From: a virus | Direction: 5' to 3' (one strand) | IMG/VR virus record: IMGVR_UViG_3300031772_000013 | Span: 11,452 to 75,451 of that record | Length of the DNA stretch: 64,000 bases | Part shown: piece after piece, positions 1-64,000 of the stretch | How positions within the stretch are numbered: the stretch's first letter is position 1 | Layout: every line of letters begins with the position of its first letter | The notes under the pieces: generated by a model | What the model saw: the letters and a program-made list of their open reading frames with translations, nothing else | Told to the model about the DNA's origin: nothing | Database searches by the model: none | Translations under genes and position numbers: made by a program

Positions 1-691
1 TCAGGAGATTGCCGACACCGTCGCTTGGGCTGCGCGCGATAACGCAAGGGCGACGGAAGGTTTGCCGCGCGGTAGTGACGGTTGGCTCTTTCACCGAGCA
101 GTCTACGATTCTATCAAGTCCATTACCCAGTCGCTCCAGTCTACGGCGGAGTTTGCTGACTACGACGCGCCGAGACCGCTGACCGCAGCCGAGGCTGAAA
201 AGGTTGGAAAGATCGCCATGTCGGACGAGGGTATCAACCTGACAGACCCGAAGATTCGGGCGTTCATGACAAGTAAAACTGACGTTCTGCCGAGCCCAGA
301 CGAAACGACCGTGAAGGAGAACACGATGAGAAGCGAACGACTCAAGGGGAACACGATGAGAGACGAGCAAGACAACTCATGGGGCCGCGGGTACCACCCG
401 CTACCGGCACGCCTCTCGGGGCTCGGCCGCTTCATGGACGGCCTCGCGCCGACGAAGCTCCTCGACCACAAGGTGTGGCCCGACGATCCGACGGAGGGTG
501 GCGACATCCACATGCTCACGGTCGAGGCCACAGATGTGAGCATCGGTTTCCGCGATCTCGAAAGCCTCATCGAGAACGGGCTCATCAGGATCCAGAGCAA
601 CGAGCCTGGTGCGGTTTCGTTCTACTTCGTCGGCAAGTCAGAGCGAGATCCGGGCGGTTCCGGATGGGCACCGGTCAGGAGACGCCGATGA
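1..691 (+). CDS. Modular hypothetical protein, 5'-truncated by window edge, ending PVRRRR
   Basis: Frame is open from position 2. Internal duplicated linker VKENTMRSE/LKGNTMRDE. Stop overlaps the next ATG (ATGA 688-691). Confidence 0.6.
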   Translation, partial: QEIADTVAWAARDNARATEGLPRGSDGWLFHRAVYDSIKSITQSLQSTAEFADYDAPRPLTAAEAEKVGKIAMSDEGINLTDPKIRAFMTSKTDVLPSPDETTVKENTMRSERLKGNTMRDEQDNSWGRGYHPLPARLSGLGRFMDGLAPTKLLDHKVWPDDPTEGGDIHMLTVEATDVSIGFRDLESLIENGLIRIQSNEPGAVSFYFVGKSERDPGGSGWAPVRRRR

Positions 692-963
692 GCGACAAGA
701 AGCGCTGGGACGATCTGCACGCGGCCTACGCGAAGGCGGGCGAGGCCGCGAACGAGTACGATCGCCAGCTCAGTCGGAAATACGGCAGCATCTACCAGTC
801 GTCGTGGCTCAAGAAAGGGGATCGCGACAAGCTGGACGCGCTCCGCGCTCGCGCAGACAAGATCGGCGACAAGATCGTCGAGCTGCTTGTGCGCGTGAGC
901 CCCCGCGGAGAGGCGTGGCTCTCAGGCGTGCCCGCTCACTGGATCCGCTCCGAGCTGACCTAG
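688..963 (+). CDS. Hypothetical helical protein, probably prematurely stopped (TAG 961-963)
   Basis: ATG overlaps the previous stop with AGGAG upstream. The frame stays open after the TAG (EDAIRPKNEPLSVTPP...) and runs into the 1051 ORF. Confidence 0.5.
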   Translation: MSDKKRWDDLHAAYAKAGEAANEYDRQLSRKYGSIYQSSWLKKGDRDKLDALRARADKIGDKIVELLVRVSPRGEAWLSGVPAHWIRSELT

Positions 964-1050
964 GAAGACGCGATCCGACCCAAGAACGAACCGCTGTCCG
1001 TCACGCCGCCGAGCGCGTGGGGCGGTGGCGCACCGATTCAGGAGACCCCG

Positions 1051-2256
1051 ATGACCCAAGAACACGACGCCGAGGCCGCAGGTTCAGAGTACGCCCAAGA
1101 CCAGATAGAGAACGACTACTTCATGGGCTGGGTCCGCGAGCAGATGCTCGAGGCCAGCCGCATGGATCCGTCCACGGTGCTGCCGCTCGAAACGAAGAGC
1201 GACGCTCGCGTGATCGCGAGGAACATGCTCCAGCAGCTCGAAGAGGACACGAAGCGCGGGCTCGACCCGCGCGAAATCGCGAACCTGATCGGGGTCGACG
1301 GCACGACGCGCGACGACGTCAAAGAGTTCTTCAAGGGGTTCCGGGGCGCGCTGGATGAGTCGCGCGACTGGCTGGCGGACGAGCTCCTGGAGATCAAGGG
1401 GGGGTTGCGAGGTAGGCGCATGAGCGAGGCACCGCGAAGTCGTACCCCGGCGAGCGATCTGAGCCGCCTACACAATCCGTCAACCGCTGGCAACATCATC
1501 GTCTCGAACCGCAAGGACTTCGATCGCCTGCTCATCGAACGCCTCGGACAACTCGGCCGCCCGGACGCCGTCGAAATCGCCAGGGAGTACAAAAAACTGG
1601 CGGCGGCCTACTTCGGTGCGTCCAGAACGCCCGCTTCCACTGCGGATGAGATTCTGGATCTCGAACAACGTCGCCATGCGGGGCGACGGGGCGTGAGCGA
1701 AGCGAGTCGCTCCGGCGCGACGAAAGTCAAATGGGTTGCGAACGGATACGACGACGGCTTTCACGCATCCGTCGGACGGTATTTTCTGAAGACCATGCCC
1801 GTCGGCGACGGGCGCTTCGTCTGGAGCGTGTCGAAAGGCACCAAGATCGTCGCGGGCTCTGAAGCCGTCGATCCGTCCTGGCACGGCGGCTACAAGGGCG
1901 ATCCGTCGGAACACGGCGCGCGAGTCGCCGCCGAGCTTGCTATGACTCTTCACAAGACTCGCTCCTCCCGCACTGCTGCCGTGTCCGAGAGCCGACGTGG
2001 CCCCACCCCCGTCGAAGACCCCGAGTACGTCATTCAAGGCGCCTACAGCGACGGCCGCATCACGGAATCGTTCGGATTCGACGACGAAGACACCGCCCGC
2101 TCCGAAGCCTGGAAGCTCTCCAAGTCGCCCTACTTCGAGGGCGACCACGTCCGCATCATCACGCGCGACGGCGAGCTCGTGTGGGACTCGCGGGGCAGGG
2201 GTGTGAGCGAGGCCCGCCGCCCAAAAGCCCGTCGGCCGGTGCGGCGTCGGCGCTGA
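1051..2256 (+). CDS. Modular polyprotein of about 75-125 aa units separated by MSEA/VSEA/VSES/VSEA linkers, ending RRPVRRRR
   Basis: Linker motifs at 1420, 1693, 1981 and 2203. GGAG RBS upstream. Confidence 0.75.
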   Translation: MTQEHDAEAAGSEYAQDQIENDYFMGWVREQMLEASRMDPSTVLPLETKSDARVIARNMLQQLEEDTKRGLDPREIANLIGVDGTTRDDVKEFFKGFRGALDESRDWLADELLEIKGGLRGRRMSEAPRSRTPASDLSRLHNPSTAGNIIVSNRKDFDRLLIERLGQLGRPDAVEIAREYKKLAAAYFGASRTPASTADEILDLEQRRHAGRRGVSEASRSGATKVKWVANGYDDGFHASVGRYFLKTMPVGDGRFVWSVSKGTKIVAGSEAVDPSWHGGYKGDPSEHGARVAAELAMTLHKTRSSRTAAVSESRRGPTPVEDPEYVIQGAYSDGRITESFGFDDEDTARSEAWKLSKSPYFEGDHVRIITRDGELVWDSRGRGVSEARRPKARRPVRRRR

Positions 2257-2654
2257 CCGGCCCGTACGGGTCGCAAGAAGAGATCCTCGACTACATCAAC
2301 GAGACCGCCCCCTACCTAGGCGGGCTCTCGGATGTGCACACGCGCCTCAGTCTGTCCCCGGAGATGTTCAGGTGGAAGTTCCGCGAACTGCCCATCTCGA
2401 AGCTGCTGCACCTCAAATCTGATTGGCGCCGCTGGTACGAAGGTGAACGGGCAGAGCGCCGGGACGAAGACGGCGACGACAGTTACTTCGACGGGCTCGA
2501 ACAAGAGTGGAACGATGGCATCGTGGGGCCGATCATCGTGGTGATCATCGACGGAGAGATCGACATCGGCGACGGTTGGCACCGAGCTGCGATTGCCGTG
2601 ACGCAGGGGTGGAAGACGGTGCCGGCGGTGGTTGGAACGGAAAAGGACGTGTAA
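2253..2654 (+). CDS. Stand-alone ParB/Sulfiredoxin-like domain protein (start uncertain)
   Basis: PIIVV...IGDGWHRAAIA...VPAVV signature. Confidence 0.7.
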   Translation: MTGPYGSQEEILDYINETAPYLGGLSDVHTRLSLSPEMFRWKFRELPISKLLHLKSDWRRWYEGERAERRDEDGDDSYFDGLEQEWNDGIVGPIIVVIIDGEIDIGDGWHRAAIAVTQGWKTVPAVVGTEKDV

Positions 2655-2656
2655 GG

Positions 2657-3673
2657 GTGCTAGCCTCTGAAGAATTGTGGGATCTTTGGGGATCGTCTCA
2701 CGAGTGGTCGAGCGCGATCACCGGAGCGAGCGCCGAGATACTTACCATTCCCGGCTATCGCGTCCCTGATGATCCTAACGCCTTCACTGCTGCCAGGGCC
2801 TTGCTTGAAGCGCTTCAGCGCTCTCCACGTTCCCGCAAGGCGCTCTGGCACGGACGACCTCTCGAAAGGATCCCGAAGCCGGGGGAGCACGTCTCGCTCC
2901 CACTTACCGCAACAACCCCAGAGAAGAGCGAAGCGCTCCGTCTGAGCGCGCAAGGCGACACCCAGGCGCTCTTCACTTTTCCTGCGGGCACGCGCGCGCT
3001 ACGGTACAGCGACATCGAACGGATCGTGGCAGGGCGATTTATCGTGCGCAAGGTTCGCCGGGAGACGGACCCCTACTGGGGGACGCTCATCGTAGTGGTA
3101 CAACTTGAGGAGGACGCCACCGTGTACCGCCAACCCAAGGAGCCGGAACCACGCGCGCTAGAGGAGACCGCCGATCAGCCGAACCCCTGGTATCACCTGA
3201 CGGATCGAGCTAGGTTCAGGCTCGACCCCAGGTTCGCGCCGGAGGACAACGCCATCGCCATCGTCGATCGCTCAGGGCGCCCCGGCATCTACCTCGGGCA
3301 GGACGTGGAACGATGGGTCAACGGCTACAACTACTGGCGGCCGTTCGTCGTCGAGTTCGACGTCGATCCGTCTGTGGTCGAAGATCCTGGCGTGCATGGG
3401 AGATACGGCGGCGAGATGTTCGTCCCCGCCACCTCGTTCGACAAGCTCACCATCCTGCGCGTGATCCCGCTCGACGCCCACGCCCGGGAAGTGTTCGGGG
3501 AGGCAGGATGGATCGAGGGCGAGCTGGGGATCGAGTTCGACACCGGGGATCCGATTCGGCCGGGGCACCGCTCCTACCGGGGCTACCGATACTCCGGGCC
3601 GGACGTGCGCGACATGCCGCCCTCACAGGTGAACCACCTGAAGCGCCAGCTACGACAGGTGAAACGCCAATGA
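2657..3673 (+). CDS. Two tandem ADP-ribosyltransferase-like domains joined by an LEET linker
   Basis: Domain 1 ALWHGR...LTATT...IERIVAGRFIV is a degenerate R-S-E-type pattern. Domain 2 is WYHLT...GIYLG...GEMFVP. Confidence 0.5.
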   Translation: MLASEELWDLWGSSHEWSSAITGASAEILTIPGYRVPDDPNAFTAARALLEALQRSPRSRKALWHGRPLERIPKPGEHVSLPLTATTPEKSEALRLSAQGDTQALFTFPAGTRALRYSDIERIVAGRFIVRKVRRETDPYWGTLIVVVQLEEDATVYRQPKEPEPRALEETADQPNPWYHLTDRARFRLDPRFAPEDNAIAIVDRSGRPGIYLGQDVERWVNGYNYWRPFVVEFDVDPSVVEDPGVHGRYGGEMFVPATSFDKLTILRVIPLDAHAREVFGEAGWIEGELGIEFDTGDPIRPGHRSYRGYRYSGPDVRDMPPSQVNHLKRQLRQVKRQ

Positions 3674-4491
3674 GACAACAGCGGCTCGCCGAAGCACCGA
3701 GGCTGGTCTACCGCGGCACGCAGCAGCGTGAGCAGCACGGAGTTCGCGGTGCGACCTCGTGGACCGATTCGTTGCCGGTGGCGATGATCTGGTCAGCGGT
3801 GCCGGCCGACCCGTGGGCGTCGTCGCGCGAGCTGAACCACGCCCACTTCATCGACACGTCTACCATCCACGCGGCCCACCTGAACTTTCAAAACCCGCTG
3901 GCGCTCGACTACAACCAGGCGAGCGTCGGTGACATCATGCGCGCGCTTCGATACGGTGAGCCCGACGGCATCGCTGACGACGAGGTGCGCAAGGTGTTCA
4001 ACTACCTGCACAACCGGATGATGGGCAAGGCCGCGGGGGGCGAGTTCGGCTACGTTGTGTACGACGAGGACGGGGGCGAGATCGATCCCGACGATCGAGA
4101 GCTTTCGTTCGACATGAGTGACTCGCTCATTCGCGACATGCGCGACGAGTTCGAGTACGCCGACGAGAAGTTCGAGGTCGCGGATCGCATCGCCGCCGAC
4201 GCCTACGTGTTCTTCGACTCCAAGACGGTCCAGGCCGTCGCGCGCCGGCTCGGATTCGACGGGTTCGTCTACTGGGACATCTTCGAGGGCTGCGAGTACG
4301 CCGCGCGCGACCTGTTCGGCAAGGACGTGGACTGCGCCAACATCGAAGGTATCGAGGAGGCCACGGATCTGAAAGACGAGACGGTGTTCACGCACCGCAC
4401 GTACCGCCCACTCTCGGAGGAGAGCGTGGTGCCCGCGTGGGATGCACCGTCGCTCACTCTGCTGCCAGAGCTACCGAACTGGCTGCGCTAA
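3670..4491 (+). CDS. ADP-ribosyltransferase-like protein (polyvalent-protein type)
   Basis: LVYRGT...SWTDS...LNFQNP...GFDG pattern. N-terminal leader ends in LAEA. Confidence 0.6.
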   Translation: MRQQRLAEAPRLVYRGTQQREQHGVRGATSWTDSLPVAMIWSAVPADPWASSRELNHAHFIDTSTIHAAHLNFQNPLALDYNQASVGDIMRALRYGEPDGIADDEVRKVFNYLHNRMMGKAAGGEFGYVVYDEDGGEIDPDDRELSFDMSDSLIRDMRDEFEYADEKFEVADRIAADAYVFFDSKTVQAVARRLGFDGFVYWDIFEGCEYAARDLFGKDVDCANIEGIEEATDLKDETVFTHRTYRPLSEESVVPAWDAPSLTLLPELPNWLR

Positions 4492-4853
4492 CCCCCCGGC
4501 GGCTTCTTCTTCCCCGCCAAAAAATCCGAACTGTTCTCGAACGCCGCCCGAATGTCCGTCCGCGAGGGGGGTCTCACGGGCGTCAACTCTTGATCGAACT
4601 CGCGGAGTCTCCGCTCAAGCGCAAAGAGCTCGACGCGAAGACGCAAAACGTCCTCACAGGAATCAATCGTGCGACGCAACTCGATAGCGGCAACCTTGTC
4701 GATGTTCACGCGACCCGAGATCGATTTGAGCAAGAATCTCAAGTTCGAGACCTCTTCGCAGACCTCGGCGCCCCGTTTCACTTCACGAAGTAGCGCTTGG
4801 TACTCGTTTTTCGGGATCGTGATGTAATCCGGCACGGTTTTTTCCTCCCCCAT
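4488..4853 (-). CDS. Hypothetical coiled-coil protein
   Basis: ATG-start ORF converging on the 3670-4491 gene. Confidence 0.5.
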   Translation of the reverse strand: MGEEKTVPDYITIPKNEYQALLREVKRGAEVCEEVSNLRFLLKSISGRVNIDKVAAIELRRTIDSCEDVLRLRVELFALERRLREFDQELTPVRPPSRTDIRAAFENSSDFLAGKKKPPGG

Positions 4854-4882
4854 GATCGTAGTCGCAGTCTAGGCTTCGCGAC

Positions 4883-5413
4883 ATGACATCGATCATTCTC
4901 GCGGCAATTCTCACGCTGATGCCTGGCCCCTCCCCGAAATGGGGCGAGACGGGAACCGAGTTTCGCGCTCGCATGCAACTCATTGCCCAGTCCATCGACG
5001 AGGCGTCCAAGGTCGCGAAGGCGCCCCATCGCCACCAGCTCGCGATGACGATCGTGGTGACTTTCTGGGGCGAGTCTCGCTTCAGCCCGCTCGTTCAGGC
5101 CGGGGTACACCGGGGCGACGGTGGCCAGGCGATCTGCCTCGGGGGCCACCACCAAGAGAGCCTCAGTGAGGGGCAGTGGCTCGGGTTGGCTGGGCTCGAT
5201 CTCGAGAGTACGACCCGCTGCGCGACCCTCACCGCCAAGCGGCTCAAGAGCGCCTGGTGGTACTGCCACGGCCTCGATCCAAAATCTTCGTGGCCACAGG
5301 CTATCGTCCTCTACGGAACGGGTCGGACGTGTCAGGCCCAAGAGACGCGCTGGAAGAACATCTTCGTGGACCGAGGCGAGAAGTGGGCGGCGCTCACCGC
5401 GAAACGACCGTGA
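4883..5413 (+). CDS. Exported lysozyme/lytic-transglycosylase-like protein
   Basis: Hydrophobic N-terminus. WGESRF catalytic-Glu motif followed by RGDGGQAICL. Confidence 0.55.
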   Translation: MTSIILAAILTLMPGPSPKWGETGTEFRARMQLIAQSIDEASKVAKAPHRHQLAMTIVVTFWGESRFSPLVQAGVHRGDGGQAICLGGHHQESLSEGQWLGLAGLDLESTTRCATLTAKRLKSAWWYCHGLDPKSSWPQAIVLYGTGRTCQAQETRWKNIFVDRGEKWAALTAKRP

Positions 5414-6265
5414 GAGACGTCTCGCCGATAGTGCTGTATGACCACGACGGCTTCGCATCCGATGGGATCGACGGAGAGCCGAGCGTGCGCTGGCCGAAGA
5501 AGTTCCTGGGAGGCAAGCCGCACAAGCTCCTGGACACGCCGACGTCTCGTCGGAACATCGAGGAGTGGAACGGGCTGATGCAATGGGGCGGCCCTCCGCT
5601 CTACGGCGTACAGGAAGAGGGCTGAGGGGGCCAGGAAGGGCACCGGGCTCGAAAGCGCCGGTGCCCCCTGCTCGCCCGAGGACGAGTGGCGGCGGCCCAG
5701 TACCGCGACCTCGCGTCGAGGGTCAATCCGGATCGTCCGTGAACCCGTACACTCGGATCGGTTGCTCTTCTCCGACCACGTAGAGATCGACAGCCGCGAG
5801 CGCACAGAGCCGCTGAATGAAGTCCAGACCCGCACCCAGCGTGTCCATGTCGGTCGCGAGGCGATACGCCTCAAGCACGGCCTCACGCATCGACGGTCGC
5901 AGAACAACCTCCCGAGGCTTCCCCCTGCGAGCGCGCGCTCGCGCGGCCATCTCGTGACTGTGCGGACCCATCGGGTTCATTGGAGATAATCGCGCCGCCC
6001 CGGCGTGGGACGAGAGGGGGAATCGTGACGCCAGGGCGGCGCGGAGCCCGATGATACTCTCGAACTCACGAGAAGTGGCTCACATTCTCAAGGCGCCAAC
6101 CTCGCTTCCGAATCCACGATTCGAGCTTCGTCATCGAGTAGAACGTCGTGTCCCGCGACGCATAGAGGCCCAGGGGCTCTTTCACGACGAAGCTACGGGT
6201 CAACGAGAAGACCAGCGCCCGAAACTTCCCGGTCCTGGTCAGGATGCGATGGGATTCCCAGTCCA

Positions 6266-6568
6266 TCAGGTGTCCTTCGCGCGCTGAGTGGCGCGCTCCA
6301 GAAGATCCGCCGCCGTGACCTCGAACCGAGCGGCGAGTTCAAGCGCCTCCTTGCGTGTCGGGGAGCTCAAGAGCGAGATCGGATTCCGGAGCACGTTCAA
6401 GATCCGGCCGATGGCTTGCTTCCGGAGCGCTTGATCGACCTTCGAGGGCGCCCCTATCCCCGCCAACGTCGCTGCGAGCGCTGAAGGGGGCAGGAAGATT
6501 CGCTGATGCCCACAGGTGATCTCCACCCCGTTCTCGTCTGCCGTCACCGTCAGGACAGGCTCCGTCAC
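6266..6568 (-). CDS. Hypothetical protein
   Basis: GTG overlaps the stop of 6565-6996. Part of a leftward operon. Confidence 0.45.
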   Translation of the reverse strand: MTEPVLTVTADENGVEITCGHQRIFLPPSALAATLAGIGAPSKVDQALRKQAIGRILNVLRNPISLLSSPTRKEALELAARFEVTAADLLERATQRAKDT

Positions 6569-6996
6569 GGCTGCTCCTTCGAGAGCGCATGCGTAGCCCA
6601 GAACGCCTCGCTCTCGGCGCGCTGCTCGGGCGTGAGGCTCTCGTCCCAAGGCTCCCGGGGGGCCAAGGGGCCACCGAACGCCGTGTAGAGCACGCAAGGG
6701 TCGTTCTCATGAGGCCCAGCGATGACCGTGACGGTCCGAACCTCACGGGGCGCCCTCGCGCAGAGTCGAGAAGGCCCCGCACGGGTGCCACGGGCCTCCA
6801 ACGTGACCTCAGCGTCGCCCACCGGAGCGTCGCCCATGGCAGGGCCGTGGAGCCCGCAGGGGACAGATGGCAGCCCCTCCGGGAGTTCGAAGGTTTCGAT
6901 GAAGAACGAGTCGCGAGCCGCGAAGCGCTCGGCGACATGGGCGAAGACAGACTCGTGGAGGCCGTGGTCGAGGTGAGAGACGAGGGTGATTTTCAT
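6565..6996 (-). CDS. Hypothetical phage protein
   Basis: Clean ORF in a leftward operon. LYTAFGGPLAPREPWD...FWATHAL. Confidence 0.6.
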   Translation of the reverse strand: MKITLVSHLDHGLHESVFAHVAERFAARDSFFIETFELPEGLPSVPCGLHGPAMGDAPVGDAEVTLEARGTRAGPSRLCARAPREVRTVTVIAGPHENDPCVLYTAFGGPLAPREPWDESLTPEQRAESEAFWATHALSKEQP

Positions 6997-7024
6997 GATG
7001 GATGGACGCCTTGAAGGTGACAGA

Positions 7025-7468
7025 TCAGGCCGACATCTCTGCGAGCTTCACGTAGACGACAACGGCCTCGTCGAACGGCAGATCGTTCAGCACGACCGCG
7101 CCGGCGCCTTTCGGGCGGAGCCCCTTCATCTTCATCGAGTAGAGCTTGCCCTCGCGCACGAAGAGGGTCTTCTTCGCAAGCTGGCGCTTCAGATCCTTGC
7201 GGGTGAGGTAGTCCGCGAGGATGTCGCCGATCACCATGTCCCCGTCGGGCTGAAGATGCTCGCCGTAGGCTTCCACCGTTGGGAGCGTCTTCGCGTAGGC
7301 GTCGATCTCATCGTGGAGCGCCTGGGGGTAGACGAGCGTCATCCCGCCGTGGCCGTCATTTCGGGCCTCGCCTCGCTGCTTCCCGTCCACGTAGACGGTG
7401 GCGGCGAAGGCAGCCGTCTCCTCGGAGAGGCGGGCGTTGTAGGTCACGTTCTTGAGTTCGATTTTCAT
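7025..7468 (-). CDS. Hypothetical phage protein (SEET..F.A.VYVDGK...NDGHGG type)
   Basis: Strong GC3 codon usage. First gene of the leftward operon. Confidence 0.65.
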   Translation of the reverse strand: MKIELKNVTYNARLSEETAAFAATVYVDGKQRGEARNDGHGGMTLVYPQALHDEIDAYAKTLPTVEAYGEHLQPDGDMVIGDILADYLTRKDLKRQLAKKTLFVREGKLYSMKMKGLRPKGAGAVVLNDLPFDEAVVVYVKLAEMSA

Positions 7469-7676
7469 GGCTGATGTCCTTTTCGAAGAGAGCTACGAGG
7501 CGTTACGACCGCTTCCTTTTGGAGGAGATTCTCCTCGCGCAGGCCGCTCTAGGTTTCCCTGTCTTGGCGCCTCGTGCTCTCTGGGGGTCAGACGGGGGTG
7601 CTCCACCGGTATTCACCGATTGTATACGAAAAAGATGACACCTGAATATCCTTCAGGTACCTTCCGTCTATCCTTC

Positions 7677-8249
7677 ATGCCCCGCCGTTCCGTCCCCGTC
7701 GTAACCCTCCTCCTGGTTGCCACGAACCTGCTCGCCTACCTCTTCGAGCTGGGGGCCGGCGGCCAGGCGGTCTGCTACGCCCACGGGCTGGTCCCGGCCA
7801 AGTTCGTCCACTCGGGCGCGCTCGGTCCGCTCTTCACGAGCCTCTTCCTCCACGACCCTGCGGGGCTGGCCCACATCGTCGGGAACATGGCCTTCTTGGC
7901 CCTTTTTGGCGCCATCGTCGAGGGAGCCCTCGGGGGGTCCCCGTTCCTGGGCCTCTACCTCGTCGCGGGCGCCCTCGGGGGCCTGATGCACGTCCTGGTG
8001 AGCCCAACGGCGACCGAGCCCCTGGTGGGCGCCTCGGGGGCCATCTTCGGGATCCTGGCCGTCGCTGGAGCCCTCCGGCCCCGCCTGCTCGGCTTCGTCG
8101 CCGTCTTCGTTGGGATCAACATCTTCCACGCCGTCGCGGGGGGCGGGGGCAACGTCTCATTTGGGGCGCATCTTGGCGGCTTCGTTGCCGGGGTCCTCGT
8201 CGTGGCGATCATGCGGGCGGCCGGCAGCGAATCTTTGGAGGCAACATGA
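7677..8249 (+). CDS. Rhomboid-family intramembrane serine protease
   Basis: HIVGNM, catalytic GASG and AHLGG motifs. About 6 TM segments. Confidence 0.92.
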   Translation: MPRRSVPVVTLLLVATNLLAYLFELGAGGQAVCYAHGLVPAKFVHSGALGPLFTSLFLHDPAGLAHIVGNMAFLALFGAIVEGALGGSPFLGLYLVAGALGGLMHVLVSPTATEPLVGASGAIFGILAVAGALRPRLLGFVAVFVGINIFHAVAGGGGNVSFGAHLGGFVAGVLVVAIMRAAGSESLEAT

Positions 8250-9339
8250 CATCAGACAACAAATACGGATACGTGATTAACCACCTCCATGCACGCACAA
8301 TGCCGGTGGCGGTGTGGGGGTACGATTCGGAAAAAGAAGCGCTGCGAGCCGGGCGCGCAGCGCTGAAGATCATCGTCACCTCGGGCGGTATAGGAGGCAA
8401 GGTCGTGGCCGTGGTCCAGCGTACGGCCGAAGAGAGCGAGCGCATTCTCGCCGCGAAGGTGCGCGAGACCGAGCGTGCACGGAGTGCGGGGCCGATCGAG
8501 CCTCTTACTCGTGAGGAGGCGGCCCAGCAGGCCGAGGATCTCGGGCTCTACCTAGAGGCAGAGCGCATTCGCCAGGGGCGGGGGCGGCTGTGAGCACCCC
8601 GAGCTGGTCGGGGTCAGAATCGCACGCCGAGCGCTGCCTGGGAGCTGTAGTGGACCTAGCGAGAGCCGCGGATGAAGGTAAGCAGCGCTCGGCGAGAGCG
8701 ACACTCGATACGTTGTGCTGGACGTCAGACGGCTATCCTGACGCGGTACGCACCGCCCTCCGTGCAGCGGGATTGAAAACCTAGCCAGTCTGGCCCGACC
8801 GATGTCGGGCGGTAGTTTCACTGCGACTTCTGCGGGCATAAGCGCTCGGATCTCAAGCCACTCTTCGGCGGACAAGCGTGCGAAAAGTGTCGCTCGCCGC
8901 TCAAGCCGGTCGAAAATAACCAGAAAACTCTTCAGACCGTGAACACGTCAAAGAAAGAAACCAAGTGAATACCAACGTCCTCATGCTCGAACTCGCCAAC
9001 GGTCTCCGCGACGTCATCCTCGCGGCGCCCGAGGAGATAGGAAACGAACCCGAGGAGGTCTTCGTCGACCTCGCGACCCGCCTCGTGCTCTACCTCCAGA
9101 AAAGAGCGGTGGAGGTCGTGCCGTCGCACCACACTGCGACCGTCAGTACCCTCGGTATCCTCACCAAGTGGATGCGGGCGCACCCAGGTGAGTTCATCAC
9201 CAAGATCGGCCCCACGGGTCGATTCGAGCTCCTCGCAACGACCTCCGAGGGAGTGCAAGCGTTCTTCCAAGGCGAGTCGATGCAGGACGCCTACGCGCAG
9301 ATGGCCCAGGTGCTCAACCTCAACGAGGGGCGGCTGTGA
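8246..9339 (+). other. Three small hypothetical CDSs (8246-8593, 8590-8784, 8965-9339)
   Basis: Overlapping start/stop junctions. No recognisable motifs. Confidence 0.45.
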
Positions 9340-9524
9340 CGCGCGCGAAGAAAAACGCGAAGGTCACGAAGGAAGAAGTCTTCAACGTGCGCTGCACTGG
9401 CGCGCAAAAGGTACTGCTCGAAGAGGTTGCGGCCCACGACGGGCTCGGGCTGAGCACGTGGACCCTACACGCTGCGTTGCTGAAGGCCGAAGAACGACTA
9501 GCGGCACGGAAAGAGAAGCGATGA
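9336..9524 (+). CDS. Small ribbon-helix-helix-like protein
   Basis: FNVRCT beta strand followed by two helices (GLSTW). Confidence 0.5.
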   Translation: MTRAKKNAKVTKEEVFNVRCTGAQKVLLEEVAAHDGLGLSTWTLHAALLKAEERLAARKEKR

Positions 9525-9943
9525 GTGTCTACTTCGCACAACGTCGAAAGAACGGTCTTATCAAAATCGGATACAGTCGCAGTGTCCCGAATAGAATGAG
9601 CGCGCTCGGAGCCAAACTGATCGGAGCAGTCCACGGAAATCGATCGACAGAAATCAAGATCCATGAACGCTTCGCGCATCTACGGGTGCGCGGAGAATGG
9701 TTCAGACCAACCAAAGAACTGCTGGATCACATTCAACAAGAAGCACAGAACCACAAGCCGGACCAAGAAAGTATCCAGGCAGCGATCCGGATCCCTGACT
9801 CGCTGCTCGAACGCATCGACAAGCTCGCCGAGCGCATATCGAAGGACAGTTTCCCTCTCACGCGCGCCGACGTGCACCGTCGAGCGCTCGAGATGGGCAT
9901 GGCCCAACTTGAGCAGGGCGAGAAGAAGCTGAAGAAGCGATGA
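9521..9943 (+). CDS. T5orf172/MUG113 (GIY-YIG-like) domain fused to a C-terminal RHH domain
   Basis: VYFAQ...IKIGYS...HERF...RGEWF, then AIRIPDSLLERID...RADVHR. Confidence 0.75.
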   Translation: MSVYFAQRRKNGLIKIGYSRSVPNRMSALGAKLIGAVHGNRSTEIKIHERFAHLRVRGEWFRPTKELLDHIQQEAQNHKPDQESIQAAIRIPDSLLERIDKLAERISKDSFPLTRADVHRRALEMGMAQLEQGEKKLKKR

Positions 9944-10635
9944 TCGCTCCCCCCACAACAATTCACGTCGCCGCGTGTCTGACCTGCGGGGCCATCGCGA
10001 GCGCCGACACCCGCGCCGAGGCCGCCAAGCGGACGACGTGCCCGATGTGCCCCGCCGGGGACGGCGTGCTCCAGGTGTTCCGTTACCAGCTCGCGCCTCA
10101 GAAATCCCGAAACGCCCAGAAGAGCCGCGCCAAAGATCACCGATAAGTCAAGAAAGCAGTACGACCATGAGTACCTCACCCCCCGTCGGACTCCCAGACC
10201 GGATCTGGGTCGTGATTCGCCCGAGCGGCGAGCGCGACTTCATCCACCGAGAGCCTCTCGAAGGCATCGCCGCGTGGGCCAAGGGAGTCAACGCGACGAT
10301 CGCGGAGTACCGCTTCGCCGCCGTCACCCACGCCGCGCCCCCGAAGAAGAGGGTGGCCTCAAAATGACGGCCTGGGCGGCCTTCTGGCGGTTCGTGCTCG
10401 GCCCCCGCCCGAACCTCGTGGCGGTCTGGTCCGACGGCAAGAAGGAGCCGGTCGGCTTCTTCGCTTCGTGGCGGCTGTCACGACCGCCGCACCTGCTCGT
10501 GCGCGTTGAGTGGGAAGGCGCGACGGTCTGGGCACGTCGAGGCTAGCGAGTGCCACCTCTCCTCTTTCGATAGAGAACCACAAGCAACACGCCGAACGGG
10601 ACAGCGATCGGCAAGAAGAGCCACAAGGCCATCGA

Positions 10636-10905
10636 CTACCTACGACGCCGCGCCTGGCTGATCCGGCCACTGATCTTCTTCACGCTGTTCACGAGATCCG
10701 GATCGGTGAGCTTCTCGAAGATGGACGTCGCCGCCTTGACGGTCTCGTTGTCGCTCGACAGGAGCCCATCGAGCGGACTCGAGAGAAGGTCGTACTTGCG
10801 GATGATCCGCAGAGCCTTCATCGCCGCAGCGATGCGCTCCTTGTCGTCGCCGTTCTCTTCGAGCGCGAGCTCGATGAGGTCTCTGGCCTTCTGGCGTGCG
10901 TTCAT
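10636..10905 (-). CDS. Hypothetical helical protein (DUF2786-like N-terminus)
   Basis: KARDLIELA...ERIAAAMKALRIIRKY. Confidence 0.5.
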   Translation of the reverse strand: MNARQKARDLIELALEENGDDKERIAAAMKALRIIRKYDLLSSPLDGLLSSDNETVKAATSIFEKLTDPDLVNSVKKISGRISQARRRR

Positions 10906-11066
10906 ATCGACGCGCTGCCCGGACCGTGGCTACGCACGTTGTGCCCAAGCTCCCCGCACTCGCTGCACTTGCGCTTGGCCGTCTTCTTCACGGCCTTCGC
11001 GGTCTTCTTCACGGCCTTCACGGCCTTCTTCACGGTCTTCTTCACGGCCTTTTTCTTAGTTGCCAT
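10902..11066 (-). CDS. 54-aa histone-H1-like Lys/Ala/Val repeat protein with zinc knuckle (absent from ORF track)
   Basis: Hand translation MATKKKAVKKTVKKAVKAVKKTAKAVKKTAKRKCSECGELGHNVRSHGPGSASI. Stop overlaps the next ATG. Confidence 0.8.
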   Translation of the reverse strand: MATKKKAVKKTVKKAVKAVKKTAKAVKKTAKRKCSECGELGHNVRSHGPGSASI

Positions 11067-11077
11067 CTTGGTGCCTT

Positions 11078-11317
11078 TCAGTCGTCGAGATCGGGGTCGT
11101 CATCGTCGTCGTCTTTCTTCTTCTTCCGGTTCCGCCTGGTGCCGCCACTGAACCGCTCCTCGAACTCATCGACCATGGCGTCGGCGTACTTGGTCGCGGC
11201 AGCCACCATGTCCTCGACGAGGTCATCGACGTCGTCGATGTCGTCGGGCATCACGTATCGGCTCATCGCATCATGCGTCCAGCCGACCCAGAGTTCTTTC
11301 TTGTCCTGATTCGCCAT
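11078..11317 (-). CDS. Small highly acidic protein
   Basis: DDIDDVDDLVED...DDDDDDPDLDD. Confidence 0.65.
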   Translation of the reverse strand: MANQDKKELWVGWTHDAMSRYVMPDDIDDVDDLVEDMVAAATKYADAMVDEFEERFSGGTRRNRKKKKDDDDDDPDLDD

Positions 11318-11340
11318 GTTCCCCCGAGGTACAACGCCTG

Positions 11341-11844
11341 TTAACCGTTGTCAACAACGTCCATGTCCGGCATCGGTTCGAGAAACCGCGCCAAGGTCCC
11401 CCTGTCGCCGGATCGGGCCGGCAACTTGCGCCGCGCGTGAGCGCGAACACGACACACGATCCGCTCGACGTGTTCAGTGCGGTCGTCGCCCTTGGCGCAG
11501 AGTACCGTCGCAAACGCCGGTACACTCCGATGGCCTCGCTTCGCGTTGCACCCAGCGCAACACGTGATCAGGTTGCTGGGGCGGTTCGAGCCCCCACGCA
11601 TTCGCGGCACGACATGATCTACGGTTGCTTGGCGCGTGCCTGCGGGCAGGTGCGCCGGGTTCGCGATCGACACGATCGGGGCGGAGCACCACACACATTT
11701 GTACTCGTCACGTTCGTAGATACGTCTGCGCGTCGAGGGCTTCAGCCACTTGCTCCCCTGGCCACGATTGCCAGCGGTGGGGCTGCGGCGATCGGAGCCG
11801 CGAACAACAGGACGTGCCGGTAGGGTCTCCGTCGCGAGGTTCAT
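11341..11844 (-). CDS. HNH endonuclease
   Basis: RD..KCVWC...TVDHVVP...GGSN...NLITCC..CN..RG. Confidence 0.9.
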   Translation of the reverse strand: MNLATETLPARPVVRGSDRRSPTAGNRGQGSKWLKPSTRRRIYERDEYKCVWCSAPIVSIANPAHLPAGTRQATVDHVVPRMRGGSNRPSNLITCCAGCNAKRGHRSVPAFATVLCAKGDDRTEHVERIVCRVRAHARRKLPARSGDRGTLARFLEPMPDMDVVDNG

Positions 11845-12191
11845 TCTGGCTCCCCTGCGGGCAACGGGATGATCGACTCGGAGCGAAGGCACAACACGTT
11901 CGAATGGTCGTGCCAGAAGGTCATCGTCGGGATGCCCTTGTGGTGCTCGCACCAGTCTATCTGTCGATCCCGTTTCGCGAGATCGTAGTCGTTGAACGGA
12001 GGACGTGGTTTCGAGGCGACGGTGCTCGCTGAGGGTGCGGGCGCAGGGGCGGCGGCACTCGCCGAAGATGCGGGGGCAGAATCGATCGGCGCCAGAACAC
12101 GGACGCCGAACGGGATCACAACAAACGCAGCAGCTACGAGCGCTGCCGCCAGCTTGATCTGGGCGATGCCACTCATGAAGAGCGAGTTCAT
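11841..12191 (-). CDS. Single-pass membrane protein
   Basis: N-terminal hydrophobic helix and Ala/Pro/Ser linker. Confidence 0.5.
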   Translation of the reverse strand: MNSLFMSGIAQIKLAAALVAAAFVVIPFGVRVLAPIDSAPASSASAAAPAPAPSASTVASKPRPPFNDYDLAKRDRQIDWCEHHKGIPTMTFWHDHSNVLCLRSESIIPLPAGEPE

Positions 12192-12373
12192 GCTCGGGCG
12201 CCGGCCTCGGCAGCTCGCCGCTTGCCTCGCAACGCTTGCTCGAGGATCACGCGGATGACCGCGCTGGTCTTCACCTCGGCGCCGGCCGCTTTGCTCATGC
12301 GCTTCCGTTCGCGTTCGAGAGCGCTCTTCAGATCCCGCGGAACCCGGACGTTGAGGGCCTCGTCGTGTGCCAT
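12188..12373 (-). CDS. Ribbon-helix-helix (Arc/CopG-like) regulator
   Basis: LNVRVPRDLK...SAVIRVILEQAL. Confidence 0.75.
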   Translation of the reverse strand: MAHDEALNVRVPRDLKSALERERKRMSKAAGAEVKTSAVIRVILEQALRGKRRAAEAGARA

Positions 12374-12379
12374 GCGCGT

Positions 12380-12443
12380 ATTCTAGCGCCTGCGCGCGTT
12401 GTATTGCAATATCTTGACGAGCGCCATCTCGCAGGATTAGCAT
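12380..12443. promoter_or_regulatory. Divergent sigma70-like promoters around the palindrome TATTGCAATA
   Basis: Minus: TTGCAA(12409-12404)-18 nt-TAGAAT(12385-12380). Plus: TTGACG(12414-12419)-18 nt-TAGCAT(12438-12443). Palindrome at 12402-12411. Confidence 0.55.
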
Positions 12444-12530
12444 CCGTCTCTCACCGTCGAAACCGTCGAAAGGGGCCTCCCACATGGAGCGCATCCAGTT
12501 CATCTGTCTGCGTAGTGATGAGGGATCAAC

Positions 12531-13310
12531 ATGCCCCGTCTAGTCTGCTGGTGGTCGGCCGGGATCGCGTCCTCGGTGGCTTCGGCCGTCGCGCTCACTG
12601 AGGCGGGGGACTACGAGGAGCGGATCGTCGCGTACTGCGACACATCCAGCTCCGAGCACCCGGACAACGCTCGCTTCCTCTCGGAATGCGAGGGTTGGTA
12701 CGGGCAGCCCATCCTGAAACTCCGCTCCTCCGAGTACCGAGACACCTGGGAGGTCTTCGCAAAGACTCGCTGGCTCGTGGGGGTGGCCGGAGCGCGCTGC
12801 ACGACGGAGCTGAAGAAGCTCGTGCGGAGGGGGTTCGAACGGCCCGATGACGTGCACGTTTTTGGGTTCACCGCGGACGAGCCCCAGCGCGCTGATCGCT
12901 TCCGGGCGAACAACCCGGAGATCGACGCGAGGTTCCCGCTCATCGAGGCTGGCCTCAAGCACGCCGACTGTGCCGCGCTTCTCCAGAAAGCCGGCATCGA
13001 GATCCCGATGATGTACCGGCTCGGCTACCGGAACAACAACTGCATCGGGTGCGTGAAGGGCGGCGCGGGGTACTGGAACAAGATCCGACGCGACTTCCCA
13101 GACGTGTTCGCGAGGATGGCCGGCGTCGAGCGCTCTCTCAACGCCGCCATCTTGAAGAAGCACCAAGGAGGCAAGCGGCTCCGCGTGTTCCTGGACGAGC
13201 TGGATCCGAAGTCGGGCAGGTACGAGGCGGAAGAAGCCGTCGAGTGTGGGCTTGCGTGCGGGAGCACGCTCGACGGGATCCAGACTGTGCTTGCGGAGTG
13301 TGGGACGTGA
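12531..13310 (+). CDS. Phage PAPS-reductase-like (adenine nucleotide alpha-hydrolase/PP-loop) protein
   Basis: WWSAGIASS, EHPDN, CTTELKK, FPLIE, YRLGYRNNNCIGCVKGG. Confidence 0.75.
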   Translation: MPRLVCWWSAGIASSVASAVALTEAGDYEERIVAYCDTSSSEHPDNARFLSECEGWYGQPILKLRSSEYRDTWEVFAKTRWLVGVAGARCTTELKKLVRRGFERPDDVHVFGFTADEPQRADRFRANNPEIDARFPLIEAGLKHADCAALLQKAGIEIPMMYRLGYRNNNCIGCVKGGAGYWNKIRRDFPDVFARMAGVERSLNAAILKKHQGGKRLRVFLDELDPKSGRYEAEEAVECGLACGSTLDGIQTVLAECGT

Positions 13311-13435
13311 AGGACGCACTCATCGCCATCACCATCGCCCTCATGTTCATCACGTTCGCGCTGCGGCATGAGGCTGGAAGAATTGTGGACGCCATCGACC
13401 GAGCCGGGATGCGTTGCAAGTAAAGGACTACCGAC

Positions 13436-14725
13436 ATGAGCACACGACTCGATCTCGTCTTGCAAAAGCACCCCGATCACGCCGACGGGATCCGGCTACT
13501 CGCTTCACGCGACCCGTCCGCGAATCTCAAGTACCTCGACTGGGGCACGAAGGTCCTGGCGTCCAGCCAGGCGCTCGCTCCGGAGATCGCCGACGTCATC
13601 GATCTCTTTCATCAGTTCAGGGGGCAGTGGCACGGGAACCCGGACCGACGTGGCTCAAAGAGCCAGCGCGTGCACCACGACATCTACGCATACAAGCCGC
13701 AACATCTCGCGCAGCTTCGCGAGCTTCTGTTCAAGATGAAGCGGGCGCAGGACAGTAGGCGCCGGAAGCGCGTCAAGCTCTACCGCATCGAAGGATCCGT
13801 CGAGGCCGACGTGGTCTACGATTCGCCCGATCTCATCGTCCGGCACATCAAGAACAAGAACGCCAGCGTCCACTACGGGCTCGGCACGAAGTGGTGCACC
13901 TCGATGCTCCGCGCCGGCTACTTCGAAGGCTACGAGGCGCAGAACGCGACGTTCTTCTTCTTCGAGCGCAAGGTGCCGAAGGGCGACGAGTTCGACAAGG
14001 CGGCGCTCATGTTGCCGCGTAACGGCGACAATGATCGAGAGCAGTTTGCCGAAGCGTTCACGACGACCGATCGCCGGGTCGACATGATGACGCTCGCTAA
14101 GGCGCACGGGGTACGGATCTTCGATATCTTCCGCGAGGTCTACGAGCGCAGCGAGCGGTACCCTGGCTCCGCCATGTCCCGCGTCTACGCGGGTACGGCT
14201 ACCCAGGAGGAACTCGAGGTCGTCTTCGCGAGCGCCGCCAAGGGCGTCGAAACGTGCTCCTTGCTCGAAGCCATCTGCTGCAACGATGCGGCGCCATGGA
14301 CGATGCTGGAAGAGATCGCCCTTCGCGCTCCGGCGTTGTTGCTTGCTTCCTGGAAGAAGCGGATGCACGGCGGCGCGCATCACCGCAACCGAACTGTCAA
14401 GGAACTCGTGACCGCCGTGATGGCGGCCATGTCGATCCACCCGAACGTGCCCGAAGATGCTCGCGCGAAGGCCATCACGGGGCTACGGCGAAGGCGCATC
14501 AAGGTACACACAATCTGTCGCACGACGACGGCTCGGATCGCGGTGGGGTACACAGGAAGCGACGGTGTGCGCGGTCGTCGACGTCTCCGTCGACAACGTC
14601 CCGTCACCGCGAAAGCCCTCCAGAAGCGCGCTGGAATGTACGAGCGCTTGGCGGCTCGAATCTTGAAGAAGGCCGCGAGGCTGGAGAAGAAGAAGAAGAT
14701 TACGAAACGAAAGAGCCCCCGATGA
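13436..14725 (+). CDS. Hypothetical protein with YG.GTKWCT (PcfJ-like) domain and basic C-terminus
   Basis: ASVHYGLGTKWCTS. Confidence 0.55.
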   Translation: MSTRLDLVLQKHPDHADGIRLLASRDPSANLKYLDWGTKVLASSQALAPEIADVIDLFHQFRGQWHGNPDRRGSKSQRVHHDIYAYKPQHLAQLRELLFKMKRAQDSRRRKRVKLYRIEGSVEADVVYDSPDLIVRHIKNKNASVHYGLGTKWCTSMLRAGYFEGYEAQNATFFFFERKVPKGDEFDKAALMLPRNGDNDREQFAEAFTTTDRRVDMMTLAKAHGVRIFDIFREVYERSERYPGSAMSRVYAGTATQEELEVVFASAAKGVETCSLLEAICCNDAAPWTMLEEIALRAPALLLASWKKRMHGGAHHRNRTVKELVTAVMAAMSIHPNVPEDARAKAITGLRRRRIKVHTICRTTTARIAVGYTGSDGVRGRRRLRRQRPVTAKALQKRAGMYERLAARILKKAARLEKKKKITKRKSPR

Positions 14726-15051
14726 AACAGAAACTCAACGAGAGACACGAGATCGACGCAGTCGGCAACCCGGGAGGCGGCGAGACCGCCGCGACGGGCA
14801 TCGCCATCCGTTGGCAGAACGGCCCACTCGGGCGAGGCTCAGACCGCAAGGAGCCGAACGGCGCCTTCGTCGAGGGTGTCCTCCAGGCCGCCATCGGGCG
14901 CCTTGAGTTCTACCAGAAGGCGAACGGCAGCAAGTTCGCTTGCCGCGAGAACGCCATCGCGCTCACGCACCTCGAAACCGCGCTTCTCTGGCTGGAGAAG
15001 CGCACCAGGGGACGCGAGGAGCGCGAGGTCGAAGGGACGCACACACCGTGA
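14722..15051 (+). CDS. tad1: Tad1-like (Thoeris anti-defence) signal-sponge protein
   Basis: WQNGP...NG.FVE.VL...RLEFYQ...FACRENAIALTHLETALLWLEKR...REVEGT matches the Tad1 family pattern as recalled. Confidence 0.75.
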   Translation: MKQKLNERHEIDAVGNPGGGETAATGIAIRWQNGPLGRGSDRKEPNGAFVEGVLQAAIGRLEFYQKANGSKFACRENAIALTHLETALLWLEKRTRGREEREVEGTHTP

Positions 15052-15395
15052 AAGACCAGATGCGCCTGGGGACTGAGATCGAGCCGGAACGAGGGGCGGC
15101 GAGCGCGTCACCTAGAGCCGAGGTGCTTTGGTTCGCTCAGGAAATGGAAGGGAAACTCAGAGCGAACGACCACAAGGGGCACTGGGACGGGTGTCGGTTC
15201 GACTACCTGTCTCGTCGACTCGCCGAAGAATCGGAGGAGTTAAATAAGGCGATCCTGGCTTCGTCGGGACAAATCACTCTCACTAGAGCGGAGGCCGATC
15301 GCATCATTCACGAGGCCGCCGACGTGGCGAACTTCGCGATGATGATCGCGGACAACGCGAAGCGTCTGCGGGGAGGAGGCGACACAGAGCGATGA
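15048..15395 (+). CDS. MazG-like all-helical NTP pyrophosphohydrolase
   Basis: LAEESEEL...EAADVANFAMMI. Confidence 0.65.
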   Translation: MKDQMRLGTEIEPERGAASASPRAEVLWFAQEMEGKLRANDHKGHWDGCRFDYLSRRLAEESEELNKAILASSGQITLTRAEADRIIHEAADVANFAMMIADNAKRLRGGGDTER

Positions 15396-15682
15396 TGAAA
15401 GATCAGATACGTTTCGGGTCTGAGACCGAGCCAGGTAGAGGCGCAGCGATCCGGCGACACGACGGGGGCCTAGGGGTCGGGACCTTCATGGAAGTGAAGG
15501 ATGGCCAACCGATCCCCGAAGGCGCCGAACTCATCCAGGTCGGAGCTGAGGACAGTGACGGTTGGCGCGACGTGACGACGGTCTACAAGTCCGAGCGTAG
15601 CGGGCCGGCGCAGGTCGCGACCCCGAAGTATCGTGAGGGACACGACAGGATTTTCGGGAAGCAGAAAATGGGGCTGGCGTGA
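15392..15682 (+). CDS. Hypothetical protein
   Basis: Overlapping junctions. C-terminal GPAQVATPKYREGHDRIFG. Confidence 0.55.
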   Translation: MMKDQIRFGSETEPGRGAAIRRHDGGLGVGTFMEVKDGQPIPEGAELIQVGAEDSDGWRDVTTVYKSERSGPAQVATPKYREGHDRIFGKQKMGLA

Positions 15683-15890
15683 GCGTCTTCAATTCAGAGC
15701 CAGTGTGTCTATCGTGCGGCAAACCGCCCGACATGGAAATCACGTCGACTTTCCGTGCGCTCACAGCACACGGAGAACGAACGAGTGAGTTGATCAAAAA
15801 GGCGGGCACAGCCGTCCAATGGGCATGCGTGAAGTGCTTGATGAAAGCAGGAAAGGCGGCTGTGAGCGGCGACTTCGCGGAGGAGGAACT

Positions 15891-16547
15891 GTGATGAGCT
15901 ACCCAGAGAAAATTCCCGTCGACGGAATTATCGACAGAGACGGGCGCATCACGTACATCGGAGACGCGATGTACAGTCACGGGGACGGTTTCTACAAGTG
16001 CCTCGCGCGGGTTGATGAAACGCTCTGTATCGTCGAGGTACGAATCAAATTAGGAGAGACTATTCCACAACTCGACAACGCCTCCGTCGCTCGGCCCATC
16101 ATCACACCCTCGAACCAATCCCGCATCGCCATCTGGGTCCGCTCAACCTTCGGCGACGCCGTTGCCACGGACGTCCCCGAGCGTGCTCTTCGCGTCGCCG
16201 AGGAGGCCCTTGAGTTGACGCAAGCCTGCGGCCTGGACGCCGCAACACTTCACCGCCTGGTCGACTACGTCTTCGCTCGGCCGGTCGGCGAGGTCGAGCA
16301 AGAGATCGCTGGCTGCATGGTGACCATCTACTCGGCGGCCTCGACGCTCGGCATCGACGCAGACGCGGTGCTTGAGGCTGAGCTCGCAAGGATCCATCGG
16401 CCAGAGATCATCGAACGATGTCGTCGCCGCCAAGTGGAGAAGCGGGCTGCGCTCGTGGCGACCTCCGAGCGCGAGTGCGCGTGCAGTAGGCCCTCCACGT
16501 GCGAGAGCGGCTGGTGCGGGACGATCTGCGGCTTCTCGCCGATGTGA
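15891..16547 (+). CDS. MazG-like pyrophosphohydrolase-fold protein
   Basis: WVRSTFG...ERALRVAEEALEL...EQEIAG. Confidence 0.55.
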   Translation: MMSYPEKIPVDGIIDRDGRITYIGDAMYSHGDGFYKCLARVDETLCIVEVRIKLGETIPQLDNASVARPIITPSNQSRIAIWVRSTFGDAVATDVPERALRVAEEALELTQACGLDAATLHRLVDYVFARPVGEVEQEIAGCMVTIYSAASTLGIDADAVLEAELARIHRPEIIERCRRRQVEKRAALVATSERECACSRPSTCESGWCGTICGFSPM

Positions 16548-17537
16548 GGCCAAGATGGATGCCTATGCAGTCTGCCGCTACGTGAAGCGATACCACGAGA
16601 AAAACTGCTACGCGCCCGATCGTTCGAAGCTCGGTTGCTACGACACCTTCGTCGAGATGCTCATCAAGAACGACATCATCAAGGAGTTGCCGCTGTACGA
16701 GGGGGGACCACCCGTGCTCGTGGTGCTCACCGAGAAGGGGATGCGGATGGCGAAAGAGAAGCGTCGATGATGGACAAATCACGTCGGGACCGCTACGTTT
16801 CTCCTTCGAGCAAGTGCCTCCAGCACACGCTCCCGCCCGCAGCCTCTTTCGACGGGGGCTGCGGGTTCTCTTTTTGGCGGATCGCGTGAAGCGTGACAAC
16901 ACGCTTCGGCGCTGGACCGTGCTCCTTGAGATTTCTCAAGATGAGCGCACCGGGGCGGCGGTAGAGGTGTCCGGAAACGATGAACGATGGACTTGGCGCG
17001 TGATCGGAAAATCACGCGGCGAAAGCCTCTCCAGAAAGTCGGCCCGAGCCGCAGTTCGCCACTACGTTCGCAAACTACCGAGTGTTCTGAAAACCGACCG
17101 ACAGTTGAGTCTATTTCCATGACCATGACCGACACCGCCCCGATTGGTATCTTGATCCCGGAGTCTCTGCTCACCGTGGATACCCCCGAGGCTGCGGCTG
17201 CCATCCACTCGACCGCCGGCCTCAAGTCCGTTCTGCTTCACTCGCCCACTCCGGACGGCGGATGCTCGTGCGGCAAGATCCACGACAAGTCTGTGGGCAG
17301 AGTGAAGAGGTCGAGCTGAGAACTTTTTTCACTTCTCCCCCACCCACCCGCACTTCTGGCACTGCCCCATCTTCAGGGGTCCAGTGACGAACGCGAGCGC
17401 CCGGGTGAAGTCCTCGATGAGCCGACACCCGCAGCAGCGACAGGTGTTGCGCATGCGCATCTCGATCGGCAGTAACATGAAGTGCTGACGGTCTCGTTGC
17501 GCCTCGATGCCGGCGAGAATTTCTTTTTCTGTCCTCA

Positions 17538-17714
17538 TCAGTATCCGTTCTTGCTGGCCCAGTTGTCGCCGTTCAAGATGAACGTGCTCTGCGAGATCAA
17601 GCGCGTCGCCTCGGCCTTGCCGCACGCAGGGCAGATCCTCGATGGCTCTTCTGTGATCTTCTGGTCGGTTTCCCACGTGTGCTTGCAGGCACGGCACAAG
17701 TACTCGTACGTCAT
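17538..17714 (-). CDS. FmdB-type zinc-ribbon protein
   Basis: MTYEYLCRAC.H...CPACG...RLIS...F.L.G..W. Confidence 0.8.
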   Translation of the reverse strand: MTYEYLCRACKHTWETDQKITEEPSRICPACGKAEATRLISQSTFILNGDNWASKNGY

Positions 17715-18289
17715 CCGCCTACGGCCACACTCTCGCGTTGAACGAAACGCACGCCAGGGATCTGGATCTGCCCCTTGGTCGCCTGGCAGACCTTGCGCAA
17801 GGCCGACGTGTCGATCAACAGGTACTCCCGCGGCACCAGATTCGGATCCGTGATCTCCACTTCCCACGTCTTGCGGAACGAGATCGCAGCCGGGGTCGGA
17901 GGAGCGGCGAGTGCCGTGAGCTGCGCCATGGCCGTCGGTGTCGGAGCTTGCCCGGCCGCGACGATCGCCTTGTGCTTCTCTTGACGGAGAACCTCCTGGT
18001 ACCCGACGACACGTTGCTTCAGCACGCTCTCAATCGTCATGTACGTTTCTAGCGGGGCACGGAACCACTCGCACACCGCGCGCTCGGCCACACGCAATGG
18101 CCCGAGAACGGTCTCTCGCTGTGCGAGCAAGCTGTTCACGCGCGCCTTAACATCGATCAAGGCGTCGCAAATCCCGGGGTACGTTTCGACGGTGCATGAG
18201 AGATCCTGAAGCGACGCGGACAGCTCCGCGAGCGTTGCTGCGCTCTCCAGGTCTTGCGGGCGCTGCACCTGAGCAGTTGCGTCGGTCAT
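17711..18289 (-). CDS. Phage coiled-coil protein (Gp157-like C-terminus)
   Basis: WEVEITDPNLVPREYL.ID...IPGV. Confidence 0.55.
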   Translation of the reverse strand: MTDATAQVQRPQDLESAATLAELSASLQDLSCTVETYPGICDALIDVKARVNSLLAQRETVLGPLRVAERAVCEWFRAPLETYMTIESVLKQRVVGYQEVLRQEKHKAIVAAGQAPTPTAMAQLTALAAPPTPAAISFRKTWEVEITDPNLVPREYLLIDTSALRKVCQATKGQIQIPGVRFVQRESVAVGG

Positions 18290-18549
18290 GTTTCGACAAT
18301 CTCCGTGAGCGGAACCCTGCCGCCGGTGAGGTCGCTGATTGCCTTGCCCTTCGCGTAGCCCGTGAGCTTGTGCCCTTTCAGTGTGTTCAAGATCGTCGAC
18401 ATCCCGATCTTGCCGCCGGATTTGTCCGCCAGAAGTTTGGCGTAGGCTGTCTTCGTCATGCCTTCTGGAAGCGTGCTTTCGAACCACGCCTTCAGCGTCG
18501 TGACGCTTCTTTTTTTCGTTGCCACTATCTCCACCTTTTCTGGAACCAC
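18286..18549 (-). CDS. Cro-like HTH protein
   Basis: KTAYAKLLA...GMSTILNTLKG...ISDLTGGRV. Confidence 0.55.
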   Translation of the reverse strand: MVPEKVEIVATKKRSVTTLKAWFESTLPEGMTKTAYAKLLADKSGGKIGMSTILNTLKGHKLTGYAKGKAISDLTGGRVPLTEIVET

Positions 18550-18983
18550 GTTCCTAGACCTATTGCGTCGTACATGTTGTGCGCTTGCGACTTCGGAACC
18601 TTAGCCATCTTGCCGAGTTCCAGCGGCGTCAGTGTCTCGCGAACACGCCGCCAGCACACGTCCTTGGGAAGTTGTCCCTTCCATTCACGCGGCTTGACGA
18701 GCGTGACGTGGAACCCGCAAACCGTTGCGCGCTCCGCGTACCGACCGACCGTAACGGCCAGGTTGATCAGATCGTTCTGATCACCCTTCTGTTGCTGTCC
18801 CGGGTAAACCTGGGGCAGCTCGATGATGCAGTCGCCGGCAGGTTTCCCTCGCCTGAGAGGTTCCTCGTTCTCAATAAAAAGCCGACACTCCTCCAACGAG
18901 CAGACGGTCGCACGACACAGCACCCCACCCTGGAACACCGCCACGCCCGTCACCTTGCCAGGATCGATCGCTACGAGGGCCAC
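18525..18983 (-). CDS. RuvC-like Holliday junction resolvase
   Basis: AIDPGKVTGVA, IIE.PQ, P.EWKG, DAIGLG. Confidence 0.8.
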   Translation of the reverse strand: MALVAIDPGKVTGVAVFQGGVLCRATVCSLEECRLFIENEEPLRRGKPAGDCIIELPQVYPGQQQKGDQNDLINLAVTVGRYAERATVCGFHVTLVKPREWKGQLPKDVCWRRVRETLTPLELGKMAKVPKSQAHNMYDAIGLGTWFQKRWR

Positions 18984-20983
18984 GGCACGAGCCTCCCTTC
19001 CTTGTAGACCGCCTTCGCGTCCTTGCTCCAGTAACGGCACAGGAGCGGCTCGACCTTCGGCGTCACGTCGGGAATGGCCCGCCGTGCGGCGGCGACCATG
19101 ATGTCCGCCACGGCCACCGCGCGGTCGTGCGCGCGCTCGTCGTCGAGCACCTCGACGAGGTACTGGTCATGGATGAAGTTCACGGGGCGGGAGCCGAAGA
19201 GAACGTGATCCTGCTGGTGGTAACAAGCTCGGGCGAGATCGTACCCGGCCCACGTTGCGGCCGTCGCGCCGAGGCTCTGGAACGGGTCGTTGCACGCGAC
19301 CGTGTACGACATGTCGGAACGCCGGGAGCCTGTGACGAAACGCTGAAGAGACACCCTGCCGTTCTCGTTCTCTTGCTTGCCGATGTGATCGAAATAGTGT
19401 CGTGCCTCCGGCCACTGCGCGAGCCAGAACCGCTTCAGATCCCTGGCCTGGTCGACGGTTAGATTTACTTTGTACGAAGACGCGGCGTACTCAACGAAGC
19501 TCTCCGCACCGAGACCGCCAGGGAAACCGAAGTTCCCGACTTTGGCCACGAGACGACGCTGCTCAACCTCCTTGTCGCCGGCCTTGCGACGAGACTTCGC
19601 ATCCTGGTACGTGATGCCAAGGATCTGCGCGGCAAAAGCCAGATGCGGATCATTCTCCTCTGTGCTGTTCAGCACGTCCGCCATACGCGAGCGTCCAAAC
19701 CACCACAGGCACGTCTGCGCGAACGTGCAGAGTTCGAGCATCCCGTAGTCCGCATCGACGTAGATGTGCCCTGGACGCGGGCGGAAACACTCCCGCATCC
19801 CGGCGAGGCGTTTGATGTTCTGGATGTTGGGCTTGCTGGACGACGTGCGCCCTGTTTCCAAGAGAGGCTCGAAGCGCGTCTGGATCGGCTTGTTGATCCC
19901 TTTCCGGAGGATCGGCAGATCCGTCGAGACAACCTTCGCCAGGCTCGAGTAGTCGGCGTAGGCGCAGAGAATCGGATCTCCGGTCGCCTTGCACGTGGCG
20001 TCATCCAACGAGACGTCGCCACCGTCCGTCTCCGCGATCGGCAAGCCCTTGTCCTTGCAGACCTTCACCATCAGATCCTTCGCGGCCTTGGTGTCCCGCG
20101 TGCCCCAAACCTTCGCTTTGGTGGTTTTGCGAGCCTTCACCTTGTCAGTCTTCGCTAACTTAGCCAAAGCAATGACGAGGGCCTCCTTTGCAGTAATCTT
20201 TTTCTTGCGGGCCTTCGTTTTGGTTTTCTTGTGTGTTTCCTTTACGACGTCGTCTTCAAGACGCACCAAACCCCAGTTCACCAGTACGTCCCTGATTTCC
20301 TTGATGTGCTGCTCCGTGGCCTGCACGAACGCAGCAACCGCTTCCGGGTTCGTCTTGATCCCGTAGCAGGACATGAGGTGTAGCATCCACGCCGTGCGGC
20401 ACCGTGCGGGCTCGTCAAGGAGCAGTGCCGCGTCAGCCTCCTGTGCCTGGTAGACGGCCATCGTCGCAAGCGCATCGTCCTTGGCGTACTGGCAAGCGTC
20501 CGCCGGCCAGTCGGAGAGCGGAACTTCGTAGAGCTCAGAGTATCGCAGGCGCCAGGTGTCCTCGCCCTTGGAAAGTTCGTGACCAAGACGACGCTTGACC
20601 ACATCCGCGAGGCCGTACTCGATCTTGTACGTCTTGCCGTTCTCGTCCTTACGGAAACTTCGGTAGCAACCTTGAGCGATGTCGATCATTTTCTGACGCA
20701 TGAGCACGTCACGGACCAGACCGCGGTCGTAGAGCGTCCAGATCCGATCATCGAGCGACGGATCGTGCGCAAGCATCACACCCATGTCGAAGGCCACGTT
20801 CGCGCCGATGAGTGGCTCATTCTTCGCGAGCGCGTAGTCAACCAACGCACGGAACACAGGAGAGCCGTCGATTGCGTGCTCAAGTCGAACGTTGTGGTCC
20901 GAATCGGCCCAAGAAATGCAAACCAGATCCGGGGCGAGGTTGCCGTCGTTGATCAGGAAGGTCTCGGTGTCGAAGGCGAGCAT
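18971..20983 (-). CDS. polA: Family A DNA polymerase with 3'-5' exonuclease
   Basis: ExoI AFDTET, ExoII ANVAFD, ExoIII YAKDDA. TGRTSS..PNIQN. Motif A DADY..LE, motif B R..AK..NFG, motif C IHDQ. Confidence 0.95.
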   Translation of the reverse strand: MLAFDTETFLINDGNLAPDLVCISWADSDHNVRLEHAIDGSPVFRALVDYALAKNEPLIGANVAFDMGVMLAHDPSLDDRIWTLYDRGLVRDVLMRQKMIDIAQGCYRSFRKDENGKTYKIEYGLADVVKRRLGHELSKGEDTWRLRYSELYEVPLSDWPADACQYAKDDALATMAVYQAQEADAALLLDEPARCRTAWMLHLMSCYGIKTNPEAVAAFVQATEQHIKEIRDVLVNWGLVRLEDDVVKETHKKTKTKARKKKITAKEALVIALAKLAKTDKVKARKTTKAKVWGTRDTKAAKDLMVKVCKDKGLPIAETDGGDVSLDDATCKATGDPILCAYADYSSLAKVVSTDLPILRKGINKPIQTRFEPLLETGRTSSSKPNIQNIKRLAGMRECFRPRPGHIYVDADYGMLELCTFAQTCLWWFGRSRMADVLNSTEENDPHLAFAAQILGITYQDAKSRRKAGDKEVEQRRLVAKVGNFGFPGGLGAESFVEYAASSYKVNLTVDQARDLKRFWLAQWPEARHYFDHIGKQENENGRVSLQRFVTGSRRSDMSYTVACNDPFQSLGATAATWAGYDLARACYHQQDHVLFGSRPVNFIHDQYLVEVLDDERAHDRAVAVADIMVAAARRAIPDVTPKVEPLLCRYWSKDAKAVYKEGRLVPWPS

Positions 20984-20992
20984 CGGAAATCA

Positions 20993-21022
20993 ACCCCGCC
21001 CCGGGGTCACCAGGGGCGGGGT
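20993..21022 (-). terminator. GC-rich hairpin between the putative SSB and polA
   Basis: ACCCCGCCCC / GGGGCGGGGT 10-bp inverted repeat with a weak U-tail. Confidence 0.45.
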
Positions 21023-21028
21023 CCTCTC

Positions 21029-21784
21029 TCACTTAGGGCTCATCCACGGCGGAAGCGCGACAGCCGGAGGCATGGCGGGCTGGCCGTAGGGGGCCTGCGC
21101 CGGGGCGTACGCGGGCGGCGGTGCCTGCGGGGCCGAGGCGTACGCGGGCGGCGGTGCCTGCGGGGCCAGCGCAGGCGGAGCGTAGGCCGGCGGCGCGTAG
21201 ACGGGCGGTGTGCCGCCGTGCGCCGAAGGGTACCCCAGAGGAGCAGCCGCGGGTTGCGCCGCTGACCTCTGAAGCGCCTGTGCCACCGCTGGAGTCGGCG
21301 TGGGCTGCCAACCCGGCGCCGGGGTCCACGGGGACCACACGTGGAGCGTGAACTCCTTGTTCATCTTGGTCATGATGACCCGACACTCGACGGAAACCGT
21401 CTCACGCCCACCGAGCACGGCCACACCCTGCACCTCGAGTGCAGTCATGAGTGCCGGAAGCTGGGGATTGAGCTGCTGCTCGATCTGCTGCATGTGTTCG
21501 GGGTTCGAGATGTCGAATCCGAGGACTGCCGCCACCATCTCCTTGATGTTCGAGAACGCCTGCTGCTGCTGCACCATCTTGACGAAGTACGTCCCCTTGC
21601 TCCCGATCGGGTGCGCGGGGTTGTCACTCTCCAAGACTTCGAACTCAGTGATGAACGCTACTCCAGACTTCTGCGTCTGCTTGCTCAGGCACCTGAGCAA
21701 GTGGAGCTTGTACCTCCCGGGGCTGAAGTAGTTGCCACGCTCGAAAATAGGCGCTTGCGCTATCTGGGACCAATCAATGGGCAT
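21029..21784 (-). CDS. Putative single-stranded DNA-binding protein with Pro/Ala-rich repeat tail
   Basis: Position directly upstream of polA. Beta-rich N-terminus (PGRYKL...FITEFEVLES). 33-bp-period repeat encodes APQAPPPAYA. Confidence 0.5.
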   Translation of the reverse strand: MPIDWSQIAQAPIFERGNYFSPGRYKLHLLRCLSKQTQKSGVAFITEFEVLESDNPAHPIGSKGTYFVKMVQQQQAFSNIKEMVAAVLGFDISNPEHMQQIEQQLNPQLPALMTALEVQGVAVLGGRETVSVECRVIMTKMNKEFTLHVWSPWTPAPGWQPTPTPAVAQALQRSAAQPAAAPLGYPSAHGGTPPVYAPPAYAPPALAPQAPPPAYASAPQAPPPAYAPAQAPYGQPAMPPAVALPPWMSPK

Positions 21785-21875
21785 GATTCTTGTTCCTTGT
21801 TCTTTGTTGTCGAGATCAGAGACGGGAAAATTCCCGCGAGCTGCACGTGAAGGAGGTTTCGCGTGCAGCTCGCGA

Positions 21876-22247
21876 TCAAGTTCCGCGAAAGTTAAACACT
21901 GCGTTGATGCCCGTCGCTTTCACCCGAAACCCTTCGAGGAGTGCGGCGAGAATGAACGCCCCATTCGCGATGTACTTATGACCGCCGTGTGCATCGGTCC
22001 ACTTCTCCACTTCGTGTTTGTAACCGTAGCTTCCGATACACAAACCATTTTTCGGAAAATATGAAAGAGGTTTAGCGTGCAACCGAAGCCAATCTCTACA
22101 CACCTCCACCTGATTCATTTCAATCGGGCACACCTCTCCGGCACGCCCCTTGTGGCAATAGCAACCGGTCGAAGAACGAGGCAAGCAACCGCAACCAGTT
22201 ATTTGTTCGGGTGTTGTTATCAAGAACGTCTCCTTAACATCTCTCAT
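21876..22247 (-). CDS. Hypothetical phage protein (SYG.KH..E...YI.NG.FI type), lower GC
   Basis: ATG overlaps the helicase stop. Confidence 0.5.
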   Translation of the reverse strand: MRDVKETFLITTPEQITGCGCLPRSSTGCYCHKGRAGEVCPIEMNQVEVCRDWLRLHAKPLSYFPKNGLCIGSYGYKHEVEKWTDAHGGHKYIANGAFILAALLEGFRVKATGINAVFNFRGT

Positions 22248-24022
22248 TTGCTCCAAACCGCTCCTCTCAAGTGTGTCGTGTCCGGGACAACGATGTCCGC
22301 GAGCAAAAGTTTCTGACGGTCGCCCGTGATGTCCTCCTGGTACTGCGCGTCGCTCTGCATGATGCGCATGGCGTCCACGTGCTCCGCACACGAGATCACG
22401 ATGTCGCAGATCACCTCGTCCGCCTCCTGCCCGTCACGGTGCGTGCGGGCCAGCAGTTGTTGCCACCGATCCCCCTGCTGCGGCGGCGAGACGACAAGGT
22501 TCCTCGAGAACCTCTGGAGGTTCCGGCCCTCTCGGTTCGCCTCGATCGAAAGAATCGCGCACCTACCTTCGAAGTTCTCGATCGAGTTTCCCTGTGCATC
22601 GAGCCCCTCACCGGCAAAGTAAGGCAACCCCGTCTTGGCCGACAGACGACGTGCGAAGTCGACGTGCTCGCACCAGATCAATCCACCGTACTCAGCCCAG
22701 CGCTGGCAGCGGTTCAAAACAGAGTCGTCGAACGGGACCGCGACGGTGCGCGGCTTGAACGTGTCGCGCACGGCTACCCAAGCCTTGTACTCCTCGTCGC
22801 CATACCACTCCGGATGCTCGACGCACGCAAGCGCGACCTGCATCTCGGAGTCGAGGTGACGTCGATTGTCCTTGAGAGTTTTACGACAAAACGCGGACCA
22901 CGCCTTGCGTGCCTCAAGCCAGGCATCGGGCGGGCGAACAGCCCACTTGTAGAAGAAGCCCAAGGCGAGCTCTCGCGCGTGACGCCAGATCGCGAAACCG
23001 TCGGCGAGGGGGCCGCCGTCGGGCGTTTCCCACCGTTCACGAAGCGTATCGAACGCAGCGGCGGTCTCTCCCGAGGTCTCCACGATGTGCCCCTGAACCC
23101 GGAGGCTGACGTCGCAACCCACACCCGAGGCCGTCACCACGCCAGGTGTGTCGTTGATACGTCTGCGGACAGCGGTACGGGCGCGCTTCGTCGGATCGCC
23201 GACGTCTTCCTCGGTGGCGAGCTTCAAGATCGCCCCGGGGTGCAAGGGCGGCACGATCGCGTTCGGCCGCTCATCGAGAGCCAGAGCCCACGCTTCGAGT
23301 TCGTTGTAGTGCCGCGGAAGCGGCGTCCGGAGCTTCAGGGACCACATGAGCAAGTGCGCGAAGTCGTGGAGAGAGCGCTTGGAGATCGTGCCGGTCAGAA
23401 TGACCATCCGAGTCTCTGGGTGGTCGTGCATGAACCGAGAGACGCGCTTCGTCACGGCCGCACGTTTGTTCTTCAGTTTGTGGGCCTCGTCGCAAATGAT
23501 CAAATCCGGGTTGCACTTCGCAAGCGTGTCCGCGCCAGAGACTCGGCCAAGGCTCTGATAGCTCACGATGTGAAGGAACGTCGGGAGCTTCCAATGTTGA
23601 GCGAGCTTGCGCGCTTCCGTTCGCGTCTTCTCAATCAAAGCCGCGGGCACGATCAACATCGGCGCTCGCGCTTCGAGAACGATTGGCATGAGCAGGGAAA
23701 TGAGCGTCTTCCCTCCAGAGACTCGAATCGGCCCGAAGAGGCCCTGGTAGTCGTGGGCCTCGAAGAGTGCCTGCGCCTGCACCGGACGCAGTCGCATCGT
23801 TCCGTTCGGAGTCTTCAGGTGCTCGGTGAGAAGATCGATCCGCTCCTCTTCCTCTTCGGGAGTGAGAGGAACCCGGCGTGGAAGCATCAAAATGCGATCC
23901 AGCTCAGGAGAATGTTTCACCCCTTCCGCCTCACGGATCTTGCCGAGAGCAGTACCTCGCCTAGCGCCGTTGGTGACTTCGGCGACGGCAGCGAAGACGT
24001 TGGAGAGATCGATCTCAGGCAT
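22244..24022 (-). CDS. Superfamily 2 helicase
   Basis: LRPVQ, GGKT, DEAH, LTGT, EGRNLQ, QLLARTHR.GQ. Confidence 0.9.
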   Translation of the reverse strand: MPEIDLSNVFAAVAEVTNGARRGTALGKIREAEGVKHSPELDRILMLPRRVPLTPEEEEERIDLLTEHLKTPNGTMRLRPVQAQALFEAHDYQGLFGPIRVSGGKTLISLLMPIVLEARAPMLIVPAALIEKTRTEARKLAQHWKLPTFLHIVSYQSLGRVSGADTLAKCNPDLIICDEAHKLKNKRAAVTKRVSRFMHDHPETRMVILTGTISKRSLHDFAHLLMWSLKLRTPLPRHYNELEAWALALDERPNAIVPPLHPGAILKLATEEDVGDPTKRARTAVRRRINDTPGVVTASGVGCDVSLRVQGHIVETSGETAAAFDTLRERWETPDGGPLADGFAIWRHARELALGFFYKWAVRPPDAWLEARKAWSAFCRKTLKDNRRHLDSEMQVALACVEHPEWYGDEEYKAWVAVRDTFKPRTVAVPFDDSVLNRCQRWAEYGGLIWCEHVDFARRLSAKTGLPYFAGEGLDAQGNSIENFEGRCAILSIEANREGRNLQRFSRNLVVSPPQQGDRWQQLLARTHRDGQEADEVICDIVISCAEHVDAMRIMQSDAQYQEDITGDRQKLLLADIVVPDTTHLRGAVWSK

Positions 24023-24130
24023 GGACTCAGCGTCGACCCTTCGCGTCGGGATGTAGCGCGCCGCACTTCCAGCAGGTGGGCGACACGGACGACCACGAAT
24101 GGTCGAACAAGAAGCATAGTATCCGTTGAA

Positions 24131-25585
24131 TCACCGGAACGCCCTCACGACCTTCGTCGCCCGAGAGATCCACACGCCCGCCGTGTCCTCCTCCGCACGT
24201 GTGTTGCCGAACACCACATCACCCAGCGGCGCGTTGCTCGCCGTCTCGCACAAGGCGAGCACTTCCTCAAGAACTTTGCAGAGTTCGCCAGGACCCTTGC
24301 CGTGTTCCATCTCCTGATAGTGGGCGACGTTGTGCAACTCCTTCAAGCGGTCGTGCGCAGCGTTCACATAGATCAAGGCGCTCGTCACCTCGCAGCCGAT
24401 CGGAGCGCAGCCGACGTAGAGGACGAAGCCGGTAGGTGGCGCCGCAGGGGCAGCGACCGTGTGTGCAGAAGGCGCAGAAGCGCTTTCGATCGTCCCCGAG
24501 GCTGGCTCTTTCTTCCTCGGACGCCCAGGCTTCCTCGGGGCAGCGGCCTCTTGCGTAGGTTCGACCACAGGAACAGGAGCAGGAGCAGGAACAGGAGGAG
24601 TGAAGACAGCCGGCGGCGTGGCCTGCATGGACAGCACGAACGGCGTGGCTGGCACAGACGGAGCGGTCTGAGAGAACGACGGCGCAGGCGGCGAGGGCGG
24701 AACCGGCGCGATCTGAGGGAACGGCAGTACCGGCTGGGGCGCCGCCTGCACGGGCTGGGGCGGCACGAACGCCTCCGGAGGATGGATCGGGCTCGGAGGG
24801 CGTCCGGCCTTCATTGCTTTGAGCCTGTCGGTGAGAGACATCCCTGCCTGGGTCATGGTCGCTTGAACTCTCTGGGTTGGGGTCGGATTACAGATTGAAA
24901 GAAACGCACAACCTCCGAAAGCGTCGCAAGCTCGGAAGTCTGGAGTGAAGTCGAGCGCGGACGCATCGGACGGAACTTCGTGGTGGAGCTTCGTGATCTC
25001 TCCGGCAACCAGGTCCACGTGCTCGAAGAACAGCTCGGCGATCGAGTTTCTGGACACGATCTGGAAACGGGACTCGGCTTTCCTTGCGCCCGTCGTCTTG
25101 TAATAGACCCAGTCGAGAGCCAAGTGATTGTCGTTCGGGTTCTTGTGGAACTCGTCCACGGCGTAGATGAGCGCCTGGGGGTGGCAGAGGATATCTTCAA
25201 CTGTCTTCGCCCACGTGAACGCCTTCGTGGTTTTGTGGTCGCCAACATGGATCAGGCCGTTGGCGTCGCGGTACCGGAAATCTTTGAACCCCGTGTACCA
25301 GGCGCGCTGGCTCGCGAAATGGAACTTCTCTTCAGTGACGAGCGTCGGGGTCCGGGGCGCGGGCAAAAGATGAAGACCGCTCGCAGCGATCTCGCCTTCT
25401 GGCGTCCACGTGTCGGGGGCTGTGCCGTCCGTGAGCCACTTCTCGAGGATCGCGTGCACGCGGGTCCCCAAGGCGGCGGAGTCGTTCGACGGAGGGCGCT
25501 TGTTCTCTATGTAACTGAAGGCCCATTTACGTGGGCAGAGATCGAAGACCTCGATCTCGGACGCGCTGACGTAGAGTTGCCCCAT
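24131..25585 (-). CDS. PD-(D/E)XK (RecB/Cas4-like) exonuclease with Pro-rich linker
   Basis: SAS....CPRKW, GTRVH, D...DHKT, QALIY, C-terminal Cys cluster. Confidence 0.85.
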   Translation of the reverse strand: MGQLYVSASEIEVFDLCPRKWAFSYIENKRPPSNDSAALGTRVHAILEKWLTDGTAPDTWTPEGEIAASGLHLLPAPRTPTLVTEEKFHFASQRAWYTGFKDFRYRDANGLIHVGDHKTTKAFTWAKTVEDILCHPQALIYAVDEFHKNPNDNHLALDWVYYKTTGARKAESRFQIVSRNSIAELFFEHVDLVAGEITKLHHEVPSDASALDFTPDFRACDAFGGCAFLSICNPTPTQRVQATMTQAGMSLTDRLKAMKAGRPPSPIHPPEAFVPPQPVQAAPQPVLPFPQIAPVPPSPPAPSFSQTAPSVPATPFVLSMQATPPAVFTPPVPAPAPVPVVEPTQEAAAPRKPGRPRKKEPASGTIESASAPSAHTVAAPAAPPTGFVLYVGCAPIGCEVTSALIYVNAAHDRLKELHNVAHYQEMEHGKGPGELCKVLEEVLALCETASNAPLGDVVFGNTRAEEDTAGVWISRATKVVRAFR

Positions 25586-25956
25586 CAGACTTCGTCTTTT
25601 TCCCAGCCAGGGGGCACGCCACCGCAAGGCTCGGCGATCCGCTCGTCCTGAACCGAAAGCAAACACTCCTGGCACAACGTCTGGTCGTTGAGTCGATCGA
25701 CATCGTGCGTCCCGTGCGGCTCGGGCATGATCCGACAGACGGACATGCACACGAACCCTTCGGGGATCCCGTACGCCGGACCACGCAAGATGTAGGTCAC
25801 AAGAAAGTTCGCCCAGGCGTCGGACCCGGTCCGTGCGAGCCGGAGCACATCTCCGACGACGTATCCGCGATCGTCGCGACGGAACTCGAACGTCTTGATT
25901 CTCGACACGAGGGCGTCGAACGGCTCGGGGTCGCACTTCAGGTTCAGTTCCGCCAC
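25585..25956 (-). CDS. ASCH/PUA (DUF3850-like) protein
   Basis: LK..PEPF....KTFEFRRDDRGY.VGD.LRL. Confidence 0.8.
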   Translation of the reverse strand: MAELNLKCDPEPFDALVSRIKTFEFRRDDRGYVVGDVLRLARTGSDAWANFLVTYILRGPAYGIPEGFVCMSVCRIMPEPHGTHDVDRLNDQTLCQECLLSVQDERIAEPCGGVPPGWEKDEV

Positions 25957-26143
25957 GCCTCGTCGTTATCCCGCCCACCGACCCGTCCGTCAAGTTTTTT
26001 CTCTAACCTCTCAGACTACTGGACGTGCTTTCGTTTTTCCGGTAGTCCCGGAAGTCCCTCCCGATCCGCCGCAACCGTACTGGTCGACCTTGTACGCTAG
26101 CGGCGGATCGGAGAGGGCATTTGTTCCGCCGGAGGTCCGCCAC

Positions 26144-28582
26144 TTGTCGTCATTCACGGCTCTTGATTTCGCGCTCGGCTACATCGACATGGGGTTGTGC
26201 CCGATCCCGATCCCGTACCGCGAGAAGGGGCCGACGATAGAGAAGTGGACCGAACTTCGGATCACACCAGAGACCGCGCCGCAGTATTTCAACGGCGCCC
26301 CGCAGAACATCGGCATCATCCTCGGGGAGACGTCGAAGGACTTGGTCGATGTCGACATCGACTGCATCGAGGCGCTGGCCGTGGCGCCGTTCCTCCTACC
26401 GGCCACATCAGGACGATTCGGTCGCGCGAGCAAGCGCGCGTCGCACTGGCTCTACTTCTCGAACGTCCCGAAGCACATCAAGTACGAGGATCCGAACATC
26501 GACGGCCCGGGAAAGACGATCGTCGAACTCCGCTCGGGCGGCGTGCAGACCGTGTTCCCCGGGAGCGTGCATGTCACCGGCGAGCCCATCGAACTCGAAG
26601 ACGACGCAGACTTCGCGACGATCCCGCAGGTAACGCAAGAGGTGCTTGAGGAGGCCGTAGGGAAAGTAGCGGCGGCGTCGCTACTTGCGAGGTACTTCCC
26701 TCAAAAAGGCCGTCACGACTTCTGCCTCGCGCTCGGGGGCGGCCTCCTGCGAGACGGATGGACTGTGGACGACGCCGAGATGTTCGTTGGGATTGTGGCG
26801 TGGGTCGGTGGCTCCGACAAGCCGCGGGAGCGGGCCGCGAGCGTGCGAGGCACAGCCGAGAAGTTCGACGCTGGCGAGCCTGTCACCGGCTGGAAGCGCG
26901 TCTCCGAGCTCATCGCGGATCGCCCGCTCGGCGGTGGCATCGGCGGGAAGAAGCTCGTGTCGCGGGCTCGGAAGTGGTTGCCGGCCAAGAAAGAGCCGAT
27001 AGGAGACGCCAAAATCATCCCCCTGGGAGCGGATTTGCATCGCGTGGTGGCAGCAACGCTTGCGGCACTTCCGAACGATCCGGACACGTACCAACGCGAT
27101 GGACAGCTCGTGCGCGTGGTTCGCGTGGCCGAGGCCGAGGCAGAAAAAGAGAAGATGGCGGCCGGCACACCGCAGATCAAAGCGTTCGGGCTCGCCGTGC
27201 TGAAGGTGAAGCTCACGCACGTCGTGTCGTTCCAGAAATACAGCCTCACGTCTGAGGCGTGGGTCGACACCACACCGCCCGATGACGTGACTGCCGCCGT
27301 CAAGGACTGGGGTGAGTACCCTGGCGTGCAGCCCGTGACGGGCATCATCGAGACGCCGTCGATGCGTCCTGACGGCTCGCTCATCACGGAACCGGGTTAC
27401 GACGCCGCGACAGGATACATCTACGCGCCTCAGCACGAGTTCCCGCCGATCGCCGATCACCTGACGCACGACGACGCGCGGCGCGCGCTCACGGAGCTTC
27501 TCGAGCCGTACGTGGACTTCCCGTTCAAAGACGAAGCCTCGCGACACGTTCCCGTTGCTGCTTTACTCACGCTGGTCTGCCGCCCTGCCATACGCGGAGC
27601 CGTACCCGGTTTCGTTTTCGACGCCTCCACGCAAGGCAGCGGCAAAGGTTTATGCGCGAGTGCCGTGACGGCGCTCGCGCACGGTCGTCCGGCGGCTGTC
27701 ATGACTTGGCCCAGCGGGGATCGTGATGACGAGGTCGAGAAAATCCTCGCCGGCTACGCTGTGCGTGCAGCGAGCGTCATTCTGTGGGACAACATCGACA
27801 AAAGCGTCTTCGGCGGCGCCCCGCTCGACAAGGTCCTGACGGCCGTCGATCGTGTGGAACTCCGGATCCTCGGCCAGACGAAGGTGCCGTCGCTCACCTG
27901 GCGCACGGTGATTCTGGCGACGGGGAACAACATCATGCTCGGCGCAGACACTACGCGCCGAGTGCTCATGTGTCGCCTTGAACCGCTGATGGAGCATCCG
28001 GAGGAACGAACGAATTTCGTGATCAAAGGCGATCTCATCGCGTGGTGCATGACGCAGCACCCGAGGATGGTGGCAGCGGCGTTGACGCTCTTGCGTGCCT
28101 ACGTGCTCGCCGGGCGGCCGAAGCGAGAAGGTACGACCGGCTGGGGATCGTTCGACCTGTGGAGGGAGCTCATCGGGGAAGCAATCGTCTGGGCCGGCGG
28201 GGCAGACGTCATGGCGACCCGGCCGACGTTCGACAAGACGACGGACGATCCGGAGAAGGCGGCTCTCAGGACCGTCTTCGAACAACTTCCTCGACTCCTC
28301 CCTGAAGGCGGAACGGTTCGAGAGATCGTCGACAAGCTCTACCCGGAGTGGGGCGCTCCAGACCCGACATTCACGACGCTCCGCGACGCGCTTGAGTCAC
28401 TCGCGCCGTCACACAAGAAAGGGCAGCCGCCCGACACAGGGAAGCTAGGCAAAGCCTTCCGCAAAGCCCGGCGTCGGGTTCTGGGGGATCGCGCTCTCGG
28501 GAGCCGCTGGATCGACATCGTCAGCACACACGCTGGCACCGCAAAATGGTGCGTGTTTTTGGTGACGCCGCCAGAAAAATGA
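26144..28582 (+). CDS. Bifunctional primase-polymerase fused to P-loop helicase
   Basis: KGP...NIGI....DVDID...HWLY PrimPol motifs. Walker A GSGKG, ILWDN, ATGNN. TTG start with GGAGG upstream. Confidence 0.88.
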   Translation: MSSFTALDFALGYIDMGLCPIPIPYREKGPTIEKWTELRITPETAPQYFNGAPQNIGIILGETSKDLVDVDIDCIEALAVAPFLLPATSGRFGRASKRASHWLYFSNVPKHIKYEDPNIDGPGKTIVELRSGGVQTVFPGSVHVTGEPIELEDDADFATIPQVTQEVLEEAVGKVAAASLLARYFPQKGRHDFCLALGGGLLRDGWTVDDAEMFVGIVAWVGGSDKPRERAASVRGTAEKFDAGEPVTGWKRVSELIADRPLGGGIGGKKLVSRARKWLPAKKEPIGDAKIIPLGADLHRVVAATLAALPNDPDTYQRDGQLVRVVRVAEAEAEKEKMAAGTPQIKAFGLAVLKVKLTHVVSFQKYSLTSEAWVDTTPPDDVTAAVKDWGEYPGVQPVTGIIETPSMRPDGSLITEPGYDAATGYIYAPQHEFPPIADHLTHDDARRALTELLEPYVDFPFKDEASRHVPVAALLTLVCRPAIRGAVPGFVFDASTQGSGKGLCASAVTALAHGRPAAVMTWPSGDRDDEVEKILAGYAVRAASVILWDNIDKSVFGGAPLDKVLTAVDRVELRILGQTKVPSLTWRTVILATGNNIMLGADTTRRVLMCRLEPLMEHPEERTNFVIKGDLIAWCMTQHPRMVAAALTLLRAYVLAGRPKREGTTGWGSFDLWRELIGEAIVWAGGADVMATRPTFDKTTDDPEKAALRTVFEQLPRLLPEGGTVREIVDKLYPEWGAPDPTFTTLRDALESLAPSHKKGQPPDTGKLGKAFRKARRRVLGDRALGSRWIDIVSTHAGTAKWCVFLVTPPEK

Positions 28583-28591
28583 CGCACCGCA

Positions 28592-28856
28592 TGGTGGGGA
28601 TGGTGGGGATTGGTGGGGATGTTCGGTGCCGTTGGGACCTCAACTTCAGAGGGCAATTATTTATTTATTTAATTCTTTTTCGTTTAAAAAAATAACTCCT
28701 CCGGAGATTTTGGTCCCTCTGGGTCAAACATCCCCACCAATCCCCACCAAAGGCAAAAAAGAGGGTGTAACTATCGAGAAAGACACATGTCTTGTTGGTG
28801 GGGATCGCGTTTTGGATCCCCACCAAAAGTGGTGGGGATCGCTCGGATCCCCACCA
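28592..28856. repeat. Iteron-like array (9 x TGGTGGGGA(T), both orientations) around an AT-rich tract; putative replication origin
   Basis: Forward copies near 28592, 28601, 28611, 28796, 28830. Reverse copies near 28730, 28740, 28816, 28847. AT tract about 28656-28695. Confidence 0.75.
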
Positions 28857-28981
28857 AAATGTATGGCACCATAGGGCACCCCGCAAACTTTTCTCGGTTC
28901 GAGGGCTGGTACGTGCGTCATTTCTGCCGACACTGTTAAGTGGTGGCCACTGCCGCATTTTGGCGAGCGCCAACGACCGCC

Positions 28982-29392
28982 TCACCTCGCTCGTGTGGCG
29001 AGCTCGGCGCGGAGCCTCGCGTTCTCGGACGCCAGGTGTTGGTACGACGGGGCGCCCATGTCGTCGCCGTCCACGGGAGGTTGCAGGTGGACGACACGAG
29101 CGCAGAGTCTTCCGATCTCGTCCTCCAACTCTTTCACACGAGCCTCGGCGCTGGGGGCGCTGGGGGCTGCGGCTTCCGGCCGCCCGAGGGCGAGCGCTTT
29201 GACCACCTCTTGGATCGCCACTACGGCGTACCTGATCTGGTCGATAGCCTTGTTCGTGTTGTCGTCGGGCGCCTCACCGAGCAGGTCACGTGCGGCACCG
29301 AGCCTTCTGTCGGAGTCGGCGAGGAGGGACGAGAGGTACGTCGCTTCTTCTCGCCTTCTGTCGACGTCGGCGAGGAGGGACGAGAGGTTCAT
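28982..29392 (-). CDS. Coiled-coil hypothetical protein with duplicated N-terminus
   Basis: LSSLLADVDRR / LSSLLADSDRR. Confidence 0.5.
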   Translation of the reverse strand: MNLSSLLADVDRRREEATYLSSLLADSDRRLGAARDLLGEAPDDNTNKAIDQIRYAVVAIQEVVKALALGRPEAAAPSAPSAEARVKELEDEIGRLCARVVHLQPPVDGDDMGAPSYQHLASENARLRAELATRAR

Positions 29393-29568
29393 CGCTTCTT
29401 CCCGCTCGCTTCGAGCCCTTTTTCGAGAAGCAACCGCACGACCTCGTTGATGCTCGGCTCAATACCCGTCATCTTCTCGATGCGCTGCCTCTCGGTGACG
29501 ATCTTGGAGTGTAGTTTTTTGCCCACTCGAACGCCGAGTAGGACGTCTTGCCGTTCTTTTGTAGCCAT
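29389..29568 (-). CDS. Ribbon-helix-helix regulator
   Basis: LGVRVGKKLH...SINEVVRLLLEKGL. Resembles 12188-12373. Confidence 0.7.
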   Translation of the reverse strand: MATKERQDVLLGVRVGKKLHSKIVTERQRIEKMTGIEPSINEVVRLLLEKGLEASGKKR

Positions 29569-29629
29569 AGTTACGAACCGTAGCGAAAGCTGTTGACGGG
29601 GTGCAAGAGCGTTCGCTAAAGAAGGAAAT

Positions 29630-30295
29630 ATGAGGTACGCGGCGATTCTCGATGTGGAGACGACTGGTCTTGATCCGAACGTCGACAAGACGATCGAGGT
29701 TGCGGTGATGCTTTTCGATGTGAAGCACGCCCAGCCGGTGAAGAGTTTCGCGAGCCTCATCAGAGGGGCTCCGTCGAACAACGCCTACGAGATCAACCGG
29801 ATCCCTCCGGCGATGCTCTCCGAGGCGCTTGAGCCCGACGCGGTGTGGCAGGCCGTGCGATGGATCATCGAGCCGGCGGAGGTTGTGATCGCTCACAACA
29901 GCGAGTTCGACCGGCAGTTCGTGCCGGACCTCGGCAAACCGTGGGCGTGCTCCGAGAACGACATCGTGTGGCCTGGTCGCGCCCGCGGCGGTGCCCTTGT
30001 GCAACTCGCACTCTCGCTCGGTATCGGTGTTGTGAGCGTGCATCGCGCCGCTGCCGACGTGGACACGATCGCCCGCATCCTCGCCCGGTTCGCCGAGACG
30101 GGGCACGATCTCGAAGCAGTGCTGCTCCACGCGATGCGGCCGAAGGTGCGGTGCCACTCGCTCGCGCCGTTCGAGCAGAAGGATGTCGTGAAGAGTTTTG
30201 GGTTCCGCTGGAGCCCTGAGCAGAAGGTCTGGTGGCGGGTCATGCCGTTCGAGGACGCGGAGCAGTTACCGTTCAAAGTGAAGGTGGTGGGATAG
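29630..30295 (+). CDS. DEDDh 3'-5' exonuclease (DnaQ-like)
   Basis: LDVETTG, AHNSEFD, HRAAADV. Confidence 0.92.
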   Translation: MRYAAILDVETTGLDPNVDKTIEVAVMLFDVKHAQPVKSFASLIRGAPSNNAYEINRIPPAMLSEALEPDAVWQAVRWIIEPAEVVIAHNSEFDRQFVPDLGKPWACSENDIVWPGRARGGALVQLALSLGIGVVSVHRAAADVDTIARILARFAETGHDLEAVLLHAMRPKVRCHSLAPFEQKDVVKSFGFRWSPEQKVWWRVMPFEDAEQLPFKVKVVG

Positions 30296-30298
30296 AAA

Positions 30299-31156
30299 AT
30301 GCCGAAAGCGTCAAGAGATTCATTAAACGCAAAGGGCAAACGCGACGCCTACATGTTCGATCCAGAGGATCTCGTCCTGGTCACGGACGAGAAGTCGCCG
30401 CTCTACGATGAGCGCGTAGAACTCCCGATCGACGAGGCGCTCGTTCTGAACATCATGTTCGCCCCGGACGGAGTGCCGCAGGGGGTGCTCGAGCCCGTCA
30501 ACGCGACCCGCAATCCCGAGACCGGCGCCGTCGAAGTCATCGACGGCCGGCAACGGGTGAAGGCGGCTCGCGAGGCGAACAAGCGTCTCAAGCAGCAAGG
30601 GCTCGAGCCCGTCTGGGTGCCGGCCATGCTCAAGCGGACGAACGCGCACTCCGCGATGGGCATGATGATCAGCTCGAACGAGCACCGCCAGAACGACACC
30701 CCGATCGGGAAGGCGAAGAAGGCGCAGCGCTACATCGACCTCGGTCGGGACGAGGCGGAGGTCGCAACGCTGCTGGGCATCAGCAAGGCGTCGGTCAAGA
30801 ACATGCTTTCGTTGCTGGATGCTCCAGCGGCCGTTCGGAACGCGGTCGAGTCAGGGAAGATCACGGCGACCGACGCCTACAAGCTGGCGAAGCTCGATCC
30901 CGCAGAGGCCAAGGAGAAGGTCGCCGAACTGGTCGAGCACGCCCCGCGAACCCCCGGCAAGAAACGGAACAGCAACGCCAAGAAGGCCCGCGAGATCGTG
31001 AGCGGCGGGAAGGAGCCGAAGATCAGCAAGAAAGGCGAGGACGCGGTCGCCGTCGACATCGCGGCGTGGCTCAGCGAGACCTACGAAGACCTTCCAGAGG
31101 GCATGCTGAAGGAGATCCGGTCGGGGGTTTGGAGAAGTATCCGAGGAGAAAAGTAG
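30299..31156 (+). CDS. ParB-family protein with HTH
   Basis: IDGRQRVKA, SNEHRQND, EVATLLGISKASV. Confidence 0.85.
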   Translation: MPKASRDSLNAKGKRDAYMFDPEDLVLVTDEKSPLYDERVELPIDEALVLNIMFAPDGVPQGVLEPVNATRNPETGAVEVIDGRQRVKAAREANKRLKQQGLEPVWVPAMLKRTNAHSAMGMMISSNEHRQNDTPIGKAKKAQRYIDLGRDEAEVATLLGISKASVKNMLSLLDAPAAVRNAVESGKITATDAYKLAKLDPAEAKEKVAELVEHAPRTPGKKRNSNAKKAREIVSGGKEPKISKKGEDAVAVDIAAWLSETYEDLPEGMLKEIRSGVWRSIRGEK

Positions 31157-31235
31157 ACGATACAGGTAGAAGGTGAATAGAAGGTGAGCGACGACCGTCC
31201 ATCTTCCAACGACACGGGAAAAGGAGATCCCCATC

Positions 31236-32690
31236 ATGACCGACATCAAAAGAAACTGGAGCGAGTACCAGCTCGCCGTATTCGAGAACGTTGCGAATGG
31301 AACCGGCCACACCGTCGTCAAGGCGGTCGCTGGCAGCGGCAAGACGACCACGATCGTCGAGGCGCTCGGGAGCGTCCCGAAGGGTTGCTCGACGCTCTTC
31401 GTGGCCTTCAACAAGGCCATCGCAGAGGAACTCGCGAAGCGGGCGCCTCCCGGCGTCGAGGTCTCGACTCTGCACTCGTACGGCCTGAAGGCCGTCACGC
31501 GGTCGTTCGGGCGTTTGCGTATCGACGCACATCGCGTGGATGACATGGTGAAGGCGATACGCGGCAGTGATTACGAAACCTTCGATCTTCGCCGTGATCT
31601 CGCGAAGACGGTCTCTCTCGCCAAGGGCGCGCTGGCAAGCGACGCGAGTGAGATCGACGCGCTCATCGACGCCTTCGGTATCGAGTCTGCGAAGGACGGA
31701 GCGAGGGCGAAGTTCGTTCAGGACGTGCTCAAGATCCTGGAGCAGTGCAAGGATGTGCAGGACGGCCGCATTGACTTCGACGACATGATCTGGTTGCCGG
31801 TCGCGCTCGAACTGCGGCAGCCGCAGTTCGACCGAGTGTTCGTCGACGAGACGCAGGATCTCAACCCGGCGCAGATCGAGATGACGCTGCGGGCAGTCAA
31901 GGCCGGCGGTCGGATCTGCGCGGTCGGCGACCCCAGGCAGGCGATCTACCGGTTCCGCGGGGCCGACTCGGCCGCCGTCGACAACGTCGTGAGCAGGCTC
32001 AACGCGACCGTGCTTCCGCTCAGTGTGTGCTACCGCTGCTGCAAGGCGGTCATTCAGGAGGCGCAGACGGTCGTCCCGGAGATCGAATACGCTCCGGATG
32101 CTGAAGAGGGCGTCGTGAGCGACGCGACCATCCTGGAGATGAAAGGTGCCGGAGGCGCACAGCCTGGGGACTTCATCCTCAGCCGGACGAACGCGCCGCT
32201 CATCTCGCTCTGCATGTACTTCCTCAAGGAGGGGCGCTCGGCGACCATCCAGGGCCGGGACATCGGCGCGTCGCTCGCGGCCTTCGTCAAGAAGAGCAAG
32301 GCGCCCAACGTGGAAGCGCTCTGCGACTACGTCGAGACGTGGCGCGACGTGGAGTGCAAGCGTCTGGCGGCCAAAAACCGCGACACTCAGTCGGTCGAAG
32401 ATCGGGCGGAGTGCATCCTGGCCCTCAGCGAGGGGGCGACCAATGTGGCGGACGTCATCAACCGCATCGAGTCGCTCTTCGCCGACAAGGACGACGCGAA
32501 ACGGATCGTGCTCTCAAGCACGCACAAGGCGAAGGGCATGGAGCGCGACACGGTCTGGGTGCTCGCATCCACGTACATGCGGCGCCCTGACGTAGAAGAA
32601 AAAAATCTCTACTACGTCGCGGTAACACGGGCGCGCAAAACGCTGTACCTCGTCCAGGGCCAGTTCGGGAAGAAGGGCAGCCAGAAGTGA
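31236..32690 (+). CDS. UvrD/Rep-like SF1 helicase
   Basis: AVAGSGKT, AFNK, DETQD, VGDPRQAIYRFRGA, STHKAKGME, YVAVTRA. Confidence 0.95.
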   Translation: MTDIKRNWSEYQLAVFENVANGTGHTVVKAVAGSGKTTTIVEALGSVPKGCSTLFVAFNKAIAEELAKRAPPGVEVSTLHSYGLKAVTRSFGRLRIDAHRVDDMVKAIRGSDYETFDLRRDLAKTVSLAKGALASDASEIDALIDAFGIESAKDGARAKFVQDVLKILEQCKDVQDGRIDFDDMIWLPVALELRQPQFDRVFVDETQDLNPAQIEMTLRAVKAGGRICAVGDPRQAIYRFRGADSAAVDNVVSRLNATVLPLSVCYRCCKAVIQEAQTVVPEIEYAPDAEEGVVSDATILEMKGAGGAQPGDFILSRTNAPLISLCMYFLKEGRSATIQGRDIGASLAAFVKKSKAPNVEALCDYVETWRDVECKRLAAKNRDTQSVEDRAECILALSEGATNVADVINRIESLFADKDDAKRIVLSSTHKAKGMERDTVWVLASTYMRRPDVEEKNLYYVAVTRARKTLYLVQGQFGKKGSQK

Positions 32691-33945
32691 GGCGCTTCGT
32701 CGAAGTCCCCGCCTCCGCCATCCGCGAACGGTTGGCGGGGGCGGGCTTCCGCCTCCTGCTGGGAGAGCGCGGCGAGGAGGTCTACGAGCGCGCTCACGAC
32801 AAGGACGGCCGGTACTCCGTCAAGGTCTACTCGTCGGTCCAGCGTGGCAAGGAGGGGGCTCGCGAGTGTGGCGCTGACGCCATCCGTGTGGTCGCGCTGC
32901 TCACCACGCCCCAGGGGGCGGTGTACCCGATCTTCAAGTCGGCCCGCGTGTACCGGACCGGCACCGTCCAGGGGGTCCTGGACAGGATGATCGAGCGTGC
33001 GCGCGAGGCGTACGCAACGTGCAACGAACACCGAAGGAAGATGAGCAATGCCAAGAGCAAGTAGGCGACGCAGGAACCGAAACCGCCGCAACGCAGCCCG
33101 AAAGATGAAGGAGCAGGCGCCCAGCGCCGCGACCTCGTCCTCTGCCGCCTGGCGGCCGAAGGCGGAGAAGCCGTGACAGAAGCGTGGGCACGAGCGTCTT
33201 CGATGATGTATGGGCTGACGGCCGCGTACGCGCCAGCCTCAGAGCCAACCGTCGAGGAACTCAAGAGCGAACTCGCCGCCGCGAAGGTGTCGCACGGACA
33301 CGCAAACCGCGCGCTCACGAACATGGCGGTCACGCTGTCGGACGTGATGGATCACGTCGTCGAGCTTCAGGATAGGGAGCGGAAGACGAAGCTCAAACAA
33401 GACGCGCGGTGCGCGGGGTTGGCGCAAGAACTCATGCAGTTCAACGAGGAGCGCAAACAAGCGGACGAGTCGATGGCCAAGGAGCGCAGGCGGGCGGACG
33501 CTTTGCAGGCGCAGATCGAGGCACTGCTCGGCGGCAAGAAGGAGGCGCCGTGACGACGGCGGGCGCCGAGCTAGCAATCGGGTCGACGGTCTGGATCTTC
33601 GACGCGGAACGTCGGGTCTACGCGAAGGAGAAGATGTCGCCGGGGAAACTTTGGTACTCCGGAGCACCGATCTGGCGGGAACACTGGCGACCGACGGCGA
33701 TCGTTGGCGAGACGCGGGTGTCGTGGATCCTTGGGTACGATCGGGGGCGGAAGATCAGCAAGCGCGATCTCGCCGCCGGCACAGTGCGCGGCGCGCTCAC
33801 GAGCGAGGCCGACCTCGACGCCGCCTGCTACGTGAACGATCACGCACACAAGATCGCGGATCGCGTACAGCGCATCTCTGGCGGACTCGCGGCGGCTGAG
33901 ACGCTCCGCAAGATCGCAACGCTGGTCGGGTACGAGGAACCTTGA
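32687..33945 (+). other. Three hypothetical CDSs (32687-33064, 33173-33553, 33550-33945)
   Basis: Co-oriented ORFs with overlapping junctions. Confidence 0.5.
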
Positions 33946-34655
33946 TGGTCACCGGCCCCCTCTTCAAGTGGTTCGGGTCGAAGTGGCTCTCGTCGAAGCT
34001 CTACCCGCCGCCGGAGCACGACGACGTCTTCGAGCCCTTCGCGGGTTCGGCGGGCTACTCGCTCCGGCACCACGAGAAGCGGGTCGTGCTCTGGGACGGC
34101 AACGAGCAACTGCACGAGCTCTGGGGCTGGCTCATCGACGACGCCACGGCGGCCAGCGTGCTCGAGATCCCGATCAACATCCCCGAGGGCACGGACATCG
34201 GCACACTGGGGCTCTCTCGGGGCCAGGCGCTCCTCCTCAAACACTGGCAGCGCACGAACAACGTCGGCAACTGCTGGACGATCTCGCCCTGGGGCAACAA
34301 GCCGGGCCAGTGGACCGCGAACACCCGAGCGCGCGTCGCCGATCAGCTCCACGCCGTGAAGCACTGGAAGCTGGCGCAGCTTCGCCCAGACCGTCCCGGT
34401 ACCTACTTCATCGATCCGCCGTACATCTACAACTACCGGTACCGGTTCAAGGAGTTCGACCACGCGGCGCTGGTCACGAAGATCGCCATGATCCCCCGAG
34501 GGAGCCAGATCATCGTCTGCGAGGCCGCGTGCCAGAAGACGGGGCGAGTACCGGACTACCTGCCGTTCGAGCCGTTCGGGTCGAGGATCACGTCGCGGCG
34601 GAAGAAGACCGAGAACCACCACTCGAAGGAGTATCTCTATGTTGAACGACGTTGA
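33942..34655 (+). CDS. Dam-like (D12-class) DNA amino-methyltransferase
   Basis: KWFGSKW, EPFAGSA, IDPPY. Confidence 0.85.
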   Translation: MMVTGPLFKWFGSKWLSSKLYPPPEHDDVFEPFAGSAGYSLRHHEKRVVLWDGNEQLHELWGWLIDDATAASVLEIPINIPEGTDIGTLGLSRGQALLLKHWQRTNNVGNCWTISPWGNKPGQWTANTRARVADQLHAVKHWKLAQLRPDRPGTYFIDPPYIYNYRYRFKEFDHAALVTKIAMIPRGSQIIVCEAACQKTGRVPDYLPFEPFGSRITSRRKKTENHHSKEYLYVERR

Positions 34656-36219
34656 GTCTCCTGACGAGTACATAGCGCTTCCGCTCGATCCGGACAATCT
34701 CATCGATAGTACGTTGGACTATCTGATTCGCGACGGTCACGGTCACGTTTACGTGACGATCGAAGAAATTAGAGACCCGGAGCGCGGTCCCGATATACTG
34801 CTCGGGCTAGCCAATCGAGTGCTTGAAGCGTTCGGCGATCTTGCGGGTTGTGTGCAAGCGCATGTTCAGGACAATGGGTGGAAAGGCACTGCTATAGAGA
34901 TCGCAAAAGGCGGAGGTGGCGGATCGGTGTGGGCCAATCTTGCGGTAGAACTCAGTTGGCGTTCTCATGCATACGCTGACCCCTCCCGGCTGGCCTCAGA
35001 AGCGCTCAAACACTGCATCGAGACCGTCGTCGCTCGTAAACCTTCTAGCGCAGAAGAAGCTGCGGCCATCGGTGCGGCTGCTTTCAAAGAGAGACCGGGC
35101 GCGCGCAGGTTAGCTCAACTGTACCTCGCTAAATTCAACGCGCAAAGATTGGCGGGGATCGATGATGTGGCCGCTTTCTTCGGTGATGAGGCCGCCAGGC
35201 GCGCACGTGAAGGAAGTGCGCCGGCTCGCCTTGCTCGCCTTGCTCGAATAGCGGCCGTCATACGACAGTGTATTACGCCTCCAGCCACTAGCGCGCAAAA
35301 CGTGGAGGTGCTGACGATGTCTTTCGCCGTCTGCCTTGCCGCTCTTCAAGAGGATGTCTGGCTGCACGAAGGTGACCCTATCCCCAAAGAGATACTAGAT
35401 CCGGTGATCGCCCCCTTCATGCGTCGCTTCGAGGTTGCAGGTAGGAACATTTTCGATCGCGTGCACGTGTCGGTAATTTTGGGTGGCTTCGTAGAGGACA
35501 ATGGCTACGTCTCTCTCGAATGCAACCCCGAGTCTGCGACGGCGTCGCAGCGAGCGGCAGTCCTCAATGACAGCTTCATCGGGAGATGGAGAGCCTCCGC
35601 CTTCGCGCGCTTGGAAGTGTCGCACAAGCTAGCCGCAGCGTTGTGCTTAACAGACATCACCGACTCCGACGAGATCAGAGCCCCCTGGTCGGCGTGGTCG
35701 CTACTGATTCCAAACGGGCTCTTCGGCGAGAACGGGGTCGCACGAGTGTGGTGTATAGACAAGACACCTATTGTACTGGCGTTTCCGTCAGGTCTCTTGC
35801 TTCAGTGGTCTGTCGAGAACGCTGGCGGCCAAGCACAAATAGATATGATACGTGCTTTGATCTTGGGGTCGTGTGCGGCTCTTAGTGATCCAGATCGCCT
35901 CAAACAATCTGGCCGCTGGGGGAATACGTCTTCTGCGCAACCGAAGCAGCGTCGACACGGGCCGCCCCCGGAGGGGGCTCGCTATGTTCTCGCTCAACCA
36001 GTCTCGATAGATTTGCGTGAGGCTGTGCTCGATTCGATCGGTGGCAAACATCGATCCGGTGCAAGCCCGAAGGTCCAGTTTCTCGTTCGCGGCCACTGGC
36101 GCAATCAAGCGCACGGTCCCGGTCGCACTTTGCGGGTGTTCAGGTGGATTGAACCGTTCTGGAAAGGACCACCGGAAACGCGCATTCTGTTGCGTTCACA
36201 CAAGGTCAAAAAGAAGTGA
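34639..36219 (+). CDS. Hypothetical protein with C-terminal VRGHWR..Q..G...WI.PFWKG motif; atypical codon usage
   Basis: 526-aa ORF with more A/T at third positions than its neighbours. Confidence 0.6.
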   Translation: MLNDVESPDEYIALPLDPDNLIDSTLDYLIRDGHGHVYVTIEEIRDPERGPDILLGLANRVLEAFGDLAGCVQAHVQDNGWKGTAIEIAKGGGGGSVWANLAVELSWRSHAYADPSRLASEALKHCIETVVARKPSSAEEAAAIGAAAFKERPGARRLAQLYLAKFNAQRLAGIDDVAAFFGDEAARRAREGSAPARLARLARIAAVIRQCITPPATSAQNVEVLTMSFAVCLAALQEDVWLHEGDPIPKEILDPVIAPFMRRFEVAGRNIFDRVHVSVILGGFVEDNGYVSLECNPESATASQRAAVLNDSFIGRWRASAFARLEVSHKLAAALCLTDITDSDEIRAPWSAWSLLIPNGLFGENGVARVWCIDKTPIVLAFPSGLLLQWSVENAGGQAQIDMIRALILGSCAALSDPDRLKQSGRWGNTSSAQPKQRRHGPPPEGARYVLAQPVSIDLREAVLDSIGGKHRSGASPKVQFLVRGHWRNQAHGPGRTLRVFRWIEPFWKGPPETRILLRSHKVKKK

Positions 36220-36513
36220 TGAGCATCGAGGCCGATCTGCTAAAAATCTTCGTCGCCGCGAAGGTGAGTGTCGGATTCCCACTGTCTGCGGCGACGTGAG
36301 GGAAATAGCCATGGGCATCCGCGAAGAACAAACCGGCAACGTAGTCTCCGGCCCCGCCGTCATCGGCGAGCCGTGGTGGCTCATCAGCAAGCCAGACGGG
36401 ACGGCGTTCTGTTGCCACCGAGCCCCGAGCTGGTTCAAGGCGCGCGACATCGGACGAGGACTGACTGAGCAAGAGGTTTCGGCGGAGTTGATCTTTCAGG
36501 GAGTGACAAAACA

Positions 36514-37497
36514 ATGAGCTACGACGCAAAGATTCTCGCAGATTCGATCTCGCCAGCGGGGCACCGAGTGACCACGATGCAGGTCACGTTCCCCAGGCTG
36601 ATTTTGGCGGAGTTCAATACGCACCGCGTACTCTCGCGCAACAGCGCGTCGAGTCGCGCGATCCCGGTCGAACGGCGCATCGAGCAGATCAGGGAGAACC
36701 CGTTCGTGCCGGAGGCGTTCGGCAAGAACCAGAGAGGGATGCAGGCGAGCGAGGCGCTCGACGATGAGGCGAATCTGCTCGCTAGGACTCACTGGCTCAA
36801 TGCTGCGGAGGACGCGCGTGAGCACGCCGGGTACCTAGCAGCCATCGGCGTGCACAAGCAGCACGCGAACCGCGTCATCGAAACCTACGCCTGGCACACC
36901 GTCATCGTGACCTCGACTGAGTGGGCCAACTGGGACGCGCTCCGCGTCAGCAAGATGGCGCAGCCGGAGATGTTCAAGATCGCCAGCATGATGCGCGAGG
37001 TGCGGCAGGCGAGCAAGCCCCTCGCGGTGAACTACGGTGACTGGCACCTGCCGCTCGTGCGGGGAGTGCTCGGGGCCGTCAACGCAGAGGAGCAGGCTTT
37101 GCGTGCCAGCACCGTCACGGCGTTGATGGGATACAGCCCCAGATCGGGCGTAAACGCAGAGGAGCAGGCTTTGCGTGCCAGCGGCTTCGATCCAGTCAAG
37201 GTCTGTGTCGGCCGCTGCGCGTCGGTGAGCTACGAGCGCCACGACGCGACGACGCCCGAGAAGGCGAGTGCGATCTGCGACAAGCTCCGCGCCGACGGGC
37301 ACATGTCACCGTTTGAGCACGCGCTCCGGCCCATGACGAACCACGAACTGAAGCTCTTCATGCAGGAAGACCTTCAGTGGAGCGGGCGCGAATGGGTGCT
37401 CGGGTCACAGCAGATTCGACACTTTCTCGGCAACGTCGAGGGGTGGGTCCAATTTCGGAAGCTCCTGCCCGGCGAAGCCGTGTACTGCGGGGAATGA
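36514..37497 (+). CDS. thyX: FAD-dependent thymidylate synthase
   Basis: EFNTHRVLSRNSASSRAIP, HKQ.ANR, AQPE, HMSPFEH. Confidence 0.9.
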   Translation: MSYDAKILADSISPAGHRVTTMQVTFPRLILAEFNTHRVLSRNSASSRAIPVERRIEQIRENPFVPEAFGKNQRGMQASEALDDEANLLARTHWLNAAEDAREHAGYLAAIGVHKQHANRVIETYAWHTVIVTSTEWANWDALRVSKMAQPEMFKIASMMREVRQASKPLAVNYGDWHLPLVRGVLGAVNAEEQALRASTVTALMGYSPRSGVNAEEQALRASGFDPVKVCVGRCASVSYERHDATTPEKASAICDKLRADGHMSPFEHALRPMTNHELKLFMQEDLQWSGREWVLGSQQIRHFLGNVEGWVQFRKLLPGEAVYCGE

Positions 37498-37973
37498 CGA
37501 TGATCATCCGCCTCCTCCACGCCCTCTCAAGCCTCCTGCGCCGCCGCGACATCATGCGCGAGGACGGGCAGCTCTACCTCTCCAGGTTCCGGATTTACGG
37601 CTGGATGCCGGGCGACACCAAGAGCTATCCGTTCTCGATCTACCTGCACCACTTCCACACGCCCGACTACGATCCGGCGCCGCACAACCACCCGTGGGAA
37701 TGGGCGCGCTCGCTCATTCTCACCGGAGGGTACGTCGAGCGCAGGCTCGAACCGCTCACCGGCCTCGACGCCTCTTTCGAGGTGCACCCGCTGACCGTCA
37801 ATCGGATCTCGGATGACACGTTCCACGTCGTGGAGGAGCTTCTCGGCACCGAAACATGGACGCTGTTCATCGTCGGGAAGAAGACGAGCACCTGGGGCTT
37901 CTGGGTCCCAGGGCGGGGCTACGTGGCCTGGCGCGATCGATTGCGCGAGCGCGGGCTCACGCCGGAGTATTGA
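37494..37973 (+). CDS. Cupin-like phage protein
   Basis: YLHHFHTPD....HNHPW...ILTGGYVE...FH.V...WTLF...WGF. Confidence 0.65.
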   Translation: MTMIIRLLHALSSLLRRRDIMREDGQLYLSRFRIYGWMPGDTKSYPFSIYLHHFHTPDYDPAPHNHPWEWARSLILTGGYVERRLEPLTGLDASFEVHPLTVNRISDDTFHVVEELLGTETWTLFIVGKKTSTWGFWVPGRGYVAWRDRLRERGLTPEY

Positions 37974-38203
37974 ATGGAACCCAAAGAAGTGACTGAGGCC
38001 AGAGCCGTCATCCGAGACTGGGAAGAGCTCGGCGTCTGCCCGAGCGTGCAACAAACAAGGGTGTCGTGCACCTGGACCTGCTTTACGTGCGGGCGTTCGC
38101 GCCCTGCGACCGTCGGCTCGACCAGCGACAGCGACTACGGGCAGAGCCGTGTGATGGGGGATGCGCCGAACGGCGTGCAATGCGCGATGAAGAAAGAGAA
38201 AAC

Positions 38204-39493
38204 GTGAGTGAAGCCTTCTACAACGAGAACGAACCGTACGCGGCCCAGTGGCTCGAAAACCTTGAGCGCGAAGGGCACATCGCCCCGGGCAAAGTCGACG
38301 CGCGGAGCATCGTCGACATCAAGCCGAAAGACCTCGAAGGCTTCCAGCAAGCGCACTTCTTCGCCGGCCTTGGCGGCTGGTCCCACGCGCTCCGGCTCGC
38401 GGGGTGGCCAGACGACGAAGAAGTCTGGACAGGGTCGTGCCCTTGTCAACCCTTCTCGACGGCAGGGCGTCGCAAAGGCTTTGCCGACGAGCGCCATCTC
38501 TGGCCGGAGTGGTTCCGACTCATCCGCAAGTGCCGTCCTAGGGTTGTCTTTGGCGAGCAAATTGCGGGAACTGACGGCCTCCGGTGGCTCGACCTTGTTT
38601 TCGCTGACATGGAAGGTGCGGGTTACGCCTGCTGGGCGACGGATACCTGCGCTGCGGGGGTCGGGGCGCCGCATCTCCGACAGCGGTTGTACTTCGTGGC
38701 CTACGCCAGTAGCGAGCGACTCCGGCGGCCCGACGTGCCACAACCGCACCTGGAGCAAGACTCAATGCAATCTGCACAACGTGGTCCTGGGCCGGGGCAA
38801 ACAGATGGACGGGCGCGTGTTCGAGACGTCGTCAGCGGCTCTTTCGGGCTGGCCGACTCCGGTGAGCAACGACGCAACCGGATCGACTCACCAGTACAGC
38901 CGGGGGGATCACACCAAGCCGATCCTGAAGCTGACGGGCACAGCACGGCTCGCGAGTTGGGCAACGCCCGCAGCCAAGGAGGCGGGGGGCACGCCGGAGC
39001 AGTTCCTCGAACGGAAGCGAAAAGCAAACGCGAAGGGCGCATCGCTCGGGGTGTCGCTCACGAGCCTGAGTCTGCAAGCGACGCTCTCGAGTTGGGCGAC
39101 GCCAGCGGCGCGCGATCACCGGTCGGACCGGGGCCAGAAGAGCGATTCGGAGCAGTACGGTACGAAGGGCCGTCCCCTGCCGAGACAGGCGCTACTCGTG
39201 GATTCTGGCGCGACGCCGAGTGGTGGGTCTGCCGCGACGGGAAAGCTCGCCCAACTGAATCCTCGGCACAGTGGATGGCTGATGGGTTATCCGCGCGCCT
39301 GGGACGAGTGCGCTCCGATGCCGACGCTGCGTTCGCGCAAAGGCTAGCCGACGCGGGATCGTTTCCACTTGCTCTCGACGCGCCTGCCCGGGTCGGCCGC
39401 CTCAAAGCCTACGGTAACGCCATCGTCCCGCAGCAAGCCGCCCTCTTCATCCGGGCGGTAATGCCGCTGATCGGGCTGAAACCTGCGGGCTAG
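38204..39493 (+). CDS. C5-cytosine DNA methyltransferase, alpha chain (N-terminal catalytic motifs and motif X)
   Basis: FFAGLGG, GSCPCQPFS, FGEQI, GAPHLRQRLYFVA, RLKAYGNAIVP. Confidence 0.9.
   Translation: MSEAFYNENEPYAAQWLENLEREGHIAPGKVDARSIVDIKPKDLEGFQQAHFFAGLGGWSHALRLAGWPDDEEVWTGSCPCQPFSTAGRRKGFADERHLWPEWFRLIRKCRPRVVFGEQIAGTDGLRWLDLVFADMEGAGYACWATDTCAAGVGAPHLRQRLYFVAYASSERLRRPDVPQPHLEQDSMQSAQRGPGPGQTDGRARVRDVVSGSFGLADSGEQRRNRIDSPVQPGGSHQADPEADGHSTARELGNARSQGGGGHAGAVPRTEAKSKREGRIARGVAHEPESASDALELGDASGARSPVGPGPEERFGAVRYEGPSPAETGATRGFWRDAEWWVCRDGKARPTESSAQWMADGLSARLGRVRSDADAAFAQRLADAGSFPLALDAPARVGRLKAYGNAIVPQQAALFIRAVMPLIGLKPAG
38208..39347 (+). CDS. Overlapping alternative-frame MTase beta chain (W[PA]TP repeats + motif IX); start uncertain
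   Basis: SWPTP, GWPTP, SWATP, SWATP, then QLNPRHSGWLMGYPRAW. Confidence 0.7.
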   Translation: MKPSTTRTNRTRPSGSKTLSAKGTSPRAKSTRGASSTSSRKTSKASSKRTSSPALAAGPTRSGSRGGQTTKKSGQGRALVNPSRRQGVAKALPTSAISGRSGSDSSASAVLGLSLASKLRELTASGGSTLFSLTWKVRVTPAGRRIPALRGSGRRISDSGCTSWPTPVASDSGGPTCHNRTWSKTQCNLHNVVLGRGKQMDGRVFETSSAALSGWPTPVSNDATGSTHQYSRGDHTKPILKLTGTARLASWATPAAKEAGGTPEQFLERKRKANAKGASLGVSLTSLSLQATLSSWATPAARDHRSDRGQKSDSEQYGTKGRPLPRQALLVDSGATPSGGSAATGKLAQLNPRHSGWLMGYPRAWDECAPMPTLRSRKG

Positions 39494-39531
39494 CGCACGG
39501 GGCCGCTTCGGGGGTACCCTTTGGGGCCGGC

Positions 39532-41250
39532 ATGAAGAAGAGCCTACCGATCAAGCGTGCCGTTTTCTGGCTCGACGGCGGCGCGCGCGTGCCCGGGTGG
39601 TCGACCGGCAAGACGTGGAACGGTTGGGGCGTGCCGCTGTTCGATGAGAGCCAGATCGAAGCGGCGAGAGCCGCGCTCCGAGCCGCTGGCATAGAGAGCG
39701 AGTTGCACAGCGGCGACATCTTGGAGCTCTGGCCCGTCGAGGAGCCCGATCTGATCACTGAGCACCAGGCGATTCGACTCAAGGGGAAAACCTACTACTG
39801 GCAACTCGACGGCCTCACCTGGAACGAAGAGAGCTCGGGCGGGCGCCGCGCCGATGAGGCTAGCGCAGACGTCTGGGGCCACGCTCCATTGCCTGAGTCG
39901 ATGTTAAGGGATGTGGCGCGCGATCTTCGTCGCTTGAACAATATGACGTCCTCGGCGGCGTTTCGTGAAGGCACTAAACTTCGCGTCTATCTTCAGCTCG
40001 CGGACGACGGGACTTGGGGGATCGGAGACCGCGAACCCACGTCCGGCCGATGGGGCTCGGCGGCCATACCTGGAAACAACCGCCGATTCAACGCCACCGC
40101 CGTTGCGCGCGATCTTCTCGCGCAGGTCGAACGAGATAGCCATGCCGAGGAGAGACACATGCGCGAAGACAACAAGAAAGGCCCTTTTTTCGTGACGCTC
40201 TCGGCAGCGCCGAATCGTGACTTCGGACCAGGGAGCCACGAGGCGTCAGTCAGAATCCCTCCTCGGAAGCAGAAAGTGGTGAGCCTCGCCTACGCTTCGA
40301 AGGTCGTGCAGCGCTTCATCGCAGAACATGATCTAGGCAGCGGCAACTGGACAGGCGGACTCATCACTGATGCTTCGGGGAAGGCGATCGGCCGTGTCGC
40401 CTACAACGGGCGCATCTTCGATCTCGATGACAAGATCATGTGGGACAACCAGACCTCTCCGGGCGTGCGCGAAGACCGGTTCGAGATCCCGGGCTGGATC
40501 GCCGCAGTGGGGTGGAGTGGAGTCGAGTGGGTTGTGTACGGTATCGGAGAAGACGAAGACGAAGCTGCTGCCGACGCCAGAAATTGGACGGAGACGCCGT
40601 GGCTTACGTTCTTGCCGATTTCCAAAGATCAGATCGCGGCCATGGGTGACCACAAAGAGGAGAACCGATGCGCCGCAATCGGTCTCGATGTCGGCAACGC
40701 CAGCCGTACGGCTCCGCGACATTTGCGCGCCGAAGAACATCGCGTGCGCGAAAGCCGGTTCGAGATCCCCGGCTGGAGCGTCGGGTACCACTCCGAGATC
40801 AGCGCTCACGCCGCAGTTCGAACGGGCAGGGGGCGCGACTGGCTCTTTGTCATGACGACGCCCGAGGACCGAGAGCCGCGGAGCCTCGACGAAGAGGTGA
40901 CGGTCGGGCTCTACTTCTTCGACGGAGACGACTGGGAGCAGATCGCGTACGTCGACTTCCCCGACGTCCGTTCGGTGATCAAACTGGGCGACGCAGAACT
41001 CCACCTCGTCATCGAGCACGGACTGTCGCTGGATCAATCCCGCGAGCTACTCGTCCAGGAGTTCGACGACTGGGACGGCGAAGACACGCTCACGTCGTGG
41101 ATGCAGACGATCCTCAAGGATGCTGGCGTAGAGCCGGAGGAGGCGGGCGCAGATGCCGCCACGCACGAGGCTACCGAGCAAATCTACAACGCCTCTCCAG
41201 CGCAGATCCTCGAGTACATGGACGAGCGATCGAAAGCCCTCAACGAGTGA
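39532..41250 (+). CDS. Modular polyprotein (about 5 small domains) with ADEA/MRED/VRED/VRES linkers
   Basis: Linkers at 40159, 40465 and 40744. Duplicated VRE[DS]RFEIPGW. One unit is the NRDF...LGSGNWTGG...RVAYNGR small phage domain. Confidence 0.7.
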   Translation: MKKSLPIKRAVFWLDGGARVPGWSTGKTWNGWGVPLFDESQIEAARAALRAAGIESELHSGDILELWPVEEPDLITEHQAIRLKGKTYYWQLDGLTWNEESSGGRRADEASADVWGHAPLPESMLRDVARDLRRLNNMTSSAAFREGTKLRVYLQLADDGTWGIGDREPTSGRWGSAAIPGNNRRFNATAVARDLLAQVERDSHAEERHMREDNKKGPFFVTLSAAPNRDFGPGSHEASVRIPPRKQKVVSLAYASKVVQRFIAEHDLGSGNWTGGLITDASGKAIGRVAYNGRIFDLDDKIMWDNQTSPGVREDRFEIPGWIAAVGWSGVEWVVYGIGEDEDEAAADARNWTETPWLTFLPISKDQIAAMGDHKEENRCAAIGLDVGNASRTAPRHLRAEEHRVRESRFEIPGWSVGYHSEISAHAAVRTGRGRDWLFVMTTPEDREPRSLDEEVTVGLYFFDGDDWEQIAYVDFPDVRSVIKLGDAELHLVIEHGLSLDQSRELLVQEFDDWDGEDTLTSWMQTILKDAGVEPEEAGADAATHEATEQIYNASPAQILEYMDERSKALNE

Positions 41251-41555
41251 GCAACCCGCGCTACCTGAGCCTCTGGCTCATCGACCAGTACGTGTCCGCA
41301 GCCAGGAAGCTCGGCGTGTCGGTCGTGGCGCGAAGCTCTCGCGGCTTCATGGCCGCGTACCGCCGAGCCGGCGGAGATCCGGACCGGCTGTCGGACGACT
41401 GGGCGAGTAAGCGCGACGCCTTCGTGGCGAGGCACATGGCGCAGGTGAAGGCGCGCGGCGAGCCGCTCTGGAAGGACGGCGTGCCAACGCGCAGACACCT
41501 GGCGCTGATCATGTGGGCGTACTCGCCGAGCCCGGCGCGTCTTGCTAAACTGTAA
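41247..41555 (+). CDS. Small basic viral protein (GVS.VARS.RGF...RH...PTRRHLALIMWAYSP)
   Basis: GTG overlaps the previous stop. Confidence 0.6.
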   Translation: MSNPRYLSLWLIDQYVSAARKLGVSVVARSSRGFMAAYRRAGGDPDRLSDDWASKRDAFVARHMAQVKARGEPLWKDGVPTRRHLALIMWAYSPSPARLAKL

Positions 41556-41560
41556 TTGAC

Positions 41561-42640
41561 ATGCGCCTCCGTGATCATGCGCTCCGTGACCCACCGGTTC
41601 ACACGACGCCAGATGAAGTGATCCGGACGGACGTCTACGTGCCACAGGTGGGTGACCGCCACGAGATCACGGCGCCCTCGATGCACCCATTCGATGCTGT
41701 CGTTACCGGCGTGAACGGATCGAAGGCCGCAGTTGCTCGCGCCGATCCCGGTGGAGAGCCGAGCGCCTACGGCGTGACAATGCCAGCGGCGTCGGTAGCT
41801 CACTTCGTCAATGATCTACGTGGGCACGTCTACAGCCAGTACGCTTCCGGCGATCCGGTCATCGACGCTGTCACACAAGGTGACGCCGAATTTCTCGGCA
41901 AGGGCGACGACGGGCTCGTCTTCCGCGTCGACACCTCAGAAGGCGAGGTCGCCGTGAAGGTGTCGACAACCGTACCATTCCAGCCGTTCAACCCGAATCA
42001 CCTGACTCCGCGCGAAGCCGCCAACAGGCTCTCGGAGCAGCAGGCCGCAAGTGAGTCGATGCTAGCCGACGGGGTCCCGGGTATCCTTCCCTCGACTTTC
42101 GTCATGCACAGTGACAAAGGCTTCATGGTCAAGCCGTACGTCGAGATCCCAGATCACCTGACGCGCGCTCAGCTCGACGAGGCAGCAGCCTCGGTCGAGG
42201 CCGCACACAGAGCTGGCTGGGCGTTTCACGATTCTCTACAGGTTGGTCTATGGGATGGCCACGTCTATCATTTCGATACCGGCAAGGTTGAGCACGTCGG
42301 CGTCGGCAAACGCACCGACCCCGACGATTGGCACTCCGATGCGCATAGCGATGTGCAGAGTCTTAAGCGTCTGTTCTCTGACAACGGCGAGCGCTACTTG
42401 ACCAAAGCCGAGCAGCAAAACCCGATCAAGGAGTTCGAGGAGTTGTATGGCTTGGATGTTCGGAGGCTGGATCTCGAACAACGCAAGAAGTACCGAGGGC
42501 TCGTTCTGCGACTTGCTCACAAGATCAAGCTGTTCCTGATAAACCATCCCGGCGAGGACCATGGCCTGTGGTCAGAAATACCCGAGTACGCCCGCGATGA
42601 GGCTCGTGATATGATGAACCGACTCAAGGATCCAACATGA
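41561..42640 (+). CDS. Protein-kinase-like fold protein
   Basis: LGKGDDGLVF, VAVKVS, FHD, HFDTG. Confidence 0.7.
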   Translation: MRLRDHALRDPPVHTTPDEVIRTDVYVPQVGDRHEITAPSMHPFDAVVTGVNGSKAAVARADPGGEPSAYGVTMPAASVAHFVNDLRGHVYSQYASGDPVIDAVTQGDAEFLGKGDDGLVFRVDTSEGEVAVKVSTTVPFQPFNPNHLTPREAANRLSEQQAASESMLADGVPGILPSTFVMHSDKGFMVKPYVEIPDHLTRAQLDEAAASVEAAHRAGWAFHDSLQVGLWDGHVYHFDTGKVEHVGVGKRTDPDDWHSDAHSDVQSLKRLFSDNGERYLTKAEQQNPIKEFEELYGLDVRRLDLEQRKKYRGLVLRLAHKIKLFLINHPGEDHGLWSEIPEYARDEARDMMNRLKDPT

Positions 42641-42924
42641 AGCCTCTCACAATCCCAACTGTTCACCTGGGCGGCACCTCGGCTCAGAACCTCATTGATC
42701 CGCTTCTGACCGCCACGAAAGCCTTGCGGGCTGCCATGCGTGCCCTCGATGCGACGGAGCCCAATTCTCGCGACTACTACCTGCAAGGAGCAGACGCTTT
42801 TCAGCAAGCCGTGCGCGAACAAGATGCGCGGGGACGCAAGCTTCGCGAGGTCTCCGATGAGCTATACGAGATCGTAGAAGCGGTGCAGGAGCAGGCCGAC
42901 GCGCGGGTGCGGCAGAGGCGTTAG
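42637..42924 (+). CDS. Small helical hypothetical protein
   Basis: ATGA overlap. PTVHLGGTS...PNSRDYY. Confidence 0.55.
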   Translation: MKPLTIPTVHLGGTSAQNLIDPLLTATKALRAAMRALDATEPNSRDYYLQGADAFQQAVREQDARGRKLREVSDELYEIVEAVQEQADARVRQRR

Positions 42925-42975
42925 TTAGCCTTCTCCTTGCGCGCGGCCTGCGGGCGGGGCATCATCGAACTTCAC

Positions 42976-43317
42976 GGGGCCGATCGGTTTCGACGCTGGA
43001 AAGGAGAACCGTCTCGCGTGCAAGAGCGCCCATCTCTTCAAGGGGCATCTGCTAGTTGCCAACGACAACAGCATCGCTCTGCCCGTCCAGAAGGCGGCCT
43101 GAGCCGTCGGGCTAGGAAGATCGTCCTGGTACCAAGTCCGGCGCAATCACTAGGGCTGGCTCATCGAGAAGCCTCGAGTAGATGAGCGAGGATCACACGA
43201 GAAGTAGGGCGCGGCCGAATCCGCGAACTCAGCCGGCGGGGACACGCCGGCTACGCACGTGAACGAGAGACGCTTCAACTTCTAACGGACCGGGGTTCGA
43301 TTCCCCGCGGCTCCACC
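42976..43317 (+). ncRNA. ssrA: tmRNA (one-piece), tag peptide (A)ANDNSIALPVQKAA
   Basis: 5' GGGGCCG pairs with CGGCTCC (43308-43314), including the G3:U pair. T-arm CGGGG TTCGATT CCCCG. Discriminator A followed by CC. pk1 stems AAGAG/CTCTT and GCCC/GGGC. Tag ORF 43058-43102. Confidence 0.93.
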
Positions 43318-43358
43318 GGCCCCCCTCCCGGGGTCGTGGTGGAGGCAGAAGGGAATCA

Positions 43359-43409
43359 CCGCCCTTCGCCCCAGAAACGGCTCGGCAACCCCGGGCCGTT
43401 TCGTTTTCT
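43359..43409 (+). repeat. Copy 1 of a ~50-bp direct repeat containing a terminator-like hairpin
   Basis: ccgcccttcgccccagaaacggctcggcaaccccgggccgtttcgttttct. Confidence 0.8.
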
Positions 43410-43722
43410 ACGTGGCGGGCTTCGAGGATCCACACCGCGGAGACGCTCCAGCGGCGAACGCCGCGCGGATCACCTGCGTCGTGTCCGCGCCATGTGCCTT
43501 CACCAACGCTAGCTTTGCCTCGGGGTAGGTAACGGGGATCAGTCCCTTGGACGAGTACCAGAGCAGGTTGATCGGCCACTCGCGCGCAAACTGTTCGGTG
43601 GTGCTTTCCTGCCATCCGTCGGGCAACACCCACGTGTCCGAGCCGGCCGAGAGCATGAAGAAGTGGTCGAGGGTGCAGGGCGAGTGCGTTTTCACTTCCT
43701 CCAGCGTCATTGTGAAACGCAT
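43408..43722 (-). CDS. Hypothetical protein
   Basis: Clean ORF ending in repeat copy 1. Confidence 0.55.
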   Translation of the reverse strand: MRFTMTLEEVKTHSPCTLDHFFMLSAGSDTWVLPDGWQESTTEQFAREWPINLLWYSSKGLIPVTYPEAKLALVKAHGADTTQVIRAAFAAGASPRCGSSKPAT

Positions 43723-43734
43723 GGCTGCCGACTC

Positions 43735-44328
43735 TTACGGGAAGGCCCCGAGCGTGCCGGTCCCCGCCTGCGTAACGCTCGCTCCGGCAATCTCGCTTGC
43801 CTTGAGCCAGCTTCCCGGTACGGACGTGAAGCCATCCGATCCGTTGATCACGATGAGCGGGAGGTTCGCGTTGTTGTAGGGGACCGCGATCGTTGCCTTG
43901 GTCGCCCCTACGGGGATCCGCACAGATGAAAGACTCCGATAGGTCTGGAAACCGGGTGCCATGTCCCCGCCCGCGACGCTATTCACGATCATCAGGAAGT
44001 CGGCGGGGAACACTGGAGCGGCAACGAAACTCACTGCGACCCCAAACGAGAACTCGTGATTCGCGTTCGGAACGTCAGGGTTCTGCACGTTCAAACTCAC
44101 ATCGACCTCAAGGAAGTTCCCTGGAGTGACGACGGGGAGCACGACCCGAAGCGGCACGGTGCCACTCGGGTTACTTGGAATCTCGGTATCGAACGGGCCG
44201 ACCGTCGCCGGCAGCGTGCGCGTTTTCTCAACCTGCGCATATCCGACCTGGATGAGGCCGCCGCCGCCACCAGAGCGCTCAGGGTACGTCTCGGTCGCGT
44301 ATCGTCCCTTGCCGATGACTCTGCTCAT
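43735..44328 (-). CDS. Beta-rich putative virion protein with N-terminal IGKGRYATETYP motif
   Basis: Shared N-terminal motif followed by a poly-Gly linker. Confidence 0.6.
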   Translation of the reverse strand: MSRVIGKGRYATETYPERSGGGGGLIQVGYAQVEKTRTLPATVGPFDTEIPSNPSGTVPLRVVLPVVTPGNFLEVDVSLNVQNPDVPNANHEFSFGVAVSFVAAPVFPADFLMIVNSVAGGDMAPGFQTYRSLSSVRIPVGATKATIAVPYNNANLPLIVINGSDGFTSVPGSWLKASEIAGASVTQAGTGTLGAFP

Positions 44329-44380
44329 GACCGAGAGTCTACCGGGGCCTCGTGGACTGCGCTAGAGAGGGCACGAATGC

Positions 44381-44430
44381 CCGCCCTTCGCCCCAGAAGC
44401 GGCCCGGTAACCCCGGCCGTTTCGCTTTCT
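44381..44430 (+). repeat. Copy 2 of the ~50-bp direct repeat
   Basis: ccgcccttcgccccagaagcggcccggtaaccccggccgtttcgctttct (4 substitutions and 1 indel versus copy 1). Confidence 0.8.
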
Positions 44431-44445
44431 GGTAGGCTACCCTCC

Positions 44446-44967
44446 ATGTCAGACGACGACTATCGGATGGAGCACCAGGCGCCTGACGCGGAGAGCGGCT
44501 CGCCACTCTACGACGTCACGCTAAACGGCACGTACCCTCGAGATTTCTACGATCGCCCGAGCTGGTATCTTTCCGGGCACGATTCCGACTGGGAGGCGAT
44601 CGGGATCATCAGGGCAAGCCTCAACAAACCGGACAGGCGGCTTTGGATCTACCGCGCAGTTCCGCGTGGCGTCCGCAACTTCAACACGGGTGACTGGGTA
44701 TCCATCACCAAGAGCTACGCGCGGGACCACGGGAGGCATCCGACAGACACGGAGCAGGACATGCCCGTACTCGCCGCGCGAGTATACGCGCACGACCTCT
44801 ACACGAGCGGCGATTCGCTTCAGGAGTGGGGCTACGTGGGGCCGACGAAAGAAGGTCTGGTGGTGTTCCGTCCGCGCAAGAAGCCCAGCGAGGAGCAGAT
44901 TGAAGCGAGGAACGTTGCTAGACGAAGCGCCTCTTCGAGAGCGCGTGTCGCGAGGTGGAGAGACTAG
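44446..44967 (+). CDS. Polyvalent-protein-type domain, possibly ART-like
   Basis: YRMEHQAP...IYRAVP...GDWVS...YARDHG...GDSLQEWGY. Confidence 0.55.
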   Translation: MSDDDYRMEHQAPDAESGSPLYDVTLNGTYPRDFYDRPSWYLSGHDSDWEAIGIIRASLNKPDRRLWIYRAVPRGVRNFNTGDWVSITKSYARDHGRHPTDTEQDMPVLAARVYAHDLYTSGDSLQEWGYVGPTKEGLVVFRPRKKPSEEQIEARNVARRSASSRARVARWRD

Positions 44968-46229
44968 TCTCGCCCCACCACAACGACAGCCGGGAACTCC
45001 CTGGCCTTCAGATGCCAGAGCGCAACGAAGCGGTGTGCCCCCTCGATGATGAACGGCCCCTTCTCGTCGATGCCGATGATGAGCGGGCTGATCTCGCCAG
45101 AGCGCCCGATCAGCTCGGCCAGGCGCTCGCTCCGCTCGAAGTCGTCCGCGGCGTAGAACACCGAGCGCGGGTTGCCGAGGTCGGACATCGGCACGACGCG
45201 AACGCCCGGGAGCTCTTCCTGCTCCTCCATGTAGTCGTCGATCGATTCGACGTTCGGAACGTCTTTGCGCACGAGGCGCCCGTCGACGTACTCGCCAGCT
45301 CGTGGGTAGCGCGAGCCTGTCGATTCGATCAGGGATTCGAGCGAGGTCGCCTCGCGCAATCCGAATGGACGGCTCTTCTGCCCCCACAACGCTTGCGCCG
45401 CCTCCGTGTGGGGCTCGTCCGGGAGAAAACTGAGCCCCGATAGTTGCTCCGCCCACACGTAGAGCTCCGTCGCGATCCCCTGCCGACGGTATTCGGGGCG
45501 CACCTCGATGGCGCCCTTCAGCGTTTCGTCCGAAGGACGCTCTCTCCCGTAGAACAGGGAGCCGACGACCTTGTTTCCATCGACCGCGATGATGGTGGCG
45601 TAGCCGCCCTTGTGCGGAAGCCAGTGCATCTCGTATCCGTTGAACGGTTTACTCTTCTGAGCGCGCCTCAACGAGTCCCGCAAGGAGTCGTCCAGGGCCG
45701 CCCACTTGCGGGGGTCATCGCTTGGGCCTGATTCGCGCATCTCACCTGCGCCGCGCTCGACGAGAAACACGGCCGGGATGCTCTTCCAAGCCATTCCGAT
45801 CGCGTAGCTGACCCTGCCACGCCCGTCGCCGATGGCGGTGTCCCCGTTGCGGAGCGTCACGACGACGATGGGAGGCACGGTGCGGGGCGTCCACTGGACA
45901 GCGCGCTTGGCCCAGGCCGCCCCTCGGAACGAGTGTAGTTCAAGGACACGGTCTTGCTCGTCGAGTTCCTTGAGATCCCCGTGCCGCCATTCGGGCCACG
46001 AAGAGAGATCGTCGTAGATGCCGAGTTCCTTGAGCGACACGACGCGGGATTCGATGGCGAAGTCGTCAAGGTTCAGCTCGTGCTCGCTGGAGTCACTCAT
46101 GTGATCCAGAGCGTCCGCCAAGTCTTGCGGATCGGCCTCGATGCTTTGCGCTGGCTCTCGCATCGTCGCGACTGAGCGGCGAGTGAGCTGGCTCCCTTTG
46201 GGTTCGATTCGGTAGTAGAGCTTGGGCAT
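44964..46229 (-). CDS. Polyprotein: ParB/Srx - GNAT acetyltransferase - ParB/Srx
   Basis: PPIVV...GDGRGR; IEVRPEYRRQGIATELY; SPLII...IEGAHR. Linkers MREP, GAGEMRES, LREA. Confidence 0.75.
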   Translation of the reverse strand: MPKLYYRIEPKGSQLTRRSVATMREPAQSIEADPQDLADALDHMSDSSEHELNLDDFAIESRVVSLKELGIYDDLSSWPEWRHGDLKELDEQDRVLELHSFRGAAWAKRAVQWTPRTVPPIVVVTLRNGDTAIGDGRGRVSYAIGMAWKSIPAVFLVERGAGEMRESGPSDDPRKWAALDDSLRDSLRRAQKSKPFNGYEMHWLPHKGGYATIIAVDGNKVVGSLFYGRERPSDETLKGAIEVRPEYRRQGIATELYVWAEQLSGLSFLPDEPHTEAAQALWGQKSRPFGLREATSLESLIESTGSRYPRAGEYVDGRLVRKDVPNVESIDDYMEEQEELPGVRVVPMSDLGNPRSVFYAADDFERSERLAELIGRSGEISPLIIGIDEKGPFIIEGAHRFVALWHLKAREFPAVVVVGRD

Positions 46230-46234
46230 TGTTT

Positions 46235-47044
46235 TCACACGAACGTGAAGACGACCTCTACCGAGTCGTCTTTGGCGCGACGAGCGGCGACGAGACGGTG
46301 GTTGCCGTCCACGATCCACCCGGACCCGTTCTGAAAGACGCCGATCTCGATGGGCGGGAGCCAGACGCCCTCGCCGCGCGCCTGTTGCACCGATCGCAGT
46401 CGCGCCTTGTCGATGGCGGTCGCGCGCAAGCTGTTCAATTCCTCCAGAGGGACGATAGCAGACACGGTCCAGTAGTCGCCGACCAAGTGGTACGACGGCG
46501 GCCCGTACGCCGAACGAGGGGAACCTCGATCTGGATCTGCCGGCAAGGACCGGTACTTGTCGAAGGGGCCTTGTTTACGAGCGGTCGTCTCGCGCATCTC
46601 ACCTGCACCACCTTCGTCACGCCAGCGCGCGTCCTCGACGACCGCGACAAACTCGCTCTCCGGCATGAACATCTCGATCGCGCAGTCGCCACGGAAGTGC
46701 GCGGCGAGAACGCGATGGTTTCCGTCCTGCACGTACGCTTTGCCCGACCGTCGCCGTTGCGAACGCCCTCCGTAGGAGGCGGTCCCGGGCGGAAAGGGCG
46801 TGCCCCGAGCTGCGTACCGCCTCGCGCGCTCGACGCGCTCCTGACTCGATTCTTCTTCGGTCTGGAAGTCCAGGTAGTCGAGCGGCACGGTAGCGCGCAC
46901 CCAGATCGGGCCGCGATCAAACATCCACTCATACATGGCGGGATCGGGGGGCGCCCCGTGACGTCCGCGCGCGTAGAGGCGCTGGTAACTGTCGACGACG
47001 TCGTGGACGTCGAGCCGCTCGATGATGGCGAAGTCGCACGTCAT
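46235..47044 (-). CDS. Tandem ParB/Srx domains joined by GAGEMRET
   Basis: VQDGNHRVLAA and IVDGNHRLVAA. Confidence 0.75.
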   Translation of the reverse strand: MTCDFAIIERLDVHDVVDSYQRLYARGRHGAPPDPAMYEWMFDRGPIWVRATVPLDYLDFQTEEESSQERVERARRYAARGTPFPPGTASYGGRSQRRRSGKAYVQDGNHRVLAAHFRGDCAIEMFMPESEFVAVVEDARWRDEGGAGEMRETTARKQGPFDKYRSLPADPDRGSPRSAYGPPSYHLVGDYWTVSAIVPLEELNSLRATAIDKARLRSVQQARGEGVWLPPIEIGVFQNGSGWIVDGNHRLVAARRAKDDSVEVVFTFV

Positions 47045-48171
47045 TCTCGTGCTCCGAGCGCGTAGAGCCTAGCGAGGAGGCGGTGCGCACGCTCCTCGTC
47101 GAGCGGTTCCTTCTGCCCGAACTCCCGACGGACGTAGAACGCGAGTGTCGAGTCGTCGTCAACCTCGTCTCGCGTGACCTTCCCGTCGAGGATGTCTTCC
47201 ACGTAGGCGAGTAGTCGGTTTGAAACACGCGAAGCGAATCCGGCATCCACGAGCTTCGGCCGACCGTCTTCGTCGAACGCTACCGAGTCTTCCTTGAACT
47301 CTGGCATCGCCCAGCCCTCGGCGAGCATGTACGGCGCGACGTGGTCCCAGAGTTCGCGTATCTTCACGCCCGCGTTCCAGGCTCGGGATCTCCCTCGGAT
47401 ACACTCGCGCACGATGACTCCGTGCTCAGGATCCCATCGCTCGAACGCCGCCACGTACGGGCGCACTTCCGGGATCTGGCTCGCAACGGAGAGCCATTCG
47501 GCCTCGTCGTAAAGCCTCTCTCTCTTTCTTCCTCTGGCGACCTTGTACGCGAAGTGGGCATCGCAGAACACGACACCCTCTCCACCGGCACCGATGTACT
47601 CAAGCGGTGGAGTCGCTCCGGCTTCGATCGCGTACGTGAGAGCTATCTCGATCCATGTGGTCTCTCCGCCGGGTAGATCCCTTGGGTTCGAGAGCGCTTC
47701 GATGGCGCGGTGGCCGCCTCGAAAGTAGCTCGACTGCGGGACGCTCTCCGCCACACGCCCCCCGCTGAGTCGCCTTGGGCGAGCACCAGGCCGAAGGATG
47801 ACCTCGTGCTCGTGCCCGAACGCCCGGCTACCGAGCGCCGTCGCGTCGCCGTTCGGGTACGTTACGGCCCAGTGGAGCAGCACGTCCTCCGGGCGCAGCT
47901 CGAACGTCTCGAAGGCCGTCATGTACGTCGGACGGTCGGTGGATAGGCTCATCCCGCCCACTCCCTGGTCACCAGGCTTCGTGCGGCGGTACGCGGTGAG
48001 CGTCGGCCCAGGGAAGACCTGCTCGACGGCCTGCTCGAGGGCGGCTCGCTGCCGGGTCGGGAGCGCCTCGTAGCGTTCGAGAAGCTCGCGCTTCGCTGCG
48101 GGATCGTTGTAATGGATCCAAAAAGCGAGCGGCTGGTGCAGGACGTCGAGGGCCAGGGAGAGTTGGAGCAT
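47041..48171 (-). CDS. ART-like domain + kinase-like domain joined by VAES
   Basis: AYRR...SLST...EHEVIL; YIGAGGEGVVF..AYKV...LVDAGF. Confidence 0.65.
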   Translation of the reverse strand: MLQLSLALDVLHQPLAFWIHYNDPAAKRELLERYEALPTRQRAALEQAVEQVFPGPTLTAYRRTKPGDQGVGGMSLSTDRPTYMTAFETFELRPEDVLLHWAVTYPNGDATALGSRAFGHEHEVILRPGARPRRLSGGRVAESVPQSSYFRGGHRAIEALSNPRDLPGGETTWIEIALTYAIEAGATPPLEYIGAGGEGVVFCDAHFAYKVARGRKRERLYDEAEWLSVASQIPEVRPYVAAFERWDPEHGVIVRECIRGRSRAWNAGVKIRELWDHVAPYMLAEGWAMPEFKEDSVAFDEDGRPKLVDAGFASRVSNRLLAYVEDILDGKVTRDEVDDDSTLAFYVRREFGQKEPLDEERAHRLLARLYALGARE

Positions 48172-48175
48172 CGCG

Positions 48176-49063
48176 CTACAGTGCCTCGCGCCCCTCTTCG
48201 ACCAGCACCGTTTCGATGTCGCCGCCTCCCGCCGTCGGCGTGTGCCCCGGGTCGAAGATCACGACGCGGTCCCAGTCGTCGTCGTCGCGCGCGATGTGCC
48301 AGCCGATGTTCAGGAAGTGTACGTCGCGTAGGTAGACGCCGTTCGATGCGAGCATCGCGAGCGACTCGCCGAGAGGTGCCCATGCGGGGCCGTCGAACTT
48401 TGTCTCGGTGATGCGAAGCGCCTTGTGCCCCGCGTCTTCGGGTGAGCTGAAGCCCAGCTCGTGCTTGTAGTAGTCTCTGATCTCATGTTGTCGGTGGCTG
48501 CGCGGGTGGCTGCCGAGAACGTGCCATGCGGTTGCTGCTTCCCGGTACGTCATCAAACCACTGATCGCTGTGTCGAAGCTCGACCGCTCCCACGGTTTCT
48601 GGCCGGGTGCGACCCTCACGCTGGTTGGCCGTGTTGGCGTGTGGAGCCCGAGCTTCGCGTTCGTGTACTCCGACGTGGCGATCATCGTCCCGCCACCGTG
48701 GTGTCCGAGTTCCTTCGCGCGGTACTCCTTGAACACCGGCTCGATGCCTTCCCTCACGATCGCCCAGACTTTGCGATTTCGTCCACCCGTCACGAGGTCC
48801 GGCATGATCCGGCGGATGATCCTGATCTCGGGGAAGCCGCCGTCGCCGTACTGCTCCTCGCCTATGAGACCCATGATCTTCGACCAGATAGGCCCCTCGG
48901 TCGGATCGATGCTGAGCTTCACAACCCATGGCGGTTCGCTCTCGAAGACGCAGCCCCAGTGACCGCACCCGAGCATGCGTCCTAGGGACATACCGACGGC
49001 GTGCTCGATAGCGGCGCGCTTCGTGAGAAGCTGCTCGACCCACGCTTTCTTGCGAATAGGCAT
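48176..49063 (-). CDS. Protein-kinase-like fold protein
   Basis: LGCGHWGCVF, WVVKL, RDVH..NI, IFDPG. Confidence 0.75.
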   Translation of the reverse strand: MPIRKKAWVEQLLTKRAAIEHAVGMSLGRMLGCGHWGCVFESEPPWVVKLSIDPTEGPIWSKIMGLIGEEQYGDGGFPEIRIIRRIMPDLVTGGRNRKVWAIVREGIEPVFKEYRAKELGHHGGGTMIATSEYTNAKLGLHTPTRPTSVRVAPGQKPWERSSFDTAISGLMTYREAATAWHVLGSHPRSHRQHEIRDYYKHELGFSSPEDAGHKALRITETKFDGPAWAPLGESLAMLASNGVYLRDVHFLNIGWHIARDDDDWDRVVIFDPGHTPTAGGGDIETVLVEEGREAL

Positions 49064-49106
49064 GCTTCGTCTCAGATGAACGTGATCGGCTCCGCCACGA
49101 CCAGTG

Positions 49107-49325
49107 TCACAGGACAACCTCCACAGGAATCCACGACGAGGTGTCTCGCATCCACTGGAAAAGCTGCACCTTCTGCTCCGTCATGATCCTGGCGTTCTTG
49201 ACGAGCAGAAGCATGGTGCCGAAGTCCGCGAAGGTCGGCCCGATCATGTTCCCGGTACCGGTGACCACTGGGCCAATCGCGCTTCGCACCGAGAACGGTG
49301 GAACAAAAATGTAGTACCAGTTCAT
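49107..49325 (-). CDS. Small hypothetical protein
   Basis: ATG ORF following 49339-50847. Confidence 0.45.
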   Translation of the reverse strand: MNWYYIFVPPFSVRSAIGPVVTGTGNMIGPTFADFGTMLLLVKNARIMTEQKVQLFQWMRDTSSWIPVEVVL

Positions 49326-49338
49326 CGGCTACGTCTTT

Positions 49339-50847
49339 TTAGATGAACGTGATCGGTTGCGCCACGACCGGCACACCCGCCAGCGCGAGCTGCAAGGTCC
49401 GCGTGAAGAGCCCGCTCAGGAAAGGCACCGCTCCCCCGACGGTCACCGGGGGCTGCATCGTCGCTGGCACAAGCGGTGGGCTCGGCGGTGGGGCGGCGTT
49501 GCCGGGATCGACGAACTGCCCGAGCAGCCCAGCGAGCTGAACGTTCGAGGGCGGCACGGCCGGCGACGGGCTCACCCGCACCGCGCCCGTCGGCTTCTTG
49601 ATGACCGTAGTGCCGATGTTGCCCTTGGTTCCGACGTTGTTGTTCGTGCCGGTGTTGACGAGCCCGGTGTTGTTGGTGTCGATCCCCGTGTACTCCGTCG
49701 TGAGCGTCACGATTTTCGGTCCCAGCGCCGCGACGGTGTAGAGCGTGCCCATCTGCTCGGCGAACTCGATGACGTTGCCTGGCGCGAGCGCGGCCGTTTG
49801 ATCGGCCGTCGTAGGCACGTCCTTCGATCCGGTCGTGACGATGAAGTCGCCAGCCAGATGCGGGGTACTGGTCCCTTGCGCGGCGAGCGCGAAGTACGAG
49901 GGAGGCAAGTACGCGAGCGCCTTCGAGATGAGGAGCTGAGCCTCGTCAGTGAGCGCGAAGAACGTGTTGTCACCTTGGCCTGCGCCGACGCCGGTACCCG
50001 GGGTCGCATTTGGTCGGATCGATGGGAGTGGGCCTGAAAGTTCGACGAGTGTGATCTCTCCGATGCTGTTGCCGAACCCGCCAACGCTCGCGATGACGAT
50101 GTTCGTGATCTCGGCGATATTTATCGTGCCTCCCGCGAGAGCGACAGCGGCCGGCCGCCTGCCAGTAAGCGAAACCGTCGTAGATCCCGCAGCACCGAGC
50201 GTGTCCTTGTACGTCACGGTCACGGTCCTCGCGCCCGATCCCGCCGGGATCGGTGGCACGGTCGCGACGCCAGCGGTGTCGAGATCCGAGCTGGAGTAGA
50301 TGGCAGCGATCGTGACCGGTGCTGCGATCTCATGGAACGCGCCCGTGTTCTGCGTCACACCTGTGTACGGCGTCGTGAGGTTGATCGATGTGGGTGTCGT
50401 CCCTGCTGCGATCGTGTAGAAGACGCCCTGTTGCGAGAGAAACTGGATGATGCTCCCGGTGACGAGCGACGGGAGTTGTGTCATCGACGTCAGGACGCCG
50501 GTTGAACCGTTCGTGGGGAAGAACGATCCCGGAAGCGTCACCGCCTCTCGTAACGGGTACGGGAGCACGGGGGGCGTCGCGGTGCGAGGGTGACAGGGAA
50601 AGGGAGGCGGCGCCTTGCGCGCGTTCGCGGCGTCCATGTTGAGCGTCAGGGTGCGCGTCGCGGTGGTCGGCCCGGACACGGCGGAAGCGTCACTCGCGAC
50701 GGTGAGGCCGTAGTTCTGCCCGAGCACGGGGTCGGTGGTCGGATCTCCAAAGAGTGGAACCGCAGCGAGCGCAGCAGCCGCCGCCACAGGCCCGAGAATG
50801 GTGTTCGTGACGTCGACGGTCCACTTGAGCACGATTTGAGTCGCCAT
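49339..50847 (-). CDS. Thr/Gly/Pro/Ala-rich beta protein, putative virion structural protein
   Basis: Composition, plus an internally duplicated unit (G..I.F..Q.G..YT.A....I.LTT.YTG). Confidence 0.55.
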   Translation of the reverse strand: MATQIVLKWTVDVTNTILGPVAAAAALAAVPLFGDPTTDPVLGQNYGLTVASDASAVSGPTTATRTLTLNMDAANARKAPPPFPCHPRTATPPVLPYPLREAVTLPGSFFPTNGSTGVLTSMTQLPSLVTGSIIQFLSQQGVFYTIAAGTTPTSINLTTPYTGVTQNTGAFHEIAAPVTIAAIYSSSDLDTAGVATVPPIPAGSGARTVTVTYKDTLGAAGSTTVSLTGRRPAAVALAGGTINIAEITNIVIASVGGFGNSIGEITLVELSGPLPSIRPNATPGTGVGAGQGDNTFFALTDEAQLLISKALAYLPPSYFALAAQGTSTPHLAGDFIVTTGSKDVPTTADQTAALAPGNVIEFAEQMGTLYTVAALGPKIVTLTTEYTGIDTNNTGLVNTGTNNNVGTKGNIGTTVIKKPTGAVRVSPSPAVPPSNVQLAGLLGQFVDPGNAAPPPSPPLVPATMQPPVTVGGAVPFLSGLFTRTLQLALAGVPVVAQPITFI

Positions 50848-51113
50848 GGGGGTGAGGATACCTTGTCGAGAGGCCCGTGAGAGAGCCATGATCGCTCAGG
50901 GCGGACTTCGGGCCACGTTCGAGGGTAAACGGCCGCTTTGGGGCTCTGTGAGCGTTTCTCGGGCGACAGCCGCAAATAGCCAGGTCAAATACCGCGCTGG
51001 AGCCGCGTTGGAGCCACGCGAAAGCCAGTCGGGGAACCCGGGGGGTCACACATGCACCGATCGTGGGCGCAGAGGCGCGGAAGGGCAATCGCACCCCCTG
51101 GACACCCTGGGAC

Positions 51114-51143
51114 CATGCGTGATAAGCCTGGTTCTCACGCATG
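51114..51143. promoter_or_regulatory. lox/dif-like tyrosine recombinase core site
   Basis: CATGCGTGATAA-GCCTGG-TTCTCACGCATG: 12-bp inverted arms (11/12 match) with a 6-bp spacer. Confidence 0.65.
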
Positions 51144-52295
51144 CCCCCCTCGACGCCTGATAACCAGATAACCAAAGCCGACGGCTCCGGTGCAATCACC
51201 GAAGCGCAAAGCGAGCTGGTAGCGCTCGACGCACGGGCGGAAGAGGAAGTCGACAAGGCAGTCCCGGCCAACACCAGGCGGGCCTACGAGTTCGAATTGG
51301 CCTGTTTCGTCTCCTGGTGCGCCCGCCACGGCGTTCGTGCGGTGCCGGCCGAGCCGCGGGTCCTTCGTGCCTACCTGCAAGAACTAGCCGAGCGTGGACG
51401 AAGCAAAACAGATGTCCCGAAGGGCAGACCGAAGGGGCCGCTCGGGTACAGCGCTCTGATGCGAGCCCTCGCGGCCATCTGTCGCAGTCATCAGCAGGCC
51501 GGCCATCTAAGCCCGTGGAAAGACCCTGTTATCGAAGGCGTGCGCGACAAGTTCGCCAGAGCCCTCGGGAAGGCACCGAAGAAGCAGAAGCATGCGATCG
51601 AAGCTGTCGGGGAGGGTCTGCTGTTCCGTGTTTGCGACTTGATAAGCGACGATGTTCGAGGGGTTAGGGATCGTGCGATGCTTCTCGTCGGCTGGTCCGG
51701 AGGCGGTCGCCGTCGCAGCGAGATCACCGCCGCACGCGCCGAGGACTTCACCGAGATCGCGGAAGGGATCCGGTGGTCGATTCCGCGCAGCAAAGCGGAC
51801 CAGATCGGCAAGGGTCTCGTGGTGTTGATGAAGCCGTCGGACGACGAGCGGTACTGCCCTGTTCAAGCGTTGCGGCGCTGGCTCGAAGTCTCGAAGATCG
51901 AAAGCGGTCCAGTGTTCCGGGGGGTCGAGGTAGGTACCAACAAGATCATGGACGTCGGGCTCGCGCCTGAAGGAGTGTCGCGTCGCGTGCAGTGCTACGT
52001 GAAGCTGCTCGGCCTGGACCCGGCGGATTTTGGGGGCCACTCGCTACGCAGCGGGTTCGTCACGACCGCGCACAGGTTGGGGGAGAACGCGGCGGACATC
52101 GCGGCGTCCACCGGGCATCACGGGGTGAATCAGGTCAACGAGTACATCCGGCGCGCGGGACTCGAAGACGCAGCCGGGCCAGGGCTGCTCAACCGAGCGA
52201 TTGCTCAGCGTGGCTCACAAACCGAACCGTCGAAACCGAAAGAGGTTGACGAGAAAGGAGCCAATGAAGCGATGAGAAAGGAAAAGGAACGGTGA
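51141..52295 (+). CDS. Cre-like tyrosine recombinase
   Basis: NTRRAY, RDRAMLL...RRSE, RSKADQ, HSLRSG, TGH, EY. Confidence 0.92.
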   Translation: MPPSTPDNQITKADGSGAITEAQSELVALDARAEEEVDKAVPANTRRAYEFELACFVSWCARHGVRAVPAEPRVLRAYLQELAERGRSKTDVPKGRPKGPLGYSALMRALAAICRSHQQAGHLSPWKDPVIEGVRDKFARALGKAPKKQKHAIEAVGEGLLFRVCDLISDDVRGVRDRAMLLVGWSGGGRRRSEITAARAEDFTEIAEGIRWSIPRSKADQIGKGLVVLMKPSDDERYCPVQALRRWLEVSKIESGPVFRGVEVGTNKIMDVGLAPEGVSRRVQCYVKLLGLDPADFGGHSLRSGFVTTAHRLGENAADIAASTGHHGVNQVNEYIRRAGLEDAAGPGLLNRAIAQRGSQTEPSKPKEVDEKGANEAMRKEKER

Positions 52296-52355
52296 GAACG
52301 ACGGAATGGAACATGATGCAAAGCAGGCAAGCTCTGCGGAAAGGCGAATGATCAC

Positions 52356-52574
52356 ATGAAGAAGAAGTTGTTCAAGTTGCTTCGGGACGTCCCCGGCGGG
52401 CACGATGACGTGTTGGGGGGCAAGGTCTCACTCGACAACGTCTACGTCCGCACGTACGGGCGTACGGTTCGCGGGCGCGCGCCTGACGAGCTGGATGTGG
52501 ACGAATCCTGCGTACGCGAGTACGCCCTGAGCGGTCAGAAGCGAACGCAGTACGTTCTGCTTCGAGTGCAGTAA
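52356..52574 (+). CDS. Small hypothetical protein
   Basis: ATG ORF followed by a hairpin. Confidence 0.5.
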   Translation: MKKKLFKLLRDVPGGHDDVLGGKVSLDNVYVRTYGRTVRGRAPDELDVDESCVREYALSGQKRTQYVLLRVQ

Positions 52575-52581
52575 AGTGGAG

Positions 52582-52616
52582 GCGAGCCCCGGGGCTTTCG
52601 CGGCACCGGGGCTCGC
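52582..52616 (+). terminator. Hairpin, possible terminator or processing site
   Basis: GCGAGCCCCGG / CCGGGGCTCGC 11-bp perfect stem, no U-tract. Confidence 0.4.
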
Positions 52617-52624
52617 TCTGACCT

Positions 52625-53347
52625 ATGATCCGACACAATCTCGCAGAGACCATTCCGACCAAACGGGGCAGACCCACAGGGGCGTTCTACGGCACGGATG
52701 AAGGCACCTGGGAATACTCGGAGGAGTACCGCCTGGGCCGACGTCATGCCTGGGAGGCCGTGACGGGGCTCGCCGCCCACAACGGCTGGAGGAACCTGAT
52801 GGTCGAAGGCGCCACAGAGCACCACGCCGGGTTTCGCGAGGCGCTGTTCGAGATGGTCGAAGTCTACCCCGAGCTTCTCGACTTCGAGATTAAGTTCGAC
52901 GGCCCCTGGATGCCGGTGCGCCTCCTTCTTGAAGACGCACCCTTCGACTGGTCGAGGACGACGTTCTTTCACGGCACGAGCGCGTGGGCGGCCGAGAAGA
53001 TTCTCAAGGATGGGCTCAAGCCCCGGTCGCAGACGAATGTCGCCCCCGCCTACGGCGCGAGCAGCACTGTCGGACCTGGTCGCGCCGAGGCCATCTATCT
53101 CACCACTCAGCTCGGCATGGCTAAGTTCGCGGCCCTGGACGCCGGAGCGCATCACAAGACGGGTGCGGTTATCCTCGTGATGCGCGGTCTCGACCCCGAC
53201 TTCGTTCAAGCTGATGAGGACAGCGGGGAGTCAGATCCGAAACGAAGTTTGGATCGAATCGGATCCGTCGCTTACGCGGCACCTATCCCGGCAGACAGAA
53301 TCGATCTGGCGTACAGCCTCGTAGACGGAGCCTGGAGGCGATCGTGA
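52625..53347 (+). CDS. Protein with C-terminal KptA/Tpt1-like ART-fold domain
   Basis: FFHGTS...ILKDGLKP...IYLTT...A. Confidence 0.65.
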   Translation: MIRHNLAETIPTKRGRPTGAFYGTDEGTWEYSEEYRLGRRHAWEAVTGLAAHNGWRNLMVEGATEHHAGFREALFEMVEVYPELLDFEIKFDGPWMPVRLLLEDAPFDWSRTTFFHGTSAWAAEKILKDGLKPRSQTNVAPAYGASSTVGPGRAEAIYLTTQLGMAKFAALDAGAHHKTGAVILVMRGLDPDFVQADEDSGESDPKRSLDRIGSVAYAAPIPADRIDLAYSLVDGAWRRS

Positions 53348-56013
53348 TCGACCGCTCCCGCTGCATGGCCCCTCGTGACGACGCTTCGTTCGGCGGCCCC
53401 AGGTGCCAGGAGCCCGCGACGCATGAAACGATCATGGGTCGGCGTTGCGCTCGCCACGCCGAAACGTTGCGCGAATCCCTGCGCAGGTCGGACACGCTTG
53501 GCAACGTCTTCGCCGGGAGACGGGCGCGCACCGAAGAGGAGATCGCTCGAATGATCGTGGAGCTGCAATGAACAACGACGCCTTCCTGGGCTACTTCGAG
53601 ATCCACTCGCGCACCGATCGGGCACTGTTCCATCGAGACCAGATTGTGCGCCTCTTCGAGCTGGCTGGCCGAGATGCGCCTGCGGATCTGATCGAGTGGA
53701 TGTCGGTGCACCACGAAGTGTCAGATCCGATCGTGAAGGAAGCACGAGCTAGAACCAAGGAACTTGCCGAATGAAGAACCGATCGATCTGTCGCCGCTGC
53801 CACCGACTCCGCGTCGTCGACAACACGCGCTGCTGCCCTGCCTGCGACGTCGAGCTGCGGGCGATGGAGCGCCGACGCCCGTCGCCGAAGCCGAACGAGA
53901 CGACCGTGCCGGATCTCGTCACCGAAGAGGAACGCGAAGAGCTGATGCGCATCGCGGCCAGTAGCTCACCGAGTGCAGGCGGAGCACATGCGCTCGACAT
54001 CCTGACCGCAGCGGATGACGGTGTCGTGCCGCCTCCGCAATCTGTCGAGTGGTTCGTGAAACGCTTTCGAACGGATCGGGGGCCGTCTTGAGCGACAAGC
54101 AACCCTGCGACACCGTCCTAGAACTGCGCAAGGACAAGGCCGCGCTGAAGCAACTCGCGGATCTCGAAGAGCTCGTCGATGTGCCCCCTGAGCGTGGCGG
54201 CGTTCACTTCTCAGACTGGGAGCGCGACTTCATCAAGAGCGTGCGGCACGACGCAGCGCTCGGCTTCTCATCGAAGCAGCGCGAGAAGATCGCCGAGGTC
54301 TGGCACGCGGTCGATCTCCGAAAGCACGAGAAGACCGAGAACCTGTTCTCGAAGCTGTCGCCTGAACGCCAGGCGGAGCAGCGGGCGCGAGCAGCGTCCG
54401 TCAAACTACCTTGGGAGAAGTGAGCGTGCCCTATCCGATGATCACGTTGCTCGTCGCGTTGTACGTGGTCGGCGCGACGCGCATAGCGCGCCTGTGTTTC
54501 GACGAGGAGAACTCGTACCCGAACTGGGAGATGCCGTTTGCGTTGAGCATCGGCTGGCCGATTCTGCTGATCGTCGCGTGGGTTCGCGCGACGTGGGCTT
54601 TTTTCGCAAAAGGGCGTCTCTGATGAAGAACGAGGACATCTTCTCACAGAAGAGCTATCCGGTGCTCCATGCGCTTGTGCATCGCTACGGCATCCCGAGC
54701 GGGGCGACGTTGGAACAGCAGGCGGCGGCACGCGAGGAAATTCAGAGCTTACTGATAGCGGCGCAAGAGGTTGGCTACGCTCAAGGGCGAGGCCACCCCA
54801 GCGCCGTAGAGAAGGAACCAGCGGCGCGCGATCAAGAGATCGCTCGGTTGCGCAAAGCTCTGGAGACCGTGCGGGACATCGCGGCCGACCGCGAACGGTT
54901 CGTGGCGCGAGGGCCAGCGGGCTTCATGGCCGCCGTTCGGATCGTTGATGCGGCCCTCGGCGAGTAGGGCGAAAAACTATGAGCCAGGCCAAGAAGAAAA
55001 CCCCGCTCCGCGCCACCCCCGAGCGCTGGACGTTCCACGTTATGACGAACGACAGCAAGACCCGCATCGAGTCGAAAGGGTCGATCGATCCGAGCCTCGG
55101 AGAGGCCCTGCGCGTGCTCCAGATCCATATCGCGCACCTCTCATGGAGCGAGCAAGACATGTTGCGCGTACTCACGTCTCATGTGCGCGACCGGATGAAA
55201 GGAAAAGCGACAAGGTGAAGCGACCCCCGCCTGAACCACCACGCGAGATGAGCCGCGCCGCTGTGCTGCGCGCTCTGGCGGCGCTCAGAGAGCAGATGGA
55301 TGCGAACCCGGCGGTGCCGGCACCCAAGCTCTACACTAGGGGCGCACGATGAACAACGACACACCCTGGCCGTTCTGGAACGTGCGCAACGACCCTTGGC
55401 TCCCGCGGGTGAGCTCGAACATCACCCGTATCGAACCCCCTCGGAGCTGGAGTCGCCGCCTTGCCAGTCTGGACGAGAGGATCGCGGAGTTCGGAAGGAA
55501 GCTCGCCGTGGCCCGACACGAGAGCGTCCTCGCCGCACGGGAGATCGTTCTTGAGCGGCTCCGGGAGATGCGACGCTTCGGTCTGCCGCTCCTCACTGGA
55601 CGTACTCTCGTCCGGCGCCAGGGGCGAGTTGCCGGGGAGTCGAACTACTACCGCGTGATACTCTGTTAGCCGCCTAGCGCGAGCTGAGAAGCGGATATGG
55701 ACACTCGGCGGGGAAGAGGCGATGATGTTCAGCACCCTCACGAGGTTCAACCATGCTCTGGTATTTCATCACCGCGTCATATTCGCCACTTCCGGACAAT
55801 CGTGCTCAACCAAAATTCAATTTCGGTCCGTTCTACGCCGATGACGCGACCGCCAGGGACGCTGCCAGAGGGTTCCTGCTGGCATCGCAGGAAAAAGACC
55901 GTCAGATAGCAAGCACCGTCACCTACCTCTTCTCGCAAGGTGACTTGATCAACACGAAGGGTTGGATCACCAGAGAGTTATACGAGGCCGAACTCGTGCG
56001 GTTGCACACCTGA
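53344..56013 (+). other. Run of about 10 small co-oriented hypothetical CDSs
   Basis: Overlapping junctions (e.g. 53344-53571, 53771-54091, 54979-55218, 55349-55669, 55753-56013). No motifs recognised. Confidence 0.45.
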
Positions 56014-56040
56014 GAACGAACAGGGAACGGGGCTTCGTGG

Positions 56041-56229
56041 TCAGATCCGGTAGTCGCCGCTGAACCAGTCTTGAAGCACGCCGCCCTGTTGCACCGGCGG
56101 CACTGCCGGGGCCGGAGCCGGAGAGCGCCCCCAGTTTGATCGGATCCCTGCGCCAATCATCACGAGGCCCGAGGCGACGATGGCGAATGGGAACCAGCCC
56201 GGTAGATCATTTTGTTTTTTGTGGGTCAT
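56041..56229 (-). CDS. Small single-pass membrane protein
   Basis: WFPFAIVASGLVMIGAGI. Confidence 0.6.
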   Translation of the reverse strand: MTHKKQNDLPGWFPFAIVASGLVMIGAGIRSNWGRSPAPAPAVPPVQQGGVLQDWFSGDYRI

Positions 56230-56726
56230 GTCACGTACCTGTTACCTTCAGCCCAGTCCTGAAGCCCACACGTTGTAGCCTCGGCGGCCGAGAGCCGACG
56301 TCGGGCTCCAGGATAGAACCAGCCGGCAAGCGTCCACGGCTCGACGCGCACTATGTAGAGGTGTCGCCCGGCGATGCGTCGCAGCTCGGTCATGGCCGCC
56401 TGAAAGTCGGACACGTACTCCAGCACGCAGGCCACGAAGACGACAACAGAGTCGTCGGCGAACGGGAGCGGTTTCGTGATGTCGGCTCGAATGAAGTTCG
56501 GGCAGGTGCTCTCGCCGAGGTCTACTGTGACGTCACCGCAACCGTAACCAGCCGTCACACCGCCGTCGGGCGCTCCGACGACTACCAACGGTTTACCGAG
56601 CTTGAGCGCCTCCGCCTTGGCACACGCGAACTGTTGCCCGCGTAGATGCCGCCGCCTCGCCCACCAGGCGGTCTCCCACGTAGCTAGCGCACCGGCGCCG
56701 GCCAGGGTGAGCGGGAGCCATCTCAT
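56226..56726 (-). CDS. Membrane-anchored SAM-methyltransferase-like protein
   Basis: N-terminal hydrophobic segment. LVVVG...VDL...ADITKPLPFADDS...VLEY. Confidence 0.55.
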   Translation of the reverse strand: MRWLPLTLAGAGALATWETAWWARRRHLRGQQFACAKAEALKLGKPLVVVGAPDGGVTAGYGCGDVTVDLGESTCPNFIRADITKPLPFADDSVVVFVACVLEYVSDFQAAMTELRRIAGRHLYIVRVEPWTLAGWFYPGARRRLSAAEATTCGLQDWAEGNRYVT

Positions 56727-57127
56727 GCGCGTGCTACCATTTCGAAGAAGTACGGGTTCGTGAGCCCGTTGCGGGTCCGCCTGATCCGTTGCGCCGCTTG
56801 AGAGCCAGGTAGCCCGAGATCGACCAGGGCTAGCCCCGCAATCACTCCGGAACGGTTGCGCCCCTGCCAGCAAGTCACCAGCACCCGCTGCCCGGCGCGC
56901 ACTCGTCGCGCGACCTCGTGTGCGCTTCGTCGGATGAGCGCGCGTTCGCCCTGAGTCGGCGGGGGGCCGTCATCAAGCGGCGCGCGTAGCACGTCGTGTC
57001 CTGGCAGATCCGGCTGGTACTCCATCGCTGCGAGCACGATGGCGTCGAACGGGAGCCGCACACCGCGCGGCGGAGCGCTGCCCTGGGCGAGTTGACCGCT
57101 GGCCAGGAGGTAAGAATAACCCGCCAT
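56723..57127 (-). CDS. Dual-specificity (CX5R) phosphatase
   Basis: PLDD acid loop. VLVTCWQGRNRSG. Confidence 0.85.
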   Translation of the reverse strand: MAGYSYLLASGQLAQGSAPPRGVRLPFDAIVLAAMEYQPDLPGHDVLRAPLDDGPPPTQGERALIRRSAHEVARRVRAGQRVLVTCWQGRNRSGVIAGLALVDLGLPGSQAAQRIRRTRNGLTNPYFFEMVARA

Positions 57128-57309
57128 CAGGCCGTGACCCCCGCGGCATCGATCCACGCACTTCCGTTCCACCAGATCGGCTCGTCGAGCGACGTATCCC
57201 AGTAGAACTGAGTGACGGTCGGGTTCGTGGGCCGCGCTGCGGTAGGCCCGAAGATCGGGAACGGGGTCTCAGTGTCCGCTGGAATGTCCGTGACAGGTGT
57301 GTAGCTCAT
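57127..57309 (-). CDS. Small fibre/decoration-type structural peptide
   Basis: G.TAARP...YWDTSL..PIWWNGSAW.DAAG. Confidence 0.55.
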   Translation of the reverse strand: MSYTPVTDIPADTETPFPIFGPTAARPTNPTVTQFYWDTSLDEPIWWNGSAWIDAAGVTA

Positions 57310-58085
57310 ACGAGTGCTCCGTTGAACCGGACGCTCGACAGCCGGAAGGCCCGGATGATCTGGTTGATGGAGTCGCCTGTGACGAGCATGAGAGCCGGCG
57401 TCTTGTTCGGCGACTTCGGAAGTCCGCCGTCGAGCGAGTTGGCCTCAGCGAGCTTCGCATTCGGGTACGCCGCGAGGATGGTCGAGAGCTTGTAGCTGCT
57501 TGCTGGCCATCCGGCCGTGAACCCGTATGTCGGTGGCGCTGCCCCTTGCACGTCGGGGGCCACGTACGGGGGGCCGGCGGCAGGCACCGCCGCGCTGAGC
57601 CCATTGACGATCAGAAGGTTGTTCGATGCGCCAAGCCAGGTAGTTGTGCGACTGCCGTCTAGGTTCAGGACGGTGTTGCCATTGTTCAGTACGGCGGCTG
57701 AAGCCGGATCGATCACGCCGATCTTGAAGGAGGTGCCGTTGCCGTACACATCGATGATGAGGTTCGCGTACACAGGCAAGCCGCTGGTCGCAGGATTCAG
57801 ATCAAGCCACGTCCATTCGATGCTCGACAGCAAACTGAGCGGCAGTCCGTTGCCTACCCGGAAGCCCAGGATGCACTTGTTGCCAGTGCCGCCTCCATTG
57901 TAACCACCAGCCGTGTTACCGCCGCTCTGGGCGTGCAGCACAGGAAACATTGTGTACGGCGCTTCGACGTGCGCCGAGTTGACGGAGCAATCAACGCGGT
58001 TCTGAAAAGCGAAGTCGCTCGCGGCCCCCGTCGAACGCGAAGGGTACGTCTCTCGTGCGTAGCGACCTAGACCGATGATGTGCAT
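57306..58085 (-). CDS. Beta-rich putative virion protein with N-terminal IGLGRYARETYP motif
   Basis: Shared motif. Gly/Asn/Ser-rich. Confidence 0.6.
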   Translation of the reverse strand: MHIIGLGRYARETYPSRSTGAASDFAFQNRVDCSVNSAHVEAPYTMFPVLHAQSGGNTAGGYNGGGTGNKCILGFRVGNGLPLSLLSSIEWTWLDLNPATSGLPVYANLIIDVYGNGTSFKIGVIDPASAAVLNNGNTVLNLDGSRTTTWLGASNNLLIVNGLSAAVPAAGPPYVAPDVQGAAPPTYGFTAGWPASSYKLSTILAAYPNAKLAEANSLDGGLPKSPNKTPALMLVTGDSINQIIRAFRLSSVRFNGALV

Positions 58086-58094
58086 GTTCTGCTT

Positions 58095-60227
58095 TCACGC
58101 CGGGTACGGCACATAGGCAGAAGGCGGACCGCTGAGCGCGCCGCCCGCCGCGATGGATGGACGCGCCGTCAGTACGTCGTTCTCGATCGCGAAGAGGTAG
58201 TCGGTGCCGTCGGGGCCGCGCACGGCTCGGGGGCGACCCCTAGATCCGTGGACGGCAGACCTCCCCGCCCGGTCCATCTCTCGGGACATGTCGGCGATGG
58301 GAGGCCCCCACGTTTTCGAATCGACATCGAAGCAGGCGCCAAGTGCGCCAAGCGCGCCGCCCTCGCGCCGCCACCGATTCGCGTCCGAGTCCCAGTTCCA
58401 TCGCGCCACGGTGCCTGTGTAGTTCCGGCCTTGCGTCGACTCAAGAAAGCGCATCTCCTCGACGGTCGCATCGTGGTTGGAGAGCCACACGGGGCCACGT
58501 TGCACGATTGGCGCCCCGTTGGCGTACACGGTGAACCATCGCCAGGCGCTCGAACCCCAGAGCGATCCGACCCCGAGCGCGCTGTTCGGATAGGGCGGGT
58601 ACTCGGGGATCGGCGCTGCCGGTTCAGTAGACGGAGCGGCTCGCGGCCCTGTGGCCGCGGCAACGGCCGGCCGCCTTGTCGGGGGCTCCCTCAACGCGGG
58701 AGGCTTCGCCGGTGCGGCAGAAGCAATGGGTTTTGGCGCAACGGCCGGTTGCCTTGTCGGTGGCTCCCTCAGCGCGACCCGCGGTCCGGTGGGAGCGCTG
58801 GGCGTAGTGGCCGGCGGGCTTGGTGCGGGGGGCTTCGCCGCCACGGCCTTGGTTTGCGCTGCTGCCACGGCCGCCGCCGCCGCAGAGGCCGCCGCAGAGG
58901 CTACCGATGGAGCGCTCACGACGTTCTTGAGCCACGGGACGTGCTGCGTCTGCGCTTTCAGCGCCACATCGAAGCCCTGACGCACATCGGGAGGGAGCTG
59001 GCTTCGCGCCGCGATCAGCGCCTTCTCGTTGATCCCCGCGTGGCTCAGGAGCCCCGCAGCGAGCTGGAAACCCTCCGTCGCTTTGCCGGCCGCCACGCCC
59101 TTGAGCGCCGCCGCGAGTCCCGGCGTTGCCGTGATCGCGTTCTTTCCCGCGGCTACGATCGATTGCAACTGTGCAGGCGCAAGGCTCGCCAGCCCGTTAG
59201 CGAGAGCTGTTTGAATCTTTTCGCCCGTGGCGACAGCGAGCCCGATATCGAACGCTTTCTGCGCTGCCGGGGGGAGCTGCGATCGAGCGGCCTCGAGTGC
59301 GATCTTGCTGACATTTTCACCTTGTGCAACCTTGATCGCTGCATCGAATCCCGCGGCAACCAGAGGCCCGCCAGGCAGAGCATTGCGGATCGCGGCCTTT
59401 GCCGCTTCCGTGATGCTCTGCCCCTCAGCGAGCGCGAGACCGGCACTCATCGCCATAGCCACGCCTGTCCCAATCCCGGGCACGACGGATATGACCATTT
59501 GCGCGTACGGTGCGGCCTCTTTGACGATCTTGACCTGATCCTTGAGGTGGTTGACGAGCGCGTGATCCAGTCGAGCTCCGGAAGCGATCGATGTCGCGAG
59601 CTTGGCGGGGGCCGATGCGGCATCGTTCACGATGCGAGTCACGTCGCCGACAAAGGGTATCTTCGCCGTAGCTGCGGCGACGATTTTGGTAGGGGCCGTG
59701 ACGACGGTCGTGGCGACATCAACAGCTTTTTCGAGGATGTTCTTCTTAGGAGCCAGGACCGGATTGATTTTCCAACCACCAGTCCGTGCGTCCAAGACCG
59801 GCGTGCCCCGCGCGTCGAGCCAGACCAGATTCCCGTCATCCTGAAAGACGATCCGCGCAGCGTCACTCCTTGGACGTATGTCCATGACCACTCCGCCTTT
59901 AGGATCCGTGAGCACTAGGCTACCGCCGGGTGTCATTGTCGCCCGAGTCGCTGGCGTGTTGTGAGCGTGCGACCACCAGAGTGCGGTGTATTGTCCTCTG
60001 CCGTTCGGGCCATAGAGGACGAGATTCCCCGCGCTTTGCATGATGACCAAGCCGCCGTTCTTCGTTACGAGCGCGTCTCCTCGATCGAGGTATTGCCCGG
60101 GGCGAAGTTCGCTGCCCTTCGCCTTGTAACGAGGTAGCGAGACCAGTCCTCCAACACCGACCGTCGGGACGGCTCCGAGCCCGAACGGATCAACGAGGCG
60201 CCCAGCGATGCGAATCGGAGAGAGCAT
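58095..60227 (-). CDS. Bulb-type (B-)lectin domain + Ala-rich helical region + Pro-rich linker + C-terminal domains
   Basis: L.PGQ.L, MQSAGNLVLY, LWWS, FQDDGNLV. Confidence 0.75.
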   Translation of the reverse strand: MLSPIRIAGRLVDPFGLGAVPTVGVGGLVSLPRYKAKGSELRPGQYLDRGDALVTKNGGLVIMQSAGNLVLYGPNGRGQYTALWWSHAHNTPATRATMTPGGSLVLTDPKGGVVMDIRPRSDAARIVFQDDGNLVWLDARGTPVLDARTGGWKINPVLAPKKNILEKAVDVATTVVTAPTKIVAAATAKIPFVGDVTRIVNDAASAPAKLATSIASGARLDHALVNHLKDQVKIVKEAAPYAQMVISVVPGIGTGVAMAMSAGLALAEGQSITEAAKAAIRNALPGGPLVAAGFDAAIKVAQGENVSKIALEAARSQLPPAAQKAFDIGLAVATGEKIQTALANGLASLAPAQLQSIVAAGKNAITATPGLAAALKGVAAGKATEGFQLAAGLLSHAGINEKALIAARSQLPPDVRQGFDVALKAQTQHVPWLKNVVSAPSVASAAASAAAAAVAAAQTKAVAAKPPAPSPPATTPSAPTGPRVALREPPTRQPAVAPKPIASAAPAKPPALREPPTRRPAVAAATGPRAAPSTEPAAPIPEYPPYPNSALGVGSLWGSSAWRWFTVYANGAPIVQRGPVWLSNHDATVEEMRFLESTQGRNYTGTVARWNWDSDANRWRREGGALGALGACFDVDSKTWGPPIADMSREMDRAGRSAVHGSRGRPRAVRGPDGTDYLFAIENDVLTARPSIAAGGALSGPPSAYVPYPA

Positions 60228-60293
60228 GATGTCAATATCGTATCATTGTTTCACGGAAGCAGGAATCGGGCAGTTCGCTGCGATTTCGCTGGA

Positions 60294-60473
60294 TTAGCTC
60301 CCGTCGAGCGTGTCGCTGTCCTCGTCGTCGCTGAGATCGTGGATCTCGATGACGGGGGCACCGCAACGAGCGCACTTGCCGTACACCACGCGAATGTGTT
60401 GCTGCGGGCCTTCCCGGACGTCGAGTTCGTCGTACGAGTGCCCGAGGAGGAAGCAGAGCAAGCGGGCGAGCAT
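60294..60473 (-). CDS. Small Zn-binding protein (LC.LLGH...C.RCG)
   Basis: DUF1660-like pattern. Confidence 0.5.
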   Translation of the reverse strand: MLARLLCFLLGHSYDELDVREGPQQHIRVVYGKCARCGAPVIEIHDLSDDEDSDTLDGS

Positions 60474-60511
60474 GGGGCGTTCTAGCGTAGCTCTCGCGTC
60501 CCCGTCTGACT

Positions 60512-61081
60512 TCAGCCGTAGATTTTGTCGAAAGCTGTCGCGATGTAAGCGCTGCCGCTCCCGATGACATTTCCGAATGTCGCCTTGAGGAGCAGGATGT
60601 CTCCCGCGACCCATGTGACGTTTCCGAAATCCACCGGATCGCCGGAAGCGATAACGAGCGCTTGAGGAAAAGTGATCGTGCCGACGCTGGCAAACTGGTC
60701 CCAGGGCACCGTCACTGAGTTCCCTGTTGGGATGCCGTTGACGGTCCACTGAAGCTGAACGTCGTCGCTCCCATCTGTTGACAGATCGAACGCACGTCCG
60801 ATGCGTGCTTGCCCAATCCGTCCTGGTAACACCTCGGGGCCGAAGAGTAGCGGCCCGAGAGGGCTGATTGGGTCACTGACTGAGATGAACGTAGATCCGA
60901 ATAGAGCCGCGAGGAGAAACTCCCCGAGCACGTAATAGTCCCCCGGGGCAATCACGGGTGAAGACACGTCGTTCTGAATCCCAATGGAGAAGTGTTGATC
61001 CAGGTTGGCCCCGACGCCACCGCCGCTCCGAGTCGGGTACGTTTCGGTTGCGTAGCGCCCTTTGCCAATGATTTTGCTCAT
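60512..61081 (-). CDS. Beta-rich putative virion protein with N-terminal IGKGRYATETYP motif
   Basis: Shared motif followed by a Gly linker. Confidence 0.6.
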   Translation of the reverse strand: MSKIIGKGRYATETYPTRSGGGVGANLDQHFSIGIQNDVSSPVIAPGDYYVLGEFLLAALFGSTFISVSDPISPLGPLLFGPEVLPGRIGQARIGRAFDLSTDGSDDVQLQWTVNGIPTGNSVTVPWDQFASVGTITFPQALVIASGDPVDFGNVTWVAGDILLLKATFGNVIGSGSAYIATAFDKIYG

Positions 61082-61095
61082 GGGATGCGAGTTCC

Positions 61096-61569
61096 TTACC
61101 GCTCATCAAGAAGAGTCCCGCCCACTCTCGTGAGCAGAGTGACTCCGTGGTGCAGTCCCCAAGGTAGCACGGGTCCGCCCGGTTCGTGGAAGTGCTGCTC
61201 GACCCAGGTCGCGTACGTCCTTCCGTCGCTAGCGACAAACGGCAAGAGCTTCCCGTACGGCATCGACGTGAAACCTGGCGCGCTCACGAGCGCGCTCGCG
61301 GCGCCTCTGAGTTCCGGCAGCGCGGCTACCTCGGCGCTTGTCGCGCGGCGCCAGCTGGTAGGCACAGCGAGCGCGACGCGCGTGGGCTCACCGAAGGTCT
61401 GAGGAGGCGACGGAAGCGGCGCCGCCTCTGCTTTTTTCCGTGTTAGGAAAAGGAAGGATGCGAGCCCTCCTCCGATCGCGAGCCACAGGAGCGGCTTTTT
61501 CAGCACTGTCTGGCGCACGTTCCTGTCGCGGGCCAACTCGAGCACCTTCATGTGCATCACGGCCTCCAT
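61096..61569 (-). CDS. Single-pass membrane protein
   Basis: LLWLAIGGGLASFLFLTRKK. Confidence 0.6.
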   Translation of the reverse strand: MEAVMHMKVLELARDRNVRQTVLKKPLLWLAIGGGLASFLFLTRKKAEAAPLPSPPQTFGEPTRVALAVPTSWRRATSAEVAALPELRGAASALVSAPGFTSMPYGKLLPFVASDGRTYATWVEQHFHEPGGPVLPWGLHHGVTLLTRVGGTLLDER

Positions 61570-62315
61570 GGGTGTCTGACCGGTACGGGCCTGAAGCCCA
61601 GCGGCGGGAGGATAGGCTCCGGTCTCGGCCTTGGTTGCGGCTCAGGCTCCGGGGCGCGAGCGCTCATCGCCTTGTAGACGCCGTAGCCGGCCGCAGCGAC
61701 GAGGGCAACGACCCCGACCGCAGCCGCCGCAACGCCAGATCGATTCGGTGGTCCGAGTGGCGGCGTGACGGCCTCGTGGCAGATCGCTGGGAAGCTGCCG
61801 ATCGTTCCGTTCGCTCGGTTGAGCACACGCTGCATGTACGATCGCGTGTCGCCGACCGTTATGACGCCGTTCTTGTCGAGATCGAGCTGCGGGTTGCTGG
61901 CGTACGCGGCTGATCCTTGAGTGAAGACAGGCGTGTCGTCGGACGCCCCGATGAGGTTCGGCTTTCCGAGCACTGCCAAGAAGTAGTCTTCGATTCGTGC
62001 CGGTATTTGTCCGCGGAGGCTCGTTTCGAAGAACCGCTCGACGAGAGGGAGTTGCTCTTCGGCGCTCATGGCGCGTATTTGCGCCGTCGTCGTACCTAGG
62101 GAGGCCGCCGTTGATTCGATGAATTGAATGAGCCCGCTAGCAGAGCCGCCAGGGTTCTTTGCGGCAGGGTTGAACGCGCTCTCCTCGCTGATGACGAGCG
62201 CGATGCCGTTTGGATCCCAGCCGTGTCTCCAAGACATCTCGACGAGCTTGCACAGAAACGCGGTCGTGACGGTGCTGATACCAGGCAGAGCCAGAAGCGC
62301 GGTTTCGATCTGCAT
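61557..62315 (-). CDS. Lytic transglycosylase/lysozyme-like protein with C-terminal TM anchor
   Basis: EESAFNPAAKN...SASGLIQF...EQL...N..LDLDKNGVIT. TM segment VAAAAVGVVALVAAAGYGVY. Confidence 0.82.
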   Translation of the reverse strand: MQIETALLALPGISTVTTAFLCKLVEMSWRHGWDPNGIALVISEESAFNPAAKNPGGSASGLIQFIESTAASLGTTTAQIRAMSAEEQLPLVERFFETSLRGQIPARIEDYFLAVLGKPNLIGASDDTPVFTQGSAAYASNPQLDLDKNGVITVGDTRSYMQRVLNRANGTIGSFPAICHEAVTPPLGPPNRSGVAAAAVGVVALVAAAGYGVYKAMSARAPEPEPQPRPRPEPILPPLGFRPVPVRHPWRP

Positions 62316-62857
62316 CAGATCACCGCCCGCGCAATCTCTTGCGCCCAAATCCGATAACCGTCTGGGGTCGTCGGATGCAGGCTGTTGGCCATGGGTAGCG
62401 TCGGCGCCGGTACCGTGCTCACACCGAGAGATGCGATGACAGCGCGCATCGCTGGCGAGTTCACGGCCGCAGGCGGCTCGATCCACACGACGCGAGCGCC
62501 GAGGCCGTGGAGCCCCCGTACGAGGATCTGGTAGTTCGCCGGGTTCGGTGCGGTGCCGTCGTTGACGCCCAGGCTCACGAGCACGATGTCGGGCTTGAAC
62601 GACGTGAGCCAGGCGCCGCACTCACCGCATTTTTGTGAGCCGTGCGCCCACTGCGACGTGTTCGTCCCCTGGTGTCCCTCGAACTTGAAATCGGGCAAGA
62701 GCTTCGCGAGCTCCGGCCCGAGCCCCTCGGCGTACGAGTCCCCGATGAGAGCCACGCGCGGCGCCTTAGACTCGGAGCGCTTGGCGCGCAGGATGGCTAC
62801 GGTTACGCCAAGGACGAGACCGATGCCACCGAGTGCTTTCCAGGGAACGCCGGCCAT
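62315..62857 (-). CDS. SGNH/GDSL hydrolase with N-terminal TM anchor
   Basis: IGDS, G, LGVND, LHP..GY..WA. Confidence 0.85.
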   Translation of the reverse strand: MAGVPWKALGGIGLVLGVTVAILRAKRSESKAPRVALIGDSYAEGLGPELAKLLPDFKFEGHQGTNTSQWAHGSQKCGECGAWLTSFKPDIVLVSLGVNDGTAPNPANYQILVRGLHGLGARVVWIEPPAAVNSPAMRAVIASLGVSTVPAPTLPMANSLHPTTPDGYRIWAQEIARAVI

Positions 62858-62865
62858 TGATCTCC

Positions 62866-63192
62866 CTACGTGCGGAACACGGCCCAGGAGAAGGTTATAG
62901 ACCCGCCCGGCCACCCCTCTTCGCCCACGTCCGCTATGTTGAACCGGATTTTGTCGTCGAAGACGTTGATGTGGGGGAGAATGAGGATCGAGATGGGCTT
63001 GACGTCGGATCCGAAGATGATGGCGCACGAGTCGCCGCTGCGGGCACCGGGAACGGAGAGGGTGATGCTGACGCCCGGGAACCCCGCCGGAAACTTCGCG
63101 ATGTCGATCTTCGTCTTCCCGGCGATGTTGGACGCTCGTGCCTCTGGGTACGTTTCGCCTGAGCGCCGGCCTCGTCCTGTACCGTACGCCAT
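62866..63192 (-). CDS. Small beta-rich putative virion protein with divergent G.GR...ETYP motif
   Basis: MAYGTGRGRRSGETYPEAR. Confidence 0.55.
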   Translation of the reverse strand: MAYGTGRGRRSGETYPEARASNIAGKTKIDIAKFPAGFPGVSITLSVPGARSGDSCAIIFGSDVKPISILILPHINVFDDKIRFNIADVGEEGWPGGSITFSWAVFRT

Positions 63193-63437
63193 GGGCACAT
63201 GCTATCTCGAAACGTTAGCCTCGTGCACGCTCCGGGCCGTGGGAGCGCGATTTCCAGCGCTTTTCGGCCTCATGGATTCGTGTCGCAGCAGGTTGCGCGT
63301 CCGTCACGGGCGTCGTGCCAAAATCCACTTCGGTCTCAGTGACCGAAGGGAAGTTGCGGATCTGTTTTGGGTCAACGAGCGACATCGGGAATTTTTAGTA
63401 ATGGTCTCGCTCTACTGTTTGCAGAGCCGTCGAATTA

Positions 63438-64000
63438 TCAGCCGGGCTTCTGCGGCAAACCGAGGGTTTCGAGAGCGGCGGCCGACCCGGCCAGTGCTCC
63501 AAGCAGAGAGTTATCCACGACTGCTATGTGGAAGGCGCCGTAATCGCCCACCAGGACAGGGAAGGTGGCGACTGGGGCGATGCCCGTAAACAGGTGAAAC
63601 ATGAACTGGCCGAGGCCAGCGAGCCCCGGCGGTGGCGGCGAGACAATGATGGGAACTTTCACGGGGTTCAGTTGAAAGCCGGGCGGGAATGGCCACACAA
63701 TTCCGAACGATGTCGGCGTCCCGACACCGCCGCCGTAATCGGTGAGAGCACCTGGCTCAAAGTACAGCCGAACGTCAGCCGAGTCTCCGACGATACGGTA
63801 GTTACCGAAAAATTTGCCGTCAGCTAGATCGGCGAACACGGTGTCCCATCCCCAGGTGTCGGTCACAACGTAGGTGCCCGCGCCAAATAGGATAGAGATC
63901 CCAGTACCCGGCACGACGTAGACCCCCGCTCCTGCCGGGACCGTGATGCCGGTGATGGTGGCGGCGATGGTGCTGGTGAGTGAGAAGATCGCAGTGCCCT
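63438..64000 (-). CDS. Beta-rich putative structural protein, 5' end beyond window
   Basis: Frame appears open to the window edge. Thr/Gly/Pro-rich. Confidence 0.45.
   Translation of the reverse strand, partial: GTAIFSLTSTIAATITGITVPAGAGVYVVPGTGISILFGAGTYVVTDTWGWDTVFADLADGKFFGNYRIVGDSADVRLYFEPGALTDYGGGVGTPTSFGIVWPFPPGFQLNPVKVPIIVSPPPPGLAGLGQFMFHLFTGIAPVATFPVLVGDYGAFHIAVVDNSLLGALAGSAAALETLGLPQKPG

Follow-up and report, generated by a model that had tools for sequence, protein, structure and literature searches.

A conserved glutamate-containing linker motif at module junctions of polyvalent-type proteins in an uncultured phage lineage

Introduction

The locus analysed here raises the question of whether a short peptide motif centred on glutamate, repeated between the modules of several phage proteins, is a genuine signal and, if so, what it signals. 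The window, by which we mean the whole 64,000-nucleotide stretch analysed, is part of an incomplete 75-kb contig from a high-GC, uncultured phage lineage of soil and sediment, an element carrying phage genes for a polymerase, a primase, an integrase and a hub-like lysozyme; dozens of 50-165-kb contigs among the records retrieved are relatives of the same lineage. In our best explanation the window encodes two clusters of polyvalent-type proteins, in which small folded modules (ca. 60-200 aa) are chained and joined by disordered Gly/Arg-rich linkers. Both clusters sit amid early-type and replication genes, away from the structural block. An initial annotation had proposed that these proteins share a single motif, [VML]-x-E-[ADST], which marks their module boundaries and serves as a cleavage and/or packaging signal for virion-delivered effectors.

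Results

All 14 motif copies listed in that annotation were recovered in called open reading frames, with starts at 1420, 1693, 1981, 2203, 3158, 3685, 40159, 40465 and 40744 on the plus strand and at 46163, 45740, 45359, 46597 and 47754 on the minus strand. Expected counts were obtained by shuffling inside each protein, which preserves composition, and against these the loose form [VML]-x-E-[ADST] occurred 22 times in the plus-strand cluster (11.2 expected, z 3.4), 14 times in the second cluster (8.6 expected, a marginal excess) and 54 times in the remaining 17,032 aa (53 expected). Some 3-4 chance copies of this pattern are to be expected in every 1000 aa, its reversed and Asp controls were likewise slightly raised in the clusters, and the earlier caution that the motif as first written holds little information agrees with this ca. 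twofold enrichment. Only a tight form, [VM]-x-E-[AST]-[RPS]-R, or more generally aliphatic-x-E-[A/S/T]-[R/P/S]-R, was strongly enriched, with 10 copies in the plus-strand cluster vs. 0.1 expected, and none in the second cluster or in the 17,032 aa of other proteins. As the tight pattern is thus confined to one of the two clusters, the supposed single motif resolves into two variants, type A, G-[VM]-[SG]-E-A-R-R, and a weaker type B, [MVL]-R-E-x, in the second cluster.

The tight motif recurs in the lineage. In 76 metagenomic homologues it was found 44 times vs. 1.0 expected, with no comparable enrichment of Asp and Gln versions, and 78 distinct tight sites were collected across 62 related metagenome contigs. 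At these sites the P3 residue is V in 28, A in 21, L in 17, I in 7 and M in 5, the first motif codon is ATG, GTG or TTG in 21 (27%), and the Glu codons (45 GAG, 33 GAA) are used as in the background. Because start-capable first codons make up only 27% of the sites, selection acts at the protein level. Around 40 of 47 homologues retain aliphatic-x-E no more than 10-15 residues past the end anchor of module 1, the rest of the linker being variable. These sequence comparisons support the view that type A genuinely marks the linkers where modules meet, is selected as protein sequence and extends through the whole lineage.

The plus-strand cluster begins at genome position 5934, ca. 5.5 kb ahead of the window, and is headed, in this genome and in relatives, by a conserved protein that ends in a poly-acidic stretch. 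The cluster's first reading frame inside the window (2..691, plus strand) is part of a 338-aa ORF, its C-terminal two thirds; the ORF starts at genome position 11126, before the window, and ends in the Arg tail APVRRRR. Its last codons also supply the SD and the ATGA start for the gene that follows, a 91-aa 'DKKRW' module gene (688..963, plus strand) closed by an in-frame TAG at 961-963, which in relatives is a Trp codon, the ORF there continuing into the next gene. The 401-aa multi-module protein that follows (1051..2256, plus strand) is predicted to comprise four to five separately folding modules, with folded regions at residues ~1-121, 150-210, 224-300 and 320-380. Three of its type A copies lie in disordered linkers, MSEA (1420..1431, E126), VSEA (1693..1704, E217) and VSES (1981..1992, E313), the last at the start of a shuffled C-terminal module, and a further VSEA (2203..2214, E387) directly precedes the conserved Arg-rich C-terminal tail, ARRPKARRPVRRRR (2212-2253). 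All are in or directly beside segments with AlphaFold pLDDT below 50 (124-149, 213-223, 305-315 and 388-393) and coincide with the ends of shuffled homology segments. The suggestion that the motif would fall in predicted disorder held for these four linker copies, but not for MLEASR at residues 32-37, within a confident helix of module 1; this motif-like MLEA (1144..1155, plus strand, E34) is conserved along with the domain itself, and contradicts the idea that the motif is always in linkers.

Downstream, a ParB-like ORF with a weak ParB_N match (2181..2654, plus strand) lacks a canonical start downstream of the preceding stop, its coding signal beginning at the TGA; ribosomes may reach it through CTGA coupling or by shifting -1 at C CCA AAA (2218-2224). 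The next protein, of 354 aa (2609..3673, plus strand), holds a loose copy at a putative boundary, RALEET (3158-3169), and single loose copies such as this one may have arisen by chance. In the 273-aa protein (3670..4491, plus strand) the N-terminus itself consists of an 8-residue leader plus motif, MRQQRLAE followed by APR (3685-3696).

The second cluster opens with a 572-aa multi-module protein (39532..41250, plus strand) bearing type B copies MRED (40159), VRED (40465) and VRES (40744), which border a widespread ~85-aa module (residues 215-300) as well as duplicated 'RFEIPGW' modules, one of the copies opening the module at 405. On the minus strand, a 424-aa protein (44964..46238) is arranged as ParB-like, GNAT and ParB-like domains, the GNAT domain at residues 194-268 and the second ParB-like domain a weak match at 368-419; type B copies flank the GNAT domain, the protein holding MREP (46152-46163), MRES (45729-45740) and LREA (45348-45359). 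GAGEMRET (46586-46597) lies in a 269-aa two-module protein (46235..47044, minus strand), and GGRVAES (47743-47754) in a 376-aa protein (47041..48171, minus strand). The motif was thought to sit at the boundary wherever the flanking domains are recognisable; this stands for the four linker copies of the 401-aa protein, for the copies around GNAT in the 424-aa protein and for those of the 572-aa protein, and for the 376-aa protein, where the copy at residue 140 is ahead of a kinase-like region from ~144-152, it is a lead only. Boundaries at RALEET, QRLAEA and ATMREP are putative. The minus-strand cluster is headed by a 295-aa protein (48176..49063, minus strand) that is without the linker motif and for which HMM searches gave no support to a kinase-like call. 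When type B junctions were aligned, Ala took the place of Glu in about four of ten, and the Met, better kept than the Glu, fell opposite the Met with which a stand-alone homologue begins.

Tails and termini follow a related pattern. Half of the homologues have a basic C-terminal tail, vs. 8% of all genes, commonly as x-x-E plus RRPKA(R/K)RS(V/A)RRRR and the stop codon, with the Glu 13-17 residues from the end, and some linkers contain double sites spaced 16 residues apart. True N-termini of the form M-[A/S/T]-[R/K], found in 28% of these proteins vs. 7% genome-wide, resemble the residues that follow the motif Glu.

Domain assignments made from the letters alone fared unevenly in HMM searches. 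GNAT was confirmed and is the only polyvalent-type domain in the window to pass its cut-off, ParB-like domains were weakly supported, and the ART and kinase calls were not confirmed by Pfam; ART-PolyVal (28.7 bits vs. a cut-off of 31.2) and ParB_N were seen either in homologues alone or below threshold. A search for polyvalent hallmark families found no MuF or MPTase domain, and most modules match no described domain. The modular, polyvalent-type character of the proteins was itself supported: relatives give GNAT and, less firmly, ParB_N and ART-PolyVal matches, and single polypeptides in the window combine unrelated domains of effector or enzyme type, as in the GNAT between two ParB-like domains and the modules of the 401-aa protein.

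A check of gene content showed the head module to be absent from the window's own contig, and any link to the virion therefore rests on relatives, whose putative structural block was defined by gene order alone; PHROGs, Pfam and PDB searches of this block recognised no capsid, portal or terminase, and the predicted fold of the capsid candidate failed (pLDDT 38). The block includes a protamine-like Arg-rich protein, which has 1-6 tight motif copies in 24 of the 26 loci. Its gene lies between that of a transglutaminase-fold cysteine peptidase and the most conserved structural gene (~430 aa), just upstream of the latter. The protein has a conserved 13-residue N-terminal leader with L-S-E as its last residues (MGLYDDRLADLSE, then [A/S/P]RR, in ten loci), and of the 420 Glu in the basic region of this protein, 119 show an aliphatic residue at -2 and A/S/T at +1, where by our own arithmetic ~32 are expected from composition. 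We consider this recurrence of the motif, together with the leader and the neighbouring peptidase-fold gene, circumstantial support for a virion link.

The transglutaminase-fold gene was found in relatives, not in the window; wherever a locus extends far enough, this gene immediately precedes the one for the Arg-rich protein. Transglut_core (PF01841) scored 26.4 and 29.4 bits in two of four relatives (cut-off 23), the triad C110, H144 and D160 is invariant across eight sequences, and in five relatives an intein is located exactly at Cys110. Since peptidoglycan-binding proteins are encoded nearby, the protein could instead be a wall hydrolase or lysin. A protease of the gp21/gp175 type was sought in five relatives and not found: neither an S77 prohead protease (PF03420, for which control genomes also gave no signal) nor one of family S78 was seen, and when 10 families of the structural block were compared with T4 gp21 by hhalign, the probabilities were 1% or less. 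The window had been described as showing no maturation protease; a gene for a rhomboid-family intramembrane serine protease (7677..8249, plus strand; PF01694, 76.2 bits vs. a cut-off of 22.6) was overlooked. This is the sole recognisable protease gene in the window, and it is kept within a few kb of the cluster in all relatives.

Discussion

The reading we favour, with a probability of roughly 45%, is that the motif copies are processing sites of virion-associated polyproteins. Endoproteolysis at or next to the Glu would turn the precursors into single modules and short Arg-rich peptides, and the same enzyme would dice the protamine-like structural-block protein of the relatives, whilst the Arg-rich arms and tails may hold the proteins on DNA, leading to their packing and delivery with the genome. 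Prohead proteases, phiKZ gp175 among them, cut after x-x-E. By analogy with T4, phiKZ and SPN3US the scissile bond would lie after the Glu; a papain-fold enzyme taking the aliphatic residue as P2 would instead cut one residue before that. Precedents are SPN3US gp245, which cleaves behind A-X-E and has Val at P4 and Ser at P1' (PMC10052503), and T4 gp21, which trims the IPs as well as the ADP-ribosyltransferase Alt (PMC9958956); Iyer et al. had predicted that polyvalent proteins are processed (PMC5512222). The candidate enzyme would be the Cys-His-Asp peptidase of transglutaminase fold whose gene, in relatives, immediately precedes that of the Arg-rich protein. Against virion processing speak the failure to find a prohead-type protease in five relatives, the polyvalent clusters not being adjacent to the structural block, the tight copy within a folded helix and the weakness of type B. 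It is a speculative extension, and improbable when taken whole, that these parts form a new maturation system, in which a transglutaminase-fold cysteine peptidase cutting aliphatic-x-Glu-Ala-Arg-Arg would dice both effector polyproteins, into single small enzymes, and a protamine-like core, the Arg-rich arms and tails being the packaging handle; the core protein would then yield short Arg-rich DNA-condensing peptides, an adenovirus-like chemistry in a tailed phage.

Could the motif be no signal at all, or one read at the level of nucleic acid? That a low-information tetrapeptide arose by chance in Glu-, Ala- and Arg-rich linkers would suit the twofold enrichment of the loose pattern, its slightly raised controls and the copies inside folded helices, but we hold it to be most improbable as a general account, and for the tight type A motif it is refuted by composition-preserving shuffling (10 vs. 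0.1, and 44 vs. 1.0 in homologues); Asp and Gln versions are not enriched to a comparable degree, and the motif is conserved in position at independent junctions. A second account, very unlikely in our judgement, holds that the M/V/L is a retained or used internal start of in-frame fused genes, a scar or signal of gene organisation with a purine-rich (Gly/Arg-coding) ribosome-binding site upstream. In this genome ATG, GTG or TTG does open 12 of 12 strong window copies and the motif Val codons are GTG in 9 of 11 cases (39% genome-wide), the junction ..IQETPM.. is a clear in-frame SD+ATG in relatives and is split by an in-frame TAG here, and the type B Met is better kept than the Glu and aligned with a stand-alone initiator. 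SD-like scores at the sites fall between those of real starts and controls, but the test against controls was not significant (p = 0.17, n = 15). For type A the start-codon account was rejected on the 27% of start-capable first codons at 78 independent sites, where Ala (27%), CTC/CTG Leu and Ile are frequent and Val is far commoner than Met; it also leaves the invariant Glu, with its free synonymous codons, and the conserved A-R-R unexplained, and a start 14 codons ahead of the stop would be senseless at the tail sites.

Two further accounts accept a protein signal. In one, which we think unlikely, the uncleaved motif or the Arg-rich arms would dock intact chains to DNA, the capsid interior, the portal or a chaperone, the candidate chaperone being the acidic-tailed protein that heads the cluster here and in relatives. 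Docking would fit a motif always found within Arg-rich, DNA-binding-like sequence and ahead of a conserved basic C-terminal tail, and one that could be tied to no protease; several polyvalent proteins are, moreover, transferred unprocessed (PMC5512222). The order of aliphatic residue at -2, free residue, invariant Glu, small residue and Arg is nevertheless typical of a protease site, fitting the Glu-specific phage proteases, it stands exactly where modules are exchanged and stand-alone genes begin, and tandem sites that would free peptides of 14-16 residues do not fit docking easily. The other account places cleavage outside the virion, a host protease, the rhomboid (7677-8249) or an unrecognised module cutting cytoplasmic early-enzyme polyproteins as in RNA viruses, with the structural-block motif a second use of the same enzyme. 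This we regard as quite unlikely, even though every relative keeps a rhomboid gene within a few kb of the cluster and the clusters lie amid early-type and replication genes, outside the structural block. The rhomboid motif of Strisovsky et al. 2009 would reportedly fit V(P4)-S-E-A(P1) at two of three positions, but it is said to require a hydrophobic P2', which is Arg here, and not to include the invariant Glu. Rhomboids cut in or beside membrane helices, of which these proteins have none, and the motif in a structural-block protein beside a peptidase-fold gene points to the particle.

If the motif is cut, one short signature would mark virion-delivered or polyprotein-derived effectors across an uncultured phage lineage, dozens of 60-200-aa modules would be delimited as functional units for anti-defence and host-takeover screens, and the phage would have a new way of making many small host-takeover proteins from few genes. 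The 2017 prediction of polyvalent processing would become testable, with a defined site and a candidate enzyme, and a papain-superfamily maturation protease with protamine-like core peptides would, if true, be new for tailed phages. If it is not cut, motif and tail would still be a conserved signal missed by current annotation.

Several known systems invite comparison. Adenovirus adenain cuts pVII and pX (mu peptide), which are Arg-rich DNA-condensing core precursors, at (M/I/L)-X-G-G/X. If virion processing is the right reading, the likeness would be that of a papain-superfamily-type cysteine protease cutting Arg-rich precursors into short basic peptides inside the particle, an analogy only, as the transglutaminase-fold clan, the site and the virus realm all differ. 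P1 Dar/DdrB and N4 vRNAP, which serve anti-defence or early functions, are likewise large chains of several domains, ParB-like or enzymatic ones among them; they travel in the head, and DdrB is processed before it is packaged (PMC5512222). They use an internal metallopeptidase domain or none, are not known to share a linker motif, and showed no homology to the proteins here.

The substrates of T4 gp21, phiKZ gp175 and SPN3US gp245 have similar sites (small or aliphatic, any, Glu, small), several per substrate, T4 substrates include an ADP-ribosyltransferase delivered with DNA, and the short N-terminal leader of the Arg-rich protein, ending in Glu, is like the T4 capsid-targeting sequence. They differ in that no S77-family protease was detected in the relatives, in that sites here separate modules from one another or from a C-terminal tail and are not confined to the ends of N-terminal propeptides, and in the extended A-R-R after the Glu. 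A further comparison is with the polyvalent proteins, a class predicted to be packaged and to have its domains set free by proteolysis (PMC5512222). A term search of that work found neither a conserved linker motif nor a conserved Arg-rich C-terminal tail, and unlike its proteins the chains here are many medium ORFs (270-570 aa) instead of giant proteins, with no zincin-like or papain-like peptidase domain inside them. In common with that class, several unrelated small effector-type domains share one mobile-element polypeptide, homologues match GNAT and, less firmly, ParB_N and ART-PolyVal (PF18760), and domain shuffling is rampant (PMC5512222).

Linker motif, module boundaries and type B variant

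The initial annotation had described modules separated by a [VML]-x-E-[ADST] motif, and all 14 copies that it listed were found where it had placed them. As a signature this loose pattern held up in part: against shuffles within each protein, the plus cluster (window 1–4491, + strand) contains 22 copies vs. 11.2 expected and the second cluster (39532–49063) 14 vs. 8.6, but the enrichment is weak and the remaining proteins contain 54 vs. 53 expected. Nested within it is a sharper pattern, G-[VM]-[SG]-E-[AS]-[RPS]-R (type A), present 10 times in the plus cluster (0.1 expected) and absent both from 17,032 aa of other proteins and from the second cluster, which carries its own looser variant, [MVL]-R-E-[STDAP] (type B). 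The plus cluster extends upstream of the window by 5.5 kb, its true start being genome position 5934, and comprises 12–13 co-oriented genes.

A search of 5.8 billion proteins with the 401-aa protein of this cluster (window 1051–2256, + strand) returned 76 homologues outside its own record, each covering just 15–35% of it, so the modules are shuffled. The tight pattern occurs 44 times in these homologues (1.0 expected); aliphatic-x-E-A-R-R follows within 10–15 residues of the conserved end of module 1 (WLADELL) in ~40 of 47 proteins, amid variable Gly/Arg sequence, and is likewise kept on both sides of the C-terminal module. Residues E126, E313 and E387 are start or end points of homology segments, as read from per-protein segment tables, because a single dominant module distorted a pooled HSP-endpoint statistic. 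A basic tail closes half of the homologues, vs. 8% when all genes of four genomes are counted, its common form being x-x-E followed by RRPKA(R/K)RS(V/A)RRRR, with the Glu 13–17 residues before the end.

The AlphaFold2 model of the 401-aa protein (63-row alignment, mean pLDDT 76) has confident modules at residues 1–121, ~150–210 and 320–380, with ~224–300 less confident, and segments of pLDDT < 50 at 124–149, 213–223, 272–284, 305–315 and 388–393. The proposal that the motif occupies disordered linkers was largely borne out in this protein: of the four linker copies, three are contained in such segments, and the last residue of the fourth (385–388) is the first of the segment at 388–393. The fifth tight copy (MLEASR, 32–37) sits inside a pLDDT-96 helix and is conserved with that domain. 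Foldseek matched the model to no known fold in the PDB at E ≤ 0.001, and Pfam and PHROGs gave almost no matches over nearly all cluster proteins. Of the domains called earlier, GNAT was confirmed by Pfam (residues 194–268 of a 424-aa protein, window 44964–46238, − strand) and ParB_N gave sub-threshold Pfam matches only, but neither ART nor kinase domains could be confirmed for the window itself; ESM Atlas gave a kinase-like lead for residues ~150–376 of a 376-aa protein (47041–48171, − strand). ParBc, GNAT and, below cut-off, ART-PolyVal domains are seen in homologues, which tentatively places these proteins in the polyvalent class (Iyer et al., PMC5512222).

Type B is enriched in ParB/GNAT homologues, both as [MVL]RE[STADG] (21 vs. 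5.5 expected) and as MRE alone (13 vs. 1.5). At the junction before an 'IPGW' module, Ala replaces the Glu in ~4 of 10 cases, and a homologue that stands alone begins where the Met aligns; type B is possibly a start-codon relic. The longest contigs carrying homologues of the two clusters match in size in three cases (130,516, 83,922 and 30,426 bp), which suggests that both protein families may share contigs elsewhere.

Genome context and relatives

The IMG/VR contig is 75,451 bp long with 63% G+C, the window covering 11452–75451, and codon-usage gene calls gave 117 genes. Recognisable on it are replication genes (PolA, a primase-helicase and helicases), an integrase gene, a tmRNA and tail genes of hub/lysozyme type; no capsid, portal, terminase or head protease was recognised. 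The tmRNA gene is complete (42976–43318, + strand; Rfam RF00023, 117 bits) and separates the second cluster into its two halves. Five related IMG/VR records of 51–96 kb, two of them with terminal repeats, share replication genes with the contig at 71–87% identity. Every gene family of their structural block is absent from this contig by tblastn, so it is a fragment, notwithstanding a completeness estimate of 100. It carries ~20 polyvalent genes in two clusters vs. 3–4 in relatives. With the 401-aa protein as query no related loci were found in IMG/VR; relatives' loci were retrieved with the polymerase and the capsid-candidate gene. Neither megablast nor tblastn found a relative among 50,697 GenBank phages, and the lineage itself appears to be new. 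The sole match in a scan of genome contigs, a 5.8-kb 'Candidatus Binatia' MAG contig, is a weak lead to the host.

Four proteins (43735–44328, 57306–58085, 60512–61081 and 62866–63192, all − strand) have in common only an N-terminal GxGRYAxETYPxR peptide, a family also seen in the tail-fibre-like region of two related genomes (G002 at 77178, 78058 and 79302; G001 at 26482 and 29634).

Gene junctions inside the plus cluster

An in-frame TAG at 961–963 stands where all homologues keep Trp (..LTWEDAIRPK..), and relatives, in which a single ORF spans the 91-aa and 401-aa genes, conserve the 87-nt 'intergenic' stretch at 964–1050 as coding sequence; a nonsense mutation, a read-through site or an assembly error could each explain the TAG. 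For the ATG at 1051 there is a separate AGGAGA site, which in relatives stays in frame as ..IQETPM... Near-identical elements at 668–691 and 1030–1054 (gcaccgGTCAGGAGACgCCGATGA and gcaccgATTCAGGAGACcCCGATGA) read as APVRRRR-stop with an overlapping ATG in one case and as in-frame APIQETPM in the other, a single extra base turning the Arg tail into a read-through junction. Downstream, a ParB-like ORF (2181–2654, + strand) shows a strong coding signal that sets in immediately behind the upstream TGA, with no ATG, GTG or TTG where that signal begins and a CTG overlapping the stop (CTGA). The Arg-tail codons 30 nt upstream contain a −1 slippery heptamer, C CCA AAA (junction region 2218–2256); slippage by −1 at this point would join the ParB-like module to the 401-aa protein.

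At the head of the cluster of Arg-tailed proteins, both here (genome 5234–5644, before the window) and in relatives (G002 49438–50373; G005 47988–48848), is a conserved protein whose C-terminal tail is poly-acidic (..EEEEDEDDEGDE); residues 125–243 of a 572-aa protein in the second cluster (39532–41250, + strand) are related to it. Possible roles are DNA mimicry or chaperoning of the basic arms.

An Arg-rich protein of the putative structural block and candidate proteases

In complete relatives, the best-conserved structural gene (~430 aa) has immediately upstream of it a gene for a three-part protein of 450–1200 aa: a conserved leader reading MGLYDDRLADLSE, after which comes [A/S/P]-R-R; a protamine-like part with 15–24% Arg+Lys and repeats such as V-A-E-[A/T]-[P/R]-R-R-R-R; and a C-terminal domain that is hydrophobic and conserved. 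Among 26 full-length copies from 30 further IMG/VR loci, 24 contain 1–6 tight motifs, and 119 of 420 Glu residues in the basic regions have the aliphatic/small context, where we estimate ~32 from composition. The 'head' nature of this block is putative, AlphaFold giving no confident fold for its capsid candidate (pLDDT 37.6) and the ESM Atlas no match. PDB sequence searches with four structural-block proteins gave nothing but an intein match, and hhalign found no match between the structural-block families and T4 gp21/22/23/24/68. Other proteins of the block (G002 72952–74511 and neighbours) carry PG_binding_1, PG_binding_3 and LysM domains and end in an Arg/Lys-rich tail (..YLATRKKRRR*), a second basic-tail type in these phages.

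Directly upstream of the Arg-rich protein gene, in every locus with sufficient upstream sequence, is a gene for a ~220-aa protein in which Transglut_core (PF01841) scored above cut-off in two of four intein-free copies scanned, and Cys110, His144 and Asp160 are invariant. Five relatives (loci L085:2941–4938, L088:3316–4944, L091, L096 and L112) carry a Hint/LAGLIDADG intein exactly at the predicted catalytic Cys, its +1 residue (..GGD|C-intein-..VSN|CDE..), an argument for the importance of this residue and for the gene being essential. This transglutaminase-fold peptidase is a tentative, rather doubtful candidate for an enzyme that would cut the motif, and could instead be a lysin, given the peptidoglycan-binding proteins nearby. 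PF03420 and PF04586 were not found in five relatives, control genomes likewise giving no signal for PF03420, and a scan of four genomes for GDSG, HExxH and papain motifs found nothing within the clusters. A rhomboid-family intramembrane serine protease (7677–8249, + strand; PF01694, 76 bits) is kept in four of four related genomes and two metagenome loci, where its distance to the polyvalent cluster is a few kb; we found no phage-encoded rhomboid protease in the literature.

Meaning of the motif

By analogy with known phages we favour, at a probability of roughly 45%, the reading that the motif marks processing sites of virion-associated precursors, since its constraint pattern has the form of Glu-specific phage maturation protease sites and it lies in disordered junctions, ahead of removable-looking tails, behind a short N-terminal leader and in tandem. 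Were a papain-fold enzyme responsible, the aliphatic residue might occupy P2, which would place the cleavage one bond further towards the N-terminus. Four points count against virion processing: no gp21-type enzyme was found in relatives, the structural block and the effector clusters are not neighbours, the peptidase has the lysin alternative, and the block is only putatively 'head'. The same conserved residues might instead form an uncleaved docking or DNA-binding motif, which we consider unlikely, and cleavage by a different protease outside the particle is less probable still.

Fusion scars or internal starts, mainly for type B, are improbable. All 12 strong copies in the window open with a start-type codon, and Shine–Dalgarno-like scores at motif sites fall between those of real starts and those of controls (p = 0.17 vs. 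controls, n = 15); however, among 78 distinct type A sites from 62 metagenome loci (soil, peat and sediment), the first residue is V in 28, A in 21, L in 17, I in 7 and M in 5, just 21 sites begin with ATG, GTG or TTG, and the Glu codons (GAG 45, GAA 33) resemble background. Type A is thus selected as protein, and its origin as an internal start or fusion scar was rejected. Set beside the shuffled counts, a chance origin of the motif is very improbable.

SPN3US gp245 is documented to cleave behind A-X-E, where P4 is Val and P1' is Ser (PMC10052503), and T4 gp21 trims internal proteins and the packaged ADP-ribosyltransferase Alt (PMC9958956). Neither polyvalent proteins nor x-x-Glu maturation sites are new; what appears to be new is type A as a conserved signature of linker and tail in polyvalent-type proteins, its occurrence in common with a protamine-like structural-block protein, and the transglutaminase-fold peptidase as a candidate motif-cutting enzyme.

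Follow-up and report, generated by a model that had tools for sequence, protein, structure and literature searches.

A peptide of about 16 residues, with the consensus M-S-[HRY]-[IV]-I-G-[RK]-G-R-Y-A-[RT]-E-T-Y-P, stands at the start of four proteins encoded in the window, the whole 64,000-nucleotide stretch of viral DNA analysed here, which is part of a 75,451-bp contig. This tag is conserved at the protein level and is a modular, portable N-terminal module: hundreds of different proteins, fibre-, knob- or collagen-like, begin with it in a single undescribed group of large viruses from the environment. We lean, a little beyond an even chance, towards reading it as a plug-in docking tag for interchangeable virion fibres. 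The tagged genes of the window and the features around them are as follows.

43353..43409 (+): direct repeat of about 57 nt, left copy (repeat search)
43735..44328 (-): P0001, 197 aa, tag, Gly5 linker and modelled TNF/C1q-type knob (translation, profile, model)
44281..44328 (-): tag-coding part of P0001, residues 1-16
44375..44430 (+): direct repeat of about 57 nt, right copy (repeat search)
56723..57172 (-): conserved 149-aa protein, just ahead of the tagged genes in relatives
57306..58085 (-): P0002, 259 aa (translation, tag profile)
58041..58085 (-): tag-coding part of P0002, residues 1-15
58095..60227 (-): 710-aa untagged protein, partly conserved in relatives
60512..61081 (-): P0003, 189 aa (translation, tag profile)
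61034..61081 (-): tag-coding part of P0003, residues 1-16
61096..61569 (-): small conserved protein, also in L022, L023 and L002
61557..62315 (-): lytic transglycosylase (SLT domain) with a C-terminal hydrophobic segment, likely start 62315
62315..62857 (-): conserved SGNH/GDSL-type hydrolase, putatively membrane-anchored (homology)
62866..63192 (-): divergent tagged protein, 108 aa, tag MAYGTGRGRRSGETYP (translation, weak profile score)
63145..63192 (-): tag-coding part of the divergent member

All four tagged ORFs lie on the minus strand, and their translations place the beginning of the tag at residue 1 or 2, bearing out the positions that a first-pass annotation had given for four such peptides. 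The N-termini read MSRVIGKGRYATETYPERSGGGGG in P0001, MHIIGLGRYARETYPSRSTG in P0002, where the usual residue 2 is missing, MSKIIGKGRYATETYPTRSGGG in P0003 and MAYGTGRGRRSGETYPEAR in the divergent protein. A chance origin is excluded by the excess of ETYP and by the profile scores. Six-frame translation of the whole contig contains ETYP five times against 0.28 expected, and four of these five occurrences are residues 13-16 of an ORF. A profile built only from 143 database N-termini was run against 1,143 six-frame ORFs of the contig and retrieved P0001 at 43.0 bits (E 7.5e-13), P0003 at 42.5 bits (E 1.8e-12), P0002 at 32.7 bits (E 1.2e-9) and the divergent protein at 13.2 bits (E 1.6e-3 within the contig), the best non-tagged ORF reaching 3.3 bits (E 1.8). 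On these scores there are three canonical members and one divergent, marginal one. The ORF of the latter has a GC3 of 0.83, stops 9 nt ahead of the start of the next conserved gene and occupies the slot of a tagged gene in the relative G001; its body had no homologue among the sequences compared. The DNA encoding the four tags differs synonymously between copies, and the DNA upstream of the copies is dissimilar. The contig amounts to about 70% of the genome, thus four tagged ORFs is a lower bound. The description as a family of four was in that sense understated, as the contig is without part of the module and, in relatives where more than one tagged gene was found, each genome has 2-7 of them. 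The proteins of the contig are also recorded on a 110,873-bp contig.

The profile search of genome and databases proposed in the first-pass annotation recovered the contig members and reached far beyond them: with a 32-column profile (E <= 1e-3), 257 clusters at 50% identity matched among 1.84 billion representative proteins. The members checked were all metagenomic; tagged members span 27 to 1082 aa, with known domains nearly absent. Among the best 150 of the 257 matches, every tag starts at residue 1 or 2, residue 2 is small in 145, and the most constant positions are R9 and P16 (145 each), Y15 (144), G6 and G8 (143 each), followed by E13 (134) and T14 (123). A degenerate DNA pattern for the tag located 27 IMG/VR loci, nearly always 6-9 codons past a start codon. 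Searches of Pfam, PHROGs and NCBIfam found no family covering the tag, which the first-pass annotation had not recognised as a named family either; it had no match among INPHARED phages, and no mention was found in the published literature.

The bodies behind the tag are highly diverse. Those of the four window proteins show no similarity to one another, as first proposed (pairwise blastp, best E 1.4). Across related loci, the bodies of 67 tagged proteins form 42 clusters. P0003 has a full-length homologue with the same tag and 69% identity (L018:2556-3122). The body of P0002 belongs to a widespread orphan family, for which 66 body homologues were found; 8 of the 74 P0002-body sequences inspected carry this tag, the rest having other N-terminal peptides (for example R-x-S-P-S-G-P or M-G-P-L-G-S-T-Q) or being fragments. 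The suggestion of a plug-in modular anchor was thus supported as far as it concerns a portable N-terminal module placed before very diverse, fibre-type bodies; mounting on a virion is what we infer from this arrangement. The flexible linker ascribed to each protein is evident in three of them (SGGGGG, SGGGVG, STGAAS) and less clear in the fourth, and the beta-rich body was confirmed by a model for P0001, the one of the four that modelling covered.

The AlphaFold2 model of P0001, made with 9 homologues (pLDDT 78.5, pTM 0.76), forms a beta sandwich over residues 27-197, residues 1-24, including the tag, being disordered (pLDDT < 50). Foldseek placed the C-terminal domain of Pgp3 first (E 5.7e-5, probability 1.00), followed by EDA, BclA and C1q, and VIA-align matched a TNF-like lectin, the BclA C-terminal domain, EDA and C1q at Z 11.9-10. 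Almost all of the 44 chains at Z >= 8 belong to the TNF/C1q-like superfamily, and the matches in a viral library were to tips of phage tail-fibre or minor-tail type and to collagen-like proteins of giant viruses. The P0001 body therefore models as a TNF/C1q-type fibre-tip knob, which would be trimeric. The Pfam Collagen profile (PF01391) found no G-x-y repeats in the four window proteins; such repeats follow the tag in several relatives, and at least 6 G-x-y triplets occur in 22 of the best 150 tag members. Judged by collagen repeats and by the modelled knob, the tagged bodies that can be read are typical of virion fibres.

In relatives, the tagged genes sit in a structural-looking module, 4-10 kb downstream of a gene, C10, whose 441-aa product (GC3 0.92) recurs at 64-87% identity in 30 of the 32 viral contigs found. 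Interspersed with the tagged genes are others for membrane proteins, for an SLT transglycosylase and an SGNH hydrolase, and for a protein that binds peptidoglycan. The hydrolase lies beside tagged genes in many relatives and is 58-82% identical in L022, L010, L023, L002, L012, L014, L003 and L005; its G001 orthologue matches Pfam Lipase_GDSL_2 / SGNH below the Pfam cut-off. N-terminal hydrophobic stretches in the hydrolase and in the product of 61096..61569 are visible by eye, the hydropathy scan flagging neither. The product of 61557..62315 matches Pfam SLT (9.4e-8) and PHROGs 4928 and 196. The 149-aa protein is 62-69% identical in L007, L023, L005 and L009, and the 710-aa protein is 57% identical over 254 aa to its L023 counterpart, with only weak PHROG matches. 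C10 itself is absent from this 75-kb contig and present in the syntenic complete relative G001. It is a candidate capsid protein that may be jelly-roll-like; its model is poor (pLDDT 59.8), and the jelly-roll matches, at Z 5-6, are inside background. In four C10-bearing loci (L049, L052, L054 and L062) no tagged ORF was found within the 10 kb examined. A distant low-GC clade (L064), with a C10 only 45% identical, has four or five fibre-like genes that share a different N-terminal module.

P0001 is encoded about 13 kb from the other three tagged genes, in a two-gene cassette between direct repeats whose copies are 88-90% identical and spaced 1022 nt apart. A tagged gene thus need not sit in the operon.

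We looked for tailed-phage hallmarks among the relatives. The Pfam profiles Terminase_6N, TerL_ATPase, Phage_portal and HK97-type Phage_capsid matched nothing in five CheckV-complete relatives while matching the control genomes, although such profiles may miss very divergent versions. The structural region of G001 has ORFs of up to about 640 aa and hence no tape-measure-sized gene. The conserved module proteins matched no PHROG or Pfam family, and no tail families were found among the proteins scanned. Prohead protease profiles (PF03420, PF04586) had no match in the contig and four complete relatives, the PF03420 control being silent everywhere as well. To our knowledge, a virus of 85-125 kb would far exceed any tail-less phage.

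If the tag is a docking tag, each tagged protein would be a surface fibre, spike or knob of the particle, in which the tag is followed by a short Gly/Pro/Ser/Ala-rich tether and by a body that would usually be trimeric (a collagen triple helix, a TNF/C1q-type knob, a beta-helix or an orphan beta-rich domain) and would recognise or degrade host surface structures. Disordered when alone, the tag may bind, through induced fit, a single conserved site on the particle, and any body gaining a tag would then be mounted; a virus would in this way carry several swappable fibres, four here and up to seven in a relative. As receiving site we would favour, over a tail baseplate, a capsid or vertex protein of a particle that probably has no tail and contains a membrane. 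The fuller picture, which we offer tentatively and hold to be less probable than docking as such, is of bacterial viruses forming a lineage not described so far: large (85-125 kb), without tails, with a membrane and a jelly-roll capsid, and with a universal 16-residue tag that mounts on the capsid surface a changing set of at least four to seven unrelated trimeric fibres.

An alternative compatible with docking is that the tag is a targeting propeptide, in which residues 1-13 steer the protein towards the particle under assembly, or its scaffold, before a viral or host protease cuts after Glu13 (A-x-E|T), as with the T4 capsid targeting sequence, a 10-residue N-terminal propeptide that is removed proteolytically from internal proteins (PMC9026906), or the cleaved BclA N-terminus. 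A-[RT]-E-T fits a small-x-Glu|small pattern, E13 is widely kept, and the tag resembles the G-R-R-x-V-S-E|A-[PR]-R linkers repeated in multi-module proteins of the same genome, so that it may be cleaved. However, T14, Y15 and P16 are as conserved as the residues before the presumed cut, E13 is replaced in real members (A-R-A-T-Y-P, T-S-V-Y-P, Y-G-T-Y-P), the S77 and S78 prohead protease profiles had no match (with a silent S77 control), and collagen rods of 500-1000 aa and lectin-type knobs are unlike cargo packed in capsids; we consider the propeptide reading unlikely. We give the same low weight to the idea that the virus is a tailed phage, very divergent, and that the tag docks to its tail baseplate or an adaptor. 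Short conserved N-terminal docking peptides are documented for the secondary receptor-binding proteins of Klebsiella podophages (PMC6872550, PMC13352976), tail fibres often bear TNF/C1q knobs and collagen rods, and PHROG 196, matched by the SLT protein, is annotated 'baseplate hub'; yet terminase, portal and HK97 capsid profiles that matched the controls found nothing in the five complete relatives, G001 offers no gene for a tape measure, the conserved module proteins lack PHROG or Pfam matches and the module is rich in small membrane proteins.

It is more doubtful still that the tag addresses a chaperone, a modifying enzyme such as a glycosyltransferase, or an export route, rather than holding the proteins on the virion. 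Collagen-like surface proteins are often glycosylated, a glycosyltransferase lies near the tagged genes of one relative (L017), and a residue 2 that is almost always small suggests that the mature N-terminus has to be a defined one, but the loci compared have no conserved enzyme or chaperone that accompanies the tag, and inspection of the tag revealed neither the hydrophobic core nor the twin-arginine pattern by which export signals are usually recognised. Moreover, tags vary together within genomes, which better fits a structural partner: identity between tags is 72.8% within one genome vs 67.0% between genomes (permutation p about 5e-4), and the two neighbouring paralogues in L053 have one variant in common, G-x-K-N-R-S-P-x-T-Y-E. 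This concerted variation could also stem from gene conversion or a recent duplication. The greater likeness within genomes, and the direct repeats around one tagged gene, would also suit a mere recombination handle or duplication remnant with no function in the protein; we already regard this as very improbable, since copies differ synonymously while keeping their amino acids and the tag, with its near-invariant residues, is kept across all 257 clusters.

Should the tag be a docking tag, its small size is of interest. Viruses switch hosts by means of modular fibres in which the attachment end stays constant and the recognition end varies, and a constant end reduced to about 16 residues and serving many unrelated bodies at once would be unusually small. 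Were the tag sufficient by itself for mounting, it would provide a natural handle by which proteins could be plugged in and displayed on the particle. It is also a simple marker for host-recognition genes, by which the whole fibre repertoire of an uncultured virus group can be listed even where no match is known for its structural genes. The analysis points, in addition, to a lineage of viruses of about 100 kb without tailed-phage hallmark genes, which would be interesting in its own right; if it is truly a large tail-less lineage, it would possess a viral surface-display system with a minimal transferable anchor.

Several known systems resemble parts of this arrangement. The T4 capsid targeting sequence is likewise a stretch of about 10 N-terminal residues common to unrelated proteins, ending in Glu at a protease site; it sends internal proteins inside the prohead and is then removed, it is sufficient for incorporation into the particle and it can carry foreign proteins (PMC9026906). 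T4 cargo is internal, whereas the bodies here look like external fibres, and conservation of the tag runs past the Glu. In Bacillus, a short N-terminal motif targets BclA and BclB to the exosporium (PMC4674009, citing Thompson and Stewart 2008 and Tan and Turnbough 2010). The motif is common to several collagen-like proteins with C1q/TNF-type heads and directs them to one surface layer, much as the tag may do, on a cellular spore surface rather than a virion and with a different sequence; in fold, the knob of P0001 matches the C-terminal domain of BclA (Z 11.1-11.6). [quoted passage not shown] Those phages are tailed and the receiver is a T4gp10-like branching domain of the first tailspike, whereas tail genes were not found here, and the sequences are unrelated.

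Another system similar in architecture is the spike P5 of the tectiviruses PRD1 and PR772, with its N-terminal base in the penton, a collagen-like stalk and a trimeric knob (PMC6750898). Here too a bacterial virus, membrane-containing in their case and probably in ours, would bear a vertex fibre made of an N-terminal attachment, a collagen-like triple helix and a C-terminal trimeric knob, and the gene context, membrane proteins with a transglycosylase, is similar. The attachment part of P5, however, is a folded jelly-roll domain of about 120 residues within the penton, as against a 16-residue peptide, and tectivirus genomes measure about 15 kb vs 85-125 kb, with no sequence similarity found. 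A parallel in the anchor itself is the adenovirus fibre, whose N-terminal tail FNPVYPY binds the cleft between penton-base monomers (PMC8156859). As may hold for the tag, a trimeric fibre is anchored to the capsid by a conserved peptide at its N-terminus, which is short and extended and has an aromatic-Pro core; the distal knob is variable, and the remainder of the fibre is free to vary. The sequences are unrelated, the FNPVYPY-type motif being absent and only the aromatic-Pro pair common to both, and where adenoviruses have one or two fibre genes, the genomes described here place 4-7 unrelated bodies behind one and the same tag.

Four ORFs of the window carry the tag, at the coordinates given by the first-pass annotation and all on the minus strand.

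Tagged ORFs in the window.
43735-44328, minus strand, P0001, 197 aa
57306-58085, minus strand, P0002, 259 aa
60512-61081, minus strand, P0003, 189 aa
62866-63192, minus strand, fourth member, 108 aa

The window corresponds to bases 11452-75451 of a 75,451-bp contig. In a six-frame translation of this whole contig, the string ETYP occurs five times (0.28 expected), and four of the five occurrences are residues 13-16 of an ORF. A tag profile built from database N-termini only was scored against 1,143 six-frame ORFs of the contig and recovered all four: three ORFs scored 33-43 bits and the fourth only 13 bits (E 1.6e-3), while the best ORF outside the four reached 3 bits. We therefore distinguish three canonical members from one divergent member. 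The DNA copies of the tag differ at synonymous positions and the sequence upstream is unrelated among copies, showing that selection acts on the peptide and ruling out a DNA-level repeat or regulatory element. Pairwise sequence comparison detected no similarity among the four bodies, as claimed at first pass; the possibility that they are full-length, hidden paralogues is thus ruled out at the sequence level, the fold-level comparison covering P0001 only. None of the four proteins matched Pfam, PHROGs or NCBIfam, in agreement with the first-pass annotation, which did not recognise the motif as a named family.

We then looked at the spread of the tag. A degenerate DNA pattern for G-R-Y-A-x-E-T-Y-P identified 27 stretches in IMG/VR, lying in nearly all cases 6-9 codons past a start codon, with up to six copies on a single contig; a local tag profile raised the total to 52 distinct N-termini in the loci compared. 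A protein search by indexed words, with the tag region as query, returned two proteins only, and was thus judged too insensitive and replaced by an exhaustive profile search. Among 1.84 billion representative proteins, 257 clusters matched the tag profile at E <= 1e-3. In the best 150, which are 27-1082 aa long, the match begins without exception at residue 1 or 2. The consensus reads M-S-H-I-I-G-R-G-R-Y-A-R-E-T-Y-P and leads into a Gly/Ala/Pro/Ser-rich stretch. R9, P16, Y15, G6 and G8 are each kept in 143-145 of the 150 best database members, and 145 have a small residue at position 2. Ten tagged database proteins were looked up: all are metagenomic, and unnamed or called "hypothetical protein". 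By tblastn, a 25-aa tag query had only chance matches (E 4) in 50,697 deposited phage genomes, megablast of the tagged region against phages gave no match, and a literature search for the tag string returned nothing relevant.

The bodies behind the tag are diverse: the 67 distinct tagged proteins of the loci compared form 42 body clusters. Among the best 150 database members, Pfam recognized Collagen in 11, Ice_binding in 2 and no other family, and 22 contain at least six G-x-y triplets. P0001, which has eight homologues, was modelled with AlphaFold2 (pLDDT 78.5, pTM 0.76): residues 1-24 are disordered and residues 27-197 form a beta sandwich, which fold comparison identifies as a TNF/C1q-type knob. 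Foldseek ranked the Pgp3 C-terminal domain first (E 5.7e-5), then EDA, Eiger, BclA, C1q and ExsFA. VIA-align retrieved a TNF-like lectin (Z 11.9), BclA-type domains (Z 11.6-11.1) and altogether 44 chains with Z of at least 8, nearly all from the TNF/C1q superfamily; in the viral library, the knob matched collagen-like proteins of giant viruses as well as the tips of minor tail proteins and tail-fibre proteins of phages. The P0002 body has 66 homologues. Of 74 sequences inspected, just 8 begin with this tag, the remainder being fragments or carrying other short conserved starts (R-x-S-P-S-G-P-x-V, M-G-P-L-G-S-T-Q-x-V-Q-G and further ones), so that one body appears to be used with different putative anchors. 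At least three such starts, M-S-R-Y-G-T-I-L-G-G being the third, head metagenomic homologues of this body (P0166-P0230), and they may serve as anchors in other virus lineages. The modular display proposed at first pass is thus well supported as regards a modular tag on fibre-type proteins; its docking to one virion site is what we infer.

Read in reverse, the contig is syntenic with a complete relative, G001 (111,461 bp, terminal repeats of 127 bp), and the 56-64 kb block of the window is the tail end of a G001-type module.

Order of genes in the G001 module.
1, C10 (candidate capsid protein), 441 aa, GC3 0.92
2, proteins of 201, ~297 and 237 aa
3, peptidoglycan-binding membrane protein
4, 167-aa protein with a weak tag
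5, 67-aa Cys-rich protein
6-7, two tagged proteins, then the genome end
8-9, small membrane protein, then an ice-binding-like protein
10, two further tagged proteins
11, membrane-anchored SGNH hydrolase
12-13, SLT transglycosylase, then more small membrane proteins

C10 is the most conserved protein of the lineage: of the 32 viral contigs found, 30 have it at 64-87% identity. In relatives, 4-10 kb separate it from the tagged genes downstream. C10 and its neighbours are absent from the 75,451-bp contig, which covers only part of its genome; a recorded contig of 110,873 bp carries P0001-P0003 in identical form. The contig was rated 100% complete, yet it is without the entire C10 block; given this and the 110,873-bp contig, completeness estimation seems unreliable in this lineage. 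P0001 lies apart, in a 1-kb, two-gene minus-strand cassette that it shares with a 104-aa ORF (43408-43722). Direct repeats of ~57 nt, 88-90% identical (43353-43409 and 44375-44430), flank the cassette, each containing a hairpin and then a T run, and the whole looks like an inserted gene module. It adjoins a virus-encoded tmRNA predicted by ARAGORN (42976-43317, plus strand; tag peptide ANDNSIALPVQKAA).

Tag variation was taken as evidence for a shared partner. Despite unrelated bodies, tags of the same genome share idiosyncratic substitutions: this contig and G001 have G-K-G-R-Y-A-T, another genome has S-H-I-V-G and yet another Tyr3. Tag identity amounts to 72.8% within and 67.0% across genomes (p about 5e-4 by permutation). 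At one related locus (L053:16955-19975), two neighbouring paralogues carry a single clade-specific variant, M-G-x-[IL]-x-G-x-K-N-R-S-P-x-T-Y-E. In a distant 41% GC relative whose C10 is 45% identical (L064:13932-20067), four or five consecutive fibre-like genes have a different common N-terminal module in place of the tag, G-A-I-Q-F-S ... N-F-H-[FWY]-D. The pattern fits tags co-adapted to a single receiving site; gene conversion could also account for the likeness.

The most serious rival, though we consider it unlikely, has the tag act as a targeting propeptide that is cleaved off, either in addition to docking or in its place. T4 offers a precedent, its prohead protease cutting off an N-terminal targeting sequence of 10 residues (PMC9026906), and A-R-E|T in the tag resembles the G-R-R-x-V-S-E|A-P-R linkers of multi-module proteins of the same genome. 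These linkers (G-R-R-x-V-S-E-A-[PR]-R) are repeated at contig bases 7830-15942 (window up to 4491; L001) and may be protease sites. However, conservation of the tag does not stop at the glutamate but extends over T-Y-P, some genuine members have another residue in place of Glu13, and the bodies have the look of external proteins. Prohead protease profiles (PF03420 and PF04586) found no match in the contig or in four complete relatives, the S77 control (PF03420) being likewise silent. It is also improbable, in our opinion, that the tag docks on the tail baseplate of a divergent tailed phage, a reading built on analogy with the Klebsiella-phage docking peptide (PMC6872550, PMC13352976). Terminase_6N, TerL_ATPase, Phage_portal and HK97 Phage_capsid had no match in five relatives rated complete (85-125 kb), and control genomes were matched.

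From gene content, we lean towards docking on a tail-less, membrane-containing particle, which may be that of a large bacterial virus. The module (window 56041-64000; G001 loci L029-L034) encodes many small membrane proteins together with SLT, SGNH and peptidoglycan-binding proteins, and its conserved proteins had no match in PHROGs and Pfam. Jelly-roll-like signals in C10 are weak. Its AlphaFold2 model is also weak and, as a Foldseek query, returned nothing significant; VIA-align gave jelly-roll and beta-sandwich hits at background level only, sequence and profile searches of the PDB were empty, and the neighbours in the ESM Atlas, jelly-roll capsid proteins without exception, fell below the trust threshold. 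We take these predicted matches as leads only. A HerA/FtsK-type ATPase (G001 14700-15680, minus strand, locus L029; Pfam DUF87; PHROG 2666 "terminase large subunit") was considered as a universal packaging enzyme. It was set aside as evidence because it is present in only three of the five complete relatives and absent from the 75,451-bp contig, including the syntenic slot (window 52.3-54.0 kb). Relatives of C10 (L066, L067) are on short contigs assigned to Candidatus Binatia and Polyangiaceae MAGs, a weak hint as to the host of the lineage.

By proposed mechanism, the nearest analogues of the tag are the adenovirus fibre tail, whose FNPVYPY sits in the penton-base cleft (PMC8156859), the tectivirus spike P5, in which a knob tops a collagen-like stalk (PMC6750898), and the N-terminal exosporium-targeting motif of Bacillus BclA/BclB (PMC4674009). 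The tag does not resemble the adenovirus or BclA motifs in sequence, and no sequence relation to any of the three systems emerged. By analogy with these systems, we file the tag as a putative N-terminal anchor for modular surface fibres, a kind already known.
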